Shown in pieces: positions 1 to 64,000 of a stretch of 64,000 nucleotides of DNA. The position numbers and the translations under genes were made by a program. Every line of letters starts with the position of its first letter. Within the stretch, counting starts at the first letter, position 1. This DNA comes from an uncultured Alphaproteobacteria bacterium (lineage in GTDB: Bacteria > Pseudomonadota > Alphaproteobacteria > Rhizobiales > Xanthobacteraceae). Location of the stretch: the NCBI GenBank assembly GCA_963831275.1, contig CAWHPN010000004.1, positions 31,265-95,264 on the forward strand, written 5' to 3'. The notes beneath the pieces are model-generated. The model was given only the letters and a program-made list of their open reading frames with translations, did not search any database and was not told the DNA's origin.

Positions 1-631
1 CATAGAATGGGATTGCCGCATTGAGATCGGAACCCATCCGCACCGCCAGAAAATTGACGACGCCCCCTCCAAAGCAAAAGCCGGTGGCACCGAGCTTGCC
101 GGTACAATCCGGCCGCAATTTCAGCCATGCCGCCGCCGCCAGAAAATCTTCAGTCATCTTGGGTCGCTCGAGCTGAGCAAAAAGCTTCCCGCCTTTCTCA
201 TCGTCTCCGGGGTATCCCCCAAGAGACGTCAGCCCATCGGGAGCGAATGCAATGAAGTTCGCGGTAGCCAGTCTGCGCGCGACATCTTTTATGTACGGAT
301 TTAGACCGCGGTTTTCATGGACGACCAAAACTGCGGGCAATTTTCCGATCGTATCTGCTGGACGCACCAAATAACCCGCGATGCTCCCGTTGCCGTTTGG
401 CGATGGCACAGTTGCAGATTCGGCCTTAATCCGGTTGTCGTTTTCTGGGACTTGTATAGCCAACGCATAATTTGGTCGGAGCATCTCAAAGAGGGCCATC
501 GCGGTTATGCCCCCGACCGCAAACTTTTGTGCACCATCGAGAAAGTCACGCCGATGAATTTCGCCGTGCACGTATCGATCGAACAGGCTTAAGAGCTCCT
601 GGGGGAAATCGGATGCCTTTTTTCGTTCCAT
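1..631 (-). CDS. dienelactone hydrolase family protein (start inside window, 3' end runs off the window start)
   Basis: Absent from the ORF track because it runs off the edge. Hand translation of the reverse strand from ATG at 631 gives MERKKASDFPQELLSLFDRYVHGEIHRRDFLDG...PAVLVVHENRGLNPYIKDVARRLA...KLGATGFCFGGGV, the HENRG and CFGGG pattern of dienelactone hydrolases. GGAG lies about 8 nt upstream of the ATG. Confidence 0.75.
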   Translation of the reverse strand, partial: MERKKASDFPQELLSLFDRYVHGEIHRRDFLDGAQKFAVGGITAMALFEMLRPNYALAIQVPENDNRIKAESATVPSPNGNGSIAGYLVRPADTIGKLPAVLVVHENRGLNPYIKDVARRLATANFIAFAPDGLTSLGGYPGDDEKGGKLFAQLERPKMTEDFLAAAAWLKLRPDCTGKLGATGFCFGGGVVNFLAVRMGSDLNAAIPFY

Positions 632-803
632 CGAAGTACTCCGACCGGTTGCCGTTCTGGCGAACAATAAAGAACTCTCACGACTAAGGGACATCAACCC
701 CCTTTTTCGAAGTAACGTTCTAAATACCATACCATCACTGATTGAGAACCAAAACTGCGCAGGCGCGTTTGGGACCTGAGGGCGTTTTTTTCAGAGGCGT
801 GCT

Positions 804-1007
804 ATGTCCAGGGGCGATCAGTATCGTGTGCGGGCACTTGAATTTCTGGGTCAAGCTGAGACAGCAAAAAACTCTTTAGCGCGGACCAAGTTTGCAACCT
901 TGTCGGCCGCCTTTATGCGACTCGCCATCCAATCAGAACGCAATGACGGGCATGTCATTCATTTTGAGTTGCCGGCCAAAGGCGACGCCGAAAATAGCAG
1001 GTCGTAA
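804..1007 (+). CDS. small hypothetical protein (67 aa, helical)
   Basis: ORF track 804..1007. AGAGG lies about 7 nt upstream of the ATG. No recognisable domain; it resembles small helical proteins common in Bradyrhizobiaceae. Confidence 0.35.
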   Translation: MSRGDQYRVRALEFLGQAETAKNSLARTKFATLSAAFMRLAIQSERNDGHVIHFELPAKGDAENSRS

Positions 1008-1057
1008 GTCTCACCATCTTCCTCGGTGTGGAGGCGCCAATCAATGGACGCGCGTTC

Positions 1058-1813
1058 TTATGCCCTTAGCTCGTAGAGAAGCATGGACTCGATATAGAAC
1101 GATCGCTCGAAGGCGAGGCGGGCTCGGAAGCCCGCCTTGCTGATCAGTTGGTCAAACAAGTCAAGATCGGAGTCCGACGATAACATAACGTAGAGACAGC
1201 CACCGGGTTTGAGGCGCTCGCGGGCCTGGTCAAACAAGGCCGCCACGTTCCGATAGTGTGGGCCGGCGTGCCAGCCGCTGTCAGCCAGGTCGCGGGGCTC
1301 GCCAGCATGCTTGGGTGGACTTGATAGGACCACGTCAAAGAGCGGCTGCGACGGAAGCGCGGCGAAAAGGTTCATGCAGGCTGCGGTTATTCGGTTTCCA
1401 AAGCCATTCACGTGCGAATTTTCCAGCGCCGAAAGCGCGGCATTGGGATTGATGTCGAGCGCCAGGACGCTTGCCGCACCAGCGCGCGCGGCCGCAAGCG
1501 CGAGAATGCCAGACCCGGTGCCGACATCAGCCACGCTCTTACCGCTGAGGTCGAGTCCATCAAGAAATTCCGCGAAATATTCGCTGCTGAGAAAGAAGCG
1601 CGGATGAAATACTGTCGGTCGGACGCGCAAGGAGAAACGTGCGGCCCGGATGGTCCGGATGTTCTTGCGGTTGAGGATGACGTGATAGGAAAAGAAATGA
1701 ATGAAGGCACGCAGAAGCCGGCGGAGCGGTCCGTGCGGCATTCCGCGCCGATCGAGTCCGCCTGTCGGGATGGTGGGTACGTCGACGGTGTTCGGGTTTG
1801 AGGTTTGGGTCAT
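1058..1813 (-). CDS. class I SAM-dependent methyltransferase (HemK/small-MTase-domain like)
   Basis: SAM-binding motif VADVGTGSGILALAAARAG..LALDIN, and VLSSPPKH in the position of the NPPY-type motif. Confidence 0.75.
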   Translation of the reverse strand: MTQTSNPNTVDVPTIPTGGLDRRGMPHGPLRRLLRAFIHFFSYHVILNRKNIRTIRAARFSLRVRPTVFHPRFFLSSEYFAEFLDGLDLSGKSVADVGTGSGILALAAARAGAASVLALDINPNAALSALENSHVNGFGNRITAACMNLFAALPSQPLFDVVLSSPPKHAGEPRDLADSGWHAGPHYRNVAALFDQARERLKPGGCLYVMLSSDSDLDLFDQLISKAGFRARLAFERSFYIESMLLYELRA

Positions 1814-2067
1814 CCTGGGAAACGTTCCTGTGGGGAATTTGTGTCGAGGTTCCCGGAAATAATCTTCAAACCAATTTGTAAATGTAAATGTAAGCTATTG
1901 GGGTCTTTCTAGAAGGACATTATATCAATGCCCGAATGACAAATCTTGCAATCTTGGATCGATTCCCCCATTTTTGTTGAAATTTCCGAAAGCCGCCTGC
2001 GTAAGTCGCTCGGCAAAGAGGATAAGCTGCTTTCAGCGGTTTTGGCGCCCTCGCCAGTCAACGCTAT

Positions 2068-3159
2068 TTATGACCGTTGCAGCGAGGGATGTTCGCACCA
2101 GAACTCAAGCAGTTTTTTAGCGGTCGACGGCGACAGTCTCGTATAGTCGCTTTTCAGTTTATTGATTTCGTCTTCTGTTGCTATTCGTCCGAGCAAATCG
2201 TCTTGCAACAAGGCGCGTAAGGTCGGCCACGACAGTCCCGCAGCCTTGCATGGCACGAGCAATGGCTCATTGCGGCCTTCCGCCAGCATTTGCTTGACCA
2301 TATCGATCGGTGCCGAGCACAATGTTGCGAGTGCGGTCACCGTTGTTGCAAATTGTCGCGCTTTCACGAATTCGAGCAGCGCAACCTGATCGAGCTCGCC
2401 GTTTTCATGCATCAACTTGACGAGGCGTTGTGCCGCGGCAAAGTCATGATGCAGTTCTTCGGTTTTGATAACTTGATTTGGCGTGCTGGCCAACAAATCC
2501 TTGATGTCGTCCCGTTTTTCTGGCGTCGCCAGTGCCAAAAGACGTGTCCGGACCGCTTCGGTTACTCGCTCCAAAAGACGACGAAAAATGTGAAGCGGCA
2601 GGTCAATGCGCAGACCAAGCTTTTCTAAAAGTGTTTCATCGCTCTCGGGACGGTCCACGAGATAGGCGTAAGCCTGCTCGGAAAACCGGGCTCCCGAATT
2701 TTCGGCCAACTTACTGATAACGTCCCGATCTCCACGCTCAATCAAGGCATCTATAAGAGATTCACTGAGGCTGTTCCGTTTGGAGATCGCCAGCATGTGG
2801 GACTGGCTCTTAGCCCTGACAATTTCAATAAGATCAGGAGTGGTCAGGCGATCCGACAGCGATAAAACCGGCCCGGCGATGGCTATTTCGTCATCTCGGG
2901 CAAGAGTGTGAACGACCTTGATGGGCGCGTTGTTGATCGGCGCGAGACGCTCGCTGAGTTCGATCATGGCAGCCAATTCCATCCGCCTGATCAGATGGCT
3001 CAGAACATCATCGAATACCTCGATCTGCACTTCACTCAGGCGTTCGTGTCCAACCAGAAACAAATCTGTGACACGACGAAGCGTTTCGACCCGCTTTTCC
3101 TGTGAACCGCGCCGCACCGCGTCTTCGAGTTCAGATATCAATAACTTGTGCTGATACAT
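2068..3159 (-). CDS. DUF2336 domain protein (paralog 1)
   Basis: 363 aa. It aligns by eye along its length with the second copy at 52557..53714 (RRVTDLF..G...L...Q...FDDV...L......A....SE.LA....AP......LA.DD.I..AGPVL..S). Confidence 0.8.
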   Translation of the reverse strand: MYQHKLLISELEDAVRRGSQEKRVETLRRVTDLFLVGHERLSEVQIEVFDDVLSHLIRRMELAAMIELSERLAPINNAPIKVVHTLARDDEIAIAGPVLSLSDRLTTPDLIEIVRAKSQSHMLAISKRNSLSESLIDALIERGDRDVISKLAENSGARFSEQAYAYLVDRPESDETLLEKLGLRIDLPLHIFRRLLERVTEAVRTRLLALATPEKRDDIKDLLASTPNQVIKTEELHHDFAAAQRLVKLMHENGELDQVALLEFVKARQFATTVTALATLCSAPIDMVKQMLAEGRNEPLLVPCKAAGLSWPTLRALLQDDLLGRIATEDEINKLKSDYTRLSPSTAKKLLEFWCEHPSLQRS

Positions 3160-3388
3160 CGAATTGGTGTCTGCCGGTGGCTGCGGCTGGCTCGTTAACA
3201 GTAGGTAAATGTGATTTTACATGAGAGCATCTAAAGAATTGATTTAGCCGCGGGATTTGAGCGCACGTCCTCTGTGTTTGCTGGCGTTTTTCGCACAAGC
3301 CCGGAACCTTTCATCAGCACGAGCATCAAACGGGTGTCTGACAAAACAGCAGGGCCGGGGGCTCCAGCCAGAGATTCAGGAAATACAT

Positions 3389-4007
3389 ATGACTTCAAAT
3401 GTGCATGCTCTCGAGCGGGTGAAGCCGCTGCGTACGGGGCCGGAGCGCCCGGATCGTGCCGAGGTCGAGGCCGCTTTCCGAACCATCATTCAGTGGACCG
3501 GAGACGACCCCGACCGTGACGGCTTGACCGAGAACTCCCGCGCGCGTAGCGCGTGCATTTGAGGAGTTTTTTGTCGGTTACCGTCAGGACCCCGTGGAGA
3601 TCCTGCAAAAGACCTTCGAGGAAATCGAAGGCTATGACGAGATGATTGCGCTAAGGGGCATTCGCTTTGAAAGCCATTGCGAACACCATATGGCGCCTAT
3701 CGTCGGCCAGGCCTGGGTCGCTTACGTCCCGAGCGGACGTGTGGTCGGGGTCAGCAAGCTTGCGCGTGTCGTAGAAGTGTATGCGAAACGTTTGCAGATC
3801 CAGGAAAAGATGACAGCTCAGATCGCAAATACGATCAATGATGTGCTCAAGCCGCAGGGCGTCGGCGTCATCATCAAGGCGTCGCACCACTGCATGACCA
3901 CGCGAGGCGTGCACAAGCCGGATTCGGATCTCGTCACTAGCCGGATGTTGGGCTGCTTCCGGGATAATCCTCTAACCAGGCAGGAATTCCTGAGCATGGC
4001 TGTATGA
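3389..4007 (+). pseudogene. folE: GTP cyclohydrolase I (FolE), frame interrupted by one extra base near 3533-3534
   Basis: ORF 3257..3562 (from M45, MTSNVHALERV...DPDRDGLTE) and ORF 3594..4007 (..[36 protein letters not shown]...) are the two halves of FolE. Removing one A from GAGAACTCC gives [30 protein letters not shown]. The span is 619 nt, which is 3n+1. Confidence 0.85.
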
Positions 4008-4205
4008 CCGGAAGCACGAGAGATAGCTCCACCTGAAGTTTGCTGCCTTAGTCTCCATTCGGCTCGCTGTCCTTCAGATAGCCCTGATTTTTTCTTGGGA
4101 ACGGCCTGATTTTCTGTGTCCGAAAGGCGGCGGGCTGCAGGCAATTCGCGTCAAAAGCACATCCACCTGATATGTTGGATCCGACGAAATTGTCCGGTCC
4201 GACCG

Positions 4206-5120
4206 ATGCTTACGCTCCGTCAAATCGAAGTCATTCGCGCCATCATGGTGACGGGTACCGTTGGCGGCGCGGCGCGGCTGCTCAACGTCTCGTCGCCTGG
4301 CGTCAGTCGGGTCATGAAACACGCGGAAGCGCTGGTCGGGGTCAAACTTTTCAGCCGCAGAGGAGGGCGCTACAGCCCGACACCGCAAGCCAACGCCATT
4401 TTCACGCAGATCAACGGCGTCTACGACAAGGTCGAAGATCTGCAGTTCGTCATTTCCCGGATCAAGCGCGGCTCCAATACAGAACTCAAGATCGGGTCCG
4501 TGCCGAGCATCGCAAACGTCATGGTCCCGCGCGCGATCGCGGATTTGCGAAAGGCGCTGCCCAATCTCATGATTGATGTTGATATTCTGAAAATCGAAGA
4601 TGCGGTCGACTACCTCTTGCTTGGCAAAGGTGAACTGGTGACGCTAAGCGACAAGCTCGATCATCCGATGCTCGCGGTCGAGCCGTTGGCGCGCGGGCAA
4701 CTCAAATGCATTGTGCCGGAAGGTCATCCGCTTTCGCGTCGGACGCGAGTGACGGCAGACGAGATCGTGAAGCACCCATTGATCGGCGTCGATCCGAATG
4801 ATCCCTATGGCCGCATCGTGGCCAATCTTTTCGCGCGCCGCGACCTGCACTACCACGTCACGATTCGTGCCCGGTTCGGATCGACCGTCTGCGCCCTTGT
4901 TTCGCATTGGCTGGGAATCGCGATTGTGGACGAATTCACGCTGGCGGGTGACCAATGGCCCCAAGTCCGCGCACTCGACATCGCCGAACCGACCACGTTC
5001 CAAACCTATATTGCACACCGCAAGGACGTGCCCTTATCGGGCCACGGCGCCCAATTCGTTGCGGCTCTGCGCAGCCAGATGGAAGCGGCAGCGCGCCCGC
5101 GCGGCGTCCGGAGAAAATAA
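4206..5120 (+). CDS. LysR-family transcriptional regulator
   Basis: N-terminal HTH MLTLRQIEVIRAIMVTGTVGGAARLLNVSSPGVSRVMKHAEALVGVKLF followed by a LysR effector-domain length. I chose the ATG at 4206 rather than the track start at 4116. Confidence 0.85.
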   Translation: MLTLRQIEVIRAIMVTGTVGGAARLLNVSSPGVSRVMKHAEALVGVKLFSRRGGRYSPTPQANAIFTQINGVYDKVEDLQFVISRIKRGSNTELKIGSVPSIANVMVPRAIADLRKALPNLMIDVDILKIEDAVDYLLLGKGELVTLSDKLDHPMLAVEPLARGQLKCIVPEGHPLSRRTRVTADEIVKHPLIGVDPNDPYGRIVANLFARRDLHYHVTIRARFGSTVCALVSHWLGIAIVDEFTLAGDQWPQVRALDIAEPTTFQTYIAHRKDVPLSGHGAQFVAALRSQMEAAARPRGVRRK

Positions 5121-5263
5121 CATCATGTTAAGTTTCCCGCACGTTTTGGTTATTGACCTTGTGCGGCCGGATTAGCAAGGTCGTGGCACAGGGCCGGCAA
5201 CAACCTGCTGGCAGAAGCCCGAATTCAACGGGCCCTCATCCTACCAGAAGGAGGGAGCTTCCA

Positions 5264-6406
5264 ATGTATCGTCCAGGACTCTTTGCGTCACTGATGGTGG
5301 CGGGTCTCGGGTTGGCCGGGCCGGTCTTTGCCCAATCCACTGTCTACATTCCCGCCATTCTCGAACTGTCCGGCGCCGGCGCGGTGTCCGGTACCAATTT
5401 CCGCGACGGCACGCTTTTGGCGATTGATGAAATCAATGCCAAAGGCGGGATACTCGGCAAGAAAATCGAGACACCATTGCTCGACACGCAGAGCGACGCG
5501 GGCACGTCACGTGCGCAGGTGCAGAAGGTTCTCGACAACAAGCCATATGTCATTCTCGGTCCGGTATTCTCGGGCTCTGTGCTCGTGGACATGTTGCTCA
5601 CCCAGCAGGCGGAAATCCCGGAGATCGTCGGTGGCGAAGCCGCGGCCATTACACAGAAAGGCAACCCTTACGTATTCCGGACGTCATTCGGCCAGCAATT
5701 CAGTATGCCCAAAATTGCCAATTACATGCGCGATGGCGTCAAGGCGAAGACCGTCGCAGTCTTGTGGGTGAACAATGATTTCGGCAAGGGCGGTCGCGAC
5801 ACTTTCGTAAAGGAGATGAGTGCGCGCGATATCAAGGTGGTTGCCGATATCTCGACCGATTCCGGCCAAGCCGACTTTTCGGCTGATGTGGTCAAGCTCA
5901 AGGCGGCCAATGCCGATGCGATCTTCGTCTATCTTAACGAAGAAGAAAGCGCGCGCTTTCTGCGCGAAGCGAAAAAGCAGGGTATCAACAAGCCGTTGAT
6001 CGGCGAGACGACCTTGCTCGGCCAGAAGGTTATCGATCTTGCGGGTGGTGCTGCTAACGGGGTGCGTGGCCATGTCGGCCTCACTGTCGATGCGCCGATT
6101 CCGGCCGTGCAGGAGTTCGCAGCGAATTTCAAGAAACAATTCAACTATGCTTGCGACCACAACGGCATCAAAGGTTACACGGCCGTCTATTTCATCAAGC
6201 ACGTGACGGAAAAGATCGGGAAATTCGACAGCAAGGCCTTTGCGGAAGCGGCGCACGGCATGACAATTTCTCCCAAGGACCAGCCAGGAATTCTGATGGA
6301 AGCCACCTGGGACAAGAACGGTGATATCGACCGAATCAGCTTTTTGGGCGAGGTGGTCGACGGCAAGCAGAAGATCGTCGAAACGCTGCCAAAGCTCGGC
6401 AAATAA
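5264..6406 (+). CDS. ABC transporter periplasmic substrate-binding protein (HAAT / LivJ-like family)
   Basis: Signal peptide MYRPGLFASLMVAGLGLAGPVFAQ, AGGAGGGAG upstream of the ATG at 5264, and a type I periplasmic binding fold pattern (ELSGAGAVSGTNFRDG..LAIDEINAKGGILGKKIE). Confidence 0.85.
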   Translation: MYRPGLFASLMVAGLGLAGPVFAQSTVYIPAILELSGAGAVSGTNFRDGTLLAIDEINAKGGILGKKIETPLLDTQSDAGTSRAQVQKVLDNKPYVILGPVFSGSVLVDMLLTQQAEIPEIVGGEAAAITQKGNPYVFRTSFGQQFSMPKIANYMRDGVKAKTVAVLWVNNDFGKGGRDTFVKEMSARDIKVVADISTDSGQADFSADVVKLKAANADAIFVYLNEEESARFLREAKKQGINKPLIGETTLLGQKVIDLAGGAANGVRGHVGLTVDAPIPAVQEFAANFKKQFNYACDHNGIKGYTAVYFIKHVTEKIGKFDSKAFAEAAHGMTISPKDQPGILMEATWDKNGDIDRISFLGEVVDGKQKIVETLPKLGK

Positions 6407-6415
6407 TCTTTGAGT

Positions 6416-6445
6416 CTTCCGCCCGGCTGAGTCGCCGGGCGGAAG
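6416..6445 (+). terminator. perfect 12-bp GC-rich stem-loop between the binding-protein gene and the permease genes (attenuator or mRNA stabiliser)
   Basis: CTTCCGCCCGGC (6416-6427) / loop TGAGTC / GCCGGGCGGAAG (6434-6445), 10 nt after the TAA stop at 6404-6406. No U-tract follows. Confidence 0.6.
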
Positions 6446-6460
6446 TTAAAGGCCAACGCC

Positions 6461-7336
6461 ATGGCATCCTTCATCCAGCTTTTGGTGTCTGGTCTCGCAA
6501 CCGGTGCGATCTACGCCCTTATCGCAGTCGGATTCACGCTGCTCTGGCAAACATCGCAGACGATCAATTTTGCGCAAGGCGAATTCGTCATGCTGCCGGC
6601 ATTCTTCGTGCTCGCCGCCATGAATGCCGGTGCGCCATTCTGGTTGGCCGCGCTTATCGGGATCGCACTCTCGATTGTGATCCTGGGAATTCTTTTCAAG
6701 CTCATCGTCGTCGATCCCATGATCCGTTACGGCGTGCTTCCGCTTGTTATCTCCACCATCGCGCTATCGCTATTGCTCAAGGAGAGCGCGAAGGATTTCT
6801 ATAGCTCGCAGGCACAACCGTTTCCTGCGCTCGTGCCGCCGACCGATATTCATATTTTCGATGCGGTCGTCTCGACGCAGAGTCTGTTGGTGCTCGCGGT
6901 CGCCATCCTCACGGTAATTGCTTTACATCTTGTGCTGAACAAGACGCGGATTGGTCGCCAGATGCAGGCAACCGCGCAGAACGCGACATTGGCGCGTATT
7001 CTCGGAATTCCGGTCGAGCGCATGGTGCTGTTCACGTTTCTCCTCAACGCCGTTCTCGTCGCCATCGCGTCGATCCTGATAAGTCCGATTTATCTGGCGA
7101 AATTCACCAACGGCGAGACCTTGGGGATGGCCGCCTTTATTGCGGCCATCATCGGCGGCTTCAATCAGGTGCGCGGCGCCATTTTGGGCGGGGTCATTCT
7201 TGGCGTGCTGGATAATCTTTCCGCCGCCTATGTTTCTTCGCAATATCGCGGGGCTTTTCCGCTCATTATCCTGATTGCGGTCATTCTATTACGTCCTCAG
7301 GGTCTGCTCGGCCGTGTTGAGGAGCGTACGGTATGA
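6461..7336 (+). CDS. branched-chain-amino-acid-type ABC permease (LivH-like)
   Basis: 291 aa, polytopic, typical LivH N-terminus MASFIQLLVSGLATGAIYALIAVGFTL. Confidence 0.9.
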   Translation: MASFIQLLVSGLATGAIYALIAVGFTLLWQTSQTINFAQGEFVMLPAFFVLAAMNAGAPFWLAALIGIALSIVILGILFKLIVVDPMIRYGVLPLVISTIALSLLLKESAKDFYSSQAQPFPALVPPTDIHIFDAVVSTQSLLVLAVAILTVIALHLVLNKTRIGRQMQATAQNATLARILGIPVERMVLFTFLLNAVLVAIASILISPIYLAKFTNGETLGMAAFIAAIIGGFNQVRGAILGGVILGVLDNLSAAYVSSQYRGAFPLIILIAVILLRPQGLLGRVEERTV

Positions 7337-8286
7337 ACCGCCTTGGTGCGGTGATCATTGCGGCCGGTGCTGTTTTTGCCGTGGCCGCGCCCTTTTTTCT
7401 AAAGCCGTTCGGTATCTATCTAATCTCCATGTGGGCGGTGCTGACGATCGCCGCCATCGGACTCAATTTGACGCTTGGCTACGCCGGACAGGTGTCGCTC
7501 GCTCAAGGCGCGTTTGTCGGTATCGGTGCATATACTGCGGCATTGCTGACGCAGGCCGGCTGTCCATTCGGGCTGGCGTTCATTGCTGCGGGCCTTTTGT
7601 GCTTTGCGATCGGGTGGGTTCTCGGTTATCCGGCGCTGCGCGTTCAGCATCACTACCTGGCCTTCGTCACGCTTGCGTTCACCACGTTAGTGTTTCTCGT
7701 GCTGCGCAACGAAGAATGGCTCACCGGCGGCATTTACGGCATCAACGGCATTTCGCGTCCAAGCTTTTTCGGCTGGTCAACGGCCAAGGCGATGAACTTT
7801 TACTTCTTTAGCCTCGGCATGCTGGCGGTGCTCGCGCTGGCAACCTGGTGGATGCTGCGTTCGCCCTGGGGCCGCGCCTTTGTCGCTTTGCGAGAGAATC
7901 CAGTCCGCGCGCTATCGCTCGGACTCGACACGCGCCGTTACACGTTGATGGCATTTGCCATCGGATCCAGCCTTGGTGGAATGTCAGGCGCGCTTTATGC
8001 GCCGCTCGTTCAATTCATCGAGCCTGCATCGTTTGCGCTGGCTCTGTCATTCAATCTGCTGCTGATGGTGATTGTCGGCGGCAGTGGCTACTTTTTTGGG
8101 CCATTTGTCGGTGCCCTGATCGCCGTGCTGCTTCCGGAATGGATGCGTGTCACGCAGGGCTATTACCTCATCGTCTACGCCGCGTTGGTCATGACGATGA
8201 TGGCCTTCTGCCCGTCCGGCATTCTCGGATTGATTGAACGTTCCCTTAAGGCGCTCATGTCACCCGTCAAAGAGGCCGGTCCATGA
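7333..8286 (+). CDS. branched-chain-amino-acid-type ABC permease (LivM-like)
   Basis: 317 aa, polytopic (LNLTLGYAGQVSLAQGAFVGIGAY). Overlaps the upstream gene by 4 nt. Confidence 0.9.
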   Translation: MNRLGAVIIAAGAVFAVAAPFFLKPFGIYLISMWAVLTIAAIGLNLTLGYAGQVSLAQGAFVGIGAYTAALLTQAGCPFGLAFIAAGLLCFAIGWVLGYPALRVQHHYLAFVTLAFTTLVFLVLRNEEWLTGGIYGINGISRPSFFGWSTAKAMNFYFFSLGMLAVLALATWWMLRSPWGRAFVALRENPVRALSLGLDTRRYTLMAFAIGSSLGGMSGALYAPLVQFIEPASFALALSFNLLLMVIVGGSGYFFGPFVGALIAVLLPEWMRVTQGYYLIVYAALVMTMMAFCPSGILGLIERSLKALMSPVKEAGP

Positions 8287-9026
8287 GCCCGGTTTTGCAG
8301 GTTTCCAATCTTCACAAGTCATTCGGCGGCATCGCTGCGGTCAACGGCGTGTCGTTCGACGTGCGCGAGGGCGAGATCCTCGGAATTATCGGGCCTAACG
8401 GTTCAGGCAAATCGACGCTGTTTAATTGTGTGCTCGGCCAGTATCGGCCGAACGCCGGCGAGGTGCGCATTGACGGCAAGCTGACGACCGGGATGCGCCC
8501 GTGCGATCTCAACCGTCTCGGCGTCAGCCGGACCTTTCAGTTGTTGCATGTATTTCCGCAGCTTTCGGTGCGGGACAATCTGATCCTCGCCGGCCAGGAA
8601 CATCAGGGCTCTATGGCATCGCGCCTGATCGGCCGTGCGGACGCGGGGATGGGCGAAGCCGCCGACAGGATGATCGCGTTTTTTCGGCTGTCACACCTGT
8701 CGGGCGAGCAGGCGGGCCTGCTCAGCTACGGCCAGCAGAAACTGCTTGATGCCGCCATGGCCTTTATGGCGGGTCCGCGGCTCGTGCTGCTGGACGAACC
8801 GGCCGGCGGCGTCAATCTAACGATGCTCGGGCACTTGCGGGAACGACTTCAGGCTTATCACGCTGAACGCAAAGCAACTTTTGTCGTCATCGAGCATCAG
8901 ATGGAATTCGTAATGGCACTTTGCACGCGCGTGCTGGTGCTGGCAGAGGGCCAAATCATCGCCGATGGCGCAGCACAGGACATCCGCCGCAACCCGGCTG
9001 TGATCGAAGCCTATCTTGGACACTGA
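8283..9026 (+). CDS. ABC transporter ATP-binding protein (LivG-like)
   Basis: Walker A GPNGSGKST, signature LSYGQQKLL, Walker B LVLLDEPAGG. Overlaps the upstream gene by 4 nt. Confidence 0.9.
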   Translation: MSPVLQVSNLHKSFGGIAAVNGVSFDVREGEILGIIGPNGSGKSTLFNCVLGQYRPNAGEVRIDGKLTTGMRPCDLNRLGVSRTFQLLHVFPQLSVRDNLILAGQEHQGSMASRLIGRADAGMGEAADRMIAFFRLSHLSGEQAGLLSYGQQKLLDAAMAFMAGPRLVLLDEPAGGVNLTMLGHLRERLQAYHAERKATFVVIEHQMEFVMALCTRVLVLAEGQIIADGAAQDIRRNPAVIEAYLGH

Positions 9027-9775
9027 TGATGAACACGGAACCGCTCCTCGTTCTTGATAAGGTATTCGCCGGCTACGGCAAGATGACGATCCTCAATGGA
9101 ACAAGCGCGCGTATCCGGCGCGGCACGATTACGACGGTGATCGGGCCGAACGGCGCCGGCAAATCAACGATGTTCAAGACGATTTTCGGTCTGCTGCCGG
9201 TACGCAGCGGTTCGATTGCCTTCAATGGCCATGAGACGACGAATTTCACGCCTCGCCAGCTCCTCGACATCGGGGTCGGCTATATCCCGCAGGGCCGCAA
9301 CATTTTTCCGGAGCTCAGTGTCCGCCACAATCTGGAGCTCGGGGGCGTGGCGCTGTCCGATCAGGCTCGGCTGTCGGGCCGCTTGGGTCAGGTTTTGCAA
9401 CGTTTTCCGATGCTAAAGGACAAAGCCGATGCTCAAGCTTCGACGCTGTCTGGCGGACAGCAAAAGATGCTCGAAGTGGCGCGCGGGCTTTTGCTCGATC
9501 CGAAGCTGATCCTGATCGACGAGCCCTCGATCGGGCTGTCACCACTGATGGTGCAGGAAGTATTCACGATCCTGAAATCGCTCCGCGATAATGGCGTTAC
9601 CATTCTCCTCATCGAACAAAACGCAAAACAGGCGCTGCAGATTTCCGACTACGGGTTGGTGCTGGAGCAAGGTCAAGCCCGAATTGAAGATACCGCGCCG
9701 AAAATTCTTGCCGATCCACGCATTGCGCAACTTTTTCTCGGGGGCGGATTGACTCCCGTGGAGCGCGTCTCATGA
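9026..9775 (+). CDS. ABC transporter ATP-binding protein (LivF-like)
   Basis: Walker A GPNGAGKST, signature LSGGQQKML, Walker B LILIDEPSIGL. The start ATG at 9026 shares a base with the upstream TGA (TGATG). Confidence 0.9.
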   Translation: MMNTEPLLVLDKVFAGYGKMTILNGTSARIRRGTITTVIGPNGAGKSTMFKTIFGLLPVRSGSIAFNGHETTNFTPRQLLDIGVGYIPQGRNIFPELSVRHNLELGGVALSDQARLSGRLGQVLQRFPMLKDKADAQASTLSGGQQKMLEVARGLLLDPKLILIDEPSIGLSPLMVQEVFTILKSLRDNGVTILLIEQNAKQALQISDYGLVLEQGQARIEDTAPKILADPRIAQLFLGGGLTPVERVS

Positions 9776-10656
9776 GCCGTCGGAAAATGCTGCTTGGGTT
9801 GATCGGCGCGAACATCATGGGCTCGCTCTCGCCGAGGCTTTTTGCCGAATCCTTTGCTGCCGCCGGCATTGACGGCTTCTATCATTTGATCGACGTCGAC
9901 TGCCTGCGCGAGCGGCGACTACCTCAGCTTCTCGACGCCATAAAGGTCGCCGGCTTTTCGGGAACGAACATCACCTATCCGTTCAAGCAAGACATTCTCC
10001 CGCTGCTGGACGCAGTGGATCCGGAAGCAGCACAGACCGGCGCGATCAACACGGTCGCGATTGCTTCGGATGGGCGAACGACGGGCTACAATTTCGACCG
10101 TCGTGGATGGCGCCTGAGCTTTGAGGAACGCCTCGGATCTGCCAGCGCGCAAGGCGCGACCGTCGTGCTGGTGGGCGCAGGCGGTGCTGGGCACGCTGTT
10201 GCCTTTGCCCTGATGGATCTCGGCGTCGCGTGTTTAGTCGTGCATGACCGCGACGCCGCACGCGCGAACGGGCTTTGCAACGACCTGGCGAAATATTTTG
10301 GTGCGTCGCGTTGCCGCGTTGCCCTCGATCTTGAGCGCGAAATCGTGTCTGCCGACGGAGTCGTCAATGCCACGCAAATGGGCATGCGAGGCTTCCCCGG
10401 CAATCCTGTGCCGGTGTCGGCGATCAGGCCCTCCCATTGGGCAGCCGACGTCATCTATACGCCGGTCGACACCGAATTCATCAAGGCGGCCGCTGCCAGG
10501 GGTGCCCGCGTGATGAGCGGCGATGGCATGTGTGTCCATCAGGCGGTCGAGGCGTTCCGACTGTTCACCGGAACGACACCGGATGTAGCGCGCCTTCATC
10601 GTGCGTTTGCGGCCGGCTACGAAGCGCGCGAAGCAGCGGTCGCGCAAGTGAGTTGA
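9772..10656 (+). CDS. quinate/shikimate dehydrogenase (AroE/YdiB family)
   Basis: GTNITYPFKQ, GAINTV and a GAGGAGHAV Rossmann motif. ATGA overlap with the upstream gene. Confidence 0.8.
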   Translation: MSRRKMLLGLIGANIMGSLSPRLFAESFAAAGIDGFYHLIDVDCLRERRLPQLLDAIKVAGFSGTNITYPFKQDILPLLDAVDPEAAQTGAINTVAIASDGRTTGYNFDRRGWRLSFEERLGSASAQGATVVLVGAGGAGHAVAFALMDLGVACLVVHDRDAARANGLCNDLAKYFGASRCRVALDLEREIVSADGVVNATQMGMRGFPGNPVPVSAIRPSHWAADVIYTPVDTEFIKAAAARGARVMSGDGMCVHQAVEAFRLFTGTTPDVARLHRAFAAGYEAREAAVAQVS

Positions 10657-10680
10657 CGCCAGCAAACCGGAGAAAAAACC

Positions 10681-12567
10681 ATGAAAACCTCAATTGCCAC
10701 GGTTTGCCTCAGCGGCGGATTGCGCGAAAAGCTGGAAGCGATAGCGGCCGCCGGTTTTCGTGGTGTTGAAATCTTCGAAAGCGATTTGCTGTCTTACAAC
10801 GGCACGCCGACCGATGTTGCAAAGGAGATGTCCGAACTCGGCCTGCGCGCAATTACGTTCCAGCCATTTCGCGATTTTGAAGGGATGCCGGAACCGCAGC
10901 GTCAACGGACGTTCGATCGCGCGGAGCGCAAATTCGACCTGATGCAGGAGCTGGGCTGCAACTCACTTCTGGTGTGCAGCAATGTGTCACCGGAATCCCT
11001 TGGCGGTATTGACCGCAGCGCGGCCGATTTCCACGAACTCGGCGAACGGGCGGCAAAGCGTGGTCTGCGCGTCGGTTTCGAGGCGCTCGCCTGGGGGCGC
11101 CATATCAACGACTACCGCGACGCATGGGAAGTCGTGCGGCGCGCGGACCATCCGGCGATCGGGCTTGTCCTCGACAGTTTCCACACTTACGCCCGTAAGA
11201 CCGATCTCAAACCGTTGCATGCGATCCCGGGCGATCGGATTTTCCTCGTCCAGCTGGCCGATGCGCCGTGGCTCGACATGGACGTGCTGAATTGGAGCCG
11301 GCATTTCCGGTGTTTTCCAGGGCAAGGCGATTTGCCAATTCTCGAATTCATGACCGCCGTCCAGGCGACTGGCTACCAGGGCGACCTGTCACTGGAGATT
11401 TTCAACGATCAATTCCGCGCCGGCTCGCCTCGCTCGGTGGCCATCGATGGGCAGCGATCACTCATCTATCTCATGGATCAGATGCGCGGAAAGAATGGAA
11501 AAATGGCCTCCGAACTTCCAAAAATACCGCCACGGTCAAAATGCCTCGGCGTGGAATTTATCGAATTTGCGGTGGATGACCGCGCCGCCGACGAGCTTGC
11601 GCGGCTTCTTGCCGGTCTCGGATTCCGCAACGTTGCGCGCCACAAATCAAAAGCAGTGTCCCACTGGACTCAAGGCGCGATCAATCTCGTCATCAACAAG
11701 GAAAAAGAAGGGTTCGCGCATTCACATTACATCACGCATGGGCCAACCGTTTGCGCCATCGGCCTCAAGGTCGAAAGCGCATCAGCGACGCTCGACCGCG
11801 CCGAGACGTTGCGTGATACGCCGTTCCGTCAAAAGGTCGGGCCTGGCGAGCTTGAGATCCCGGCCGTGCGCGGAATGGGTGGGAGTCTTCTTTATTTCCT
11901 CGACGCCACCGGCAAGCTGGCCAAGGTCTGGGACGTCGAGTTTGAACCGGTGAAAGGTGACAAAGCGGCCGACATCGGGTTGACCACCGTCGACCATATC
12001 TCACAGTCGATGCACTACGAGGATATGTTGTCGTGGCTGCTGTTCTACACGTCACTTCTCGACGTGCAGAAGACGCCGCAGGTCGATATCACCGATCCCG
12101 GTGGGATTGTGCGGAGTCAGGTTGTGGAGACGACGGACGGCGCGCTGCGGATCGCCCTGAATGCCTCGCAAAGCACGCGCACGCAATCGTCGCGCTTCCT
12201 CAACGAATATTTTGGCTCGGGAGTCCAGCACATCGCCTTTGCCAGCGGCGATATCCTCGGAACAGCCGCCGGGCTGAAGGCAAACGGCATAGAGACGCTG
12301 GCAATTCCGGAAAATTATTACGATGATCTCGCAGCGCGCACCGATCTTGATGCCGCACGGCTGAAGCTGCTCAAGGACAGTAATGTTCTGTATGACAGGG
12401 ATGAGAACGGCGAATACCTTCAACTCTATACCAAGAGTTTCAAGGACCTGTTCTTTCTCGAGATCGTACAGCGGCGTGGATACAAAGGATTTGGCGCTAT
12501 CAACGCACCTATCCGGCTCAACGCACAGTCACGACTTGCAGACGCGTCATCGCTTTCTGGCCAATGA
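10681..12567 (+). CDS. qsuB: fused 3-dehydroshikimate dehydratase (xylose-isomerase-like TIM barrel) / 4-hydroxyphenylpyruvate-dioxygenase-like domain protein
   Basis: 628 aa. The N-terminal half is sugar-phosphate isomerase/epimerase-like (MKTSIATVCLSG.L..KLEAIAAAGF.GVEIFE). The C-terminal half is VOC/HPPD-like (GVQHIAFASGDI, FLEIVQRRGYKGFG). This architecture matches QsuB/QuiC1-type enzymes. Confidence 0.8.
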   Translation: MKTSIATVCLSGGLREKLEAIAAAGFRGVEIFESDLLSYNGTPTDVAKEMSELGLRAITFQPFRDFEGMPEPQRQRTFDRAERKFDLMQELGCNSLLVCSNVSPESLGGIDRSAADFHELGERAAKRGLRVGFEALAWGRHINDYRDAWEVVRRADHPAIGLVLDSFHTYARKTDLKPLHAIPGDRIFLVQLADAPWLDMDVLNWSRHFRCFPGQGDLPILEFMTAVQATGYQGDLSLEIFNDQFRAGSPRSVAIDGQRSLIYLMDQMRGKNGKMASELPKIPPRSKCLGVEFIEFAVDDRAADELARLLAGLGFRNVARHKSKAVSHWTQGAINLVINKEKEGFAHSHYITHGPTVCAIGLKVESASATLDRAETLRDTPFRQKVGPGELEIPAVRGMGGSLLYFLDATGKLAKVWDVEFEPVKGDKAADIGLTTVDHISQSMHYEDMLSWLLFYTSLLDVQKTPQVDITDPGGIVRSQVVETTDGALRIALNASQSTRTQSSRFLNEYFGSGVQHIAFASGDILGTAAGLKANGIETLAIPENYYDDLAARTDLDAARLKLLKDSNVLYDRDENGEYLQLYTKSFKDLFFLEIVQRRGYKGFGAINAPIRLNAQSRLADASSLSGQ

Positions 12568-12638
12568 CCAAAGTCGGTGCGCGCATCAGGAACAAAAGGC
12601 CACCCGAAGCTTTGTCGTGCGTCATTGGAGCACAGCTG

Positions 12639-12812
12639 ATGCTTTCGACAGCCAAAATCTCTCGAAATCGCGTTCAGGTTTCCAGCAAGGAAACAGCGCG
12701 AATGTGGCGCAAGCGCTTCCGGAAGCCGAAACATGAGATTGAGGCGGCCGTTGCGAAGGTAGGGGACAACCCCGAAACGGTCATGAAAGAGCTGGCTGCC
12801 AAAAGACGGTAA
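12639..12812 (+). CDS. DUF3606 domain protein
   Basis: NRVQVSSKETARMWRKRFRKPKHEIEAAVAKVGDNPETVMKEL fits the DUF3606 pattern as I remember it. GGAG lies 8 nt upstream of the ATG at 12639. Confidence 0.6.
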   Translation: MLSTAKISRNRVQVSSKETARMWRKRFRKPKHEIEAAVAKVGDNPETVMKELAAKRR

Positions 12813-12902
12813 GCGAATAAGGTTTGGCGATTGTCACTTCCGCTATGGAACTTCCCATCGGCCGGTGAGTTTTGTGAGCATGCGGCGGCCATCGACCGCG
12901 TG

Positions 12903-13391
12903 ATGGGATTCTTCATGCGGAATACTTCCAGTCTTTCACCGGCACGCGCGCAGGTCAGCGGAATTCCGGCCCCTGCGACCTCAGGTACCAAAGCTGCGCC
13001 CCACCGTCCGCCACGTATCCTGATTATCGAAGATGAGGCTTTCGTTGCCTTGATGATAGAGGAGATGATTCAACAGCTCGGCTATCGCGTTTCCGGCACA
13101 GCACACTCGATTGCTACGGCCAACCAGGAGTTTGCAAAACGTGACTATGACGCCGTTCTTCTGGACATCAATATCGGCGGTCGATTCCATGGTGAGCTTG
13201 CAGACCGGTTGATGGATCAAGGCATCCCGTTCGCATTTGTGACGGGGTATGACTACCTGGTGGATCCGCGTCACGAGAACGCGCCGGTGCTGCAAAAGCC
13301 CTTTTTATCGGACGACTTGCGTATTTCCCTGGAAGAGCTGGTTGGACCGGCAACATCCAGGATGACCGATGTCGAACACGAGGGCGTGTGA
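12903..13391 (+). CDS. single-domain response regulator (CheY-like receiver); start uncertain
   Basis: RILIIEDEAFVALMIEEMIQQLGY...DAVLLDINIGG...PFAFVTGY. The track start at 12831 is a TTG; ATG candidates lie at 12903 and 12915. Confidence 0.75.
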   Translation: MGFFMRNTSSLSPARAQVSGIPAPATSGTKAAPHRPPRILIIEDEAFVALMIEEMIQQLGYRVSGTAHSIATANQEFAKRDYDAVLLDINIGGRFHGELADRLMDQGIPFAFVTGYDYLVDPRHENAPVLQKPFLSDDLRISLEELVGPATSRMTDVEHEGV

Positions 13392-13546
13392 CGATCGGCG
13401 CTCGGCTTTGGTAATACGCGTTTTACCAATCCGAAAAATGAATAACAAAGCAATGATTTGACGTCTGCCGACGCCCGGATCTCGGTTCACATCTGGGTAA
13501 GGTTCTATCCGTACGATGCCGGCTCGCCACACTGGGTCCGGTTCTC

Positions 13547-15811
13547 ATGGCAAGCCTTGATCTGGCCACGGCCAGTAACGTGGCGCAACGCAGCGAACGG
13601 CAAGGACAACAGACACGCATCTTGTGTGTACTGTTTTTCTTTTCCGGCTTTCCGGCGCTGATTTATCAGCTGACGTGGCAGCGGGCGCTGTTCCTTATCT
13701 TTGGTGTCAACATCGAGTCGGTGACGATCGTCGTCACGGCCTTCATGCTCGGCCTTGGAGTAGGCAGCCTCGGCGGCGGCTGGCTCTCGAAGCGGCAGGG
13801 AATTGCGCTTTTGCCGTTGCTTGCCGTGATCGAATTTTTAACAGGCACATTCGGCCTGGTCTCCCTGTCGATTTTTGACAAGGTCGGCGAGTTCACGATC
13901 GGTTTGAGTTTGCCTGCGACCGGCGCCGCGGCTTTGGCGCTCGTCTCTGTACCGACCCTCCTGATGGGCGCGACCCTTCCGCTGCTGGTCGGACACCTCG
14001 CGCGCCGCTCGGGAAACCTTGGAAGCGCGGTCGGTCTTCTTTATTACGTCAACACGTTGGGTGCCGGGGCGGCCTGCCTTGTCTGCGCCTTCCTGCTATT
14101 TCCATTCCTCGGAATGAGCGGTTCAATCTATGTCGCTGTCGCTATCAACGGCACAGTGGCTTTGGGCGCGCTTGCCGCACAATGGTTCGGTAATTCCCAA
14201 ACTACACCTCCGTCAGACGACGTCAGGGACGTGCGGCAGAATGAGGGTCTCTCGTTTGCTCATGTCCTGGCGCTTGTAGCGGCCGGCGGGTTCATCTCGC
14301 TTTCGTACGAAATATTCTTTTTCCGCACGATCTCATATTCTACCGGATCAAGCGCAAGCGCGTTCGCTCTGATGTTAAGCGCGTTTCTCATCGGAATAGC
14401 CTCGGGTGCACGTCAGGCCGGGGAAAACTGCAAGACCTTGCGTCGCGACGACATGATGCGGCGACTGTTCAATACCCTTTTGTTAGGCAGTATTTTTGGC
14501 ATCGCATTTTTGCCGCTTCTTGGTCACCTTGCCTGGCTGGACGGCGGCCTCACCGGCGTGGCGATGCTGGTGGTTTTCTTGATTGCGCGCTCTTGGGGCG
14601 CGCTGCTGCCCTATCTTGCTGAAGTATCAATTGCCCCCGACAGCAAAGCGGGAATGAGAACTGCAGTTCTTTACCTCGCGAATATTCTTGGCTCGGCGGC
14701 TGGCTCAGTCCTCACAGGCTTCGTGCTTATGCAATATCTGGGGCTCGTCGCAATTGCGGCGACCCTCGTGGCTGCGGGCGTAATATGCGTCATGGTCTTA
14801 CTCGCGACGATGTCTTTGCCGGTTCGCGAAAAACTGCAGCGGGCGGCGGTTGCAACGACGGTCGGATTGGTGGCGGCCGTCATAATTCCGCGCGTGTCGG
14901 CGCAAGTTTTGGAGAATCTTCAGTGGAAAGGAGAGCCTTCCACCAGAAAGATTGTCGACATCGTCGAGACGCGCAGCGGAATCATAACGGCAACCAATGA
15001 CGGCGTCGTGTTTGGGAATGGCATGTACGATGGCCGGTTCAACACCGATCTTACACACGACACCAATGGTATCGTGCGCCCGTATGCGTTGAGCCTGTTT
15101 CACCCGGCACCGCGCGATGTGTTGATGATTGGCCTGTCAACGGGTTCGTGGGCGCAGGTCATCGCCAACAACCCGAATGTGCGTTCCCTGACCGTCGTTG
15201 AGATCAATTCGGGTTATCTCACTTTGATCAAAAATGAGCCGGAGGTTGCTCCCATTTTGACCAATCCAAAGATAAAGATCGTTACCGATGATGGTCGGCG
15301 CTGGCTTAGAGCAAATCCTGGCCGGCACTTCGACGCCATCGTTTCAAACACGACGTGGCATTTCCGCGCCAGTGCCGCCAACCTCTTGTCGGAGGAATTT
15401 CTTGACATTATCCGGCATCACCTGAACACCGGTGGCATCTTCTTCTACAACACGACGGATTCAGCACGTGTGCAACGCACCGGATGCCTTGCGTTCGCGC
15501 ATGGTGCGCGCTTCACCAACCACATGGTCGTATCAAACGAGCCAATCGACTGGAATTTCCGGCGCTGGCGGCGCGTGCTTGAGACTTACCGTGTCGACGG
15601 TGCGCCCGTTTTTGACGTGACACGCGCTGCTGATCGCGCAGAGATCAACCGCCTTGTATCGTGGCAAGACAATCTGTCGCCCGGACAAGCGCATGGACCG
15701 CACAGGTCGATTGAACCGTGTCCGGACCTTTTGACGCGGACTGCAGGCATGCGGTCGATAACCGACGACAACATGGGCACGGAATGGCTCCATTTTATGG
15801 GGCTGGACTGA
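13547..15811 (+). CDS. fused polytopic-membrane / spermidine-synthase-like (aminopropyltransferase fold) protein
   Basis: 754 aa. About 480 aa of TM helices (LFFFSGFPALIYQLTWQR...) are followed by a SpeE-like domain (VLMIGLSTGSW...VVEINSGY...IVTDDGRRWL...FDAIVSN). Confidence 0.8.
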   Translation: MASLDLATASNVAQRSERQGQQTRILCVLFFFSGFPALIYQLTWQRALFLIFGVNIESVTIVVTAFMLGLGVGSLGGGWLSKRQGIALLPLLAVIEFLTGTFGLVSLSIFDKVGEFTIGLSLPATGAAALALVSVPTLLMGATLPLLVGHLARRSGNLGSAVGLLYYVNTLGAGAACLVCAFLLFPFLGMSGSIYVAVAINGTVALGALAAQWFGNSQTTPPSDDVRDVRQNEGLSFAHVLALVAAGGFISLSYEIFFFRTISYSTGSSASAFALMLSAFLIGIASGARQAGENCKTLRRDDMMRRLFNTLLLGSIFGIAFLPLLGHLAWLDGGLTGVAMLVVFLIARSWGALLPYLAEVSIAPDSKAGMRTAVLYLANILGSAAGSVLTGFVLMQYLGLVAIAATLVAAGVICVMVLLATMSLPVREKLQRAAVATTVGLVAAVIIPRVSAQVLENLQWKGEPSTRKIVDIVETRSGIITATNDGVVFGNGMYDGRFNTDLTHDTNGIVRPYALSLFHPAPRDVLMIGLSTGSWAQVIANNPNVRSLTVVEINSGYLTLIKNEPEVAPILTNPKIKIVTDDGRRWLRANPGRHFDAIVSNTTWHFRASAANLLSEEFLDIIRHHLNTGGIFFYNTTDSARVQRTGCLAFAHGARFTNHMVVSNEPIDWNFRRWRRVLETYRVDGAPVFDVTRAADRAEINRLVSWQDNLSPGQAHGPHRSIEPCPDLLTRTAGMRSITDDNMGTEWLHFMGLD

Positions 15812-15831
15812 CGGGCCTGCGCACAATCGCG

Positions 15832-15853
15832 GAATCCGCAGAATCGCAGAATC
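15832..15853. promoter_or_regulatory. three tandem GANTC (GAATC) sites at 9- and 8-bp spacing upstream of the giant repeat-protein gene
   Basis: GAATCCGCAGAATCGCAGAATC, with GAATC at 15832, 15841 and 15849. It lies about 310 nt upstream of the ATG at 16165. Confidence 0.4.
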
Positions 15854-16164
15854 AATGAGTGGTTTGCATTTCGGTTACTAGGGTGCGCGCTTCAGCTTCG
15901 GCGCCGATGCGCGCGAGACGTCGACCTCCATCATGTCCATCACGACAGTGAAAAGGCTTCACGCGCTTTAGCGTGGCGCAACACGTGTTGGCGCACAATT
16001 TCGGCTTAACCGAAAACACAATTGACCACGATCAACCGATGATCCGTCCTCTGATCAGTGGACGCTTGCGAAGCGGAAACCTGTCAAAAAGTTCCCCGCA
16101 ATTCTACGTCGTCGTCGCGCGAAGGTGCGCGAAGTTGTTGGTGAGTTTGTCGGAGGCAAAGCGT

Positions 16165-19100
16165 ATGAACGAACGGATCATCATCTCTCAGATCGCCAAT
16201 CTCGCCCAAACCCGCGATGTCAAAGTTACCAAGCCTCCAGTTGATCAATCGCTCATTCTCGACCTGACCAGCGGCGCAAAACTCGGTCTTTCTGCGGGTG
16301 CCCAATTCGCGCAGGTTCCTTCGATTTCAGAAGACCCTTCGGGTCTGCCTAAGGCGGACGATATTCCCCCCAGCGGCGCCGACTTCCACGATGTCACGAT
16401 CGGCCGTCTCGGCGGCGGACTGGCGGCGCTGCCCTTACTGGCTCCTGAAGATCCTTCAGGCCACGCGGTCTTCTCTGTCGATCATTCGGCTATCAAACAT
16501 GCCAACGCAGTATCGCCGGTGCCTTCCGTCACGATTCCGGCGCCTGGTGGGCCGGCGACTGTCGTCTTCGAAGCGGGGCTTCTGGCCTCACGCGGGCCTG
16601 GCGAGTCGGCAGGGTCGCATCCCGGGCAGCCATCGTTTCCCACCACGACCCGGGCGGGAACAATCAGCTTCAATTCACCCGATGGCTTGCAGTCCGTCTT
16701 CCTGGGCGGTCACCAACTGACCACGTCAGCGCAGACATTTGCAGATGGAACAATCGGATCGTTGACGGCGTCGTACACGTTCAACACGGCAACGGGCAAA
16801 GGCACGATCAGTTACAGCTACACGCTGCTTGATAATACCCTGAGCGCTCCAAACACGAGTTTCGCCGTTGTGGTGACTGACAGGGACGGCCACAACAACC
16901 CGCCTGCCAACCTCGTCATCAATATCGTGGACGACGCGCCGATTGCTCGTGCGGATTCTGATGGTCTCACGTCGGGACTGACCACGGCAGTCGGCAACGT
17001 GCTCGATGGTTCGGGCACAACATCAGGTCCGGCCGGCACGGATGTTCGAGGCGCGGACGGCGGTGTGACGGTCGTGAGCATTGCATCGGGAGCCACGATA
17101 AAAGCCGTGGATCCGATCAACGGTGTGACGATCCAGGGCACGTCCGGCACGCTGACAATCAGCGCGACCGGCGCCTACACTTATACGCATACGCTTGGCG
17201 GCGGCGCGGATGTGTTCACCTACACGATCCGGGATGCAGACGGCTCGCTGTCGCACACGACATTGACCATAAACCTCAATGACTCCGCGCCGACCAACAT
17301 TGTGATTCCGCAGCCGGGCGGACTGGATACGCAGGTGTTCGAGGCGGGGCTTGCGGCCGCGCGCGGGCCTGGCGAGTCGGCCGGCTCGCATCCGGGGCAG
17401 CCTTCATTCCCGACCAGCACGCAAACCGGCGCCGTCACTTTCATCTCGGTGGACGGAGTCTCGAAGATCGAACTGGGCGGCAATGTGGTGACGGCCACAT
17501 CGGCGCAGACGGCGCAGACATTTGCCGACGGGACACGGGGACAACTGTCGGCGTGGTTTGAATACAACTCGGCGACCGGGGCCGGCGCGATCCATTACAC
17601 ATACAGGCTGCTCGATAACACGTTGGGTAATCCACTGGTAAACAATGGAGACACCAGTGCGAGTTTTGCGGTAGCGGTGACCGATGCTGATGGCGACCGC
17701 ACGGCAGGCGGCAATCTGATCATCAATATCGTCGACGACAAGCCGGCGGCGAATCCCGACCACGACAACGTTGTGGCAGGCCAGACCGCCGCCGAGGCCG
17801 GCAATGTGCTCGGCGGTTCAGGTACGGTGGAGGGGACCACGAACGCCGACGTTGCTGGCGCGGACGGCGGGCTGTCGGTGGTGGGTGTCGTGTCGAACAA
17901 CACCAACACCGTGGGCACTGTGGGGATGGGTCTGCACGGCGCCTTCGGTACACTGACGATCGATGCGGGTGGCAATTACAGCTATGTCCGCGACACCGGC
18001 GTGGCTGGTGGGCCCAACCACAACGACACATTCACCTACACGGTAAAGGATGCCGACGGTTCGCAATCGACCGCGACACTGACGATTGCAGTAGCGGACT
18101 CCACGCCCAGCAACCTCCACATTCCGGTTGGCGGCGATGCGGGCACGCAGGTGTTCGAGGCAGGGCTTCCGGCCGCGCGCGGGCCTGGCGAGTCGGCCGG
18201 CTCGGATCCGGCTGCAGCAACCGCAACGACAGGGTCGATCACCTTCACCTCGGTCGACGGGGTTGGCTCGATCAAATTGGTCGATAGCAATAACAACACG
18301 ATTACGGTCGATAGCCAGTCGCGGACGTTCATCGATCCCAATGGCGTGTACTCGCTGGCGGCGTCGTACACGATCGATGCGGCGGGGAATGGCACGATCA
18401 CTTACACCTATACGCTGCTCGACAATACCAATGCGCAGGTGAACCCGAACACAACCTTTGCGGTGACGGTGACCGACAAGGACGGGGAGTCGACCAGCGG
18501 CACGCTCGTGATCGCCGTCCAGGACGACGGACCCGCGGCCAATTTGGACAGCAATACAGTTTTAGCGGGGCAGACAACGGCCAGCGGCACTGTGCTTGGC
18601 AACGACGTCCTCGGTGCTGACGGAGCGCCTGTCAGCGGTGCGGTGGTGAGCGTTGTGTCGAACAACACCAACACCGTTGGCACGGTTGGGGCAGTGCTGC
18701 AGGGCGGCTTTGGTACGCTGACGCTTTTTGCCGATGGCACCTACAGTTATGTGCGCGACCAGAATACGCCGGGGAACGTCAGCGACGTGTTCACCTATAC
18801 GATTAAGGATGCCGACGGCACCACCTCGGCGCCTGTGACGCTGACCATCAACATCGGCGATTCGGTGCCAACCAACCTCCATATTCCACAGCCAGGCGAT
18901 GCGGGTACGCAGGTGTTCGAGGCAGGGCTTCCAGCCGCGCGCGGGCCTGGCGAGTCGGCAGGCTCCAATCCGGCCGCAGCAACCGCAACGACGGGATCGA
19001 TCACGTTCACCTCGGTCGACGGGGTCGGCTCGATCAAGTTGGTCGATAGCAATAACAACACGATTACGCTCGACACCCAGTCGCGGACGTTCATCGATCC

Positions 19101-22100
19101 CAATGGCGTGTACTCGCTGGCGGCGTCGTACACGATCGATGCGGCGGGGAATGGCACGATCACGTACACCTATACGCTGCTCGACAATACCGATGCGCAG
19201 GTGAACCCGAATACAAGCTTTGCGGTCACGGTGACCGACAAGGACGGAGAATCAACGAACGGCACACTGGTCATCGCTATCCAGGACGACAAGCCGGTCG
19301 CAAATGCGGACCATGACAACGTTGCGGCCGGCCAGGCCACCGCCGAGACCGGTAGTGTGCTTGACGGCACAGGCACCGTTGAAGGCACCACGAACGCCGA
19401 CATTTCGGGTGCGGATGGCGGTGTATCTGTTGTGGGCATTGTATCAAACAATACCAACACCGTCGGCACGGTGGGGACGGCGCTACACGGCGCTTTCGGC
19501 ACACTGACCATCGACGCGGGTGGCCATTACAGCTATGTGCGCGACACCGGCGTGGCCGGTGGACCAAATAACAATGACACCTTCACCTACACGGTAAAGG
19601 ACAGCGACGGCTCGCAATCGACCGCGACGCTGACGATCGCGGTGGCAGACTCGGCGCCGGCAGACATTGCAGTGCCCGGCCCCGACCGCGGCGAGACGAC
19701 GGTGTTCGAGGCGGGGCTACCGGCGCGTCCCGGCGAGCCGGCGGGCTCCAATCCGGTGGCGCCAGTCACGACCGACGAAGGTATCATCAGTTTCACCTCG
19801 CTCGACGGGGTATCGAAAATCGAGCTGGGCGGCCTTGCGCTTACGGCCCCCGACACGGAGCAGAGCGTCTCCGACGCGACCGGAACACTGACGGCGTTTT
19901 ACACCTACGATGCCACAACCGGTCTGGGTGAGATTCATTATCATTACACCCTAATCGACAACACCGTTGGCGATCCGTCGAGCGTGAGCTTTGCGGTGGC
20001 GGTGACCGATGCCGATGGCGACCGCGCTACCGGTAACGATCTCGTCATCAATATCGTTGACGACCAGCCGACGGCACAATCGGATGTCGATGTTGTCGTT
20101 GCTGGGCAGACCACGCCTGAAACCGGCAACGTGCTCGATGGTTCGGGCACGGCGTCGGGCGACTTAGGCGCGGATGTGCTGGGCGCGGACGGTGCGACGC
20201 TGGTGGGTATTGCGGCAGGAGACAGCAACGGGAACCCGGTCAGTGGGGGTGTGGGTACGCAGATCCAAGGCGACCACGGAATACTGACCATCGATGCCCA
20301 AGGCAATTACAGTTACACGCGCACCGGCGGCAGCGGCGTCGACGTCTTCAGCTACACAATCCAGGACGGCGACGGTGATGTATCGACCGCGACACTCGCC
20401 ATCACCATCGGCGATTCGGTACCGACCGGTCTCCACATTCCCCAGCCGGGTGATGCGGGAACCCAGGTGTCCGAGGCAGGGCTTTTGGCTTCACGCGGAG
20501 CTGGCGAGTCAGCCGGTTCGGACGCCGGCAACCCGGATGGCCAGGCGCCGACCGCGACCACCGGCACGGTCACCTTTAACTCGGCGGACGGAATTGGCAC
20601 GATCAAGTTGATCGACAATAACAATCCCAACAACACGATCACGCTCGACAGTGGCAACCCGTCGCAGACATTCATCGACCCCAATGGCGTGTACTCGCTG
20701 CAGGCGTCGTACACGATCGATGCGGCCGGGAACGGGACGATCACTTACACGTATACGCTGCTCGACAATACCGATGCGCGGATCACCCCCAATGCAAGCT
20801 TCGCGGTGACGGTGACTGACCCGGATGGTGATTCGACGAGCGGCGCGTTGGCAATTGCCATCCACGATGACTTACCGACGGCCGTTGCGGACGCCAATAC
20901 CGTCGCTGCCGGGCAGACTACGGCCAGCGGCACAGTTCTTGCGAACGACGTTTTTGGTGCAGACGGGAAGTTACCCAATGATGCGGTGGTGAGCGTTGTA
21001 TCGAACAACACCAGCGCAATCGGCACCGTCGGGACGGGGCTACATGGTGCCTTCGGTACCCTGACGCTTTCCGCTGATGGCACTTACAACTATGTGCGGG
21101 ACGGAAATAGCCCGGGCGGCGTCACCGACGTATTTACATATACGATTAAGGACACGGATGGTTCGTTGGCACAGAATACGCTGAGCGTCACGCTCGCCGA
21201 CTCGACGCCGTCTATAGCCCTAAGCGGGCCGGCGGGAACAGTGTTTGAGGCTGGGCTTCCAGCAGGCTCGCATGCGGGAAATCCGTCTTTCGGAATCACA
21301 GCGTCTGACACGATCATCTTCAGTTCACTGGATGGGGTGCGGTCGGTGTCGCTGGCCGGGCATGTGCTCAATGCCGACGGCACGGCGCAGACTATTGCTG
21401 ACGGGACGATGGGGTCACTGACGGCGTTCTATACGTTCGATACCGCCACACACAGCGGCGCCATTCATTTCGATTATCATCTTCTCCAAAGCACGCCAGG
21501 TTTTCCAAGCACAAGCTTCGCGATCGCGGTGACCGATCTTGATAACGATAGCAACTCGTCCTCCTTCCTTACGATCAATATCGAGGACGATGTGCCCGCT
21601 GCTCGTAACGATGATGTCGCCCTTGCAGTGGTCCAAGGTACGGCAAGTGGTAATGTCATGACGGGTCTCGGCACGGTAGATGGACTGAACGGGATTGGCG
21701 CGGATACGCAGGGCGCGGACGGCGCGCATGTGTTTGGCGTCGCCTCGGGTGTCAGGACCGCCGCCGTCGTCGGAGGTGTAGGTGCAGTGATCGGGGGGAC
21801 GATCGCGAGCACGTCGCTGATTCTGAACCCGGATGGCAGCTTTACTTTCAACGGTAGCGGCTTGCCGCAGGGTGGCTTCGAATTTTTCACCTATACGATC
21901 CGGGATGGCGATGGTCAGCTTTCGACTGCGATCATAACTTTCACACGAGATGACGGTGGCAACATCGTTAGCGAGTTGTCGTCCAGCTCTATCGATGCTA
22001 GTCAGTCGGATCTAGGAGGAGGTGCGGCCGCCAACCATTTCCTCTTGAACGCGCCGAGTGAAGGCGGTTCGCATATCCTCGACTTCAAGCACGGCATCGA

Positions 22101-22350
22101 CTTGATCGACGTCCTGCTTGCCGGGTTCGCGGGTCTTTCCGGAAAGGGCGCGGTGGCCAGCTCGGATTTCGTCGCTAGCAACAATGCTGCGACGGCCAAT
22201 CTGGGCGCGGCTCACTTTGCCTACAATGCGTCGAATGGGCAGCTGTTCTACGACAGCAATGGCGGCGACGCTTCCGGCGCGAGCAGGATGCTTCTGGCCA
22301 TTCTGGATAACCACACTGCGCTCGCCGCGACAGACATTCATAAGGTTTGA
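16165..22350 (+). CDS. giant repeat protein (~2,060 aa), type I secretion substrate / adhesin-like
   Basis: ATG at 16165 with GGAGG 8 nt upstream. Seven tandem modules of 254-272 aa. C-terminal ...NHFLLNAPSEGGSHILDFKHGIDLIDVLL...GQLFYDSNGGD..GASRMLLAILDNH fits the T1SS C-terminal target domain. A dedicated T1SS operon lies next door. Confidence 0.85.
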   Translation: MNERIIISQIANLAQTRDVKVTKPPVDQSLILDLTSGAKLGLSAGAQFAQVPSISEDPSGLPKADDIPPSGADFHDVTIGRLGGGLAALPLLAPEDPSGHAVFSVDHSAIKHANAVSPVPSVTIPAPGGPATVVFEAGLLASRGPGESAGSHPGQPSFPTTTRAGTISFNSPDGLQSVFLGGHQLTTSAQTFADGTIGSLTASYTFNTATGKGTISYSYTLLDNTLSAPNTSFAVVVTDRDGHNNPPANLVINIVDDAPIARADSDGLTSGLTTAVGNVLDGSGTTSGPAGTDVRGADGGVTVVSIASGATIKAVDPINGVTIQGTSGTLTISATGAYTYTHTLGGGADVFTYTIRDADGSLSHTTLTINLNDSAPTNIVIPQPGGLDTQVFEAGLAAARGPGESAGSHPGQPSFPTSTQTGAVTFISVDGVSKIELGGNVVTATSAQTAQTFADGTRGQLSAWFEYNSATGAGAIHYTYRLLDNTLGNPLVNNGDTSASFAVAVTDADGDRTAGGNLIINIVDDKPAANPDHDNVVAGQTAAEAGNVLGGSGTVEGTTNADVAGADGGLSVVGVVSNNTNTVGTVGMGLHGAFGTLTIDAGGNYSYVRDTGVAGGPNHNDTFTYTVKDADGSQSTATLTIAVADSTPSNLHIPVGGDAGTQVFEAGLPAARGPGESAGSDPAAATATTGSITFTSVDGVGSIKLVDSNNNTITVDSQSRTFIDPNGVYSLAASYTIDAAGNGTITYTYTLLDNTNAQVNPNTTFAVTVTDKDGESTSGTLVIAVQDDGPAANLDSNTVLAGQTTASGTVLGNDVLGADGAPVSGAVVSVVSNNTNTVGTVGAVLQGGFGTLTLFADGTYSYVRDQNTPGNVSDVFTYTIKDADGTTSAPVTLTINIGDSVPTNLHIPQPGDAGTQVFEAGLPAARGPGESAGSNPAAATATTGSITFTSVDGVGSIKLVDSNNNTITLDTQSRTFIDPNGVYSLAASYTIDAAGNGTITYTYTLLDNTDAQVNPNTSFAVTVTDKDGESTNGTLVIAIQDDKPVANADHDNVAAGQATAETGSVLDGTGTVEGTTNADISGADGGVSVVGIVSNNTNTVGTVGTALHGAFGTLTIDAGGHYSYVRDTGVAGGPNNNDTFTYTVKDSDGSQSTATLTIAVADSAPADIAVPGPDRGETTVFEAGLPARPGEPAGSNPVAPVTTDEGIISFTSLDGVSKIELGGLALTAPDTEQSVSDATGTLTAFYTYDATTGLGEIHYHYTLIDNTVGDPSSVSFAVAVTDADGDRATGNDLVINIVDDQPTAQSDVDVVVAGQTTPETGNVLDGSGTASGDLGADVLGADGATLVGIAAGDSNGNPVSGGVGTQIQGDHGILTIDAQGNYSYTRTGGSGVDVFSYTIQDGDGDVSTATLAITIGDSVPTGLHIPQPGDAGTQVSEAGLLASRGAGESAGSDAGNPDGQAPTATTGTVTFNSADGIGTIKLIDNNNPNNTITLDSGNPSQTFIDPNGVYSLQASYTIDAAGNGTITYTYTLLDNTDARITPNASFAVTVTDPDGDSTSGALAIAIHDDLPTAVADANTVAAGQTTASGTVLANDVFGADGKLPNDAVVSVVSNNTSAIGTVGTGLHGAFGTLTLSADGTYNYVRDGNSPGGVTDVFTYTIKDTDGSLAQNTLSVTLADSTPSIALSGPAGTVFEAGLPAGSHAGNPSFGITASDTIIFSSLDGVRSVSLAGHVLNADGTAQTIADGTMGSLTAFYTFDTATHSGAIHFDYHLLQSTPGFPSTSFAIAVTDLDNDSNSSSFLTINIEDDVPAARNDDVALAVVQGTASGNVMTGLGTVDGLNGIGADTQGADGAHVFGVASGVRTAAVVGGVGAVIGGTIASTSLILNPDGSFTFNGSGLPQGGFEFFTYTIRDGDGQLSTAIITFTRDDGGNIVSELSSSSIDASQSDLGGGAAANHFLLNAPSEGGSHILDFKHGIDLIDVLLAGFAGLSGKGAVASSDFVASNNAATANLGAAHFAYNASNGQLFYDSNGGDASGASRMLLAILDNHTALAATDIHKV
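16561..21960 (+). repeat. seven tandem coding modules (762-816 nt period)
   Basis: The V(F/S)EAGL motif recurs at 16564, 17335, 18151, 18913, 19702, 20467 and 21241. Each module has an A half (VFEAGL..GES..-...F.S.DG......-TF.D..G.L.A.Y-Y.YTL.DNT-SFAV.VTD.DG) and a B half (AGQT...G.VL-GADG-..V..-G.FGTL.....G.Y.Y-D.FTYT..D.DGS.S...L.I...DS.P). Confidence 0.85.
22000..22347 (+). other. C-terminal type I secretion target domain of the giant protein (VC_A0849-like subclass, non-RTX)
   Basis: GGGAAANHFLLNAPSEGGSHILDFKHGIDLIDVLLAGF... I saw no run of canonical GGxGxDxUx nonapeptides. Confidence 0.6.
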
Positions 22351-22372
22351 GGGTTGTCTGCAAGATGCCTTC

Positions 22373-22484
22373 ACCTCTCCCATAGGGAGAGGTCGCCCGC
22401 CGAGGGCGGGCGGCTGAGGGGTTACAGCCTATCGATGGTCACTTACCCCCTCACCCCAACCCTCTCCCCAACGGAGAGAGGGAG
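22373..22484. repeat. REP-like palindromic intergenic element (three GC-rich hairpins)
   Basis: ACCTCTCCC-ATA-GGGAGAGGT (22373-22393), CGCCCGCC-GAG-GGCGGGCG (22394-22412), and an imperfect CCCTCTC...GAGAGGG (22460-22482). The region translates to the LTPTLSP..RG-type artefact ORF at 22354..22557. Confidence 0.5.
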
Positions 22485-22510
22485 CAGGCCGGACATGACG
22501 GCGGTTGCAC

Positions 22511-23762
22511 CTACCTCTCCCTTAGCGCCTCATCCCGCAGCATGCGCGCTGGCTTGAGCATGTAGTCGAGCACGGTTTTCTTGCCGGTCAGGACTTCCAC
22601 CGTCGCCACCATCCCCGGAAGAATCGGCAGCGGATGCTCGTCGGTGCCGAGATGGTTTTTCTCGGTGCGCACCATCACGCGATAGAACGTTTCGCCTTTT
22701 TCGCCGCGGTCTGGTCTTTCATCGGCAAGGGTGTCGGCGCTGATCCGTTCGACCTTGCCCTCGAGCGATCCGAACACCGATGAATTCATAGGCCGAGAGC
22801 TTCACAAACGCGCCCTGCTGCGGGCGGATGAATGCGATGTCCTGTGGCCGGATGCGGCCCTCCACGAGCAGCGTGTCGTCCAGCGGCACGATATCCATCA
22901 TGTTGCCGCCCGGCGGCACGACAGCGCCGACGGTGGTGACATTGAGCCTGTTGACGACGCCGTTCACCGGCGCGCGCAGTTCGGCGCGGCGCACGCGATC
23001 CTGCGCCGATTTGATGGTCTGATCGAGCACAGCGAGATCGCCGCGAGATTTGGCAAGATCCTCTTCCGCCTGCGAGCGGAAGGCCGCCCTGATGTTATCG
23101 ATGCGCGACTGCACCTCGGCAATCTGGCCGCGCGTCTCCGTGACCTTCTGGTCGAGCTGAAGCATTTCGATTTCGGGAACAATCTTCTGGACATAGAGCT
23201 TGCGCGTCAATTCGACCTGGCGGTCGACAAGCTTGAGCGACTCGGTCAGCCGGATCTGCTGCTGCGCCAGAACGTCGACGTCATTGTCGAGCTTTTTACG
23301 CCTTGCCGCGAAAACGCTGCGTTCGGTTTCGATCGACTGCGGCGCGACTTTGCCAAGCTCTTCGGCGAATTCAGGCCGTTCGCGGCTTTGCACCTCGGCT
23401 TCCAGGCGGGCAACACGCGCGGCATTTGCGGCGCGACGCTCGCGCACTTCGCCGAACTCGGAAGCAAACCGGGTGTCGTCGATTTTCATCAGGACCTGTC
23501 CCTGCTGCACGATCGCGCCTTCGTGCACCAGGATTTCCCGCACAATGCCGCCCTCAAGGCTTTGCAGCACCTGCGTTTGTCGCGAGGACACAACGCGTCC
23601 GTTGCCGCGCTTGACTTCGTCGAGTTCGGCGAAATGCGCCCAGGTCAGGCCGGCTGCCAGCAACGCGATGATCGATGCAAGGAGCATGCGCGACGTGCGT
23701 GGCGTGCGAAGCTCCGATGCGGCCCGGATATCGTTGGCGAAGGCAAAATCAGACTGCTGCAT
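22511..23762 (-). pseudogene. HlyD-family T1SS periplasmic adaptor, frame interrupted by one extra base in GAATTC at 22782-22787
   Basis: ORF 22719..23762 (MQQSDFAFANDIR...KLSAYEF) and ORF 22511..22789 (..SSVFGSLEGKVERISADTL...LTGKKTVLDYMLKPA) are the two parts of one adaptor. The span is 1252 nt, which is 3n+1. Confidence 0.85.
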
Positions 23763-25941
23763 GTTTTTCCGCCGGGGCCTGCGGTTGGAACACCGGGCCG
23801 CGTCCGGCAGCCTGCAGCCGCACGATGATCTGGTCGCGCGGTCCGTCGGCGATCAGCTGGCCCCGCTCGAAGACGAGCAGGCGATCGACCAGCGTCAGTA
23901 GCGACATGCGGTGGGTGGAGACGATGACCGTCGTGTCACCCTGAGCCAGCAGCTTCAGACGGTCGAGAAATTCAATTTCGCTGCGCGTGTCGAAATGCGC
24001 CGTCGGTTCGTCGAGAAAGAGAATCTTCGGCTTGCGGATCAGAGCCCGGGCAAGCCCGATTGCCTGTTTTTGCCCCCCCGACAGGCTGCGGCCACCTTCC
24101 GCGATTGGCAGATCGTAGCCAAACGGATGGTTGGCCGCGAACTGCTCGACACCGGACAGCCGCGCGGCTTCGAGAATCTGCTCGTCGGTCGCGGAGGGTA
24201 ACCCAAGCGCGATGTTGTCGCGCAGCCGGCCGAAGATCAGGTCGATATCCTGCAGGACGAAACCGACGCCGCGCCGCAGGTCCGCCGGGTCGTATTGGCG
24301 CAGGTCAACGCCCTCGATCAGAATGCAGCCTTCATCGGGATCGTAGAGCCCTGAAAGCAAGCGGCCGACGGTGGTTTTGCCCGACCCGATCCGTCCGATG
24401 ACGCCGACGCGCTCGCCCGGCGCAATCGAAAACGAAACCTTGTCGAGGGCGTTCATGGCCGCATTGGGATATTTGAACCGCACATTGTCGAATACGATCG
24501 CGCCGTGCCTGATCTGGCGCGCCAGATAGGCGCGGAGCGGCGGGCGCTCGCGTTCGAGCGACATCAAATTGTCGATCGATCGCAGCGACCGGAAAGTCTG
24601 CGTGGCGCGGGTAATCACCGACGCAATGCCCGAAATGGGCGCCAATACGCGGCCCGCCAGCATGTTTGCCGCGATCAGGGCGCCCATGGAGATCTGCCCG
24701 TCCAGAATCAGAAACACGCCAATGACGATCATCAGCAGGCTGGTGATCTGCTGCGCCGTGCCGGCCAGCGTCAGCGACAGCATCGACCAGAATTGGACGT
24801 CCTCACTGGAGCGCGCCGCCGCTGCAACCGATTTTTCCCACAGACTCTGCATGCGGGCTTCGGCGCCGGCGGCCCGCACGGTTTCGATGGAAGACAGCGA
24901 TTCGACGAGCACGCCGTGGCGGGCACTCGATTGCGCCTCCAGCCGTTTGACCGCGCGATGCAGCGGAGGCTGTAGCCCAAGGCCGGTCACGATCATGATC
25001 GGCAGGATCACGACTGGAATCCAGGCCAGCGGTCCCGCAATCAGAAACAGCACGGCGATGAAAAGAAGAGCAAACAGAAGGTCAGTCGCCGCTACGACGG
25101 TGCCGGACGTGAAAAACTCGCGCACCGAGTCGAAGTCGCGCATCTGATTGGCCAGCACGCCGACGGACGCCGGCCGTTGCGCCATCTTGATGGACAAGAC
25201 ATGCTCGAAAATGTCGGCGGCAAGAACGACGTCGAGCTTCTTGCCGGTCATGTCGATGATGCGTGCCCGGACGGTGCGCAAAACGAAATCGAAGGCAATG
25301 GCAAGACCGAGACCAATCGAGAGAGCAATGAGTGAGGGGACAGCGCCGTTCGGTATCACGCGGTCATAGACGTTCATCATGAACAGCGGCGCGGCGAGCG
25401 CGAGCACGTTGACGATGAATGCCGCGATGGCGACATGGATGTAGTTTGTCCAGAATCTGCGAACGACGCCCCAGAACCAGTGCGGCTGCGCCATGTCCTC
25501 TGCTGCCGTTCGTTCGCTCGCGCCGGCAGCCGGCCGGACGAAAAAGGCATGGCCCGCATAATTCGACTCGAACGCGGTGACGTCCGTGCGGATTTCCTCG
25601 CGGGTGGATGGGTCGATAACAGTCAGCCTTTTGCCGCGCTTGTCGATTTTGGTCAGGATGCGAGCCGATTGATCCTGCAACAGCAGCACGGCCGGAAGTA
25701 CGAGCGCCGGAATATCGCCAAGCGCCCGTTCGACTAGCTCAGCCTCCAGGCCGGCGCGCCGGGCCGCGCGATCGAACAGCGCGATCGAGAGTCGATCCTG
25801 CTCGAGCGGAAGTCCGGATAGCAAAGCTTCACGGGTGATCGCGCGGCCGTGAAACGCGGCTATGTAAAGGAGGGCGTCGGAAAGCTGGTCAGACCCTTCT
25901 CGATTTTCCACAACGCCAACTCGCACCGGGACATTCGCCAT
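23749..25941 (-). CDS. T1SS ABC transporter permease/ATPase with N-terminal C39-like (non-catalytic) domain
   Basis: Walker A GRIGSGKTT, signature LSGGQKQAIGLARAL, Walker B ILFLDEPTAHFD. The N-terminal domain DALLYIAAFHGRAITREALLSGLP has no Cys at the C39 position. I chose the ATG at 25941, which shares a base with the tolC stop (TGATG). Confidence 0.9.
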   Translation of the reverse strand: MANVPVRVGVVENREGSDQLSDALLYIAAFHGRAITREALLSGLPLEQDRLSIALFDRAARRAGLEAELVERALGDIPALVLPAVLLLQDQSARILTKIDKRGKRLTVIDPSTREEIRTDVTAFESNYAGHAFFVRPAAGASERTAAEDMAQPHWFWGVVRRFWTNYIHVAIAAFIVNVLALAAPLFMMNVYDRVIPNGAVPSLIALSIGLGLAIAFDFVLRTVRARIIDMTGKKLDVVLAADIFEHVLSIKMAQRPASVGVLANQMRDFDSVREFFTSGTVVAATDLLFALLFIAVLFLIAGPLAWIPVVILPIMIVTGLGLQPPLHRAVKRLEAQSSARHGVLVESLSSIETVRAAGAEARMQSLWEKSVAAAARSSEDVQFWSMLSLTLAGTAQQITSLLMIVIGVFLILDGQISMGALIAANMLAGRVLAPISGIASVITRATQTFRSLRSIDNLMSLERERPPLRAYLARQIRHGAIVFDNVRFKYPNAAMNALDKVSFSIAPGERVGVIGRIGSGKTTVGRLLSGLYDPDEGCILIEGVDLRQYDPADLRRGVGFVLQDIDLIFGRLRDNIALGLPSATDEQILEAARLSGVEQFAANHPFGYDLPIAEGGRSLSGGQKQAIGLARALIRKPKILFLDEPTAHFDTRSEIEFLDRLKLLAQGDTTVIVSTHRMSLLTLVDRLLVFERGQLIADGPRDQIIVRLQAAGRGPVFQPQAPAEKHAAV

Positions 25942-27467
25942 CAGTTTTGTGGCCCGGCGGCAGTAAGTGCCTTCGTCGCAGTCGTTGAGGGGACCAGGGT
26001 CCAATCCGGCCAGCGCTGCTCGAACGTCAACGGTTGCTGATCGGTACCATTCTGCCAACCAGTCAAATTCAACGGCTCAAATTCCGACTGTGGGAGGCTG
26101 AGGATAATCGGTGGAAATTTTGTTGGCAGAGCGCCCAACGGGATGGTGTCGAGCGGTGCGGCGTCGACCGGTGTTGCGGTCTTGAGATAATCGAGCAGGG
26201 AGCCCATCGCGGCCAGCAGCTGATAGTCGGCAAAGACAATCACGCCTCGGGCAGAGGTCAAGGACGCGGCAGCATTAAAATATTGATTTTCGGCGTTCAG
26301 TAAGTCAATCAGCGAACGCCGACCGATCTCGTATTCCTTGCGGTAAATGGCAATGGTCTTTTTGTCTGCGGCAAGCTGGCGTTGCAACGCCACGATCCGG
26401 TTCGCCGTGAGTGTTCTGGCTGACCACGCTTTATCAACCAGCTCGAAGGCGTCGCGCTGCAAACGGGCATGACGCATTGTTTGTTCGGTGTAGCGTTCCG
26501 CCATCTCGGCGCGGCGCCAACTATCCTGACCGCCACGGAAAATATCCCAGGAGACAACGATTTTGCCGGAGACATCATCTCGCTTGCCAATAAAAGTATC
26601 GGCATCGACGCTATGTGACGCTCGGCCCTCCAGTGCCACGCTGGGGACAAACGCGCCATCGGTGACACGAAAAGCCTCTCGTGCTGCTTCTCTGTCGTAG
26701 TTTGCCGCAAGAAGAGTGGGATTGCGTTGGAGGGTGACGGACAGAGCCTCACCCTTGGATCGGGGGAGGCCTCGCAGAGACGCGGGGAAACTCAGCCTGG
26801 CTGCATCAAGCCCGATAATTTTTCGGTATTTCGCGGACGCGTCGTCAAGACTGTGCCGGAAGTCGGCAAGCGTCGCCTTCGCCGCTTCCACGCGCTCGAG
26901 CGCTTGCTGCAGATCGCCTTCGCCTGCGCGGCCGCCCGAGAATCGCGATTGTACGTTCGAGAACAGCTCCTCATGATTCGCAATGTTCTGACGCGCAAGT
27001 GCAACGAGGCGCAGATAGCGCACAACGTCCATATAGGCTTCCGCCGCATCGAGCGCGATCAGCTCCGATCGTTCGCGAACCCGGTATGATGCAGCATTAA
27101 CCCGCGCGGATTGCCGCCAGATATCGTGGATCGATGCAAAGCCATCAAACAAGACCTGTCGGACAACCACCGACACCGCTCGGCCGGGCAGCCACTTGCC
27201 ATTATCAAGGGGTGAGGGCGTGATCTGCTGATCAAATTTTTCGGGGCCCATGCGCGATTCGAGCCGCAGCTGCGGCAGCAAGGTGCCTTGGGCCTGGCGA
27301 AGCTCGGCTTCTGTGGCGCGCCGATTAGCGGAAGCCTCACCCACGCCAGGATTTGTCAGAACGGCTTGCGAAATCGCGTCGTTGATCGAAAACGATGCAG
27401 CCCGAGCGTCGCTCCATACCACGGTGGCGAGCAAAATAACGGCGGCGTTGCGCAATGGAAACTGCAT
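25941..27467 (-). CDS. TolC-family outer-membrane channel of the T1SS
   Basis: 508 aa, signal peptide MQFPLRNAAVILLATVVWSDARA, then SINDAISQAVLTNPGVGEASANRRATEAELRQAQG.LLPQL, typical of TolC-type T1SS proteins. Confidence 0.85.
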   Translation of the reverse strand: MQFPLRNAAVILLATVVWSDARAASFSINDAISQAVLTNPGVGEASANRRATEAELRQAQGTLLPQLRLESRMGPEKFDQQITPSPLDNGKWLPGRAVSVVVRQVLFDGFASIHDIWRQSARVNAASYRVRERSELIALDAAEAYMDVVRYLRLVALARQNIANHEELFSNVQSRFSGGRAGEGDLQQALERVEAAKATLADFRHSLDDASAKYRKIIGLDAARLSFPASLRGLPRSKGEALSVTLQRNPTLLAANYDREAAREAFRVTDGAFVPSVALEGRASHSVDADTFIGKRDDVSGKIVVSWDIFRGGQDSWRRAEMAERYTEQTMRHARLQRDAFELVDKAWSARTLTANRIVALQRQLAADKKTIAIYRKEYEIGRRSLIDLLNAENQYFNAAASLTSARGVIVFADYQLLAAMGSLLDYLKTATPVDAAPLDTIPLGALPTKFPPIILSLPQSEFEPLNLTGWQNGTDQQPLTFEQRWPDWTLVPSTTATKALTAAGPQN

Positions 27468-27735
27468 TCAACCCCTGGTTATAAACCGTCCGAGCATATG
27501 TCGCTGTAAGCACAGTGAAAGTCGCAATAAACATCATAAAATATATAGTTAAGATTTTAATAAATAGTTACTTACACGTATAAGTAGAAACGATTTTGGA
27601 GAGTTGGGACGCATGTCGGCAGCCGCTGCATTGCGAGGCGAGCCGTGCTATCGGCGGGGGATGCCGGACCGATCTGGCGTGAGGCGGCCTTCTGCGACCG
27701 CGTCCGCTTCGGTGTCCTGCTGTTAAGCCGTGCTG

Positions 27736-28699
27736 TTACGGCTTGATATCGAACTCGCGTGCGAACTTTGTGTAGGTGTTTTTCTGATCGGACAGGAATT
27801 TTCCGAATTCCATCCCGCAGAACACATTGACGTACATTCCCTGGCTCTTGAGCCTGTCTGCAACGGCTTCTGACTTGACCGCGTCGGATATATATTGGGA
27901 AAGCTGGGCCAACGTTTCTTTTGGCGTCTTGGCTGGCGCAACAAAGCCGAACCACACGGCGGCATCCAGATCATTGAACCCGTTTTCGGCCAAAGTCGGT
28001 ACGTTCGGCAACGCCTCTGTGCGTTTCTTTGCAGGCACCGCAATCGGCCGCAATGCGCCTGCTTCAATCTGCCCCTTGAGATCGGAAAAATTTGCCATCA
28101 CGGCGGTGATCGTTCCCGCAAGCGTCGCATTCATTGCCGGTGGCGAACCGGGATACGGAACGTAGGTAATATCGACCTTCGCATCGCGTTTTAGCAGTTC
28201 GCCCGCGATGTGAATGATGGAAGCTGGCCCGGTACCACCGTAAGTCACCGTGCCAGGCCTTTCCTTTGCACGTTTCAGATAATCGGCGAGCGTCTGGATG
28301 TCGGATTTGCTGCTCACGGCCAGTACCGCAGGCGTCGCCGCGACATAGCAAAGCGGTTCAAAACTGCTGATGGGATCGTAGTGGCCCGGAAAAAGGATTG
28401 GACTCAGGATAAAGGGGTTCTCAGCCAGCAGAATTGTCGTGCCGTCTGGCGTCGCACGCGCGGCGAAATCGCTTCCCACGATAGAGCTTGCACCGGGGCG
28501 GTCTTCGACGACGATCGATTGGCCGGTCTTCTGCGTGATAGCCTGAACTCAGGACGCGCGTGACCACATCGCCGGTCCCGCCTGCGGCATAGGGAACAAC
28601 GATCCTGAGTGTCTTGCCCGAGACACCTTGCGCAAGCGCCGGCTGGGCGATCCAGCTGAGCGAAACAAGTATGCAAAAGCCGACAAATCTGGTGAGCAT
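27736..28699 (-). pseudogene. Bug/TctC-family tripartite tricarboxylate-type substrate-binding protein, frame interrupted by one extra base at 28545-28550
   Basis: N-terminus MLTRFVGFCILVSLSWIAQPALAQGVSGKTLRIVVPYAAGGTGDVVTRVLS comes from the 3' part of ORF 28421..29134. It continues as QAITQKTGQSIVVEDRPGASSIVGSDFAARATPDG... (ORF 27736..28479) after one base is removed. The span is 964 nt, which is 3n+1. Confidence 0.8.
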
Positions 28700-28761
28700 T
28701 TTGGCCCTCGACGTTGGTCCGCATAACCTGAAACGATCCAACCGACGTTGCAAGCCGAAAT

Positions 28762-31122
28762 CTATTTGGCCGGTGCGGGTTCGCCCCCATGGATTGCCTG
28801 CCAAATGCGATACGGCGTCACGGGCATTTTGATGTCTTCGATGCCGTACGGTGCTAGCGCATCGGCTATGGCGCTGACGATTGCTGCGGGAGCAGCTGTC
28901 GTCCCGCCTTCGCCGCCCGCTTTGATTCCCAGCGGGTTGGTAGGCGAAAGGATCTCGACAATCTTCGTAGCGAAGGAGGGCAGGCGGTCGGAGCGCGGCA
29001 TTCCATAGTCCATGAATGAGCCGCACAAAGGCTGGCCGGAAGCATCGACGACGCATTGTTCCCAGAGCGCCTGCCCAATGCCCTGAACGATGGCGCCGTG
29101 CGTTTGGCCATCGACAATAAGCGGATTGATACATCGTCCGACGTCGTCAACCGAGGCATAGCGGGTAAGTCTTAAATTGCAGCTTTCCGGATCGATTTCG
29201 ATCTCACAAATCGCGCAGCCGTTCGGAAATACCGGTTCGTGCATCTCGTTGTCGGTGACAACGACAAGTCCGCCGGCAAGATCATCCGGCATCTTGTGAC
29301 GTGTCATTTCCTGAGCGAGCTCGAGAAAGTCGAAGCTGCGATTGCTTTCCCGCGTTGTGAATCGCCCATCATCGAAATCGATACGGTCGGGCGGGATATC
29401 CAGGATAGCAGCGGTTGCACGCTTTCCCTTGACGATCAGTTCTCCTGCGGCAAGCGAGAACACTGTCGCCGCGTGCCGCATGGAGCGCCCGGAATGAGTG
29501 CCGCCTCCCGCTTTCACAACATCGGTGTCGCCCAGGATGATGCGAACAGCCGCGACCGGCACCGCGATAAGGTCCGCGATCACTTGCGCAAAGCTCGTTT
29601 CGTGGCCCTGACCGGCCGGTTGGGTGCCGATAACGACCTCGACTTGGCGATCGGGGCGCACGTTGATGCGCGTCTGTTCTTTGGGCGCACCGATGGAAGA
29701 TTCGACATAGTTGGCGAGACCGAGACCAAGAAGCTTGCCGCGTTTTTTGGCGTCGCGTTTGCGCGCTTTGAAACCGTCCCAATCGGCAAGGCGCATGGCG
29801 AGGTCCATGTTGTCCCCGTAGTGGCCGCTGTCGTAAAGCATGCCGACCGCATTTCGGTAGGGCATCGACCTCGAACGCACGATGTTGCGACGGCGCAAGG
29901 CGACCCGATCGATGCCGAGCTTTTTGGCTGCTAAATCGATGAGCCGTTCTATGGCGAAGGTGACTTCCGGTCGGCCGGAACTGCGGTAGGCTTGCGTCGG
30001 AACGGTATTGGTAAAGACCGAAACGGCACGCAGCGAGGCGACCGGAATATCATAGTTTCCAGTAATCAGTCCGGCCCCTTTGCTCAAAGGTGACAGCGAC
30101 ACGCAATGTGCACCCGCGTTGCTGATATTGGTTACGCGCAGTGCAAGAAAGCGGCCTCGAGAGTCGAGAGCGAGTTCAAATTTGGCCACCAGATCGCGGC
30201 CCTGGTAGTCGCTGGTAAAGCATTCCGAGCGCGTTGCCGTGTATTTGACAGGCCGGCCAAGCTTGTGTGCAGCCCAAAGTATGAGACCGAATTCGGGATA
30301 CACACGGTTGCGCGTGCCGAAATTGCCGCCAACATCGTAAGATAGTACGCGAATTCTTTCCGGATCCACTCCCAGCACGTCGGCAAGTTCGCGTTTTTGG
30401 CGGACTGCTCCCCCGCTGCCGGCATAAATCGTGTAGCGCTCATTTTGTTTGTCGAATTGCGCGACCGCGGCGCGAGGTTCCATCGGCGCGCCTGTTACGC
30501 GGGCGATGTGAAAATCCATCGACACGACATGCGGGGCGGTGCCAAGAATTCGATCGGTCTCGGCGGCATCGCCAAACCGTGTATCGACCAGAATATTGTC
30601 GCGAACTTCGTCCCAAACCGCCGCCGCACCAGGCTTCATGGCGTCTTCTGAATGCGTGATGCAAGGCAGCTCTTCGTATTCGACTGCAACCGTTTCTGCG
30701 GCGTCAAATGCCTGCGCCGGGCTTTCGGCGACAATCATGGCGATTGCTTCACCGACGTGACGCGCTTTGTCGTGCGCCAGCAGCAGGTGCGGCCCAATGA
30801 AGACCTCCGTCCCACCCGGACCATGAAGCTTCATGTCGTATTTCGTCTTTGGCAGGGGATCGTGGGGAATTGCGCGCAAGTTGTCGGCAAGGCAATCCGC
30901 ACCTGTAAATGCGCCGAGAACGCCGGGCATCCTCCGGGCTTTGGAGCTATCAATTCGTACGATTCGGGCGTGAGCGTGCGGCGAACGGACGATCGCCGCA
31001 TATGCCTGGCCCGGAAAGCTGAAGTCATCGCTGAATTGCCCCCGGCCAGTCAGCAGCCTCGCGTCTTCGTTGCGCGGTAAAGGCTGGCCGATAAAGCGGA
31101 AACGAGGATTTTGATCTGTCAT
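28762..31122 (-). CDS. xanthine dehydrogenase/CoxL-family molybdopterin-binding large subunit (no partner subunits adjacent)
   Basis: 786 aa. N-terminus FIGQPLPRNEDARLLTGRGQFSDD...AAIVRSPHAHARI. The active-site loop reads AYRSSGR, not the AYxCSFR of true CO dehydrogenases. Confidence 0.85.
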   Translation of the reverse strand: MTDQNPRFRFIGQPLPRNEDARLLTGRGQFSDDFSFPGQAYAAIVRSPHAHARIVRIDSSKARRMPGVLGAFTGADCLADNLRAIPHDPLPKTKYDMKLHGPGGTEVFIGPHLLLAHDKARHVGEAIAMIVAESPAQAFDAAETVAVEYEELPCITHSEDAMKPGAAAVWDEVRDNILVDTRFGDAAETDRILGTAPHVVSMDFHIARVTGAPMEPRAAVAQFDKQNERYTIYAGSGGAVRQKRELADVLGVDPERIRVLSYDVGGNFGTRNRVYPEFGLILWAAHKLGRPVKYTATRSECFTSDYQGRDLVAKFELALDSRGRFLALRVTNISNAGAHCVSLSPLSKGAGLITGNYDIPVASLRAVSVFTNTVPTQAYRSSGRPEVTFAIERLIDLAAKKLGIDRVALRRRNIVRSRSMPYRNAVGMLYDSGHYGDNMDLAMRLADWDGFKARKRDAKKRGKLLGLGLANYVESSIGAPKEQTRINVRPDRQVEVVIGTQPAGQGHETSFAQVIADLIAVPVAAVRIILGDTDVVKAGGGTHSGRSMRHAATVFSLAAGELIVKGKRATAAILDIPPDRIDFDDGRFTTRESNRSFDFLELAQEMTRHKMPDDLAGGLVVVTDNEMHEPVFPNGCAICEIEIDPESCNLRLTRYASVDDVGRCINPLIVDGQTHGAIVQGIGQALWEQCVVDASGQPLCGSFMDYGMPRSDRLPSFATKIVEILSPTNPLGIKAGGEGGTTAAPAAIVSAIADALAPYGIEDIKMPVTPYRIWQAIHGGEPAPAK

Positions 31123-31152
31123 TGGGGCCTAAGTTGCTGCAATATATGCAAC

Positions 31153-31779
31153 ATGAAACATCTCGCGATCAAACCAGCGCGTTCCCCGCTTCTCGTCGGC
31201 ATGACCGGGGCGTCGGGAGCGATCTACGGGGTCAGACTGCTGGAAATGCTGCGCGCCTGCAATGTCGAAGCACATCTTATCGTCTCCCGTGCAGCGCAGA
31301 TGACGCTCGCTTACGAGACCAGCATGAAGCTCGCAGACCTCGAGCGAATGGCGAGCGTTGTCTATCCCAATGGCGACCTTGGCGCCGCCTGCTCAAGCGG
31401 TTCGTTTCCCACGCAAGGGATGGTGATTGCGCCGTGCTCGATCAAGACCATGTCCGAAATTGCGACCGGCAATACCGCAAACCTTATCTCGCGAGCCGCC
31501 GATGTTGTTCTGAAAGAACGCCGCCGTCTGGTCCTCATGTTGCGAGAAACTCCGCTTCATATCGGGCACATCCGTAACATGGCCACGGTCACTGAAGCGG
31601 GCGCGATTGTTTATCCACCGGTTCCGGCGTTTTATGCGTTGCCTAAATCAATCGAAGAAATGGTCGACCACACGCTCGCGCGCGTCCTCGATCTGTTCGA
31701 CATCGACACCGGCAAAATCCGCCGCTGGACCGGCGAACGCGAGCGCCCGAAAAATCGCGAAGAAGCGGACAATTTGTGA
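31153..31779 (+). CDS. ubiX: flavin prenyltransferase UbiX
   Basis: LLVGMTGASGAIYGVRLLE...LIVSRAA...MVIAPCSIKTMSEIATGNTANLISRAADVVLKERRRLVLMLRETPLH. I chose the ATG at 31153. Confidence 0.9.
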   Translation: MKHLAIKPARSPLLVGMTGASGAIYGVRLLEMLRACNVEAHLIVSRAAQMTLAYETSMKLADLERMASVVYPNGDLGAACSSGSFPTQGMVIAPCSIKTMSEIATGNTANLISRAADVVLKERRRLVLMLRETPLHIGHIRNMATVTEAGAIVYPPVPAFYALPKSIEEMVDHTLARVLDLFDIDTGKIRRWTGERERPKNREEADNL

Positions 31780-32294
31780 CCGATTTGCGCAGCGGTGATG
31801 CCGGCAGCCTTCAATACGACAACGACTTTTGGCGCTTCTCGCTCGCGGTTTATAGCCACCATGACGTCGCCGAAGAGTGCCTCGCGTTGCAGCAGGCGAC
31901 CGGGGCCGATGTGAATCTCCTGCTTTTTTGTGCATGGACGGGCGCGAGTGCCATTGTTTTAGACGGCAGCGATATCGAAGCAGCTTCAAAACGTGTTTCT
32001 GCATGGCAAGAGCATGTCGTGCGCCCGCTGCGGAGCGCGCGGCAAAACATGAAAGCGCCTGACTATCGCAAATTTGAAAGTTTCAGAACGCGCGTGAAGA
32101 CTATGGAAATAGAATCCGAACAGATCGAACAGGCGATGCTGTTTGCCTTTTCAAAAGGCTTGAGAGAGTCCGATCTGAATCCTCGCGATGTTCTCGCCGG
32201 GAATATCAAAAATTATTTTGAGATGGCGCAGGGCTCCGAGGGCTTGAAACCATCAGCACCTCTATTGATAGAGGCGGCCCTGCGTGTTCGTTGA
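31776..32294 (+). CDS. conserved hypothetical protein (TIGR02444/DUF2390-like as I recall it)
   Basis: FWRFSLAVYSHHDVAEECLALQQATGADVNLLLFCAW pattern. The GTG start overlaps the ubiX stop (GTGA). Confidence 0.55.
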   Translation: MTDLRSGDAGSLQYDNDFWRFSLAVYSHHDVAEECLALQQATGADVNLLLFCAWTGASAIVLDGSDIEAASKRVSAWQEHVVRPLRSARQNMKAPDYRKFESFRTRVKTMEIESEQIEQAMLFAFSKGLRESDLNPRDVLAGNIKNYFEMAQGSEGLKPSAPLLIEAALRVR

Positions 32295-33290
32295 TCAGGG
32301 CTTGGCTGTGCTGTCGTTGCTGGCTTTGGCTGCATCCATTTGGTGGATGACACGCGCCCAGCGTTCCGTTTCACTCCTGATAAACGTTGCGAAGTCCTGC
32401 GGGCTCCCGCCTCTCGCATCCAGGCCCTGGATCGCCAGCTGTTTCATCACATCCTGATCTTTGAGTGCGCTATTTGCTGCAACGGAAATTTTGTCAACGA
32501 TCGGCGTTGGCGTGCCGGTCGGAGCGAGGATGCCGAACCAGACGCCGGTGTCGTATCCGGGCAAGGCAGCTTCGGAAATTGTCGGGAGGTCGGGGGCCGC
32601 ACTCGTGCGCTTGGCTTCACTCGTTCCCAGTGCCTTCACCCGGCCATCCTTGATGAACGCCAGCACAGTCGAAGCCGGCGAAAACATCACTTGGATGCGG
32701 CCTGAAATAAGGTCCATCACCGTCTGTGCGCTGCCCGGATACAGAACGCCGGTCATTTTTACCCCGGCCATCTGCTTGAAAAGCTCCGTCGCCAAGTGTG
32801 GCCCGCTGCCGAGCCCGGATGCCCCATACAGCAGCTCATCCGGTTTCTGTTTGGCAAGCGCAATCAACCCTTTCACGTCGTTGACGCCGAGGCTTGGATT
32901 AACAACGAGAATGTTCGGGATTGATCCGACCAGTACAATGGGCGCCAGGTCTTGTTGAAAATTCGGACCTTTGCCCGGCATCAATGTTGTGTTGATGGTC
33001 GCCGCAATAGTTGCAAATAAAAGTGTGTAGCCGTCCTTCGCGCTTCGGGCGACATAGTCGGTAGCCAGCATGCTGCTGGCGCCGGGTCGATTTTCGACAA
33101 CGATGGTTTGGCCGAGCAGGTCGCCGATTTTGCGGCTGACAATCCGGGCTGCAACGTCTCCACTCGACCCTGCGGCAAAGCCCACAATCAGACGGATTGG
33201 ACGGTTGGGATAGCTCTCTTCCGCAAAAGAAGGCCGCTGAGCGGCAATGGAGAGCGCAGCAAACACCAAGAGGCCAAACAAACGGATCAT
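32295..33290 (-). CDS. Bug/TctC-family substrate-binding protein
   Basis: Signal peptide MIRLFGLLVFAALSIAAQ, then YPNRPIRLIVGFAAGSSGDVAARIV..K....LGQTIVVENRPGASS. Confidence 0.85.
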   Translation of the reverse strand: MIRLFGLLVFAALSIAAQRPSFAEESYPNRPIRLIVGFAAGSSGDVAARIVSRKIGDLLGQTIVVENRPGASSMLATDYVARSAKDGYTLLFATIAATINTTLMPGKGPNFQQDLAPIVLVGSIPNILVVNPSLGVNDVKGLIALAKQKPDELLYGASGLGSGPHLATELFKQMAGVKMTGVLYPGSAQTVMDLISGRIQVMFSPASTVLAFIKDGRVKALGTSEAKRTSAAPDLPTISEAALPGYDTGVWFGILAPTGTPTPIVDKISVAANSALKDQDVMKQLAIQGLDARGGSPQDFATFIRSETERWARVIHQMDAAKASNDSTAKP

Positions 33291-33428
33291 GAAACGATAC
33301 CGATGTAGTGGTTCGACTTATTTATGTATTGCATAGGATGCCAACGCGTAAAAGCATAATGGTCGCGACTTATCGCGTAAAACATCCTAGAATTTGCAAC
33401 GCATGCGGGCTGCTTTCGGAGACCGGCA

Positions 33429-35072
33429 ATGGAATCGAGCGTAACGCAAAAAGCACCATCCGATTTGCAAGAACACATAGCCCGGCTGACGGAACGAGGG
33501 TTGGTCACGCGCGTCGATCGCCGCATCGACAAGGATTTAGAGCTTCATCCTCTCGCCCGCTGGCAATTCCAGGGCGGCCTGCGTGAGGAGGACCGACGCG
33601 CCTTTCTGTTCACGAATGTCGTCGGTGCTCGTGGGGAGAGCTACGATATTCCTGTGCTCGTTGGTGGACTTGCGGCCTCTCCTGAAATTTACGCGATCGG
33701 TTTGGGAGTGCCGCTTGATGAGATCGGCGGACTATGGATCAAGGCAATTGGCAACCCAATCGCGCCGGTTCTGGTCGACAATGCCGCGTGCCACGACATC
33801 GTGCAGACGGGCAAGGACCTGCTCGCGGAACGCGGCGGTCTTGCGAGCCTGCCAGTTCCGATTTCGACTCCGGGGTTTGATTCAGCGCCCTACCTGACCG
33901 CGACGCTTTGCGTCACGAAAGACCCTGAAAACGGTATCCAGAACATGGGCACTTACCGTGCGGCACTCAAGGCCAATGATCGGCTTGGGGTGCGCATGGC
34001 CTCCAGGCTCGGGGGCGCCGGCGGCTATCTGCATTGGCAGAAATACAAAAAGCTTGGGCAGCCTATGCCGTGCGCCATCGTCATCGGGTGTGCGCCCGCC
34101 GTTCTGTTCACCGGGCCACAAAAGCTTCCGATCGATGTCGATGAAATGGACGTTGCCGGCGGTCTCATCGGAAAGCCCGTCAAAACCACGCGTTGCAAAA
34201 CCGTTGATCTCATCGTGCCGGCCGATTCAGAAATCGTCATCGAGGGGCTTATCGATACCAATCTGCTCGAGCCGGAAGGTCCGTTCGGAGAAAGCCACGG
34301 TCACGTTGCGCTTGAAGATTTTAATATGTCGATGCAAGTGACCGCCATCACGCGAAGACACAAGCCGGTCTTCTTGTCGATCATCAGCCAGGTGACGCCC
34401 AGTGAATCATCTGTTCTCAAGAAGGTCGCCTATGAACCGATGTTCCTGGAGCACCTCAGGCACACGCTTGGCATACGCGGCATCAAACGTGTCGTGATGC
34501 ATGAGCCATTGACGAATTTACGTAAGGTCATCTTTCTTCAGTTTGATCGCGGCACACCGCAGACGGAAGTGTGGCGAGGTATGCAGGGTGCCGCGACACT
34601 CCAGGCGCAATGCGGAAAGCTTGTCATTGCCGTGTCGGACGACATTTCGCCTGACAATGCCGATGCCATATTCTGGTCGTTGGCCTACCGGTCAAACTTC
34701 CTGGAGGACGCGCATATCGTCCCCTATCGGTCGAGCGGTCACGGGCCAAAATCAGGCCGGCCTGCATTTGAGGGCACGATGATGATCGATGCCACGCTCA
34801 AACACGACATGCCTCCACTTGCGCTGCCGACGGAAGAGTTCATGACGCGCGCGAAGAAAATATGGGAAGAGCTCAAGTTGCCGCGTATCGTTCCGCAGGC
34901 ACCCTGGTACGGATACGAGCTCGGTGATTGGGACGAGGAGTGGACGCAATTCGCAAACGCGGCGGTTGCAGGCAACTGGCGCCAGAGCGGGACTTCAACG
35001 TATCAACGCCGGCATGGAAATTTGATTCCCGAAACGCCGGTTCGATCCGTCGAGCCGCCGAAGAAAAAATAG
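33429..35072 (+). CDS. UbiD-family (prFMN-dependent) decarboxylase
   Basis: 547 aa. DLQEHIARLTERGLVTRVDRRIDKDLELHPLARWQF... and ...GESHGHVA... are typical of the UbiD family. Confidence 0.9.
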   Translation: MESSVTQKAPSDLQEHIARLTERGLVTRVDRRIDKDLELHPLARWQFQGGLREEDRRAFLFTNVVGARGESYDIPVLVGGLAASPEIYAIGLGVPLDEIGGLWIKAIGNPIAPVLVDNAACHDIVQTGKDLLAERGGLASLPVPISTPGFDSAPYLTATLCVTKDPENGIQNMGTYRAALKANDRLGVRMASRLGGAGGYLHWQKYKKLGQPMPCAIVIGCAPAVLFTGPQKLPIDVDEMDVAGGLIGKPVKTTRCKTVDLIVPADSEIVIEGLIDTNLLEPEGPFGESHGHVALEDFNMSMQVTAITRRHKPVFLSIISQVTPSESSVLKKVAYEPMFLEHLRHTLGIRGIKRVVMHEPLTNLRKVIFLQFDRGTPQTEVWRGMQGAATLQAQCGKLVIAVSDDISPDNADAIFWSLAYRSNFLEDAHIVPYRSSGHGPKSGRPAFEGTMMIDATLKHDMPPLALPTEEFMTRAKKIWEELKLPRIVPQAPWYGYELGDWDEEWTQFANAAVAGNWRQSGTSTYQRRHGNLIPETPVRSVEPPKKK

Positions 35073-35089
35073 ACCCTTCGACAGCGTCA

Positions 35090-36436
35090 TCACCCGCGTC
35101 GGATCTTATCAAATTGACCGACCGAAACCTTGCTCACCACGAAACCGGCAGCGGTCACCGGCGAGGTACCATGTGAGCCGCTAAACGTCACACGATAAGC
35201 GCCGGGATCTGCGGGTGCGGAAATTGTCGAACGGATCATTCCGATCTGAGGCCCGCGATACACAACCGGTTGCTCCTGATAGCGGACGAATCTTTTGCCC
35301 TCCGGTGCTGTCACGCGGGTTATCTGAAGCGTGCCGGAAATCTCCTGCGTGCGTAAATCCGGAATTATGAGAACGCTTATCGGTTCGTGCGGAGCAAAAG
35401 TGAAGCTATTCAGAGACAACGTGATGCCGGGCGCTTCAACCAAAGTGAGTTCTGGTGCAAGAGTGCCGCCGGTCAGGACGTCATAAAGAACCTCTCTGAA
35501 CGGGTATGATTTCAGGATGCCGATATGGTCTCCCGGCTTCACGTAGGGATTGAATTGCCCGATCGCAGCGCTTCGAAGCGGAATCGTGCCGTCTCCCAAA
35601 TAATCCGTAGGTACGCCAAAAAAGACCGTTTCGTCGTACTCGACTCTTTCATCCGTGTCCTGATCCGTCCCGGCGATCAGGATGTAGTGTGCCGTAGCCG
35701 GCCGGTTATTGAAGTTCAACTTGGCCTGCACCCGCTTTGCAGCATCAAGATTGTCATGACTGAGATCAAACTCGGTTGCGACAGCCGGAAGATAGAAATC
35801 CTTTACTTCCGGCGGCGTGCTGTGGACGTTCGACAGCGCCTGATCGCCCTGAAAGGGCAGGCATTGATAGCAGGACGGAAAATCTGGATTTGCGCTCAGG
35901 GTTTTCATGTCTGGCGCGGATATACCCAGCCAATCCTTGAGGCCGAGTACATATTCTAAAATGCGCGGGACACCGCAATGCGGGCCGCAAATTCCAATAT
36001 ACTTCGTGATCTTGTCGCTGACGTTTGGGTAGTCGCCGCTTTCCAGAACCAGTCTGGCAACGAGGTTGCCCATCGAGTGGCAAACCAAGGTGACCGAGGT
36101 GCTGCCTTTGTTGACACAGGATGTAATTTTGGATGCCAGTTTATTAGCGGCCGAGAAAATATCCTTGCGCCAGTCATATGGGAAATCGAGGCGGCGAAGC
36201 CCGCGGCTCTTTGCGATGGTATTCAGATCATCCTGAAGGGGTTTGTAGACCTGGTAGCAGGGGAAAACCTTCGGGACGGCGTCGACAATCTTGGCGACTT
36301 TCACACGGGAGTCCTGGAGCTCCGTCAAATGCTGGTAGCCGCCGGCTACCTCACCCAAAGTAGGAGGCCAGATCTCCTGGCCTTTAAATGTCAGCCTTGA
36401 GCCTCCGCCACCTGGTACGAGAATGATTGTTTCCAT
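35090..36436 (-). CDS. LCAT/PDAT-like alpha/beta-hydrolase (phospholipid-dependent acyltransferase or lipase) with C-terminal beta-rich domain
   Basis: FPYDWRKD, nucleophile elbow LVCHSMGNLV, and IGICGPHCGVP. No signal peptide. ATG at 36436 with GGAGAAG upstream, 39 nt after the rSAM gene stop. Confidence 0.75.
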   Translation of the reverse strand: METIILVPGGGGSRLTFKGQEIWPPTLGEVAGGYQHLTELQDSRVKVAKIVDAVPKVFPCYQVYKPLQDDLNTIAKSRGLRRLDFPYDWRKDIFSAANKLASKITSCVNKGSTSVTLVCHSMGNLVARLVLESGDYPNVSDKITKYIGICGPHCGVPRILEYVLGLKDWLGISAPDMKTLSANPDFPSCYQCLPFQGDQALSNVHSTPPEVKDFYLPAVATEFDLSHDNLDAAKRVQAKLNFNNRPATAHYILIAGTDQDTDERVEYDETVFFGVPTDYLGDGTIPLRSAAIGQFNPYVKPGDHIGILKSYPFREVLYDVLTGGTLAPELTLVEAPGITLSLNSFTFAPHEPISVLIIPDLRTQEISGTLQITRVTAPEGKRFVRYQEQPVVYRGPQIGMIRSTISAPADPGAYRVTFSGSHGTSPVTAAGFVVSKVSVGQFDKIRRG

Positions 36437-36475
36437 CACACTTCTCCAGTTCGAGGGCTCGGGCACGCTTGCGGG

Positions 36476-38149
36476 TCATGGTGTCGCCTCTGCGGGGGCG
36501 GGTTCAGCCTTAACCGCTTGTCGCGCCGCGCGTGCCGCGTCCTTGCGATTTAATTGCGGCACGTAGGGCTTTAGCCAATCGGCTGGACCACCTTCGGCAT
36601 CCGTCAACGCGACCGGCTCGAAATAGTGTTTCCAGTCATCCCGGGAGATGTCGGGAGGAAATTCCTCATATTGCGGATCAAGCAATTCGCTGCCTGCCAG
36701 ATAAGTCCGCGCCTGGGCGGGTGAGGTGCTCGACCAGACAAAGCAGTGCAGATTGGCCGCCGCAATGATGTACCAATGGATCGGATCGTATGTGCCCGAG
36801 CGAGCGATCCGTCGAACGGTTTTTAGGAAAACCGAAAGCCGGCTGACGATCGTCCACGGGCGACGAAAAAGCTTCTCCAGAAAAGAGACGATTGCGTCGG
36901 TATTGTCGACAAGGTTTGAATAAGCGACCGTCTCACCATCAAGATCGCGCAGCCGCAGGTTCGGCCGTAATTGTCCCGAGGCGAGATCAGACCAGAATCC
37001 TTCGGTGCCGGCCAGCGGCGCGACGACGCTCAGGTATACCGGCATAGGCAGGGCCGGATGCCGTCCGATCATGCGGATTTGCTCTTCCATCTTCTGGACG
37101 GTCTGCAAACGCGGATCAAAGAGGTAGCCATAGCCAATGCCAATGCCATTGGATTCGGCAAAGGCGATGTCGTCGATGATATTGTGATTGCGTCCCAGAT
37201 TTTGTTTCTTCTTGTATTTCTTCAGCAAGACCTCATCAAACAACTCCAGGCCGAAAAACAGCGTTATGCATTTGGCATCTGCCATGTATTTGATCAGCTC
37301 ACGGTCATGCATGATATTTTGCGTCACGAGCGCGGCCCATCCTCGGATTTTCGGGTGTCGGCGCATCAGTTCGCAAACCTGGAGCATGTACTGCCGGTCG
37401 TCGGAAAAATTATTGTCGAGAAAAATTATGGTCGGATACAGGCGCCGGAAACTCAACCGCGGACTTGTCGCCAGTGCATTGTCGATGGCGGCAGAAAGAT
37501 TCGAAATGTCGTATTTGGCGTGGCCGCCCACCTCATGAGGTATGACGCAAAAACTGCATCGGAAGCTGCATCCGCGCGATGATTCGAGAAGATGGACGCT
37601 TGGACTGATTCCGCTCTTGGCGAGCAGGCTGTAGTCGACAGCGTAAGATGAGATGTGCATCGTGGGCGATCGGTAGATGCGTTGCAGTTCACTGCGTTCA
37701 AAATCGGCGATGACCTGCCGTACGCTATCGACACCGCCGGCACATACGGCGTCGAAAAATTGCGCGGCAAATTCCGGGAACGTCGTGCAAATACTTCCAC
37801 CTGCCACGACTTTTGCGCCGTCGTGGCGAAAAAAATAAGAAAGTTGTCGCATGCGGTCGAAGTCGGGCTGCAGCCCTGTGAGGAATACGATGTCGTATTT
37901 TTCTCTGTCTGCGGTGTTGAACGGGCCGTGCCAATCCTCGTGATAAAGGCGCACGTCGAAACGCTGCGGGTCGATAAGAGAGGCAACGTGAAGCCCGCTT
38001 ATCGGCTGCATGACATAGCTTGAACGACGTTTCACCCGGCCCGGTCGAAGGTGAGTGCATATGACGAGGGCGCGTCTTTTTTTCGGGCTGTCACGATGGG
38101 GGCTGTCGATCGGCGCCCGGCGCCGCATGGCTGATGCCAAGGAATGCAT
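36476..38149 (-). CDS. B12-binding-domain radical SAM enzyme (class B rSAM)
   Basis: N-terminal B12-binding-like segment (YDIVFLTGLQPDF...GAKVVAGGSICT) and the cluster motif SSRGCSFRCSFCVIP (CxxxCxxC). The start could also be the ATG at 38128. Confidence 0.85.
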   Translation of the reverse strand: MHSLASAMRRRAPIDSPHRDSPKKRRALVICTHLRPGRVKRRSSYVMQPISGLHVASLIDPQRFDVRLYHEDWHGPFNTADREKYDIVFLTGLQPDFDRMRQLSYFFRHDGAKVVAGGSICTTFPEFAAQFFDAVCAGGVDSVRQVIADFERSELQRIYRSPTMHISSYAVDYSLLAKSGISPSVHLLESSRGCSFRCSFCVIPHEVGGHAKYDISNLSAAIDNALATSPRLSFRRLYPTIIFLDNNFSDDRQYMLQVCELMRRHPKIRGWAALVTQNIMHDRELIKYMADAKCITLFFGLELFDEVLLKKYKKKQNLGRNHNIIDDIAFAESNGIGIGYGYLFDPRLQTVQKMEEQIRMIGRHPALPMPVYLSVVAPLAGTEGFWSDLASGQLRPNLRLRDLDGETVAYSNLVDNTDAIVSFLEKLFRRPWTIVSRLSVFLKTVRRIARSGTYDPIHWYIIAAANLHCFVWSSTSPAQARTYLAGSELLDPQYEEFPPDISRDDWKHYFEPVALTDAEGGPADWLKPYVPQLNRKDAARAARQAVKAEPAPAEATP

Positions 38150-38348
38150 CGTCGCGCCCTCTGTCAGAATCTATTAAAAACACCAATCAAATGCGTGCTG
38201 TTGGCCCTGCGACATTGGGCTCAGCTGGCGGCGAAGCCCAGCCTAGCTTACAATCCGCCTCGGTCCCAGCTACTGAATTCGCCGGCCGGTATAACGGTGG
38301 GTGGGTACGGATGAAGAGGTTGAAAATGCTCATCCGGAAAGCGTGAAG

Positions 38349-41300
38349 ATGACAAATGGATCAACTGGGGCGAGTCGGTCCAATGTCCCGCAGCGTCGTT
38401 ATCTAACGATCCTTTTTTGCGACCTTGTGGGCTACACCGAGCTGTCGGAACAGCTGGATCCCGAGGAATTGAGGGATTTGCAGCTGCAGTATCAACGTCT
38501 CGCGCTCACGGTGATGGAGCGTTACGGCGGATTTGTCGCGCAGTTTAGCGGCGACGGCGTTCTCGTTTATTTCGGGTACCCGACCGCGCACGAAAATGAT
38601 GCCGAGCGGGCCGTACGTGCCGCTCTGGAACTGGGCGACAGGCTCGAAGAGCTCAACAACGAGCTTCGCGATCAGCAACTGCCCGCTCTCTCGACCCGTA
38701 TAGGAATTCACACGGGCCTCATTGTTATTGGCTCGGAGCTGGCAAGCGGTGGCGCACAAGATCACAGTATCGTCGGGGAAGCCGCCAATCTCGCCGCCCG
38801 CCTGCAGGCCGAGGCGCCGACCAATTCGGTCGTTGTCAGTGGCGAAACGTTCGAGATGATTTCCGGATTATTTGACTATAAATCGCTTGGGCCGAAACGG
38901 TTCAAAGGCATTACACGCATTATTCCCATCTATAAAATAACCAAGCCTCGCGTAGGGATAGGGCGGGCCCACAATCGGGGGCGACGGGGAGCGCCGCTTT
39001 TTGTTGGGCGAGCACAATCGATTGAGCGGACCGTCGCGTTCTGGGGGCAGGCCAAAGAGAAGTCCCGATGTGAAACCGTTCTCATCAACGGGGAAGCAGG
39101 CGTCGGCAAAACGAGGCTGGCGCTCGAAATTATCAAACATTCAGAACTCGGCGACGTGAACGTCCTGCAAATTCATTGCCATGACATATTTGCGAGCACA
39201 CCGCTTTACTCAATCGGAATGTTCCTGTGGACTGAAGCAGGACTGACCGTCGATGATGACGAGCCGGTCCGCAAACAAAAACTTGCGAGCTTTCTCGATA
39301 ATTTTGGTCTCAAGACCACTGAAAATCTGGATATCGTCAGTAGTCTTCTCGGCACATCGCTGACGTCGACGACGGAGGCCAGCGCGCCGACGCCGTTTCT
39401 TTTCAAGCGAAAACAGTTTGCGCTACTGGTCTCGCTATTTGAGCAGATGGCGCGGAAACAGCCCACGCTGATATGGGTCGATGACGTTCACTGGATTGAT
39501 CCGTCGTCGGCGGAATTGCTGCAGGAAATTGTCCGCCGGCTCGAAAAGTTGCCCGTACTGATGCTTCTGACTGGGCGGTCCTTTCCAAAAAGCCCGAACT
39601 TGCCGCATACCGACAATGTCATCGAACTCAGTCAGCTCGATGCTGACGAGTGCTTTGAGCTCGCCCGTGCAATCCCGCGCGCCGGAATCCTGTCAGACGA
39701 CGACCTGACGCGTGCCGTCGAGGCTGCCGACGGTATTCCGCTGTTCGTGGAACACCTCGTTTTGTCTCTCGTCGACCAGAAAGAACAGGCGACAGGCGCA
39801 GCGCGCAAGCGAGGCGATCTGCCGCTCACCTTGGCCGCGATGATATCGGAACGGCTCGACCGGGTCCCGGACGGACGGCGCGTCGTGCAAGCGGCGGCCT
39901 GCATTGGAGCGCCGTTTACGGCCGATTTTCTGGCGGCGCTCCTGCAGGATAGCGATGCCAAGATTATTGCCCCTCTTGAGGCCCTCATCGACGCTGAAAT
40001 TCTACGTTCAAATCACGACGATCGCGAAATTCGGTTCGAGTTTCGGCACGCGTTGCTGCTGCGGGCCGCTTATGAATCGATGGTGCAATCGGAACGGCGG
40101 GCGACCCACGCCAGCATCGTCAAGGAATTGCAGCGGGAAGGGGCCGCCGGGCCCTTTGTTCCCGAACTCATTGCGCATCATTTGACGGCCTCAGGTCAGT
40201 TCCAGGAAGCGATCCGGACCTGGCTGGATGCGGGTACGAGCGCTGCGCGACGGTCGGCGCACATTGAAGCGATCGACGATCTACGGCGCGGTCTGAGCAT
40301 GCTCAATGAAATTTCATCCCCGCAACTGCGTACCCAGCTGGAGATCAACCTTCAGGCCGCATTGATCGGTTCTGTGATTGCCTCTCAGGGGCCGACCTCG
40401 TCAGCCTTGTCAGAATGCTGCCAAAGGGGCCTTGCGCTCTGCAAGGAAGCGGAAGGGACGCCGCTGGTGTTTGCGTTCCTCTTCGGACAGTTCACCTACG
40501 CAATGTGCCGCGGCCGCATTGAAGACGCTGCGCCGCTGGCGCGCCTCTTTCATTCGCTGGCGAGCAGCAAGTCCTATGATTCAGGACGCGTTATCGGACA
40601 TCGTCTTTTGGGAATGACACATATCAACGCGGGTGATGCATCCAAAGCGAAAGAGCAACTTGAGCAATCGCTCGAACTGTACTCGGCCGAGCGGGACGCC
40701 GCGTCCACACTTATGTTCGGCCAAAACACGCAAGTTCACAGCCGCTCATTGCTCAGCCTCTCGCTTTTTTGCCTTGGCCACGTCGATGAGGCCATTCAAG
40801 TTGGGCTTGATGCGCTTGAGGCCGCCGACGCTCTTCATCACCCTCATTCGACCGCGCTCGCACAAGGTTACGTGGGCGGTTGGCTCTTCGGCCTGTGTGG
40901 CGCCAAAGACGAATTGATGCGGGAGGCAAAGCAGTTGATAGTTTTGTCGGAGCAACATCGGCTCGGGCCATTTCGCCTCTTCGGATCAGCTTTTTTGGGA
41001 TGGGGCCTGTGCCAAGGCGGCGATCTTGAAAACGGCGTTGCCATGCTAAAGAAGGCGATCGACAAGCTGGAATTTATCGAGTTCCTTCTTTCGATATCCG
41101 GGCATCTCGCAATCCTGGCCGATGCCCAACGCCAGCAAGGCAATCTTGAAATTGCAAAGAAATCTTGCGCGCGTGCCCTGGCGTTGATCGCCGATGGCGC
41201 CGATCGTTGGATTGAGCCCGAAGTTCATCGGGTCAATGCCTTGATCGAGAGCGATATGGGACTCTCAGATCCGGGAAAAATTGAAGCGAAATTTCGTGAC

Positions 41301-41504
41301 TCGATCGAATGCGCAAAAAAAATGGGATTTCCGGTCTTCGAGCTTCGTGGGTTGGTCAGCCTGAAGAACTTTCTGGGGCCGAACGGGCAGGACGTCGAGG
41401 TTGAATCTCGCATTAAACAATTATCGTACCTGCAGAATCTTGATCAGCGTGTCGATGCCGCCATCAAGACGCGCGGCTACAAACTTTGCGCAACAGTGCA
41501 GTAA
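38349..41504 (+). CDS. class III adenylate/guanylate cyclase - STAND/AAA ATPase - TPR multidomain protein
   Basis: Cyclase: YLTILFCDLVGYTELSE, FSGDGVLVYFGYP, RIGIHTGLIVIG. P-loop INGEAGVGKTRLA, Walker B TLIWVDDVHWID. Long helical/TPR-like C-terminus with no HTH. Confidence 0.85.
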   Translation: MTNGSTGASRSNVPQRRYLTILFCDLVGYTELSEQLDPEELRDLQLQYQRLALTVMERYGGFVAQFSGDGVLVYFGYPTAHENDAERAVRAALELGDRLEELNNELRDQQLPALSTRIGIHTGLIVIGSELASGGAQDHSIVGEAANLAARLQAEAPTNSVVVSGETFEMISGLFDYKSLGPKRFKGITRIIPIYKITKPRVGIGRAHNRGRRGAPLFVGRAQSIERTVAFWGQAKEKSRCETVLINGEAGVGKTRLALEIIKHSELGDVNVLQIHCHDIFASTPLYSIGMFLWTEAGLTVDDDEPVRKQKLASFLDNFGLKTTENLDIVSSLLGTSLTSTTEASAPTPFLFKRKQFALLVSLFEQMARKQPTLIWVDDVHWIDPSSAELLQEIVRRLEKLPVLMLLTGRSFPKSPNLPHTDNVIELSQLDADECFELARAIPRAGILSDDDLTRAVEAADGIPLFVEHLVLSLVDQKEQATGAARKRGDLPLTLAAMISERLDRVPDGRRVVQAAACIGAPFTADFLAALLQDSDAKIIAPLEALIDAEILRSNHDDREIRFEFRHALLLRAAYESMVQSERRATHASIVKELQREGAAGPFVPELIAHHLTASGQFQEAIRTWLDAGTSAARRSAHIEAIDDLRRGLSMLNEISSPQLRTQLEINLQAALIGSVIASQGPTSSALSECCQRGLALCKEAEGTPLVFAFLFGQFTYAMCRGRIEDAAPLARLFHSLASSKSYDSGRVIGHRLLGMTHINAGDASKAKEQLEQSLELYSAERDAASTLMFGQNTQVHSRSLLSLSLFCLGHVDEAIQVGLDALEAADALHHPHSTALAQGYVGGWLFGLCGAKDELMREAKQLIVLSEQHRLGPFRLFGSAFLGWGLCQGGDLENGVAMLKKAIDKLEFIEFLLSISGHLAILADAQRQQGNLEIAKKSCARALALIADGADRWIEPEVHRVNALIESDMGLSDPGKIEAKFRDSIECAKKMGFPVFELRGLVSLKNFLGPNGQDVEVESRIKQLSYLQNLDQRVDAAIKTRGYKLCATVQ

Positions 41505-41525
41505 GAAGGAATTGGAGCCGCTGAA

Positions 41526-42641
41526 ATGCTTGGTCGATTTGCCGGCCACTTCGCAACCTCGCCGGTTTCGTTTGAAATAATTCTTCCCGACAAGAGCATC
41601 CAACGTTTTGGCCCCGCCACCCCGGGCTTCCGAGTTAATCTCAAAAACCCTCGAGGGTTACGCGCCATTGAAAGTATCGACGAAGGTCAGATCGGCGACG
41701 CCTACGTTGCCGGCGACATCGATATCGACGGCGACATGCTGCAGCCTTTTGAGCTCCGGGGGGCCATGAAGGATTTCCACCCGCTGGTTGTTGCATGGCG
41801 TTTCATCCAGCCTTTTCTGTTTGGGCAGGTGCATACCAACAGGCAGGCCATCAGCGCTCACTACGACATCGATCCGGAGTTCTTCCTCAGCTTCCTTGAT
41901 CCCGAAACGCCTTGTTACACCCAGGGCGTTTATGAGGATCCAAATGAATCGCTCGGCGTGGCCACGCGTCGCAAGCTCAAATATTGCTTTGAAAAGCTTG
42001 AGCTGAAACCGGGCGATCATCTGCTGGAAATTGGGCCTGGATGGGGGGCGTGGTTCGAATATGCGTCTAGCCGGGGTGTTCACTGCACCGGGATCAGCAA
42101 TTCGCAGGCATCAGTCGACTATCTCAACGGTCGGGCGAAACAGCTCGGTTACGACTGGGAGCTTGTAAAGGGAGATTTTCTGCAATATCGCCCCGATCGG
42201 AAATACGACGCGATTGTCATCATGGGGGTCATTGAGCATCTGCCCGATTACGGCCAGGTGTTGAACAAATTCACAACGTTGCTAAAGCCCGGTCGGCGCA
42301 TCTTTCTGGATGCCAGTGCCTGCACGAAAAAATATGAACTCTCATCGTTCATGGTCAAATACATTTACGGCGGCAATCATTCGTTTCTTGTCCTTCACGA
42401 TCTTCTCGACAAGATGGCTATGACGCCTTTGCGTGTTCATGAAATGTTTGACGACCGCTTCAGCTATTTTCTCACGTTCCGGCAATGGGCGACCAATTTC
42501 GATCAGCATCGCGAAGCCGTCGTCGAAAAATTCGGCGAATTCAATTATCGTCGATTCCGGTTGTACCTTTGGGGAGCCGCCTATGAATTCCTCAGCCGAA
42601 GCCTCGACTGTTACCGGATGATTATTGCGTATCCGAAATAG
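41526..42641 (+). CDS. cyclopropane-fatty-acyl-phospholipid-synthase-like SAM methyltransferase
   Basis: ISAHYDIDPEFFLSFLDPETPCYTQGVYE, SAM motif LLEIGPGWGAW. GGAG lies 8 nt upstream; the gene starts 21 nt after the cyclase-STAND gene stop. Confidence 0.85.
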   Translation: MLGRFAGHFATSPVSFEIILPDKSIQRFGPATPGFRVNLKNPRGLRAIESIDEGQIGDAYVAGDIDIDGDMLQPFELRGAMKDFHPLVVAWRFIQPFLFGQVHTNRQAISAHYDIDPEFFLSFLDPETPCYTQGVYEDPNESLGVATRRKLKYCFEKLELKPGDHLLEIGPGWGAWFEYASSRGVHCTGISNSQASVDYLNGRAKQLGYDWELVKGDFLQYRPDRKYDAIVIMGVIEHLPDYGQVLNKFTTLLKPGRRIFLDASACTKKYELSSFMVKYIYGGNHSFLVLHDLLDKMAMTPLRVHEMFDDRFSYFLTFRQWATNFDQHREAVVEKFGEFNYRRFRLYLWGAAYEFLSRSLDCYRMIIAYPK

Positions 42642-42658
42642 CTGTCCGAAAAATCAAG

Positions 42659-43912
42659 CTAATCCTTGCTTACGCGACGCACGTTCCGCACAGCCGTGAC
42701 GTGAGCCGCTGCTCGCGTCGAGGGAAATACGTGGCCTTTCATCTTTCGTTTCGGTGGCGGCGCGGCCAATTCAACGACAAAAGCTGGCGTCTGGCTGTCG
42801 CAATAGCGCGCCACGGCTTTGGCAAAATCATCCAGGACCGCGCTCAATTCATCCCGGGGAGGGGGCGGCCGAAGATCTCCCAGAACCCAAACCGTGTGGC
42901 ATTGCTTGAGAACGCCGGAAACGGACGCCAGATCTCTTTGCAGCATCGCCGTGAACCGCGCGATGTTTGCTTCATGACTTTCCTCGGCGACGGAAACCAC
43001 AGGCCCTACACCATCAATGATGACAACCTGGGATTGGCTCCAGGGCCAATAGGAAATAGTCGCGGGTCCGTGATCATCGGGAAAGTCACGGTCCGTCGCG
43101 GACGTGGCAAATTCGAGCAGGGAATCGAGACCGAGGTATCGAACCTTGTGCTGTTTGAAGGCGAATTCAGTTCCGATCCCGGCGGCCATGGACGTGCGGC
43201 CCGATCCGATCGGACCGCCGACGATCACCTGACTCGGTGGTGCGGTCGGGGGCGCGCCGTCGTCAATGAGCTTTTGCAGCGCTTTGGCATCTTCTTCGCT
43301 GATATTTGGCGCCGCATCAGCAAGCCGAAACAGATAAGGAATTGATGCTTTTTGCCAGATTATTTTCTGCCGCAGCCATCGTGGCGCGAGTACGATGGCG
43401 ACGACAACCACTCCCGTCGATATCAGCGCCGACGGGATCACAGGTTGATGAAAAGCAAATCCCATCACGCCGCCCAATGCGATGTAGATTGCCGCGATAA
43501 TTGCATTATCGCGCAGGAGTTTTGCATCGAGTGGAAAACGACCGGTCGCCTGTTTTACGGAACTGTTGTAGGCGCTCCACTCCCACAGTGCTGCGCCGAC
43601 GACGACCAGCAGCAAGCCGGGCCAGATTCCCATCCGGTAGGTCAAAGGCAGTGCCAAGCCCAGCCACTTCGCGGCCAGGTATTTTATGCCGACGAGAACG
43701 CCGCCGCTTACCGTGGTGCCAATGAAATTAATTATGATGCCAAGACAAATATGGCCGAACTGGTCGGCCAACCAGGTGTAGGAATAAGTCGCGGCTGTCT
43801 GGACTTCCTTGCCGTAAGCATCGGCCCAAAACTGATGCAAGAGATCCTTGGTAGTCAGTTTTGGGGCGCTCGGCCCAAATAGGCTCGCGCGTGCATGTTC
43901 TCTGGAGTTCAT
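42659..43912 (-). CDS. hypothetical membrane protein with C-terminal degenerate P-loop NTPase-like domain
   Basis: Four or five predicted TM helices (residues ~70-200), then VIVGGPIGSGRTSMAAG (Walker A-like with Arg in the Lys position) and VVIIDGVG (Walker B-like). I chose the ATG at 43912, preceded by GGGGGGAAGG. Confidence 0.55.
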   Translation of the reverse strand: MNSREHARASLFGPSAPKLTTKDLLHQFWADAYGKEVQTAATYSYTWLADQFGHICLGIIINFIGTTVSGGVLVGIKYLAAKWLGLALPLTYRMGIWPGLLLVVVGAALWEWSAYNSSVKQATGRFPLDAKLLRDNAIIAAIYIALGGVMGFAFHQPVIPSALISTGVVVVAIVLAPRWLRQKIIWQKASIPYLFRLADAAPNISEEDAKALQKLIDDGAPPTAPPSQVIVGGPIGSGRTSMAAGIGTEFAFKQHKVRYLGLDSLLEFATSATDRDFPDDHGPATISYWPWSQSQVVIIDGVGPVVSVAEESHEANIARFTAMLQRDLASVSGVLKQCHTVWVLGDLRPPPPRDELSAVLDDFAKAVARYCDSQTPAFVVELAAPPPKRKMKGHVFPSTRAAAHVTAVRNVRRVSKD

Positions 43913-44179
43913 GGCCTTCCCCCCGAGCATCCCTGGGCGGGAGCTTACTGCCGTTGTGGGGTCCAATGAAACAGGTAACTCGCTCCTCAATCAGATGAGC
44001 GATGCGCAATTTACGGGCTTCCGTCTCCGCGATAACCTAGCCACCGATCTAGCGGCCAATGTACGCATCGCGTTGGATTCCGAAGACTGAAGCGGGATGG
44101 CCATCGCTGTGCGTTCGACGTTCTCTGATCACAGGCCGGCGTTGCAACGGTCGCATCAGGCATCAGGCGGGGGAAGGGC

Positions 44180-44851
44180 ATGGAATTTCTAAAGCATATC
44201 GAATGGCCCATGTGGTTCGGATTTGCCGCCGTTGTGTCCAGCGTCATTACGTGCGCAATGAAAACGATGATTCCGCTGAGAGTTGTCAGTATGACCTGCA
44301 ACGCCCTTTTTATTGTCTACGGGTTCTTCGGCGGGATATATCCCACGCTGGTGTTAAATTTGATTCTTCTCCCGCTTAACACCGTAAGGCTGCACCAGAT
44401 GCGCAAGCTCATCCATGATGTCGAAGCCGCAGCATCGTATGGGGAGACTTCGATCGATTGGCTCAAGCCGTTCATGTCCCGGCGTGGTTTTCGCAAAGGC
44501 GATATCGTCTTCCACAAGGGCGATGTGGCCGATGCAATGTATTACAGCGTGAGCGGCCGTTATCGCCTCTGCGAAATGGGGATAGAAATTCCGGCCGGCC
44601 AGGTTTTCGGCGATCTCGGCTTGCTCGCTCCGGGCAACCGGCGCACGCAGACGATCGAGTGCACGGATGATGGGGAAGTGCTCACAGCGAGCTACGAGCA
44701 GGTCAAAGAGCTCTATTTCCAGAACCCTCAATTCGGGTTCTATTTCCTGCGGCTGACCAGCGAGCGGCTCTTCGAGAATATCAGCCGGCTTGAACAGGAA
44801 CTTGTCCTCAAAAATGAGGCACTTGCGGCCCTTGGCCACAAGCCCGCCTGA
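44180..44851 (+). CDS. membrane-anchored cyclic-nucleotide-binding domain protein
   Basis: About 3 N-terminal TM helices (WFGFAAVVSSVITCA..., YgjV-like), then a CNB domain FRKGDIVFHKGDVADAMYYSVSG...GQVFGDLGLLAPGNRRTQTIEC. Confidence 0.75.
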   Translation: MEFLKHIEWPMWFGFAAVVSSVITCAMKTMIPLRVVSMTCNALFIVYGFFGGIYPTLVLNLILLPLNTVRLHQMRKLIHDVEAAASYGETSIDWLKPFMSRRGFRKGDIVFHKGDVADAMYYSVSGRYRLCEMGIEIPAGQVFGDLGLLAPGNRRTQTIECTDDGEVLTASYEQVKELYFQNPQFGFYFLRLTSERLFENISRLEQELVLKNEALAALGHKPA

Positions 44852-45033
44852 CGACCGCCGCCATTGTGTTCTGCCATCGTTTTCACATTACTGAAAAATA
44901 AAAATGCAAAGCGAGCACCGGCGGCAGCTTTTCTGGGGTTCAACCCGGAAACTGCTATACAGCCTTTTGAATAGTTGACTTTGCGATTGGCGGCTTGTCA
45001 CTTTAAGCCACTAGCGAATCTGGACGCCGGGCA

Positions 45034-45273
45034 GTGCAGGATAAACGAACCAACTATCGCAAGCGCATTCTCAAGAACGCGCAAATCGTTCTCAGTGAGA
45101 AGGCGCCGAAGCTGGACTGTGCCGTGCGGAATCTTACCGACACGGGAGCCTGCCTTCAGGTGTCGACCACCTATGGTATCCCGGCAACCTTCGATGTCGT
45201 GATCGAAGGCGTGCGCCGCCCATGTCGCTCTATTTGGAGGACAGATACAAAGATGGGAATTACGTTCGAGTAG
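45034..45273 (+). CDS. single-domain PilZ protein
   Basis: RTNYR (RxxxR) and NLTDTG (D/N-x-S/T-x-x-G) motifs. GTG start. Confidence 0.75.
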   Translation: MQDKRTNYRKRILKNAQIVLSEKAPKLDCAVRNLTDTGACLQVSTTYGIPATFDVVIEGVRRPCRSIWRTDTKMGITFE

Positions 45274-45383
45274 TTCCCGTATTTTCGATATTTAATCGCT
45301 ATATCGTTAAAATGTGCCTGTGATCTTATGCATTTTGAAAGCCACATCTTAGGATAATGCACTCCTGTGCGCAGGAGCTGCCA

Positions 45384-45494
45384 ATGCGTGATTGGCTGTT
45401 TTTGTTGGCCCCACCGGCCCTGATCTTTTATTTTATAGCCCATCCGGACGGTTTCTACGCGTTCGTGAGCTGGGCAAGAATTCTCGTTGGCTGA
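45384..45494 (+). CDS. possible 36-aa hydrophobic peptide
   Basis: Hand-found and below the track cutoff. AGGAG lies 6 nt upstream of the ATG. Translation: MRDWLFLLAPPALIFYFIAHPDGFYAFVSWARILVG. Confidence 0.3.
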   Translation: MRDWLFLLAPPALIFYFIAHPDGFYAFVSWARILVG

Positions 45495-45528
45495 GCTGGG
45501 CTGACTCGGGTCGGCCGCGCGTGGCCGA

Positions 45529-45792
45529 TTACTCGAAGGAAACACCCAACTTTTTGCCGTCCGTCCAGACCACTCTGCAATGTCGGGTTTCCAAATCGCC
45601 GTCCACGGTCAGTCGAAAAACCTTCGGCAATCCGAACGTCGTTCCGACGTGAAGACCCGCTCCGACTGACGTCAGATCTTCAACGGTGCAGGGCATTTCC
45701 TGCCCGGACGGGCCGAATTTGATCTTTCCACGCTTGTGTGTGGTAACTCGAGCATCTTTTCGGCGGTCAATTGTGATTGACATCAGAGTCAT
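45529..45792 (-). CDS. single-domain PilZ protein
   Basis: RKDAR (RxxxR) and DLTSVG motifs. Start chosen as the first ATG after the upstream gene stop; the alternative is 45783. Confidence 0.75.
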   Translation of the reverse strand: MTLMSITIDRRKDARVTTHKRGKIKFGPSGQEMPCTVEDLTSVGAGLHVGTTFGLPKVFRLTVDGDLETRHCRVVWTDGKKLGVSFE

Positions 45793-45802
45793 CCAGGCGT
45801 GC

Positions 45803-46012
45803 CTAGGCGTGCTGCGCGGCATCCTTCTCCGGCACGCTCATCTCGGGTTTTCCGGGCAACATGTAGGTGCGTGTGCGCTTGCAGGAATAACAGACATAGG
45901 TATTGCGCTGCATATTCCGCACGACCGGATGCGGTGTGACGGCAACGTGGACCATAGCGGTTCGACACTGAGGACACATCGCCTCGGAATCGACTGTAGG
46001 GGACACATTCAT
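45803..46012 (-). CDS. small zinc-ribbon protein (CxxC...CxxC)
   Basis: MCPQCRTAMVHV...YVCYSCKRTRTY. Lies immediately upstream of the PilZ gene on the same strand. Confidence 0.55.
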   Translation of the reverse strand: MNVSPTVDSEAMCPQCRTAMVHVAVTPHPVVRNMQRNTYVCYSCKRTRTYMLPGKPEMSVPEKDAAQHA

Positions 46013-46169
46013 GTTGGTTACGCTTCTAGGTCAGACAGACTGCACGAAAGGCGTCATTCGACGGCTCATCCAAATTAAGTCAGGAAGTTTAAGAATTCAT
46101 TCATGAGCAAACGGACTGATTTTTAAAAGCAATTCAGTCCTCGCCAGCGGAAATAAACGCTGGCCAAGC

Positions 46170-46211
46170 AAAAAGGGGGGATGGACCGAGCTATTCACAA
46201 TCCGTCCCCCC
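46170..46211 (-). terminator. Rho-independent terminator
   Basis: On the minus strand: GGGGGGACGGA - 15-nt loop - TCCATCCCCCC (10 of 11 bp paired) followed by TTTTT. It lies 11 nt after the stop at 46222. Confidence 0.7.
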
Positions 46212-46221
46212 AGGCACCGGG

Positions 46222-46407
46222 TCAGTAAAGATCGCTGATGTCCTGGCTACGGAGCGACTTTGCGCTGACCGTTGACTGCATCCCGTAAGGATCCACTTGA
46301 ACGAGGGTCTGCCCATTTGCAGCGGCGGTCGCCGGCGGTGTCGGGCGCAGGGTCAAGCCCGCTGAAATGAGGGCGAGGGTCATGACAGTTATTGCTAAGA
46401 CACGCAT
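46222..46407 (-). CDS. small secreted/exported protein (about 61 aa)
   Basis: Signal-like MRVLAITVMTLALISAGLTL. Ends just before the terminator. Confidence 0.45.
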   Translation of the reverse strand: MRVLAITVMTLALISAGLTLRPTPPATAAANGQTLVQVDPYGMQSTVSAKSLRSQDISDLY

Positions 46408-46715
46408 GAGTGACTCCATTGGTTGGGATCAGATAGATTCTGCGGCGTGGCCCCGAATTGCGCGGCTTTACGGGTCACATCCGTTACGGCGAGGGCGATG
46501 CGCTCAAAATCCGGGCGGATAAGAGCTCCCGCGCCAGTCAGACGGACAACCGATTGCTTTCGCTCGAACAATGGACTGCCAAGCTCTTGCTCAAGCTGCT
46601 GGATGGCGCGGGTGAGGGATGGCTGTGCAACGCCGCAGCGTTTTGCCGCCCGGGTAAAGTTTTGCTCCTCGCACAGCGCGAGGAAATATTCGATCTGTCG
46701 CATTTTCACTGGCAT
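46395..46715 (-). CDS. LysR-type HTH domain only (106 aa, effector domain absent)
   Basis: MRQIEYFLALCEEQNFTRAAKRCGVAQPSLTRAIQQLEQELGSPLFER plus the linker helix. No coding room remains for the ~200-aa effector domain. Confidence 0.65.
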   Translation of the reverse strand: MPVKMRQIEYFLALCEEQNFTRAAKRCGVAQPSLTRAIQQLEQELGSPLFERKQSVVRLTGAGALIRPDFERIALAVTDVTRKAAQFGATPQNLSDPNQWSHSCVS

Positions 46716-46724
46716 GCCTCTCGA

Positions 46725-46895
46725 CTAGCGTGTTGCAAGATCGATTTTGTCGGCGATGAAGGGCCATGCGATGGCGCCTGCGAGAACGAGCCCATAAAAT
46801 ACGAGCCAGATCGTGGCGACCGCGCTTTCGCCGCGGCTGTGGTCTTGCTTGCGTTGCCAGTGCGAAATATGTTTGTCGGTGTTGATTGTTCGCAT
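46725..46895 (-). CDS. possible 56-aa single-TM protein
   Basis: Hand-found and below the track cutoff. AGGGAG lies upstream of the ATG. Translation: MRTINTDKHISHWQRKQDHSRGESAVATIWLVFYGLVLAGAIAWPFIADKIDLATR. Ends 10 nt before the LysR-HTH ATG. Confidence 0.35.
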   Translation of the reverse strand: MRTINTDKHISHWQRKQDHSRGESAVATIWLVFYGLVLAGAIAWPFIADKIDLATR

Positions 46896-47118
46896 TGTTA
46901 TTCTCCCTCACTTACACCGCTATCACGCGGTTGCTCGAACGACGGTGAAGTAGCTCACATTCGCCGCTCGGTTTTGCCGCTGGTTGTGCTCAGCGCGTGC
47001 GAGGGTCGGAGCCTGGTCGGGCTAATAGGTTTGTTTTTGATGCTTCCGGGCAATATGCTGCCGTACCGCGGTAAGGAGTATTCGATGTTTTATTCAAAAT
47101 TTGTTTGGTGAACGCTGC

Positions 47119-47841
47119 ATGGCGATGGGGGCTGGCGATCGTTCTCGAACGAAGCCGTTTGATAAGCATCAACTTCTGCGCGCGCACCCATTTTTCAGGG
47201 ATTTGGGTGACGCGATCATTGAGCGTCTCGCCCCGCGGGTCATTACGACAAAACTGAAAAAGGGCGCCGTCATATTCCGGAAAGGGGATATCGGCTCGAA
47301 GCTTTATGCCGTAGGCACCGGGGCGGTGCGAATCAGCACTCCGTCCGAAGAGGGAAAGGATGCGATTTTCAACCTGGTGGTTCCCGGAGAGCTGTTCGGA
47401 GAAATTGCCTTCCTCGATGGCGGACAGCGAACGGCCGATGCAGTCGCAATCGATGACTGCGAGCTGATGGTAATAGAACGGCGCGATTTCATCCCTTTAA
47501 TTCAAGACAATCCCGAAGTCGCTATCGGGTTGATCAAAATACTTTGCGGGCGCATACGAAAAACGAGCGAGCAGGTCGAAGACATCGTCTTTCTCGATCT
47601 TCCAACCCGTCTCGCCAAGGTGCTGTTGCATTTACACCGGCCTTCCGGCACGGCCGCTCCCTCGAGCAAGATCAATGTCACGCAGAGAGAGATCAGTCAG
47701 ATGATCGGCGTTTCGCGTGAAAGCGCGAACAAACAATTGCAGGCATGGCAACGTAAGAAGTGGCTGAAACTTGAACGCGGCGGGATAATGATTATTGCGC
47801 CCCAAGCCCTCCGCGACCTCGTCTCAAAAAGCCCGGATTGA
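47119..47841 (+). CDS. Crp/Fnr-family transcriptional regulator
   Basis: CNB domain (GELFGEIAFLDGGQRTADAVA) plus a C-terminal HTH (TQREISQMIGVSRESANKQL). No obvious SD at the ATG at 47119. Confidence 0.85.
   Translation: MAMGAGDRSRTKPFDKHQLLRAHPFFRDLGDAIIERLAPRVITTKLKKGAVIFRKGDIGSKLYAVGTGAVRISTPSEEGKDAIFNLVVPGELFGEIAFLDGGQRTADAVAIDDCELMVIERRDFIPLIQDNPEVAIGLIKILCGRIRKTSEQVEDIVFLDLPTRLAKVLLHLHRPSGTAAPSSKINVTQREISQMIGVSRESANKQLQAWQRKKWLKLERGGIMIIAPQALRDLVSKSPD
47159..47172. promoter_or_regulatory. perfect FNR/FixK-type half-site palindrome TTGAT-N4-ATCAA
   Basis: TTGATAAGCATCAA at 47159-47172, inside codons 14-18 of the annotated Crp/Fnr ORF. Confidence 0.5.
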
Positions 47842-47862
47842 CCATCGCTCGGATGTTAAAGG

Positions 47863-49296
47863 TCACGGCTGGTCATCAATAAAACTGAGCGGACGCGCGA
47901 CGGTTTCGAGCGGCTTGCCCTCCGCATCGACACTCCATCGCCAGGCGACACATCCGGCAAAAATCATCAATGCCGCGCCCAGCAGGTAACCCCCAAACAC
48001 GCTTGTGTGTGAGCCTGTATCGATCAACAGCCCGAAGAGTGCGGGTGCGAGGACGCCACCAATGCCCGTGCCGACCGCGTAGAAAAAGGCGATTGCCAAT
48101 GCGCGAATTTCAAGTGGAAATGTTTCGCTCACCGTCAGGTAAGCCGAGCTTGCAGCTGCAGACGCAAAAAAGAAGATGATCATCCAGCAGGCGGTTTGAG
48201 CGACCGCGTCAATTAAGTCACGCATGAATAACCACCCCGTCAACGCAAGAAGGGTGCCTGAGGTGATGTAGGTGAACGCAATCATCCTTCGGCGGCCGAT
48301 GGTGTCGAACAGACGACCAATCAACACGGGTCCGGCAAAATTGCCGAGTGCGAACGGTAGAAGGTACCACCCGACGTGGCGGGATTCTACGCCGTAAAAG
48401 TCGGTAAGAATCAGCGCGTAAGTAAAGAAGATGGCGTTGTAGAAAAATGCCTGTGAGGCCATCAAGGTCAATCCGACCATCGTTCTGCGACGATATTGTT
48501 TGAAAAGCGTGCGAGCCACCATGCGAAGCGGTGTCGAACCGCGCGCGCGCAGGCGCACCCGGGGCAAATCAGTTGTTGGGGAGAGCGCGCTGAATTTGCT
48601 TTCAATGTCTGACACGACCCGTTCGGCCTCATCAGCGTAACCGTGCGTCATCAGCCAGCGTGGGCTTTCGGGCAGCCAAAACCTCATAAGAAAAATAAGG
48701 CTGGCAAGACCGGCACCGATGAGGAAGGCGAGCCGCCAACCAAAGTCCGGATTGATAACCTGGGGATCGAGTAACACCAATGAGCCGATGGCGCCGATGG
48801 CCGCGCCAATCCAGAAACTTCCATTGATCATGAGATCGTTCCAGCCGCGAACACGTGCGGGGACAAGCTCTTGAATTGTCGAATTGATCGCCGAATACTC
48901 TCCGCCAATTCCTGCGCCGGTGATGAATCGAAAAATCGCAAAGCTTGCGATATTCCAAGAGAAAGCGGTTGCGGCGGTTGCCGTCAGATAAACAGAGAGC
49001 GTTATGAAAAATAACTTTTTGCGACCGAGGCGATCAGTGAGCCATCCGAAGAACAAGGATCCAAGGACAGCTCCAGCCAGATAGGCGCTGCTTGCAAATC
49101 CGATTTCGGTGTTGGAAAAATGCAGGCTTGGGCTTTCTTTCAAAGCACCGGCCAGACTTCCAGCGAGCGTCACCTCCAGCCCATCCAGAATCCATGTAAT
49201 TCCAAGCGCCGCGACCACCAGCGTGTGAAAGCGGCCCCATGGCAATCGATCAAGCCGGGCCGGAATGTTGGTTTCGACAATCGGTCCAGATTGCAT
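47863..49296 (-). CDS. MFS transporter (sugar-porter / metabolite:H+ symporter type)
   Basis: 477 aa, 12-TM pattern, GWLTDRLGRKK loop motif, PESPRWL motif. Confidence 0.85.
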   Translation of the reverse strand: MQSGPIVETNIPARLDRLPWGRFHTLVVAALGITWILDGLEVTLAGSLAGALKESPSLHFSNTEIGFASSAYLAGAVLGSLFFGWLTDRLGRKKLFFITLSVYLTATAATAFSWNIASFAIFRFITGAGIGGEYSAINSTIQELVPARVRGWNDLMINGSFWIGAAIGAIGSLVLLDPQVINPDFGWRLAFLIGAGLASLIFLMRFWLPESPRWLMTHGYADEAERVVSDIESKFSALSPTTDLPRVRLRARGSTPLRMVARTLFKQYRRRTMVGLTLMASQAFFYNAIFFTYALILTDFYGVESRHVGWYLLPFALGNFAGPVLIGRLFDTIGRRRMIAFTYITSGTLLALTGWLFMRDLIDAVAQTACWMIIFFFASAAASSAYLTVSETFPLEIRALAIAFFYAVGTGIGGVLAPALFGLLIDTGSHTSVFGGYLLGAALMIFAGCVAWRWSVDAEGKPLETVARPLSFIDDQP

Positions 49297-49540
49297 GATG
49301 AATGCGATGTAAACACCGTCGCTTGAATTAACGTCGTTCGATTCGCGCGCGCGAAGAAAGCCCGTATCTCACCCGTACCGCGCGTAACGCAAAATAAATC
49401 ATGAATCCGCGGACAAAAAAGTTTTAGCGGCCGTTCGATTGCACCTATCAAACGGTCAAATAACGGAAAATCAATGGCTACCCGCTAATTATTTGAAATA
49501 CTTGATGATGATTGCCCGGAGATTTTGTGGCGTCCATCAG

Positions 49541-52500
49541 ATGATCGGCATTAAAAAAATACGGCCTGCGCTCGTCAGGCATCGATCGGTGCTGCTCGGG
49601 GCGCTGCTTGTCGGTCTTGTGTGGACCGCCCTGTTTTATTTCTTCAAAAATGAACACGACAGCGCCGAACGCGCAGCAATTCAAAACTCGACAAATCTTG
49701 CAAGCGCGTTTGAAGAGCACCTTTCGCTATCCCTCGGAGAGATCGATGGATCGCTCAAAGCTGTTCGAACGCTCTACGCGCGAGATCCGGATAACTTTGA
49801 CCTGAGGAATTGGCTGAAATCCAGTGGCGGAACAAACGTTATCGCAAAAATCGGAGTGGTGGACCGTGACGGTCGTGTGAAGCTCGGGAGTGGACTGCCC
49901 GCGCGAACCAGAGCCGACGTCCGGGAAACGGAATATTTCCGTACTCAGGCAAATTCGCGTGCCGATGAACTGATGATCGGCAAGCCGACGTTCGAGCCTT
50001 CAACAGCGAAATGGTCATTCGAATTGTCGCGGCGCATTGAAGACGGAAATGGGTCGTTCAATGGCGTGGTTGTTGCTTTTCTTGATCCCGAATATCTCAT
50101 GCGCATTTACAATTCCGTCAATATAGGCAGGTCAGGCTACATACGGATAATTGGACTCGACGGAGCTGTTCGCGCGACCAGCGGGACTTCGCTTTCCATT
50201 CTTAGAAAAGACTTTTCGAAAGTTCAATTGATCGAAAAGTATCAATCCGAGAAAGCAGGTTGGTTCTATTCGTCCAGCAATTTGAGCGACAACCTGCAAC
50301 GCCTGACTGCGTATCGCAAGCTGGATAATTATCCGCTTTTCGTCACAGTGGGCCTTTCAAGCGAAGACATTTTCTCGCAACTCGAGGCCCAGAAGCAGTC
50401 GGGTTATTTGGTCGCGGTGGTACTGACGTTGTTGATACTCACCGTGACGGCTTTGAGTGTCAGAGGACAGTTACTGCGCGAAATGGCAAATAAGCACCTT
50501 GAGCATAGCAACATGCTTTTGAATGCGACCTTGGCAAACATGCCACAAGGAATTTGCATGTTTGGCGCGGATAAAAAGCTCGTTCTGGCTAACGATCTCT
50601 ACAGTACAATGTATGGTCTGGATCCGGAAAAACTAAAATCTGGAACAACGTTACCCGAGATTCTGGACGCGCGAATAGCCGCCGGAGGCTGCCCCGAGGA
50701 TGCAAAAAAATATGTTGCAGATCGGATGGACGAAGCGTTTCGCACGGATCCGGGTTACGTCGTCAACAAGTTGCAGGATGGCCGGTCCCTTGCGGTCAGC
50801 AGACGGCCAATGCCCAATGGTGGTTTTGTGGCGGTACACCAGGACGTCACAGCGCACCTGCGTGCTGAGCAGCAGCTGGAAGAAACAAGACAATTCCTGA
50901 ATTCCATTATTGAGAACATTCCTATTGGGGTGGTTGTGAAGGACGCAAACACGCGCAAGTTCATTCTCGTAAACCGGGCATTCGAGGCGATGCTCAAGGT
51001 GCCGAGAAGCGAAGTTCTGGGAAAGACCGTATTCGATATTTATCGCAAGAACGATGCGGAGCGTATCGACGCATCCGACAATGTCGCTCTGACCGGAGAG
51101 TTCGGCGCCTGCTCGAACGATTATGAAATCGAGATGCCTGACGGCGAATCACGCGTTCTGGCCACCAGCCGCCTCGTGGCACGCGACAACCGCGGCGTGG
51201 CCAGGCACCTCGTTGTCGTCATCGACGACGTCACCGAGCGAAAAAAGTCCGAACAGCGAATTGCCTTCATGGCCCATCATGACGTTCTGACGGGGTTGCC
51301 AAACCGTCTGGCCGTGATGGACAAGATAGAGGAGGCGATTGCGCGACACCGCCGGCATGGCGATCAGTTTGCCGTTTTGCTGCTGGATCTCGACCGTTTC
51401 AAACATGTCAATGACACCTTGGGCCATGCCATTGGGGATGCGCTGCTGAGGGAAACTGCCGTCCAACTCAAAGCATCCCTTCGCGAAACCGACGTACTGG
51501 CTCGTCTCGGTGGTGACGAATTTGCCATTGTGCAAGACAGAGAGAACGACCAGCACGGCGATGCCGGTGGGCTCGCCGATCGCATCATCGAAATCATCTC
51601 CGAGCCGTTCCATTTGGAAGGCCACGAAGTCAACATTGCCACAAGTATCGGCGTTGCTCTGGCGCCCGAGCATGCAACCACTTCCGACAGCCTGATGAAA
51701 ATGGCGGATCTGGCGCTGTATCGAGCGAAGTCGGGAGGACGGAACGGATTTCGTTTCTTCGATCCAGAGATGAGCATGGCCGCAAGCGCACGGCATGAGC
51801 TGGAGGGCGAATTGCGGCGTGCAATTCAGCAAGAGGAGCTGGAGCTACACTATCAACCGATCGTCGACACCAAAACGCTCGCTGTTTGCGGTGCCGAGGC
51901 ATTGATTCGTTGGCGGCACCCGACCAAAGGCATGATCTTCCCCGACGAGTTCATTCCGCTTGCCGAGGAAACCGGGATGATCACCCAGATCGGGGAGTGG
52001 TTGTTGCAAACTGCGTGCAGCGAAGCCACGACCTGGCCCGACGACATCAAGGTCGCTGTCAATTTGTCGGCCGTTCAATTCCGCAAGAACAACCTGTTCG
52101 ACGTTGTGATATGCGCGCTGGCGCAATCGGGATTGGCACCCGAGCGTCTCGAGCTGGAGATTACCGAGACCGCCCTTATTGAATCCGCGACCGAGTGCTT
52201 GCCGGTTTTGCGCCAGTTCAAGAATTTGGGCATTGCGGTTGCGCTTGACGACTTCGGCACGGGCTATTCGTCCCTGAGCCAGTTGATGATGTTCCCATTC
52301 GACAAGATCAAGGTCGATAAATCTTTTATCCAAAATCTGACGAAGCGCACGGAGTGCGCGGCCATCATTGCGGCGACTTTGACCTTGGCCCGCAGCCTCG
52401 ACATAGCGACGACCGCAGAGGGCGTCGAAACAGTCGAACAGTATCGACTTTTACGGCTGGCGGGCGTGACATCGCTGCAAGGTTATCTGTTCCAGCCGCC

Positions 52501-52567
52501 TTGCCCGTCGTCACAGATCAATTTCGATCGCATATATCATTTCCCGGAGATCGAAAATGCAGCGTAG
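49541..52567 (+). CDS. sensor (periplasmic Cache-like)-TM-PAS-PAS-GGDEF-EAL protein
   Basis: Intact GGDEF (LARLGGDEFAIV) and EAL (GAEALIRW ... DDFGTGYSSL ... KVDKSFI). Start uncertain (49439, 49505 or 49541). Confidence 0.9.
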   Translation: MIGIKKIRPALVRHRSVLLGALLVGLVWTALFYFFKNEHDSAERAAIQNSTNLASAFEEHLSLSLGEIDGSLKAVRTLYARDPDNFDLRNWLKSSGGTNVIAKIGVVDRDGRVKLGSGLPARTRADVRETEYFRTQANSRADELMIGKPTFEPSTAKWSFELSRRIEDGNGSFNGVVVAFLDPEYLMRIYNSVNIGRSGYIRIIGLDGAVRATSGTSLSILRKDFSKVQLIEKYQSEKAGWFYSSSNLSDNLQRLTAYRKLDNYPLFVTVGLSSEDIFSQLEAQKQSGYLVAVVLTLLILTVTALSVRGQLLREMANKHLEHSNMLLNATLANMPQGICMFGADKKLVLANDLYSTMYGLDPEKLKSGTTLPEILDARIAAGGCPEDAKKYVADRMDEAFRTDPGYVVNKLQDGRSLAVSRRPMPNGGFVAVHQDVTAHLRAEQQLEETRQFLNSIIENIPIGVVVKDANTRKFILVNRAFEAMLKVPRSEVLGKTVFDIYRKNDAERIDASDNVALTGEFGACSNDYEIEMPDGESRVLATSRLVARDNRGVARHLVVVIDDVTERKKSEQRIAFMAHHDVLTGLPNRLAVMDKIEEAIARHRRHGDQFAVLLLDLDRFKHVNDTLGHAIGDALLRETAVQLKASLRETDVLARLGGDEFAIVQDRENDQHGDAGGLADRIIEIISEPFHLEGHEVNIATSIGVALAPEHATTSDSLMKMADLALYRAKSGGRNGFRFFDPEMSMAASARHELEGELRRAIQQEELELHYQPIVDTKTLAVCGAEALIRWRHPTKGMIFPDEFIPLAEETGMITQIGEWLLQTACSEATTWPDDIKVAVNLSAVQFRKNNLFDVVICALAQSGLAPERLELEITETALIESATECLPVLRQFKNLGIAVALDDFGTGYSSLSQLMMFPFDKIKVDKSFIQNLTKRTECAAIIAATLTLARSLDIATTAEGVETVEQYRLLRLAGVTSLQGYLFQPPCPSSQINFDRIYHFPEIENAA

Positions 52568-53714
52568 TGCATCAAGCCCCGGGGAAGATCGGCGAAAACA
52601 CGCTGGTGAACAAAAATCGGCAGTGAATCACCAATCGTTGATAGACGAACTCGAAGCCTCGATTTCGCAAAAAAATATCGGGTCTCGTGCCGACATCCTG
52701 CGACAGATAACCGACCTATTTGTCGCCGGCTCGGAATACTTCGACGTGGATCAGCTGGCGCTTTTCGACGATGTCATGAGCCGGCTAGTCAACGAGATTG
52801 AACATTCGGCCCGTGTCGCGTTCGGTGAGACGCTTGCGGCTGTTGCGAACGCGCCCCCAAAAATAACGCGAACGCTGGCCCTTGACGATTCAATTGACGT
52901 GGCCGGTCCCGTGCTTCGCCGCTCTGACTGTCTCGATGACGAAACGCTCATCACCGGCGCAAAAACCAAAGGGCAAGACCACCTGCTTGCGATTTCCCAG
53001 CGCAAGCGGCTGAGCGAAGACGTTACCGACGTTCTGGTTGAACGCGGAGATCAGAAGGTCGTCATCAGCACGGCCGCTAATGCCGGCGCACGATTTTCCG
53101 ATTTCGGTTATTCCACATTGGTTACACGGTCTGAAAATGACAGCGAGCTTGCGCTCCTGGTTTGGGCCCGGCCGGAAATTCCGCGCGAATATTTGCTGAA
53201 TTTGTTCGAAACAGCGTCGGAAATGGTCCGGCTCAAATTTGAAAGTGCCGATCGCGGCAAGGCGGATGTGGTACGGGGAATGATCAAGCAGGCGGCTGAT
53301 CAGATTCAGACAAAATTGCGCGATCATTCGTCGAACTATGCGGCCGCGCGCGCATATGTCGAGCAATTGCACAAGAATGGCGAGCTGACCGAAGCGCAGG
53401 TTTGCGAATTCGCCGAGCTTCGAAAATTCGATGAGACCGCGGCGGCGCTGTCTTTGCTGATCGATTTACCGGTTGGCGCGGTTGAGCGGGCGCTGGTCCA
53501 CGATACTGGTGACCAAATTCTGGTGCTGGCGAAATCGATTGATCTGTCGTGGAAGACGACCAATGCGATTCTGATGCTGCAAAGCCGCACGGGGCACAGG
53601 GCGAGCAACGAATCCGGCGAATACCTCGACCGATTCAAGAGGCTAAGGCCGGAAACCGCGCGCTCTGCAATCAAGTTCTATCGGCTGCGCGAACGCGCTG
53701 CCAAGGTGCGATAG
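52557..53714 (+). CDS. DUF2336 domain protein (paralog 2)
   Basis: 385 aa. GGAGA lies 7 nt upstream. The ATG at 52557 overlaps the GGDEF-EAL gene end by 11 nt. Confidence 0.8.
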   Translation: MQRSASSPGEDRRKHAGEQKSAVNHQSLIDELEASISQKNIGSRADILRQITDLFVAGSEYFDVDQLALFDDVMSRLVNEIEHSARVAFGETLAAVANAPPKITRTLALDDSIDVAGPVLRRSDCLDDETLITGAKTKGQDHLLAISQRKRLSEDVTDVLVERGDQKVVISTAANAGARFSDFGYSTLVTRSENDSELALLVWARPEIPREYLLNLFETASEMVRLKFESADRGKADVVRGMIKQAADQIQTKLRDHSSNYAAARAYVEQLHKNGELTEAQVCEFAELRKFDETAAALSLLIDLPVGAVERALVHDTGDQILVLAKSIDLSWKTTNAILMLQSRTGHRASNESGEYLDRFKRLRPETARSAIKFYRLRERAAKVR

Positions 53715-53723
53715 CGGGTCATA

Positions 53724-55220
53724 TCATGACGGCATTTGCGCAGCGCGCTGACCGGCGGTAGTGCCGGCGATCCTGCCGAATACCGAGCCGGCCATCAGGC
53801 CGGTGCCGCCGGGGTAATTGAAGTAGAACAGGCCACCAACGAGTTCACCCGCAGCGTGCAGGCCCGGGATTGCCTGCCCGTCGGTATCGATGACCCGGCC
53901 TGATGTATCGATCTTCAGGCCGCCAAAGGTAAAGGTGATGCCGCAGGTCACGGCGTAGGCCTCGAACGGTGGCGTGTCCACTGTGTTGGCCCAATTCGAT
54001 TTGTTGATTGGAAGACCCTGCGTGCCGCGGCCATCCTTGACGTTCGGGTTGAATGTGATGTCGGTGCGCACCGCCTTGTTGTAGGTCTTGATTGTCTCCA
54101 GGGCGCGCTTGGCATCCACGTCATCAAGTTTCTTCACCAGCTCTTCCAGCGTGTCCGCGCGCACCTTGGTGACCTGCTTGATGCGGTATTCATCACGCAA
54201 CATTGGAATGATCTTGTTGTCGAAGACCTGCCAGGCGAACTGACCGGGTTGCATCAGGATCACGCGGCCATATTTGGCGTAGGTGTAGTTGCGGAAATCC
54301 GCACCTTCATCGACGAAACGCTCGCCATTGGCGTTGATCATGATGCCCCATGGATACGAGTGCTTCTGGAAGTTGTCGCCAATCGCGAGATCTCCGAATT
54401 CCGGCGCGTTGCGGTCCCAACCGACTGCATGGCAGCCCGACCAATTGCCGGTCGGCATGGCGCCGATGTCGAGGGCCATGCGGATGCCGTCACCGGTGTT
54501 AAAGCGGGTGCCACGGATCTTGGCGAGCTCCCAGGTGGGGCCGAGATAACGAGTGCGCATTTCGGTATTGGCCTGGAAGCCGCCGGCCGCCAGGACTACG
54601 CACTTCGCCTTGACAGAAACGGTGCGGCCTTCGTGCTTGACCCTTACGCCATGAACGCCGTCATCGTCGGCGATTAATGCCAATGCGCGGGTGTTGTAGG
54701 CGACAGTGACGCCATTTTTTCCGGCGATCTTCGTGTGCGCTTCGACCAGGCCAGGGCCGCCGCCCCAGGCTTCGACGGTGAGGCCACCCCAGAACTTGAA
54801 TTTTCCATCGATCTTGTAAGCCTGCCGGCCATAGATCGGGATGAAGCGGATGCCCTTGTCTTGCATCCAGCGCATCGTGTCCTTGCTGCGCGTGATCAGA
54901 AGTTCGCACAGGTCAGGGTCGGTGCGATATTCGGTGACGCGACCCATGTCGTCGAAGAATTTGTCCTGGGTATAAGTGCCGAAGTCGGTATTGGCGACTT
55001 CCTGATCTGTCAGATCGGGCATCAGGGCGCGCAGATCGTCGACGCCATCATAGACGCAACGGAATGCGCCGGCCGTGAAGCGGCTATTGCCGCCGGATTC
55101 ATCCTCCGGCGCGCGTTCCAGCACGAGGACGGAGACGCCGTGCTCGGCCGCTGCATGAGCGGCGCAAAATGCCGCATTGCCGGCGCCGACTACGATGACG
55201 TCACTTGAAGAAGGCAACAT
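53724..55220 (-). CDS. FAD-dependent dehydrogenase (TcuA / fumarate-reductase-flavoprotein-like)
   Basis: DVIVVGAGNAAFCAAHAAAEHG..VLVLE...ESGGNSRFTAG, with C-terminal GLHAAGELVGG. Confidence 0.8.
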   Translation of the reverse strand: MLPSSSDVIVVGAGNAAFCAAHAAAEHGVSVLVLERAPEDESGGNSRFTAGAFRCVYDGVDDLRALMPDLTDQEVANTDFGTYTQDKFFDDMGRVTEYRTDPDLCELLITRSKDTMRWMQDKGIRFIPIYGRQAYKIDGKFKFWGGLTVEAWGGGPGLVEAHTKIAGKNGVTVAYNTRALALIADDDGVHGVRVKHEGRTVSVKAKCVVLAAGGFQANTEMRTRYLGPTWELAKIRGTRFNTGDGIRMALDIGAMPTGNWSGCHAVGWDRNAPEFGDLAIGDNFQKHSYPWGIMINANGERFVDEGADFRNYTYAKYGRVILMQPGQFAWQVFDNKIIPMLRDEYRIKQVTKVRADTLEELVKKLDDVDAKRALETIKTYNKAVRTDITFNPNVKDGRGTQGLPINKSNWANTVDTPPFEAYAVTCGITFTFGGLKIDTSGRVIDTDGQAIPGLHAAGELVGGLFYFNYPGGTGLMAGSVFGRIAGTTAGQRAAQMPS

Positions 55221-55451
55221 GATTTCTAACCCATAGTGTCGATTGGCCGTCGGCTGGTTGTGTGTGCAGTCGCAAGACTGGTATGGCAGGGACGGTCCAA
55301 ATAGCGTTTAAACCGGTACGTATCAGCATATTGAGAGGGGCGGACAGTTATCGCCAAATTTGCTGTTTCGTCAAAGCCTCCAAAATGGCTGAACCAAATA
55401 GCGTTTCGCAATGTTAAAAGTGGGGCCCATGCAGTCAAAAAGCGTTCTTCG

Positions 55452-56597
55452 ATGAGCGAAACGTTGGCAGTCATCTGTGTTCTGGTGTGGCTTTATCTGA
55501 TTGCGGGCCGTGGCGCTTTTTGGCTTGGCCATGTCCGCGACACAGATCGGGGAGGTTCCGATCAGCAGCAGTGGCCTGCCGTGGTCGCTGTCGTTCCGGC
55601 CCGCAATGAATCGGACTATATCACCGCAAGTGTCCGGTCCCTCCTGCAGCAGGACTATGCGGGGCCATTGAGCATTGTCGTCGTGGATGATGACAGCAGT
55701 GATGACACGGCGGCGAAGGCCGCGTCACAAGTCATGGCCCATCGCCAGGTGACCGTGGTCAAGGGCAAGCCCCCACCGCAGGGGTGGACGGGAAAATTGT
55801 GGGCGCTCGAGCAGGGCATTGATGCGGCCGAGACATTGCGACCGGACTATCTGCTGCTGACGGACGCGGATATCGTGCACGCACCCGACACCCTTAATTG
55901 GCTTGTGAAGCAGTCGTTGGCCGGACGATTTGTGCTCACCTCATTGATGGCAAAGCTGCGCTGCGAGAGCTTGGCCGAACGCACTCATGTACCGGCCTTC
56001 ATTTATTTCTTTCAAATGCTATTTCCGTTTACGTGGGTCCGCCGGTCCGCTTCAAGTGTCGCGGCGGCGGCGGGTGGGTGCATGCTTGTCCGCGCAGATG
56101 CGCTTGCGCGTGCGGGCGGCATCGCAGGAATTAGCAACGCATTGATCGATGATTGTTCGCTGGCGGCAAAATTGAAAGCGATCGGCCCGATCTGGCTTGG
56201 TCTGACCGACCGCGTCCGCAGCGTCCGGCCTTATGACACGCTGGTGGATGTCAAGCGCATGATTTCGCGCAGCGCGTATGCACAGCTCCACTACTCGCCT
56301 GTGCTCCTGGCCGCGACAACCGTCAGTATGGCAATAACTTTCATCGTTCCGCCGCTGCTTGCAATCTTTGCCACTGGTTTGCCGCAGTTGTTCGGATTCC
56401 TTGCCTGGTTCGCGATGGCATTATCTTACATCCCAACCTTGCGGTTCTATCGGCTCTCGCTTCTTTGGAGCTTTGCTCTTCCGGCAATTGCTTCGCTTTA
56501 TCTGTATTACACTTTGGATTCCGCGTATCAGTATTTGCGAGGGCGGGGTGGCCAGTGGAAGGGACGCATTCACGCCGATGCGCCAAGGCTGCAATGA
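55452..56597 (+). CDS. hpnB: hopanoid-associated family-2 glycosyltransferase HpnB
   Basis: N-terminal TM, VVAVVPARNESDYI...VVDDDSSDDT, C-terminal TM block. Directly coupled to hpnC. Confidence 0.75.
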   Translation: MSETLAVICVLVWLYLIAGRGAFWLGHVRDTDRGGSDQQQWPAVVAVVPARNESDYITASVRSLLQQDYAGPLSIVVVDDDSSDDTAAKAASQVMAHRQVTVVKGKPPPQGWTGKLWALEQGIDAAETLRPDYLLLTDADIVHAPDTLNWLVKQSLAGRFVLTSLMAKLRCESLAERTHVPAFIYFFQMLFPFTWVRRSASSVAAAAGGCMLVRADALARAGGIAGISNALIDDCSLAAKLKAIGPIWLGLTDRVRSVRPYDTLVDVKRMISRSAYAQLHYSPVLLAATTVSMAITFIVPPLLAIFATGLPQLFGFLAWFAMALSYIPTLRFYRLSLLWSFALPAIASLYLYYTLDSAYQYLRGRGGQWKGRIHADAPRLQ

Positions 56598-57472
56598 CCT
56601 ATAGCGGCGAACTACGATCCGGCAAGGGCGCACACGACGAGAATTTTCCTGTGGCCTCTCGATTGATCAAGCGGCGGCATCGTCCTGCCATTCTGGCGTT
56701 TTACGAATTCGTGCGGGTTGCGGACGACATTGCCGATCATTCGCAATTAACAAGCGACGAAAAAATTGCCCGGCTGGACCGCCTGGAAGCCAGTCTGCTG
56801 GGCAAAGGTGGTGACGAACCGGAGGGATTGCAGTTGCGTGCAGTTCTCAACAGCCGGGGCTTGTCGGCGCGCCATGCGCAAGACCTGCTGAATGCATTCC
56901 GGCAGGACGCCACAAAACTCCGCTACGTGAATTGGGAGGATCTGATCGACTATTGTTCGCGCTCGGCGATGCCCGTCGGCCGTTTTGTGCTCGACGTGCA
57001 TGGTGAGAGCAGGGATACCTGGCCCGCATCGGATGCGCTTTGCGCGGCGCTACAAATCATCAATCATTTGCAGGATTGCGCAAAGGACTACAGGGCACTC
57101 AATCGGGTTTACATTCCACTCGATGCGATGGAGGCAAACAACATTGGCGTGGACGCACTCAGCGCGTCCCAGGCAAGCCCCGGGCTGCGAAATTGCCTGC
57201 GAGGGTTGGTCGACCGTACGTCGGCCCTGCTGGGTGAAAGCCAGGGGCTCGAACCGAAGGTCGGTGACACACGGCTTGCGCTTGAGATTTCGGTCATCCA
57301 GTCGCTTGCACGCCAGCTGCTGACAATTCTCTCGGTCCGTGATCCCTTGTCGGAGCGCGTGCACCTGAGCAAAGCCGAGGCGCTGGCTGCGGCTGTAAAT
57401 GGAAGTGGACGCGCTATACTGCGTCGGCTCCTGCGGACCGTGGCGCCGGCGCACCGATATCAAACCCCATGA
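56594..57472 (+). CDS. hpnC: hydroxysqualene synthase HpnC (squalene/phytoene synthase family)
   Basis: HDENFPVASRLI....RPAILAFYEFVRVADDIADH. ATGA overlap with hpnB. Confidence 0.85.
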   Translation: MTYSGELRSGKGAHDENFPVASRLIKRRHRPAILAFYEFVRVADDIADHSQLTSDEKIARLDRLEASLLGKGGDEPEGLQLRAVLNSRGLSARHAQDLLNAFRQDATKLRYVNWEDLIDYCSRSAMPVGRFVLDVHGESRDTWPASDALCAALQIINHLQDCAKDYRALNRVYIPLDAMEANNIGVDALSASQASPGLRNCLRGLVDRTSALLGESQGLEPKVGDTRLALEISVIQSLARQLLTILSVRDPLSERVHLSKAEALAAAVNGSGRAILRRLLRTVAPAHRYQTP

Positions 57473-58317
57473 ACATCCAAATTTCACAACCGGCAAGTTC
57501 CTCTCCGGCTGCAAATCGCGCCGGAGGCAGCTCCTTCTACCTCGCGATGCGAATTCTCAGCCGCGAGAAAAGAGAGGCGATGTTCGAGATCTATTCGTTT
57601 TGTCGTGCCGTTGACGATATTGCCGACGAGGAGGGGCCACGACCGCAACGGCTCGCGCTCCTGGCGGAATGGCGCAAAAATATCGAAGCGCTCTATTCCG
57701 GCGGCAGTGTGCCCGCTGGCCTTGAGAAACTCGCGAATTCCATTGCCCGGTTTGGGCTGCGCAAGGATGATTTTCTTGCAGTTATCGACGGCGTCGAAAT
57801 GGACGCGCGCGCTGACATTCAGGGTCCAAGTCTGAAGGAGCTCGATCTTTATTGCGACAGGGTTGCCTGTGCCGTCGGACGATTGTCGGTCCGGGTCTTC
57901 GGCATGAACGACGATGGCGGTAGGGCGCTCGCGCACCACCTTGGTCGCGCTCTGCAGCTCACCAATATCTTGCGTGATATAGACGAAGATGCCGGCATCG
58001 GCCGTCTTTATCTGCCGCAGGAGGCACTGGAACGCGCCGGCATCGGCAGCACCGATCCAAAGACGGTTGCTTCAAGTCCTCAAATAGGCACGGTTTGCGC
58101 TTTCATCGTCGAACGCGCGCGCGGACACTTCGCCAAAGCGAAAGAGATCATGGCTGCCTCTCCACGCCCGGTCGTGCGCGCGCCGAAAGTCATGGGCGCG
58201 GTCTATCGTCAAATGCTCGAAGACATGGTGGCGCGGGGCTGGGCACCGCCACGGAACAGGGTTCGCGTCAACAAATCGTATTTATTGTGGATTGCGTTGC
58301 GGCATGCATTCCTCTGA
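57469..58317 (+). CDS. hpnD: presqualene diphosphate synthase HpnD
   Basis: SSFYLAMRILSREKREAMFEIYSFCRAVDDIADE. ATGA overlap with hpnC. Confidence 0.85.
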   Translation: MNIQISQPASSSPAANRAGGSSFYLAMRILSREKREAMFEIYSFCRAVDDIADEEGPRPQRLALLAEWRKNIEALYSGGSVPAGLEKLANSIARFGLRKDDFLAVIDGVEMDARADIQGPSLKELDLYCDRVACAVGRLSVRVFGMNDDGGRALAHHLGRALQLTNILRDIDEDAGIGRLYLPQEALERAGIGSTDPKTVASSPQIGTVCAFIVERARGHFAKAKEIMAASPRPVVRAPKVMGAVYRQMLEDMVARGWAPPRNRVRVNKSYLLWIALRHAFL

Positions 58318-59575
58318 CGCGGGTACAATCCACATTATCGGCGCGGGTTTGGCGGGGCTTGCCGCTGCCGAACGTTTGTCGCGATCGCGTCGATCCGTGG
58401 CAATCCATGAAGGGACTGCTCAAGCCGGGGGCCGATGCCGTTCGTACTACGATCAGTCCACCGGGATGTTGATCGATAACGGCACCCACCTTTTGTTGTC
58501 TGGAAATCACGCCGCGCTTTCTTTCACCGAAGCGATCGGGTCACGAGCGGGTTTGCATGGGCCCGAAAACGCGCAATTTCCTTTCATGGATATTAAGAGC
58601 GGCGAACAGTGGACCTTGCGATTTGGTGACAGCCGCTTTCCCTGGTGGGTATTCGACAAGGATCGACGCGTGCCGCAAACGACCGTTGTCGACTACTTGC
58701 TGCTTGCCCGTCTCGCGTGGTCATCGGTCGATAAGCCGATTGGGGAGGTCATGAATTGCGGTGGCCCCATCTATGAGCGCTTTCTCGGGCCTTTGTTGCT
58801 TGCAGCACTGAACATCGCCCCGCGCGAGGGTTCGGCGAAACTTGCCGGCGCACTTGTCCGCGAAACGCTGGCGCTGGGCGGTCAAGCCTGCCGCCCGCTG
58901 TTGGCGTACGAGGGGCTGGGAAGCGTGTTTGTCGAGCCTGCAATCGCCCATTTGCAGCGACAAGGGATCGCAATCGCGTTTGAGGACGAGCTGGTTGCGC
59001 TGAGCTTTGCAAAGGGGCGCGTGTCGGAGCTTAAATTTGCCAAGCAGGTGGTCGATCTGGGTGCAAATGACGCCGTTATTCTTGCGGTCCCGCCGTATGT
59101 TGCGACAAGCCTTGTGCCTGACCTCGTGGCGCCCACATCATTTCGAGGCATCGTGAACGCGCATTTCCGTGTGGATCCACCGGCTCATTTGCCGCCGATG
59201 CTTGGTGTCATCAACGGGGTTTGCGAATGGGTATTTCCGTTGTCTGGCCGGATTTCGGCCACGATCAGCGACGCCGGCCGTTTTTTTGACCTGCCGCGAG
59301 CGGAATTGGCCCAGTTGATATGGAATGACATTGCAAAGATTGCAGGCCTGCCAGCAAGTCTTCCACCTTGGCAGATCGTTCGCGAGCGTCGTGCTACTTT
59401 TACCGCGACACCCGAACAGAATGCCCGGCGTCCTGAAGCGAAAACGTCGTGGGACAACCTGTTTCTGGCCGGCGACTGGACGCAGACGGGCCTTCCCGCG
59501 ACCATCGAAAGCGCGGTTCGCTCGGGTTACCGGGCAGCCGATCTTGTCAATCATCGCTTGCGGGTTGCCGCATGA
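58304..59575 (+). CDS. hpnE: hydroxysqualene dehydroxylase HpnE (FAD amine-oxidase fold)
   Basis: IHIIGAGLAGLAAAERL dinucleotide-binding motif. Overlaps hpnD by 14 nt. Confidence 0.85.
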   Translation: MHSSDAGTIHIIGAGLAGLAAAERLSRSRRSVAIHEGTAQAGGRCRSYYDQSTGMLIDNGTHLLLSGNHAALSFTEAIGSRAGLHGPENAQFPFMDIKSGEQWTLRFGDSRFPWWVFDKDRRVPQTTVVDYLLLARLAWSSVDKPIGEVMNCGGPIYERFLGPLLLAALNIAPREGSAKLAGALVRETLALGGQACRPLLAYEGLGSVFVEPAIAHLQRQGIAIAFEDELVALSFAKGRVSELKFAKQVVDLGANDAVILAVPPYVATSLVPDLVAPTSFRGIVNAHFRVDPPAHLPPMLGVINGVCEWVFPLSGRISATISDAGRFFDLPRAELAQLIWNDIAKIAGLPASLPPWQIVRERRATFTATPEQNARRPEAKTSWDNLFLAGDWTQTGLPATIESAVRSGYRAADLVNHRLRVAA

Positions 59576-61533
59576 CGGCCATGGATACAGGCCAGCGTTT
59601 GTCACCGCGAGCGGTCAATATCGAGCCAGCAATCGCGAGCGCGGGGAGAGCCCTGTCTGAATGCCAGGTCCATGACGGGCATTGGGTTTTCGAATTGGAA
59701 GCTGATGCGACAATCCCTGCCGAATATGTGCTGCTGAGGCACTACCGCGACGAGCCGATCGATGCGGTGCTCGAGCGGAAAATCGCCGTCTATCTTCGCC
59801 GCATTCAGGGCCAGCACGGCGGGTGGCCGCTTTACTATCAGGGCGCCTTCGACATGAGCGCGAGCGTGAAGGCATATTTCGCGCTCAAGATGATCGGCGA
59901 TCGTCCGAATGAGGCCCACATGCAGAGGGCCCGCGAGGCGATCCTTGCCCGGGGAGGTGCGGTCCATTGCAACGTATTCACCCGTGCGCTGCTCTCGCTG
60001 TACGGAATTTTGGAGTGGGGAAGCGTGCCGGAAATGCCGGTCGAAATCCTGCTGCTTCCGCGCTGGTTTCCGTTTCATCTTTCAAAAGTATCGTACTGGG
60101 CCCGTACGGTGCTCGTGCCGCTGCTGGTTCTGCAAGCTTTGCGCCCACGCGCAAAGAACCGGCTTGGCGTTAAAATTGACGAATTGTTTCTGGAATCGCC
60201 CTTGTCGATCGGACGGGCAGCGAAAGCACCGCATCAACGTTGGGTCTGGTTTGCGTTCTTTCGCGCCATTGATTTCGTGCTCCGGCCGGCGGTCAAGCTT
60301 TTTCCGAAAAGCGTGCGTCAGCGTGCCATCGACCGGGCTGTGGCATTTGTGACCGAACGGCTGAACGGCGACGACGGTCTGGGAGCAATTTTTCCCGCCA
60401 TGGCGAATGCAACAATGATGTTTGACGTGCTCGGCGCAAAGGCAAAGGCCGCTATTGCACGCCAGTCGATCGAGAAATTGCTCATCGTCAAAGATGGCGA
60501 GGCCTACTGCCAGCCCTGCGTCTCGCCGGTATGGGACACCGGGCTTGCTTGCCAGGCTTTGTTGGAAGTCGGCGACGAAAAGGCCCGCGCCAGTGCGATC
60601 CGCGGGCTCGACTGGCTGCTGCCCTGCCAGGTTCTCGACATTGCCGGGGATTGGGTCACCCGGCGGCCGCAACTGCGGCCCGGTGGCTGGGCCTTTCAAT
60701 ATGCAAACCCGCACTATCCAGACCTCGACGATACCGCTGTTGTCGTGATGGCGATGGACCGCGCCCGCAGGGAGGGCGCGGGGGGCCAATATGACAAAGC
60801 CATCGATCGGGCCGTCGAATGGGTGATCGGTATGCAAAGCCGCAATGGCGGATGGGCAGCATTCGACGTGGATAATATCTACGACTATCTCAACAATATT
60901 CCATTCGCCGACCACGGAGCGCTGATCGACCCGCCGACCGAGGATGTTACGGCTCGCTGCGTTTCCATGTTGGCGCAACTCAAAGAGACGTCGGATGGTC
61001 GAGGCCATGCTTTGTCGCGGGGCGTTGAGTATCTTCTCGCCACGCAAACCAGGGATGGAAGCTGGTATGGGCGTTGGGGACTGAATTATATCTACGGGAC
61101 CTGGTCCACCCTTTGCGCGCTCAACGCCTGCGGCATGGACCACGGTCGCGTAGAAATCCGCAGGGCCGTGAATTGGCTCATCGCCATTCAAAACCCCGAC
61201 GGCGGTTGGGGCGAAGATGGCTCAAGCTACAGGCTGGACTATCGCGGCCACGAACCGGCCACCAGCACATCATCGCAGACGGCCTGGGCACTTCTTGGGC
61301 TAATGGCCGCCGGCGAAGTCGATCACCCGGCGGTTGAGCGGGGTGTGCAATATCTTTCGCAACAGCAGGCTAAAGATGGTTTCTGGGCCGAAGACCGGTT
61401 TACCGCGACCGGCTTTCCCCGCGTTTTCTATCTCCGGTATCACGGCTATCGTAAATTCTTCCCGCTGTGGGCGCTCGCCCGCTATCGCAACTTGCGAGCG
61501 GGTAATGACGCGCGGGTCGCTTTCGGAATGTGA
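59572..61533 (+). CDS. shc: squalene-hopene cyclase
   Basis: DxDDTA motif (YPDLDDTAVVVMAM) and repeated QW-type motifs (QNPDGGWGE, QSRNGGWAAF, TRDGSWYGRWG). ATGA overlap with hpnE. Confidence 0.95.
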   Translation: MTAMDTGQRLSPRAVNIEPAIASAGRALSECQVHDGHWVFELEADATIPAEYVLLRHYRDEPIDAVLERKIAVYLRRIQGQHGGWPLYYQGAFDMSASVKAYFALKMIGDRPNEAHMQRAREAILARGGAVHCNVFTRALLSLYGILEWGSVPEMPVEILLLPRWFPFHLSKVSYWARTVLVPLLVLQALRPRAKNRLGVKIDELFLESPLSIGRAAKAPHQRWVWFAFFRAIDFVLRPAVKLFPKSVRQRAIDRAVAFVTERLNGDDGLGAIFPAMANATMMFDVLGAKAKAAIARQSIEKLLIVKDGEAYCQPCVSPVWDTGLACQALLEVGDEKARASAIRGLDWLLPCQVLDIAGDWVTRRPQLRPGGWAFQYANPHYPDLDDTAVVVMAMDRARREGAGGQYDKAIDRAVEWVIGMQSRNGGWAAFDVDNIYDYLNNIPFADHGALIDPPTEDVTARCVSMLAQLKETSDGRGHALSRGVEYLLATQTRDGSWYGRWGLNYIYGTWSTLCALNACGMDHGRVEIRRAVNWLIAIQNPDGGWGEDGSSYRLDYRGHEPATSTSSQTAWALLGLMAAGEVDHPAVERGVQYLSQQQAKDGFWAEDRFTATGFPRVFYLRYHGYRKFFPLWALARYRNLRAGNDARVAFGM

Positions 61534-61536
61534 CGG

Positions 61537-62664
61537 TCACCGGGCCAATGAATTAAACCGGGCTTTTTGATCGCCGTTGAGCTTGAGATAAAAATCATCA
61601 AACGCGATTTGAAGGGTTGTCGCCGCATAGTTGACGGCTGTCAGTTGATCGTCTGCCGAATCCAGGCGTGCCATGGGGTCGCGCGCGATCGGTTGTGCAC
61701 ATGAGGCGATCATGAGTTTGGCCATGTCCGTCGAAGCCTTGTGGAAATTTTCAAGGCTCGCCGCCTGCTCTTTGGTCGGGCGAACCCTCATCTCAATTTC
61801 CTTGACCAGGCGTTCGGCCTTTTCGACATTCTGCGATGCGCAGGCTTGATACTGCTTGTTCATCCCGGTGTTGGCGCTTTTTGCGTCCGGACGCGAAGTG
61901 GGTTGGACTTGCTGGCTCACAAAGCCGTTCTTCTGTGTCGTTGTAAGAGAGTCGTAGAAAACTTTGACCGGCTCGCGTATCGATATGCCAGCGTCACGGA
62001 CCGACCATAATGTCTGGATCAGTGCTCGCAACCGATCGGGGGGTGCGAGCCCGCTCAGCCCGGAGCAATTCGTTCTGATATTTTTGGCCGACTGGCCCAC
62101 TGCCAACTGAAGTTTATCAAGCGCTGCACGTTGGTCATCGGACAGTTGCAGTATTTGTTGGACGCGGCCGGCCGGCCAATTGCCGTCCGGTGCGGGCGTG
62201 CTGTCGCATGGATCCGTCGAACTCTCGTTGTTTGCGTCGCTTTTGACGGCGCTGCCCGTGGTGGCGGTCCGAGCAAGCGATCGCGGCAAATCGAAGCGGC
62301 CCGTGATGGTGTCCGAAATCACGTCGAAACCACGCGCGCGAAGGCGCGATGCATAGTCATCCGGCCAGAAAGTAAATCCGACGACATCCTCATATGCATG
62401 GGACCACGCCGGAGGGCCGACCCAGCCAAGGCGCGATCCGCTCGTTGATAAGGTCTCGTTTGGGTTGGGCGCGGCTGCGCGCGCTTCAGTGGCCGCGCGA
62501 TGGTGCCGGCCACGTGGAAAGTGACCGAAATTTCCGAGCATTTGCCGGAAGGGCCGCGTCATCCCGCCAAGAACGCCCTGCGGCGACAGCTGGGCATGGG
62601 CAATTTCGGCGGGCGCGATGGTGGCGCCGAGGGTGGCAATCAGAAGAATGGTGCGCCCGCGCAT
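61537..62664 (-). CDS. periplasmic LTXXQ-motif (Spy/CpxP-like) protein
   Basis: Signal peptide MRGRTILLIATLGATIAPAEIAHA. Three LxxxQ-type repeats (LSDDQRAALDKL, TKEQAASLENF, LNGDQKARFNSL). Confidence 0.55.
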   Translation of the reverse strand: MRGRTILLIATLGATIAPAEIAHAQLSPQGVLGGMTRPFRQMLGNFGHFPRGRHHRAATEARAAAPNPNETLSTSGSRLGWVGPPAWSHAYEDVVGFTFWPDDYASRLRARGFDVISDTITGRFDLPRSLARTATTGSAVKSDANNESSTDPCDSTPAPDGNWPAGRVQQILQLSDDQRAALDKLQLAVGQSAKNIRTNCSGLSGLAPPDRLRALIQTLWSVRDAGISIREPVKVFYDSLTTTQKNGFVSQQVQPTSRPDAKSANTGMNKQYQACASQNVEKAERLVKEIEMRVRPTKEQAASLENFHKASTDMAKLMIASCAQPIARDPMARLDSADDQLTAVNYAATTLQIAFDDFYLKLNGDQKARFNSLAR

Positions 62665-62768
62665 GGCCGGAATCCGGTGGCTTTAACGAGTGTTCGAGCA
62701 CTGGGTGCGTACATAACGGGCAATTGCGCCCGCAAGTTCCATTCAACCTGTTCGAAGCGCGTGCCCGG

Positions 62769-63920
62769 TCATCCGACCTTGAGCAATTCGGGTTTTTCCT
62801 TTGTCGTGCGAATTTCTTCCAGCTTTTGCTCGACGTGCTTCGAAAAAACGTATTGCGCGGGCCTTTGGCGATCGAGAGGGATCTCCGCCTTCATGGCGCC
62901 CTCAGTGCCGACACCCCGCAGGCTCATGGCCAAGGCCTTCATGGGATGCGCAACAGCATCCTGGACCGCCGAAGCTTCATAGCCGGAATGCACCATACAG
63001 TCGGCGCACTTCTCGTAATTTCCGGTGCCGTAGCTGTCCCAGTCGGTGTCGTTCATCAGTTCATTGAAGGTGGGGGCGTACCCTTCGCCGAGCAGATAGC
63101 AGGGCTTCTGCCAGCCGAAGATGGTCCGGGTCGGATTGCCCCAGGGCGTACAGTGGTAGGTCTGATTGCCGGCGAGAAAATCCAGAAACAGGCTGGACTG
63201 GCTAAACGACCATTTTTTCCCGTTTGGCCCGCGCTTGAAAACATCTCGGAAGAGCTGCTTGGTCTTGCCACGGTTCAGGAAGTGTTGCTGATCGGGTGCG
63301 CGCTCGTAGGCATAGCCCGGCGACACGGTAATGCCGTCGACGCCTAAAGCCATGGCGGTGTCAAAGAAGGCGGCGACACGGTCCGCCTGCGCGGTGTTGA
63401 AAAGAGTGCAATTGATATTGACGCGAAAGCCGCGCTCCTTGGCGTGCTTGATCGCCGTTACGGCGCGATCATAGGTGCCCGGCTGGCAGACCGAGTGATC
63501 GTGCATTTCCTTGTCGCCGTCGAGATGCACCGACCAGGTGAAAAAAGTGCTTGGCTCGTACTGCGAAAGCTTCTTGTCCATAAGCAGCGCGTTGGTGCAC
63601 AGGTAGACGAATTTTTTCCGTGCGACGATACCGCGCACGATTTCCGGCAGTTGCTTGTGTAGCAATGGTTCGCCGCCGGCGATTGATACGACCGGCGCTC
63701 CGCATTCGTCGACCGCATGCAGAGCGTCCTTGACGGACATGTTCTGGTGCAAGATTGGATCCGGATAGTCGATCTTGCCGCAGCCCGCGCAAGCGAGATT
63801 GCACCGAAACAGCGGCTCCAGCATCAGTACCAGAGGATAACGCTTGCGACCGGTGAGACGCTGGCGAACGACGTAGCTACCGACAAAAAGTTTCTGAAGA
63901 AGAGGTATGCCCAAGATCAC
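62769..63920 (-). CDS. hpnH: adenosylhopane synthase HpnH (radical SAM)
   Basis: IPLLQK..VGSYV.RQRL.GRKRYPLVLMLEPLFRCNLACAGCGKI. GTG start at 63920. Confidence 0.9.
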   Translation of the reverse strand: MILGIPLLQKLFVGSYVVRQRLTGRKRYPLVLMLEPLFRCNLACAGCGKIDYPDPILHQNMSVKDALHAVDECGAPVVSIAGGEPLLHKQLPEIVRGIVARKKFVYLCTNALLMDKKLSQYEPSTFFTWSVHLDGDKEMHDHSVCQPGTYDRAVTAIKHAKERGFRVNINCTLFNTAQADRVAAFFDTAMALGVDGITVSPGYAYERAPDQQHFLNRGKTKQLFRDVFKRGPNGKKWSFSQSSLFLDFLAGNQTYHCTPWGNPTRTIFGWQKPCYLLGEGYAPTFNELMNDTDWDSYGTGNYEKCADCMVHSGYEASAVQDAVAHPMKALAMSLRGVGTEGAMKAEIPLDRQRPAQYVFSKHVEQKLEEIRTTKEKPELLKVG

Positions 63921-64000
63921 TATCCTTGCTGATTTGTTGAGCGCCGGTCACGTCGAGCAGTTCGACCGGAACCCTGAATTCGATGTGTTCATCCTGTCCC
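63877..64000 (-). CDS. 3' end of an upstream gene, possibly ispH (partial)
   Basis: Hand translation of the reverse strand gives ...GQDEHIEFRVPVELLDVTGAQQISKDSDLGHTSSSETFCR*. The E.I.F.VP.EL pattern resembles IspH C-termini, and ispH is often linked to hpnH. The tail overlaps the hpnH start by about 44 nt. Confidence 0.35.
   Translation of the reverse strand, partial: GQDEHIEFRVPVELLDVTGAQQISKDSDLGHTSSSETFCR

Follow-up and report, generated by a model that had tools for sequence, protein, structure and literature searches.

Frameshifts in three genes of an alphaproteobacterial metagenome contig are very probably consensus errors at GANTC sites

Results

Three genes that read as broken in the 64 kb stretch of DNA analyzed here (the window), folE, hlyD and tctC, are very probably intact. 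Our reading, in which we have high confidence, is that a long-read-only metagenome assembly of the nanopore type introduced the three frameshifts as consensus errors at N6-methyladenine in GANTC, the motif that the CcrM methyltransferase of Alphaproteobacteria targets. This reading follows from the absence of the extra base in independent assemblies, together with a concentration of differences between assemblies on GANTC that bears a published signature. The error is almost certainly a matter of data quality and not of biology. The three genes, each with a span of 3n+1, are as follows.

3389 to 4007, plus strand: folE (GTP cyclohydrolase I), 619 nt, true start at 3389
22511 to 23762, minus strand: hlyD-type type I secretion adaptor, 1252 nt
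27736 to 28699, minus strand: tctC/Bug-family periplasmic binding protein, 964 nt, true start at 28699

The initial annotation, which had already noted that all three spans are 3n+1, proposed that removal of one base would mend each gene and leave GANTC behind; this is confirmed for the hexamers at 3532-3537, 22782-22787 and 28545-28550. In folE, a duplicated A (3533/3534) gives GAACTC in the window in place of the true GACTC, and its deletion yields a 205-aa protein whose match to TIGR00063/PF01227 runs unbroken across the junction (residues 27-203). In hlyD, one surplus base lies in GAATTC, the true site being GAATC on the plus strand; its deletion yields a 416-aa protein matched without a break by TIGR01843 (residues 22-416). 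At this junction 10 of 10 homologues have AY-D-SS, and the conserved Asp implies that the true codon is GAT (TAT GAT TCA, for Y-D-S) and the true coding-strand site GATTC. The tctC lesion is again a duplicated A (28546/28547), which makes GAACTC of GACTC on the plus strand, or GAGTC on the coding strand. Here the repaired protein has 320 aa, with an unbroken match to PF03401 across residues 46-311. The extra base duplicates the CcrM-target adenine in all three genes. Once repaired, the proteins reach full length and their family models are matched without a break; no secondary lesion is present in any of the genes. A programmed frameshift or phase-variable tract was considered and rejected: there is no slippery heptamer, homopolymer or tandem tract, and runs of identical bases do not exceed two at any of the three sites.

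An ORF tiling map combined with Pfam revealed no further frameshifted genes in the window. The lone other oddity from this survey is a LysR ORF with an HTH region only, which is unconnected to GANTC. A scan in which the doubled base was deleted at every GAANTC or GANTTC site and ORF fusions were sought proved too noisy for use, since a GC content of 57% makes for long ORFs in the wrong frames. Exact-protein look-ups gave no match for several ORFs of the window, probably owing to differences in start codons or to substitutions.

Comparison between assemblies

The matching ENA record, ERZ25039564 contig_1658, comes from a metagenome, spans 691 kb and is named in the style of Flye. At the tctC site, both this contig and ERZ25039569 contig_6423 read GAGTC and carry the intact 320-aa gene. 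An intact 416-aa HlyD (P0001) is encoded by contig L005 of Logan ERR11593393, which has one base fewer at the hlyD site than the window. Contig L003 of the same accession reads GACTC in folE, the absence of the extra A being its sole difference from the window over 1963 bp. The initial annotation would have counted confirmation of the extra base by independent reads against its reading, and the outcome was the opposite, with independent assemblies, from this strain or one nearly identical to it, lacking the base at three of three sites. A pattern laid across the folE site, in either form, matched none of the GTDB representative genomes scanned. The folE insertion is nevertheless common to the window and ENA contig_1658. 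A systematic error that recurs, or reads common to both assemblies, would agree with this; a real allele would also fit.

Three contigs from Logan ERR11593393, 6081 bp in total, differ from the window at five GANTC-derived positions only. They also carry the window allele at 58107 and the 8963-bp segment that is missing from the ENA contig. Taken together, these features identify them as the same strain as the window. Because GANTC-type errors occur in the Logan contigs too, these are probably nanopore-derived themselves.

The alignment of the window with ENA contig_1658 covers 48,053 bases and shows 53 differences, 22 of which fall in GANTC or no more than 1 nt away from it. With GANTC-associated positions at 1.6%, the enrichment is 45-fold (binomial P about 5e-26). 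Nearly all of the GANTC-linked substitutions turn the G of the motif into A or its C into T, in both directions between the two assemblies. About 20% of the GANTC sites compared differ, likewise in both directions, between assemblies that are 99.9% identical. To illustrate, a GANTC-linked change of TGG to TGA at 11667 splits a 628-aa ORF in the ENA contig, and a GAACTC insertion at 50378 splits its 1042-aa dCache-PAS-GGDEF-EAL gene; both genes are intact in the window. Strain variation away from the motif includes 14 substitutions in a patch at 53970-54851 and the presence or absence of the 8963-bp segment, and the sole indel between assemblies that lies off GANTC is at 54819, where the ENA contig has an extra G. 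Of the two explanations offered at the outset, systematic long-read consensus or basecalling error is the one supported by the missing extra bases and by the clustering of differences on GANTC with its G to A and C to T signature.

Other GANTC sites in the window

Substitution-type errors were found at no fewer than five GANTC sites of the window. The initial annotation counted three GANTC-linked indels; each of these stands, but the count was too low, as a fourth lies in intergenic sequence 17 nt upstream of an adhesin ATG (16163), where it breaks no gene. The sites are listed below.

16143 to 16147, plus strand: fourth GANTC-linked indel, window GAGT-T against GAGTCT in the ENA contig, the C of GAGTC being lost (16146/16147)
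11337 to 11341, plus strand: substitution-type error, window AATTC against GATTC in the other assembly
30952: substitution-type error, window AATTC
33534 to 33538: substitution-type error, window GATTT
51465: substitution-type error, window AACTC
50379 to 50383: substitution-type error, window AACTC against GAACTC in the ENA contig
15832 to 15853, plus strand: three intact GAATC sites within 22 nt, upstream of the adhesin gene

The last entry shows that the majority of GANTC sites are called correctly. Intact sites elsewhere had been noted from the start, and the window holds 154 of them, this trio included. Base composition predicts about 239, so that GANTC is under-represented, a deficit to which the miscalled sites themselves may contribute in part. 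No ccrM gene was found within the window, where the only methyltransferase ORF (1058-1813) is PrmA/MTS-like rather than an N6-adenine DNA methylase. Among named homologues, the best matches to HlyD and TctC (75-83% identity) belong to Pseudolabrys, Afipia and Xanthobacteraceae MAGs. Judged from sequence, the scarcity of GANTC and the Pseudolabrys and Afipia homologues would fit a CcrM-bearing alphaproteobacterium.

Discussion

We infer a sequencing platform of the nanopore type, with native (unamplified) reads, to which the error signature would correspond, and place the errors either in basecalling or in polishing; GANTC itself is putatively methylated in this organism. Under such conditions the modified G-m6A dinucleotide would give an ambiguous signal. 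A basecaller or polisher might read it as A-A, producing a G to A substitution, or as G-A-A, duplicating the adenine, and the latter would be the class that breaks folE, hlyD and tctC. Occasionally a base would instead be dropped, as at 16146. Our guess is that the assembly stems from a nanopore soil project that used Flye and one round of Medaka 1.8.0 (PMC12313526).

Errors of this kind have precedents. In nanopore R10.4.1 data, RA/TY is the minimal motif of methylation-induced ambiguity (Lohde et al. 2024, PMC11610573), and G2A and C2T errors are dominant at modified sites in R10.4.1 assemblies (Liu et al. 2024, PMC11610603). As in those reports, the differences described here fall on a methyltransferase motif, are G to A or C to T changes directly beside the methylated adenine, and affect a subset of motif copies that varies between assemblies of the same genome. 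Those reports concern substitutions, however, whereas four of the errors in the window are indels: the methylated A is duplicated at three sites, and one base is lost at a fourth. False pseudogenes arise from these indels. Substitutions at methylated sites are described in the published accounts cited here, but insertion of the methylated A is not explicitly described in them. Nanopore assembly errors have been tied to GANTC in agrobacteria (PMC12710330) and in Brucella (PMC12392509), where the motif and the bacterial class are the same as here and CcrM methylation is likewise named as the cause. Those studies compared isolates with Illumina or Sanger references and found few errors per genome, in contrast to the present reference-free metagenome assembly, where the per-site rate, at about 20% of compared GANTC sites, looks high.

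Genuine single-base frameshift pseudogenes would likewise present as adjacent ORFs in different frames that jointly make up one protein family. They differ from the present case in that the lesions here are not reproduced when the same strain is assembled independently, are accompanied by no others, and lie in every case on one methylation motif. The initial annotation had allowed for a genuine indel hotspot. On that reading, replication or repair would be prone to duplicate a single base at the methylated adenine, and the three genes would be real, recent pseudogenes. Duplication of the methylated A in three of three insertions would agree with this, as would the occurrence of the folE insertion in two long-read assemblies. 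Nevertheless, it is unsupported and highly improbable, given the same-strain contigs without the insertions and the lack of a second lesion in any of the three genes. The mutation rate would also be implausible, with about a fifth of compared GANTC sites differing in both directions, among them sites at which the other assembly acquires a nonsense codon or a frameshift. Moreover, folate synthesis normally requires folE.

A mixed population, with both the intact and the frameshifted alleles truly present in the sample and the latter chosen by the assembler, has a similarly slim chance of being correct. The nearby strain variation is real, and contig L002 of Logan ERR11596054 ends 3 nt short of the folE site, as at a branch of the assembly graph. 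Heterogeneous basecalls at a methylated site would produce such a branch just as readily, however, and strain variation does not predict that every indel difference except the extra G at 54819 should lie on GANTC. Coincidence, which the initial annotation had judged unlikely, can be dismissed: GANNTC is no rarity in the window, with 320 copies, but the probability that an indel falls within a 9-nt tolerance of one of the 178 GAANTC or GANTTC doubled-base sites per 64 kb window is about 0.02, and three of three has P about 1e-5 despite that tolerance, quite apart from the GANTC enrichment among assembly differences.

That duplication of the methylated A is a real CcrM-linked mutational process, or reflects real population heterogeneity, at least at folE, where two long-read assemblies agree, is a faint prospect. 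If such a process were real, it could mean transient gene inactivation in Alphaproteobacteria. It is likelier that "m6A duplication" is an under-described indel class of nanopore polishing, which would be purely technical and of weaker novelty. If so, pseudogene counts would be inflated in public alphaproteobacterial MAGs, and a methylation motif could be read from assembly discrepancies alone.

As consensus errors, the cases described here imply that long-read-only alphaproteobacterial MAGs in ENA and NCBI may have a sizeable share of their GANTC sites affected by false frameshifts, stops and amino-acid changes, and that such errors skew pseudogene counts, pangenome and SNP analyses, and studies of GANTC distribution. 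A screen that needs no raw data would flag frameshifts mended by removal of one base from GAANTC or GANTTC, and substitutions that leave AANTC or GANTT where relatives show GANTC. In the organism itself, folE, hlyD and tctC are to be regarded as intact, and their frameshifts as having no biological significance.

Frameshifted genes and their repair

Three genes in the window had been described in the initial annotation as broken by one extra base, each inside a would-be GANTC, the target of the CcrM N6-adenine methyltransferase of Alphaproteobacteria:

3389-4007, + strand: folE, 619 nt, with GAACTC at 3532-3537
22511-23762, - strand: hlyD-type type I secretion adaptor, 1252 nt, with GAATTC at 22782-22787
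27736-28699, - strand: tctC/Bug-family binding protein, 964 nt, with GAACTC at 28545-28550

All three hexamers were found as described, all three lengths are of the form 3n+1, and the removal of one base from the hexamer restores GANTC in every case. The repaired products give domain matches that run unbroken over the junction, namely FolE (205 aa; TIGR00063/PF01227, residues 27-203), HlyD (416 aa; TIGR01843, residues 22-416) and TctC (320 aa; PF03401, residues 46-311). In all three genes it is the predicted CcrM target adenine that stands doubled: GA reads GAA, on the + strand for folE and tctC, and for hlyD on the - strand, its coding one. At the HlyD repair site, 10 of 10 homologues read AY-D-SSVFG, which makes GAT the true codon and, on the coding strand, GATTC the true site. 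No second lesion was seen in folE, hlyD or tctC, and no other frameshifted gene came to light when the ORFs of the window were tiled and checked against Pfam.

The window (57.4% G+C) contains 154 GANTC sites, against about 239 expected, 320 GANNTC sites and 178 doubled-base sites (GAANTC or GANTTC). Allowing 9 nt of freedom for placing each indel, the chance of a doubled-base hit is ~0.02 per gene and ~1e-5 for three of three; coincidental placement, which had been called unlikely, is thus ruled out statistically. Slippery or repetitive tracts are absent, which excludes programmed frameshifting and phase variation.

Independent assemblies at the three sites

Exact-protein look-ups retrieved further assemblies whose genome is the same as the window's or almost so. 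These include the 691-kb ENA ERZ25039564 contig_1658, which matches the window at 99.8-99.96% identity in four aligned blocks, and shorter contigs from Logan assemblies of runs ERR11593393, ERR11596054 and ERR11594401. For tctC, both contig_1658 and ERZ25039569 contig_6423 (96% identical) read GAG-TC and encode an intact 320-aa gene, while more distant relatives (88% identical) have AGC-CAG, in frame and without GANTC. For hlyD, a contig of ERR11593393 (L005) lacks one base here and encodes the intact 416-aa protein (P0001). It has AAT (Asn) where the homologues have GAT (Asp), itself a G to A error at that GATTC. For folE, a second contig of that run (L003) reads GACTC without the extra A and is otherwise identical to the window over 1963 bp; the ERR11596054 contig (L002) ends 3 nt short of the site.

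The three contigs of ERR11593393 total 6081 bp, and all their differences from the window, at five positions, derive from GANTC. They share both the window's allele at 58107 and an 8963-bp segment missing from contig_1658. Their source is therefore the same strain as the window's, and the intact copies cannot be set aside as those of another strain.

A true GANTC indel hotspot, the second option of the initial annotation, or a mixture of alleles in the population is a remote possibility, mainly for folE, where the insertion is common to two long-read assemblies, the window and contig_1658. Against this stand the same-strain contigs without the insertions, the lack of any second lesion in the three genes and, arguing strongly otherwise, the scatter of GANTC errors in both directions between assemblies.

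GANTC-linked differences between assemblies

The alignment of the window to contig_1658 spans 48,053 bases and shows 53 differences, 22 of them on a GANTC or at most 1 nt away. Such positions make up 1.6% of the total, and the enrichment is 45-fold (binomial P ~5e-26). In nearly all of these differences the G of GANTC is replaced by A or, as the other-strand equivalent, its C by T. They occur in both directions: GANTC stands in the window against AANTC or GANTT in the ENA contig at 15 sites, and the other way round at 11337, 30952, 33538 and 51465. Three further lesions were found:

11667 (within window 10681-12567; ENA locus L004): false stop in the ENA contig, TGG to TGA inside GGACTC, splitting a 628-aa ORF, intact in the window, into 328 + 230 aa
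50378 (within window 49439-52567; ENA locus L006): false frameshift in the ENA contig, an A duplication (GAACTC vs AACTC in the window), splitting a 1042-aa dCache-PAS-GGDEF-EAL protein, intact in the window, into 328 + 669 aa
16143-16147: fourth GANTC-linked indel, unlisted in the initial annotation, a deletion-type error of the window, GAGT-T in the window vs GAGTCT in the ENA contig, the C of GAGTC missing at 16146/16147

The last lies 17 nt upstream of the adhesin ATG, adjoins its GGAGG ribosome-binding site and harms no gene. Also upstream of the adhesin, ~310 nt from its start codon (16163), three GAATC sites fall within 22 nt at 15832-15853 (GAATCCGCAGAATCGCAGAATC) and may regulate the adhesin/type I secretion locus in a methylation-sensitive manner.

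About one fifth of the compared GANTC sites are discordant, although the two assemblies agree elsewhere at ~99.9%. Such a pattern cannot come from mutation, but it can from a motif-specific reading error.

Other variation and genes

The 8963-bp block (18255-27216), present in the window and in L005 and absent from contig_1658, holds the C-terminal two thirds of a 2125-aa Big_9 adhesin, hlyD, an ABC exporter and most of a TolC-like OEP gene. No real microhomology was found at its junction. Either the whole type I secretion/adhesin system has been deleted at the level of the strain, or the assembly collapsed at this point. At 53970-54851, inside an FAD_binding_2 gene (53724-55220, -), 14 substitutions occur in 900 bp relative to the ENA contig, mostly A/T in the window vs G/C, none of the 14 at GANTC. 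The patch has the look of real divergence or recombination, or else of a consensus over mixed strains. In the ENA contig the gene is also broken by an additional G at 54819. Two positions outside GANTC set the window apart from other assemblies: 58107 from three (L006, L007 and L008), though not from ERR11593393, and 58642 from L006 and L008. Both are likely true strain SNPs, which help to assign the window to the ERR11593393 strain.

The one irregular gene besides these three frameshifts is a 106-aa LysR-type ORF (46395-46715, -), which is not linked to GANTC. It has only the N-terminal HTH and linker helix, with no substrate-binding domain seen 3' of it in any frame, and may be a real truncated gene remnant. 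Two small ORFs (45034-45273, +, and 45529-45822, -) share similar C-terminal sequences, putatively PilZ-like by eye, and lie between two cNMP-binding/Crp-type regulators near a large GGDEF-EAL protein. An ordinary hopanoid biosynthesis cluster occupies 55452-64000, as judged from Pfam families on gene calls of the matching ENA contig (glycosyltransferase, two SQS_PSY, amine oxidase, squalene-hopene cyclase and radical SAM/DUF3463), with LytB and DXP synthase just past the window end.

Origin of the frameshifts

In nanopore R10.4.1 data, methylation-induced ambiguity has the minimal shared motif RA/TY, that is, A/G confusion directly 5' of the adenine (PMC11610573), and G2A and C2T dominate substitutions at modified sites whichever polisher is used (PMC11610603). 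The substitutions between the window and the ENA contig match this signature exactly. The insertions are consistent with the same cause, in which a G-m6A dinucleotide would be resolved as A-A, as G-A-A or with one base dropped. The error pattern, the under-representation of GANTC and the alphaproteobacterial affinity of the genes, whose nearest named homologues are from Pseudolabrys, Afipia and Xanthobacteraceae, suggest that the host methylates GANTC. The error signature, together with a 691-kb metagenome contig bearing a Flye-style name, points to nanopore as the platform. A literature search linked the accessions to no publication; a project using Flye with a single Medaka 1.8.0 round (PMC12313526) is, at a guess, a candidate source.

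Systematic long-read error at methylated GANTC, the other option of the initial annotation, is supported by the independent assemblies and by the GANTC enrichment, and very probably explains the three frameshifts. Methylation-linked nanopore errors are an established class. Insertion by doubling of the methylated A, which the nanopore methylation-error literature cited here does not describe, is a technical nuance. The broken genes are no real biological feature, and the finding is of use for keeping annotations of public long-read MAGs clean.

Follow-up and report, generated by a model that had tools for sequence, protein, structure and literature searches.

Gene organisation at the locus

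The window, a 64,000-nucleotide (64-kb) stretch of DNA, carries a radical SAM (rSAM) gene followed on the same strand by a serine hydrolase gene, with a nucleotide cyclase-STAND gene reading away from them on the opposite strand (Table 1). The hydrolase gene starts with an ATG at position 36436, 39 nt past the rSAM stop codon and with its ribosome-binding site 6–7 nt 5' of it. An alternative GTG start at 36466, which would give a protein of 458 aa, is disfavoured because homologues begin M-x-T-I-I-L-V-P-G. Scanning between the rSAM and hydrolase genes revealed no terminator-like site. A first-pass annotation, made from the sequence alone, had paired these two genes, and the co-oriented reading frames, the short spacer and the result of the terminator scan agree with it; they form a real and probably co-transcribed pair.

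Table 1. Coordinates of features in the window
Feature	Position	Strand	Basis
LCAT/LPLA2-fold serine hydrolase or transacylase, 448 aa	35090..36436	-	Pfam LCAT, triad, model
39-nt spacer, rSAM stop codon to hydrolase ATG, with GGAGA ribosome-binding site	36437..36475	-	sequence read and terminator scan
Radical SAM enzyme, 557 aa	36476..38149	-	Pfam and NCBIfam matches
Divergent intergenic (promoter) region, rSAM versus cyclase-STAND	38150..38300	.	divergent layout
STAND protein: class III nucleotide cyclase, AAA_16 P-loop NTPase, TPR	38301..41504	+	Pfam Guanylate_cyc, AAA_16, TPR
CMAS-family (cyclopropane-fatty-acyl-phospholipid-synthase-like) SAM methyltransferase	41526..42641	+	Pfam CMAS 134.8 bits
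TM443 membrane protein, ~4 TM helices, C-terminal P-loop-like domain	42659..43990	-	motifs, hydrophobic segments
cNMP-binding-domain protein, 223 aa	44180..44851	+	Pfam cNMP_binding 44.6 bits
CRP/FNR-family regulator	47101..47841	+	Pfam cNMP_binding and HTH_Crp_2
GT2 (hopanoid cluster)	55452		
SQS_PSY (hopanoid cluster)	57469-58317		
Amine oxidase (hopanoid cluster)	58292-59575		
SHC (hopanoid cluster)	59449-61533		
HpnH-like rSAM+DUF3463 (hopanoid cluster)	62769-63920		

The hydrolase has an LCAT/LPLA2 fold

The reading frame of the hydrolase and the LCAT-family motifs FPYDWRKD, CHSMGN and GICGPHCG were all found as first annotated, and the Pfam LCAT profile scored 45.1 bits (cutoff 21) over residues 69–212 only. 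LPLA2 was the top PDB match (E 1e-12, TM 0.64) of an AlphaFold2 model of the protein (pLDDT 94.2), with human LCAT next. The residues of the Ser-Asp-His triad, S121, D282 and H304, were invariant across 68 homologues. Members of the LCAT/LPLA2/PDAT family move an ester-linked acyl group from a phospholipid to a lipid hydroxyl or to water. The model also agrees with the beta-rich C-terminal domain and missing signal peptide described earlier: an Ig/FnIII-like β-sandwich occupies approximately residues 337–434, and a signal peptide is discounted because the chain opens directly on strand β1. As modelled, the hydrolase is cytoplasmic.

The radical SAM protein is the conserved core

The rSAM protein consists of an N-terminal Rossmann domain resembling B12-binding domains, a CX3CX2C radical SAM barrel and a conserved helical C-terminal domain of ~150 aa. 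The cluster motif is formed by C194, C198 and C201 within GCSFRCSFC. Among the Pfam profiles suggested for checking the pair, Radical_SAM (33.5 bits, cutoff 29.5) was, like LCAT, above cutoff, whereas B12-binding was sub-threshold (20.8 bits, cutoff 32.1); every NCBIfam score was below 50 bits against cutoffs of 250–750. The best PDB structure matches to the AF2 model (pLDDT 81.9) were AprD4, OxsB, MgmA, TsrM, CysS and MiaB, and MtaB was matched as well. The whole-chain fold matched that of AprD4 (E 8e-15), which was also the sole PDB sequence match (E 5e-4). AprD4 is not known to use cobalamin. A cobalamin riboswitch was looked for and not found. For the proposed B12-radical SAM identity, the sub-threshold B12-binding score, AprD4 as nearest structure and the negative riboswitch search leave cobalamin use unproven. 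Invariant residues are C121, C136, C194, C198, C201 and C294, with C31 and H33 near-invariant. Because C31, H33, C121 and C136, all in the Rossmann domain, are conserved and MiaB and MtaB are matched in fold, a second metal site is an alternative to cobalamin.

The family is a tight orthologous group with a median pairwise identity of 59–61%. Of 751 homologues, the best 120 were all at least 63% identical; clustering at 50% left two full-length representatives only, and in the next clade the score falls to ~217 bits. The rSAM gene is the core of the module described below and its most conserved gene.

The cyclase-STAND gene is the most constant neighbour

The gene divergent to the rSAM gene did not figure in the first-pass account. 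Its longest reading frame encodes 1067 aa, with the public gene call starting at 38349 (1051 aa). Conservation extends to the metal-binding and transition-state residues of the cyclase (D41, D85, R133, N163 and R167) and to the Walker A motif GxxGxGK[ST]. The base-specifying positions are non-canonical, with Gln in place of the canonical Lys at the purine-specifying position, a substitution also present in mycobacterial Rv0386.

Counts were made over 59 loci flanked on both sides by 5 kb or more of sequence; these loci are not independent phylogenetically, and MAGs supply many of them. The cyclase-STAND gene adjoins the rSAM gene in 55 of these, usually divergently, and is its most constant neighbour. 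The divergent layout was seen at 53 loci, with an anchor-to-anchor distance of 188–355 nt in 50 of them, and a search of the intergenic regions for a shared operator, 8-mer or Pho box found none.

Across residues 20–1019 the protein aligned to TIGR03903, 'TOMM system kinase/cyclase fusion protein', at 385.6 bits, below the cutoff of 705.75. This match, together with weak matches of the rSAM protein to ApyD and of a P450 to ApyO, both RiPP enzymes, would suit a small natural-product or RiPP cluster in which a peptide or secondary metabolite is the substrate of the rSAM enzyme, with the STAND protein as a TIGR03903-type regulator of the pathway. Such a cluster is very unlikely here: the spacers of 39 and 151 nt in the window have no room for a precursor gene, no small reading frame of at least 70 aa was common to the loci, a cyclodehydratase, protease or exporter was not consistently found, and RiPP-model scores were all far under their cutoffs.

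The gene set recurs with an exchangeable hydrolase

The rSAM neighbourhood recurs in more than 70 loci and is for that reason not a product of chance. In 40 of the 59 loci a hydrolase of the LCAT superfamily is encoded no more than 6 kb from the rSAM gene, usually directly downstream or convergent, and often the two genes overlap by 4 nt. The usual occupant of this slot belongs to a distant 'c2' subfamily, for which the LCAT-type hydrolase of the window is a rarer replacement. The two types are related by hhalign (99.4% probability, E 6e-22) and have in common the motifs PGGxGS, DWR(R/K), HSxG, GDGT(I/V)P and (D/E)H. In a single genus-level clade (rSAM proteins 83–91% identical) the slot holds an LCAT-type gene in the window and L086, a c2-type gene in L013 and L014, a short, convergent c2-type gene in L113, and is empty in some members. 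No hydrolase was found within 10 kb in six close relatives. Synteny is stable over at least 10 Pseudolabrys-like genomes, and culturable carriers include Variovorax gracilis J22R24, Bosea caraganae RCAM 04680 and Bosea sp. LC85 and BK604.

The expectation that the pair is conserved as neighbours is borne out at the level of the LCAT superfamily but not of the subfamily seen in the window, which mostly occurs without an rSAM gene: one was present in only 1 of 25 metagenome contigs, many of them short, and two longer LCAT-type loci likewise had none. That scarcity could suggest that the rSAM and hydrolase genes are unrelated and adjacent by chance, which is extremely improbable given the superfamily count, the frequent 4-nt overlaps and the reappearance of the three-gene set at L009, where the rSAM gene is a distant paralogue (24% identity, hhalign 96.8%) and has genes for an LCAT-type hydrolase and an AAA_16/TPR protein as neighbours. 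Chance adjacency is already contradicted by the neighbourhood statistics. No literature describing the rSAM, LCAT-like and cyclase-STAND set was found, in accord with the earlier statement that no described bacterial pathway is known to pair the first two. An rSAM enzyme, an LCAT-like lipase and a cyclase-type sensor make up a widespread, undescribed three-gene set.

Further genes join the module in some lineages. The CMAS-like gene, co-oriented with the STAND gene and 21 nt past it, is an accessory gene that 15 of the 59 loci carry no more than 6 kb from the rSAM gene, in several gene orders; NCBIfam Cfa models scored its product far below cutoff. TM443, also an accessory gene, is present in 14 of the 59 loci, with a copy of 67% identity in L003. 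It had no Pfam or PDB match, and its GxxGSGRT and hhhhD motifs and hydrophobic segments are conserved; the public gene call is 417 aa (42659-43912). In the 'Pseudolabrys' form of the module, which the window has, the cNMP-binding, TM443, CMAS-like and STAND genes are followed by the divergent rSAM and LCAT-type hydrolase genes. The cNMP-binding gene is syntenic in the Pseudolabrys-like group only, and its product is a possible receiver of the cyclase signal. A possible, weakly linked downstream component is the CRP/FNR regulator, homologues of which (25–43% identity) occur no more than 10 kb from the module in the Bosea loci and in L020, L034, L040, L048 and L052.

The genomic context points to membrane lipids rather than hopanoids

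The first-pass annotation had also noted a hopanoid cluster 17 kb away, which is real: genes from GT2 to HpnH-like were found, beginning 17.3 kb away. From this it had speculated that a B12-dependent rSAM enzyme and the LCAT-like enzyme both act on a hopanoid or other triterpenoid, the first methylating and the second esterifying it, with hopanoid esters or a hopanoid-lipid A linkage as the outcome. LCAT-family enzymes do acylate the sterol 3-hydroxyl, LCAT-type homologues occur in photosynthetic Bradyrhizobium ORS278 and ORS375, members of a genus that makes hopanoid-lipid A, and a few rSAM family members are auto-annotated 'hopanoid C-2 methylase' by JGI. Against this, the module and the cluster are separated in the window by unrelated genes (an MFS transporter, a GGDEF-EAL protein and an FAD oxidoreductase), and no SHC, HpnD or hopanoid-type HpnH homologue was found within 10 kb at the other loci. 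The rSAM protein scored far below cutoff on HpnJ (37.8 bits, cutoff 577.6) and HpnR (29.1 bits, cutoff 650) and did not match HpnP; the ORS278 LCAT-type gene is solitary, with neither rSAM nor hpn genes beside it, and the recurrent neighbours of the module are ols, CMAS, FadL and P450 genes. A role in hopanoid methylation and esterification is disfavoured by these results and appears very improbable.

Most of the accessory genes are lipid genes (olsB, olsA, olsC-like, CFA-synthase-like, FadL and P450), and at least one lipid gene (ols-type, CMAS-like, FadL, desaturase-like or P450) was present in 43 of 60 loci. An ols-type gene lay within 6 kb in 22 of the 60, in some cases as part of an overlapping operon. 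At least four phyla are represented, with ols-linked loci in Alpha- and Betaproteobacteria, Acidobacteriota, Rokubacteria and Dormibacterota. At L070 the order is olsA-[3 nt]-STAND <78 nt> rSAM-[-4]-hydrolase-[-4]-olsC-[-32]-olsB. Neighbouring proteins scored above cutoff for OlsB (NF052555, 360.9 bits, cutoff 320) and OlsA (NF052553, 327.8 bits, cutoff 300), with an OlsC-like protein at 408 against 450, and all 31 clustered members fitted ornithine-lipid (OL) N-acyltransferase, OlsA or OlsC models (E<=1e-40). Control loci with no rSAM gene gave no ols matches. The 38 of 60 loci with no ols gene within 6 kb count against a lipid module, as do the six relatives lacking a hydrolase, the frequent occurrence of the window's LCAT-type subfamily apart from an rSAM gene, and the likeness of the associated P450 to P450s of secondary metabolism rather than to fatty-acid P450s. 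Since the 64-kb window itself contains no ols gene, its link to ornithine lipids is by homology of the module only. The ornithine-lipid operon setting in many soil bacteria points to membrane-lipid modification rather than hopanoids. The earlier label, a candidate undescribed lipid-tailoring pair, is a fair one because the accessory genes are overwhelmingly lipid genes, and the lipid-rich neighbourhoods across loci agree with it.

Proposed function of the module

We propose, with about even confidence, that this sensor-linked module acts on membrane acyl lipids, tailoring or remodelling them; its targets would most probably be acyloxyacyl aminolipids (ornithine lipids) and not hopanoids. In this three-part module, the rSAM and hydrolase genes would form the enzymatic half, alongside a STAND sensor with a nucleotide-cyclase output. 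The hydrolase, acting in the cytoplasm through an acyl-serine intermediate at the inner face of the membrane, may detach or transfer an ester-linked acyl group, for instance taking it from a phospholipid to the 3-hydroxyl of a lyso-aminolipid, or by deacylation of the piggy-back chain. The rSAM enzyme would functionalise a C–H bond on the acyl chain or head group, by methylation if cobalamin is truly used, or else by radical rearrangement or insertion. The STAND protein may bind a ligand through its TPR region, oligomerise through its NTPase and make a cyclic nucleotide, which nearby cNMP-binding or CRP-type proteins would read. The lipid-module reading takes the enzymes to be competent because the hydrolase triad is invariant, the LPLA2/LCAT fold is retained and the cyclase and Walker A residues are kept.

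A rather unlikely alternative is a signal-receptor circuit, analogous to LuxI/LuxR, in which the rSAM enzyme and hydrolase make a small lipid-derived signal (for instance a modified N-acyl amino acid or fatty acid), the STAND-cyclase is its receptor and cNMP/CRP proteins are the output, with an OlsB-like N-acyltransferase, P450 or CMAS assisting in some genomes. The tight divergent pairing of sensor gene and enzyme operon in 53 loci would fit, as would the correlated divergence of rSAM and STAND (r = 0.59) and of STAND and hydrolase (r = 0.67), the CRP-type genes close by in several lineages and the DNA-binding Trans_reg_C domain on the L001 STAND protein. FadL-type proteins, which are outer-membrane channels for hydrophobic molecules, are encoded in 4 loci, and P450s in 6. 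Complete OlsB, OlsA and OlsC sets argue instead for a bulk membrane lipid, an export gene is not consistently found, and the observations fit product sensing and stress sensing alike.

A STAND protein with a lipase, in some loci near mobile or phage genes, also fits a conflict system, this pairing being a common defence architecture. Here the STAND protein would sense an invader, the cyclase would signal, the lipase would attack the membrane and the rSAM enzyme would make or modify a nucleotide-type molecule, in an anti-phage or abortive-infection response. The cyclase domain matches Pycsar PycC models (E 4e-17) and the effector slot is exchanged among hydrolase subfamilies; L008 has as neighbours an ISL3 transposase and two phage recombination genes, YqaJ and ERF, L004 and L005 lie near a PycTM gene and an IS200-type transposase, and L111 amid reverse transcriptases and transposases. 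A conflict role is nonetheless unlikely. PADLOC gave nothing for the hydrolase and a single 13-bit fragment for the rSAM protein, whose median identity of ~60% across phyla is unusually high for a defence gene; synteny in the Pseudolabrys-like genomes is stable, the module sits inside ols operons whose genes overlap by 4 nt, and the accessory genes encode biosynthetic lipid enzymes rather than nucleases, toxins or restriction-modification systems.

Comparison with known systems

The hydrolase resembles the LCAT/LPLA2 (PLA2G15)/PDAT family (PF02450) in its α/β-hydrolase core, Ser-Asp-His triad, H-S-M-G nucleophile elbow and DWR motif. It differs in its 17% identity to LPLA2, predicted cytoplasmic location with no signal peptide, additional C-terminal β-sandwich, bacterial origin and pairing with a radical SAM enzyme. 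The rSAM protein has the Rossmann domain, CX3CX2C barrel and C-terminal domain of AprD4, OxsB, MgmA, TsrM, CysS and TokK, and of the hopanoid enzymes HpnP, HpnR and HpnJ, but its sequence relationship to AprD4/OxsB/TsrM-type enzymes is minimal, and its C-terminal domain is family-specific when set against radical SAM enzymes with B12-binding domains. The cyclase-STAND protein follows the mycobacterial Rv0386 type and TIGR03903 in placing a class III cyclase before a STAND P-loop NTPase and TPR repeats; it has neither the LuxR helix-turn-helix nor the kinase domain, and its gene is fixed beside the rSAM-hydrolase operon. Similarity to Pycsar, seen in the PycC-like cyclase and in the PycTM-domain gene near the module in L004 and L005, is for the protein itself confined to the class III cyclase domain: PycC proteins lack the AAA_16-TPR part, the module operon has no fused or fixed cNMP-activated effector, and neither the rSAM protein nor the hydrolase has a counterpart in PADLOC.

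Whether further OL modifications exist is unclear according to a 2026 review (PMC12971839). A precedent is the lyso-OL O-acyltransferase OlsI of Singulisphaera, an α/β-hydrolase, which shows that an enzyme of this type can O-acylate lyso-OL (PMC12493201). The described OL pathways and the five known OL modifications include no radical SAM, LCAT-type or cyclase-STAND members. The modifications known so far depend on accessory enzymes with genes close to ols genes (PMC12971839, PMC12493201), and the module is itself repeatedly embedded in olsB/olsA/olsC operons.

Gene arrangement in the window

The two minus-strand ORFs proposed by the first-pass annotation, a radical SAM gene (rSAM) followed by an LCAT-type hydrolase gene, are both present in the sequence. 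The cluster motif attributed to the rSAM protein reads GCSFRCSFC, a canonical CX3CX2C, and the three LCAT-family motifs ascribed to the hydrolase were all found. The gap between the genes was confirmed, with the hydrolase ATG at 36436 lying 39 nt past the rSAM stop codon, preceded by a GGAGA ribosome-binding site, and a terminator scan gave no terminator-like site between them. Divergent from rSAM is a gene that carries Guanylate_cyc, AAA_16 and TPR domains (Pfam) in one chain, here called STAND; the three genes form the triad, or module. Accessory genes of the window are included in the table. Among these, the membrane protein TM443 has approximately four transmembrane segments and a P-loop-like domain (GxxGSGRT, hhhhD); no Pfam match was obtained and a PDB sequence search yielded nothing meaningful. 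The window lies in a metagenome contig of 691 kb (ENA ERZ25039564 contig_1658). Its nearest relatives are Pseudolabrys MAGs, and the aromatic-acid decarboxylase-type cluster, convergent with the hydrolase gene and unrelated to the module, keeps its synteny in one homologous locus (L014; L numbers denote homologous loci in other genomes). A type I secretion set is also present.

Features of the window
Feature	Position	Strand	Description
Type I secretion set	15973-27467		includes a 2125-aa Big_9/cadherin-like repeat protein
HlyD-family adaptor	22719-23762		type I secretion set
C39-peptidase ABC exporter	23749-26058		type I secretion set
TolC-like outer-membrane protein	25941-27467		type I secretion set
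Aromatic-acid decarboxylase-type cluster	28762-35072		molybdopterin hydroxylase subunit, UbiX-like flavoprotein, DUF2390, TctC receptor, UbiD-family decarboxylase
LCAT-type hydrolase	35090-36436	-	448 aa
rSAM	36476-38149	-	557 aa
STAND	38301-41504	+	cyclase/AAA_16/TPR
CMAS-like methyltransferase	41526-42641		accessory gene
TM443	42659-43990	-	accessory gene, membrane protein
cNMP-binding protein	44180-44851	+	accessory gene, cNMP_binding domain only
cNMP-binding protein	47101-47841	+	accessory gene, CRP/FNR-family regulator
Large signalling protein	49439-52567	+	dCache-PAS-GGDEF-EAL
Hopanoid cluster			GT2, SQS_PSY, amine oxidase and the two genes below
SHC	59449-61533		hopanoid cluster
HpnH-like gene	62769-63920		hopanoid cluster

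Conservation of the triad and exchange of its hydrolase

Judged by sequence, the rSAM family is tight and unusually conserved. At 90% identity it falls into at least 751 clusters, for the most part from soil metagenomes, of which the best 120 are at least 63% identical; clustering at 50% identity leaves two full-length representatives, and at the next clade beyond the family the score falls from ~580 to ~217 bits. Scanning one genome per species gave 74 rSAM loci, the majority in Alphaproteobacteria (Pseudolabrys, Bosea, Sphingomonadales, Stellaceae) and the others in Burkholderiales including Variovorax gracilis, Acidobacteriota, Rokubacteria, Dormibacterota and one Streptomyces.

For neighbour counts, ORFs were called and clustered, and the cluster HMMs were searched against six-frame translations; neighbours were counted as matches no more than 6 kb from rSAM, in the 59 loci flanked on both sides by 5 kb or more. 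A ~1050-aa Guanylate_cyc, AAA_16 and TPR protein was found in 55/59 loci and an LCAT-superfamily hydrolase in 40/59. Further neighbours were OlsB-like (16/59), CMAS-like methyltransferase (15/59), OlsC-like (14/59), TM443 (14/59), OlsA-like (8/59), a 475-aa P450 (6/59), FadL (4/59) and desaturase-like (4/59) proteins. STAND and rSAM diverge in 53 loci, and in 50 of those the anchors are 188-355 nt apart. No small ORF of at least 70 aa is common across the loci and the window operon has no room for a precursor gene, both of which argue against a role in making a RiPP or other natural product, a reading to which we give very little weight.

The expectation that the pair would be conserved as neighbours was borne out for the superfamily but not for the particular type: 38 of the 40 hydrolases belong to c2, a distant LCAT-superfamily subfamily that usually occupies the slot, and the window's LCAT type accounts for only two. 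A first clustering had suggested that the LCAT gene is not conserved beside rSAM. This was overturned by profile-profile comparison, in which the family of the common 514-aa downstream gene (c2), to which Pfam gave weak Abhydrolase and PGAP1 matches, aligned with the LCAT-type family at 99.4% probability (E 6e-22, 310 columns). The two families have the motifs PGGxGS, DWR(R/K), HSxG, PxxG, GDGT(I/V)P and (D/E)H in common, the catalytic triad of the LCAT type is also conserved in c2, and PF02450 matches some c2 members directly. The hydrolase gene is usually directly downstream of rSAM or convergent with it.

Within the Pseudolabrys-like clade, where rSAM is 83-91% identical, the slot between the rSAM and UbiD genes was compared. 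It holds an LCAT-type gene in the window and in L086 (hydrolase 91% identical), a c2-type gene in L013 and L014, and a short convergent c2-type gene in L113, and is empty in L010, L012, L015, L056, L057 and L064. The LCAT-type subfamily mostly occurs apart from rSAM, as in L006 and Bradyrhizobium ORS278, and a scan of metagenome contigs found it without rSAM in 23/25, many of these contigs being short; the two genes occur together in L008, L033, L035 and L037. L009 (8001-13372) holds another and older form of the triad: after an LCAT-type hydrolase come a distant paralogue of rSAM (24% identity, hhalign 96.8%) and a convergent AAA_16/TPR protein that lacks the cyclase domain. The homology between c2 and the LCAT type, the variation in the slot and the L009 locus together indicate that the pairing of rSAM, an LCAT-superfamily hydrolase and STAND is old and recurrent. 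The triad is thus conserved and its particular hydrolase exchangeable, and chance adjacency of rSAM and hydrolase is scarcely credible.

At L112 (7001-12390) no rSAM gene accompanies the c2-type hydrolase, which lies 2 kb from a cNMP_binding-NTE_Ploop-patatin phospholipase, a further juxtaposition of cyclic nucleotide and lipase. L008 (1-17350) has both c2-type and LCAT-type hydrolases, a 100-aa sterile-alpha-motif ORF ahead of the STAND gene and a second, 300-aa B12-rSAM-like ORF; its module adjoins the phage recombination genes YqaJ and ERF and an ISL3 transposase.

Predicted properties of the three proteins

The assignment of the hydrolase to the LCAT family is supported by PF02450 (45.1 bits, cutoff 21), although the match spans residues 69-212 only. 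A PDB sequence search gave no match, and NCBIfam returned zero matches for LCAT-type or c2-type proteins. An AlphaFold2 model built on 68 homologues (pLDDT 94.2) was best matched in the PDB by lysosomal phospholipase A2 (LPLA2; 4x92, E 9.5e-13, TM 0.64), followed by human LCAT (6mvd, E 1.4e-10). The Ser-Asp-His triad, S121, D282 and H304, is invariant in the alpha/beta-hydrolase core. The β-rich C-terminal domain noted earlier is a β-sandwich in the model (residues ~337-434) and resembles the FnIII-like C-terminal domains of GH3 enzymes. A signal peptide is absent, as had been claimed: the chain opens with strand β1 (METIILVPGGGGS) and has no N-terminal hydrophobic segment. Whereas LCAT, LPLA2 and PDAT are secreted or luminal, the triad, fold and lack of a signal peptide thus suggest that the window hydrolase is a cytoplasmic, predicted catalytically competent member of the LCAT/LPLA2 superfamily.

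The rSAM protein scores above the gathering threshold of PF04055 (33.5 bits, cutoff 29.5), and C194, C198 and C201 are invariant among homologues. Its model (pLDDT 81.9) consists of a Rossmann domain, a radical SAM barrel and a helical C-terminal domain, and the predicted fold matches radical SAM enzymes in the PDB, namely AprD4 (E 8e-15), OxsB, MgmA, TsrM, CysS, MiaB and TokK; the methylthiotransferase MtaB, like MiaB, was also matched. Against NCBIfam all models fall far below cutoff (PhpK, 47.7 vs 600). Of the proposed B12-binding-like N-terminus, the model shows the Rossmann domain, and PF02310 reaches 20.8 bits against a cutoff of 32.1. The fold resembles that of the cobalamin-binding OxsB, TsrM, CysS and TokK and also that of AprD4, the nearest structure and the sole PDB sequence match of the rSAM profile (E 5e-4), which we take to be cobalamin-free. 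An Rfam search at gathering thresholds gave no RNA match in the whole window, and hence no cobalamin riboswitch, and none at E≤1 in 34900-44300. Given AprD4 and the lack of a riboswitch, 'B12-dependent' is a putative label for rSAM and not a finding. Other invariant residues, in addition to the SAM-cluster cysteines, are C121, C136 and C294; C31 and H33 are nearly invariant. Four of these, C31, H33, C121 and C136, are in the Rossmann domain and could bind a second metal centre, either in place of cobalamin or alongside it.

The same comparisons bear on hopanoid tailoring, a function on which the first-pass annotation had speculated for rSAM and the hydrolase from a hopanoid cluster ~17 kb away. 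The cluster is real and starts 17.3 kb off, with unrelated genes between it and the module; a dCache-PAS-GGDEF-EAL protein is encoded in that interval. Measured against NCBIfam equivalog cutoffs, rSAM scores 37.8 vs 577.6 for HpnJ and 29.1 vs 650 for HpnR, with no HpnP match at E≤0.01. Searches with the SHC, HpnD and HpnH proteins of the window gave no hopanoid match in any of the loci, and in no other locus does SHC or HpnD lie within 10 kb. A hopanoid function is accordingly very improbable.

In STAND, the cyclase metal-binding residues D41 and D85, the transition-state residues N163 and R167, and R133 are conserved in 57 homologues, as is the Walker A motif GxxGxGK[ST]. At the base-specifying positions the residues vary and are non-canonical (Q/S/R/N at one, G/S at the other). 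TIGR03903 aligns over almost the whole protein at 385.6 bits, below its cutoff of 705.75, and the architecture together with Gln at the Lys position recalls, as we understand it, mycobacterial Rv0386. To our knowledge, hardly any ligand has been described for the cyclase-AAA-TPR class. A STAND-cyclase with an extra N-terminal OmpR-type DNA-binding domain (Trans_reg_C) is encoded at L001 (662-4237). Taken together, all three module proteins carry competent catalytic residues.

Ornithine-lipid genes beside the module in other genomes

In soil and host-associated bacteria, ornithine lipids (OLs) and related aminolipids are major membrane lipids that contain no phosphorus. The module has lipid-gene accessories, especially ornithine-lipid genes. 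OlsB (NF052555, 360.9 bits, cutoff 320) and OlsA (NF052553, 327.8 bits, cutoff 300) were identified among the neighbours, along with an OlsC-like hydroxylase at 408 bits, below its cutoff of 450; NCBIfam also names an OlsF-N/GlsA-like acyltransferase and FadL as recurrent neighbours. Each of the 31 clustered members has a match at E≤1e-40 to a model of OL N-acyltransferase, OlsA or OlsC. An ols-type gene lies within 6 kb in 22/60 well-flanked loci, and at least one lipid gene is present in 43/60. Since olsB is normally single in a genome of several thousand genes, the frequency of OlsB-like neighbours is far above chance, relatedness allowed for. Control loci without the rSAM gene gave no ols match, and there are no ols-type genes in the 64-kb window.

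An example is L070, where the order is olsA-(3 nt)-STAND <78 nt> rSAM-(-4)-hydrolase-(-4)-olsC-(-32)-olsB. A similar layout occurs in L077, L022, L036 and L023, and genes overlap in L070, L077 and L022. The ols-linked loci span Alphaproteobacteria, Betaproteobacteria, Acidobacteriota, Rokubacteria and Dormibacterota (at least four phyla). The layout differs in four betaproteobacterial MAG loci (L062, L066, L067, L069), where two 640-740-aa Amidohydro_2 proteins are followed by rSAM, STAND, a CMAS-like gene and an acyltransferase of the OlsF-N/GlsA-like kind; olsB is on the other strand, and an LCAT-superfamily hydrolase is missing. L001 has two weak FA_desaturase_2-like genes between the STAND-cyclase and the hydrolase.

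That the triad is a functional module is nearly certain. Its function probably concerns lipid; ornithine lipid specifically is plausible, at somewhat less than even chance, and lipid remodelling as the overall account is evenly balanced. A conflict system, in which STAND and lipase would serve defence, is unlikely: the STAND-plus-lipase logic and a few mobile-element contexts speak for it, and the high conservation of rSAM, the stable synteny and the embedding in ols operons speak against it. PADLOC likewise gave no hydrolase match and a 13-bit fragment only for rSAM. Pycsar or another known anti-phage system was rejected, the cyclase domain (PycC) alone being matched and not all components of one system. 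At L004 (11170-11712) and L005 (8383-8904), a gene with a PycTM domain, of the Pycsar effector type, is found ~3 kb from the module and beside an IS200-type transposase.

Possible cyclic-nucleotide signalling

The cNMP-binding proteins of the window lie 2.7-6 kb from the STAND gene, on the same strand, and CRP-like genes occur within 10 kb of the module in the Bosea loci, L020, L034, L040, L048 and L052. Such regulators are common, so the link of the CRP family to the module is weak. A signal-and-receptor circuit is an improbable reading of the locus. Searches of 38 non-redundant STAND|rSAM intergenic regions for palindromes and 8-mers gave nothing above shuffled controls, and the Pho box CTGTCAT-N4-CTGTCAT was not enriched over shuffles.

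Proposed function and comparison with known systems

On the lipid reading, the hydrolase would be a phospholipase A or a transacylase acting on an ester-linked acyl chain, rSAM would functionalise the lipid, and STAND may sense a ligand and signal by cNMP. We tentatively put forward, as possible but less than probable, that the triad is an unrecognised lipid-homeostasis circuit of soil bacteria combining rSAM modification, an LCAT-like acyl shuttle and a STAND read-out. In such a circuit rSAM would add a sixth modification to ornithine lipid or to an acyloxyacyl aminolipid akin to it, acyl chains would be moved between phospholipids and the aminolipid by a cytoplasmic LCAT-like transacylase, and STAND would read the lipid state and report it as a cyclic nucleotide. 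If true, aminolipid metabolism would gain its first radical SAM chemistry and its first LCAT-type enzyme, and the abundant cyclase-AAA-TPR proteins would have a ligand context for the first time.

We regard the module as a probable lipid-tailoring set of genes whose enzyme types are new and whose sensor is unusual. Being tight and conserved, absent from the searched literature and present in ols operons of at least four phyla, the rSAM family is a concrete candidate for new lipid chemistry, and it comes with a built-in sensor of the cyclase-AAA-TPR class. Because the module is present in cultured bacteria (Variovorax gracilis J22R24, four Bosea strains, Sandaracinobacteroides hominis and a Streptomyces), it is directly testable.

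The superfamily of each module protein is known, while the literature searched describes neither the triad nor its association with ols operons; searches on radical SAM (including B12-binding radical SAM) with ornithine lipid, and on radical SAM with cyclase, STAND or lipase, returned nothing relevant. A 2026 review lists only five OL modifications and considers it unclear whether more exist (PMC12971839). Neither the described OL pathways nor those five modifications involve a radical SAM enzyme, an LCAT-type enzyme or a cyclase (PMC12971839). For the hydrolase there is a precedent in OlsI, an alpha/beta-hydrolase that acts as a lyso-OL O-acyltransferase (PMC12493201).
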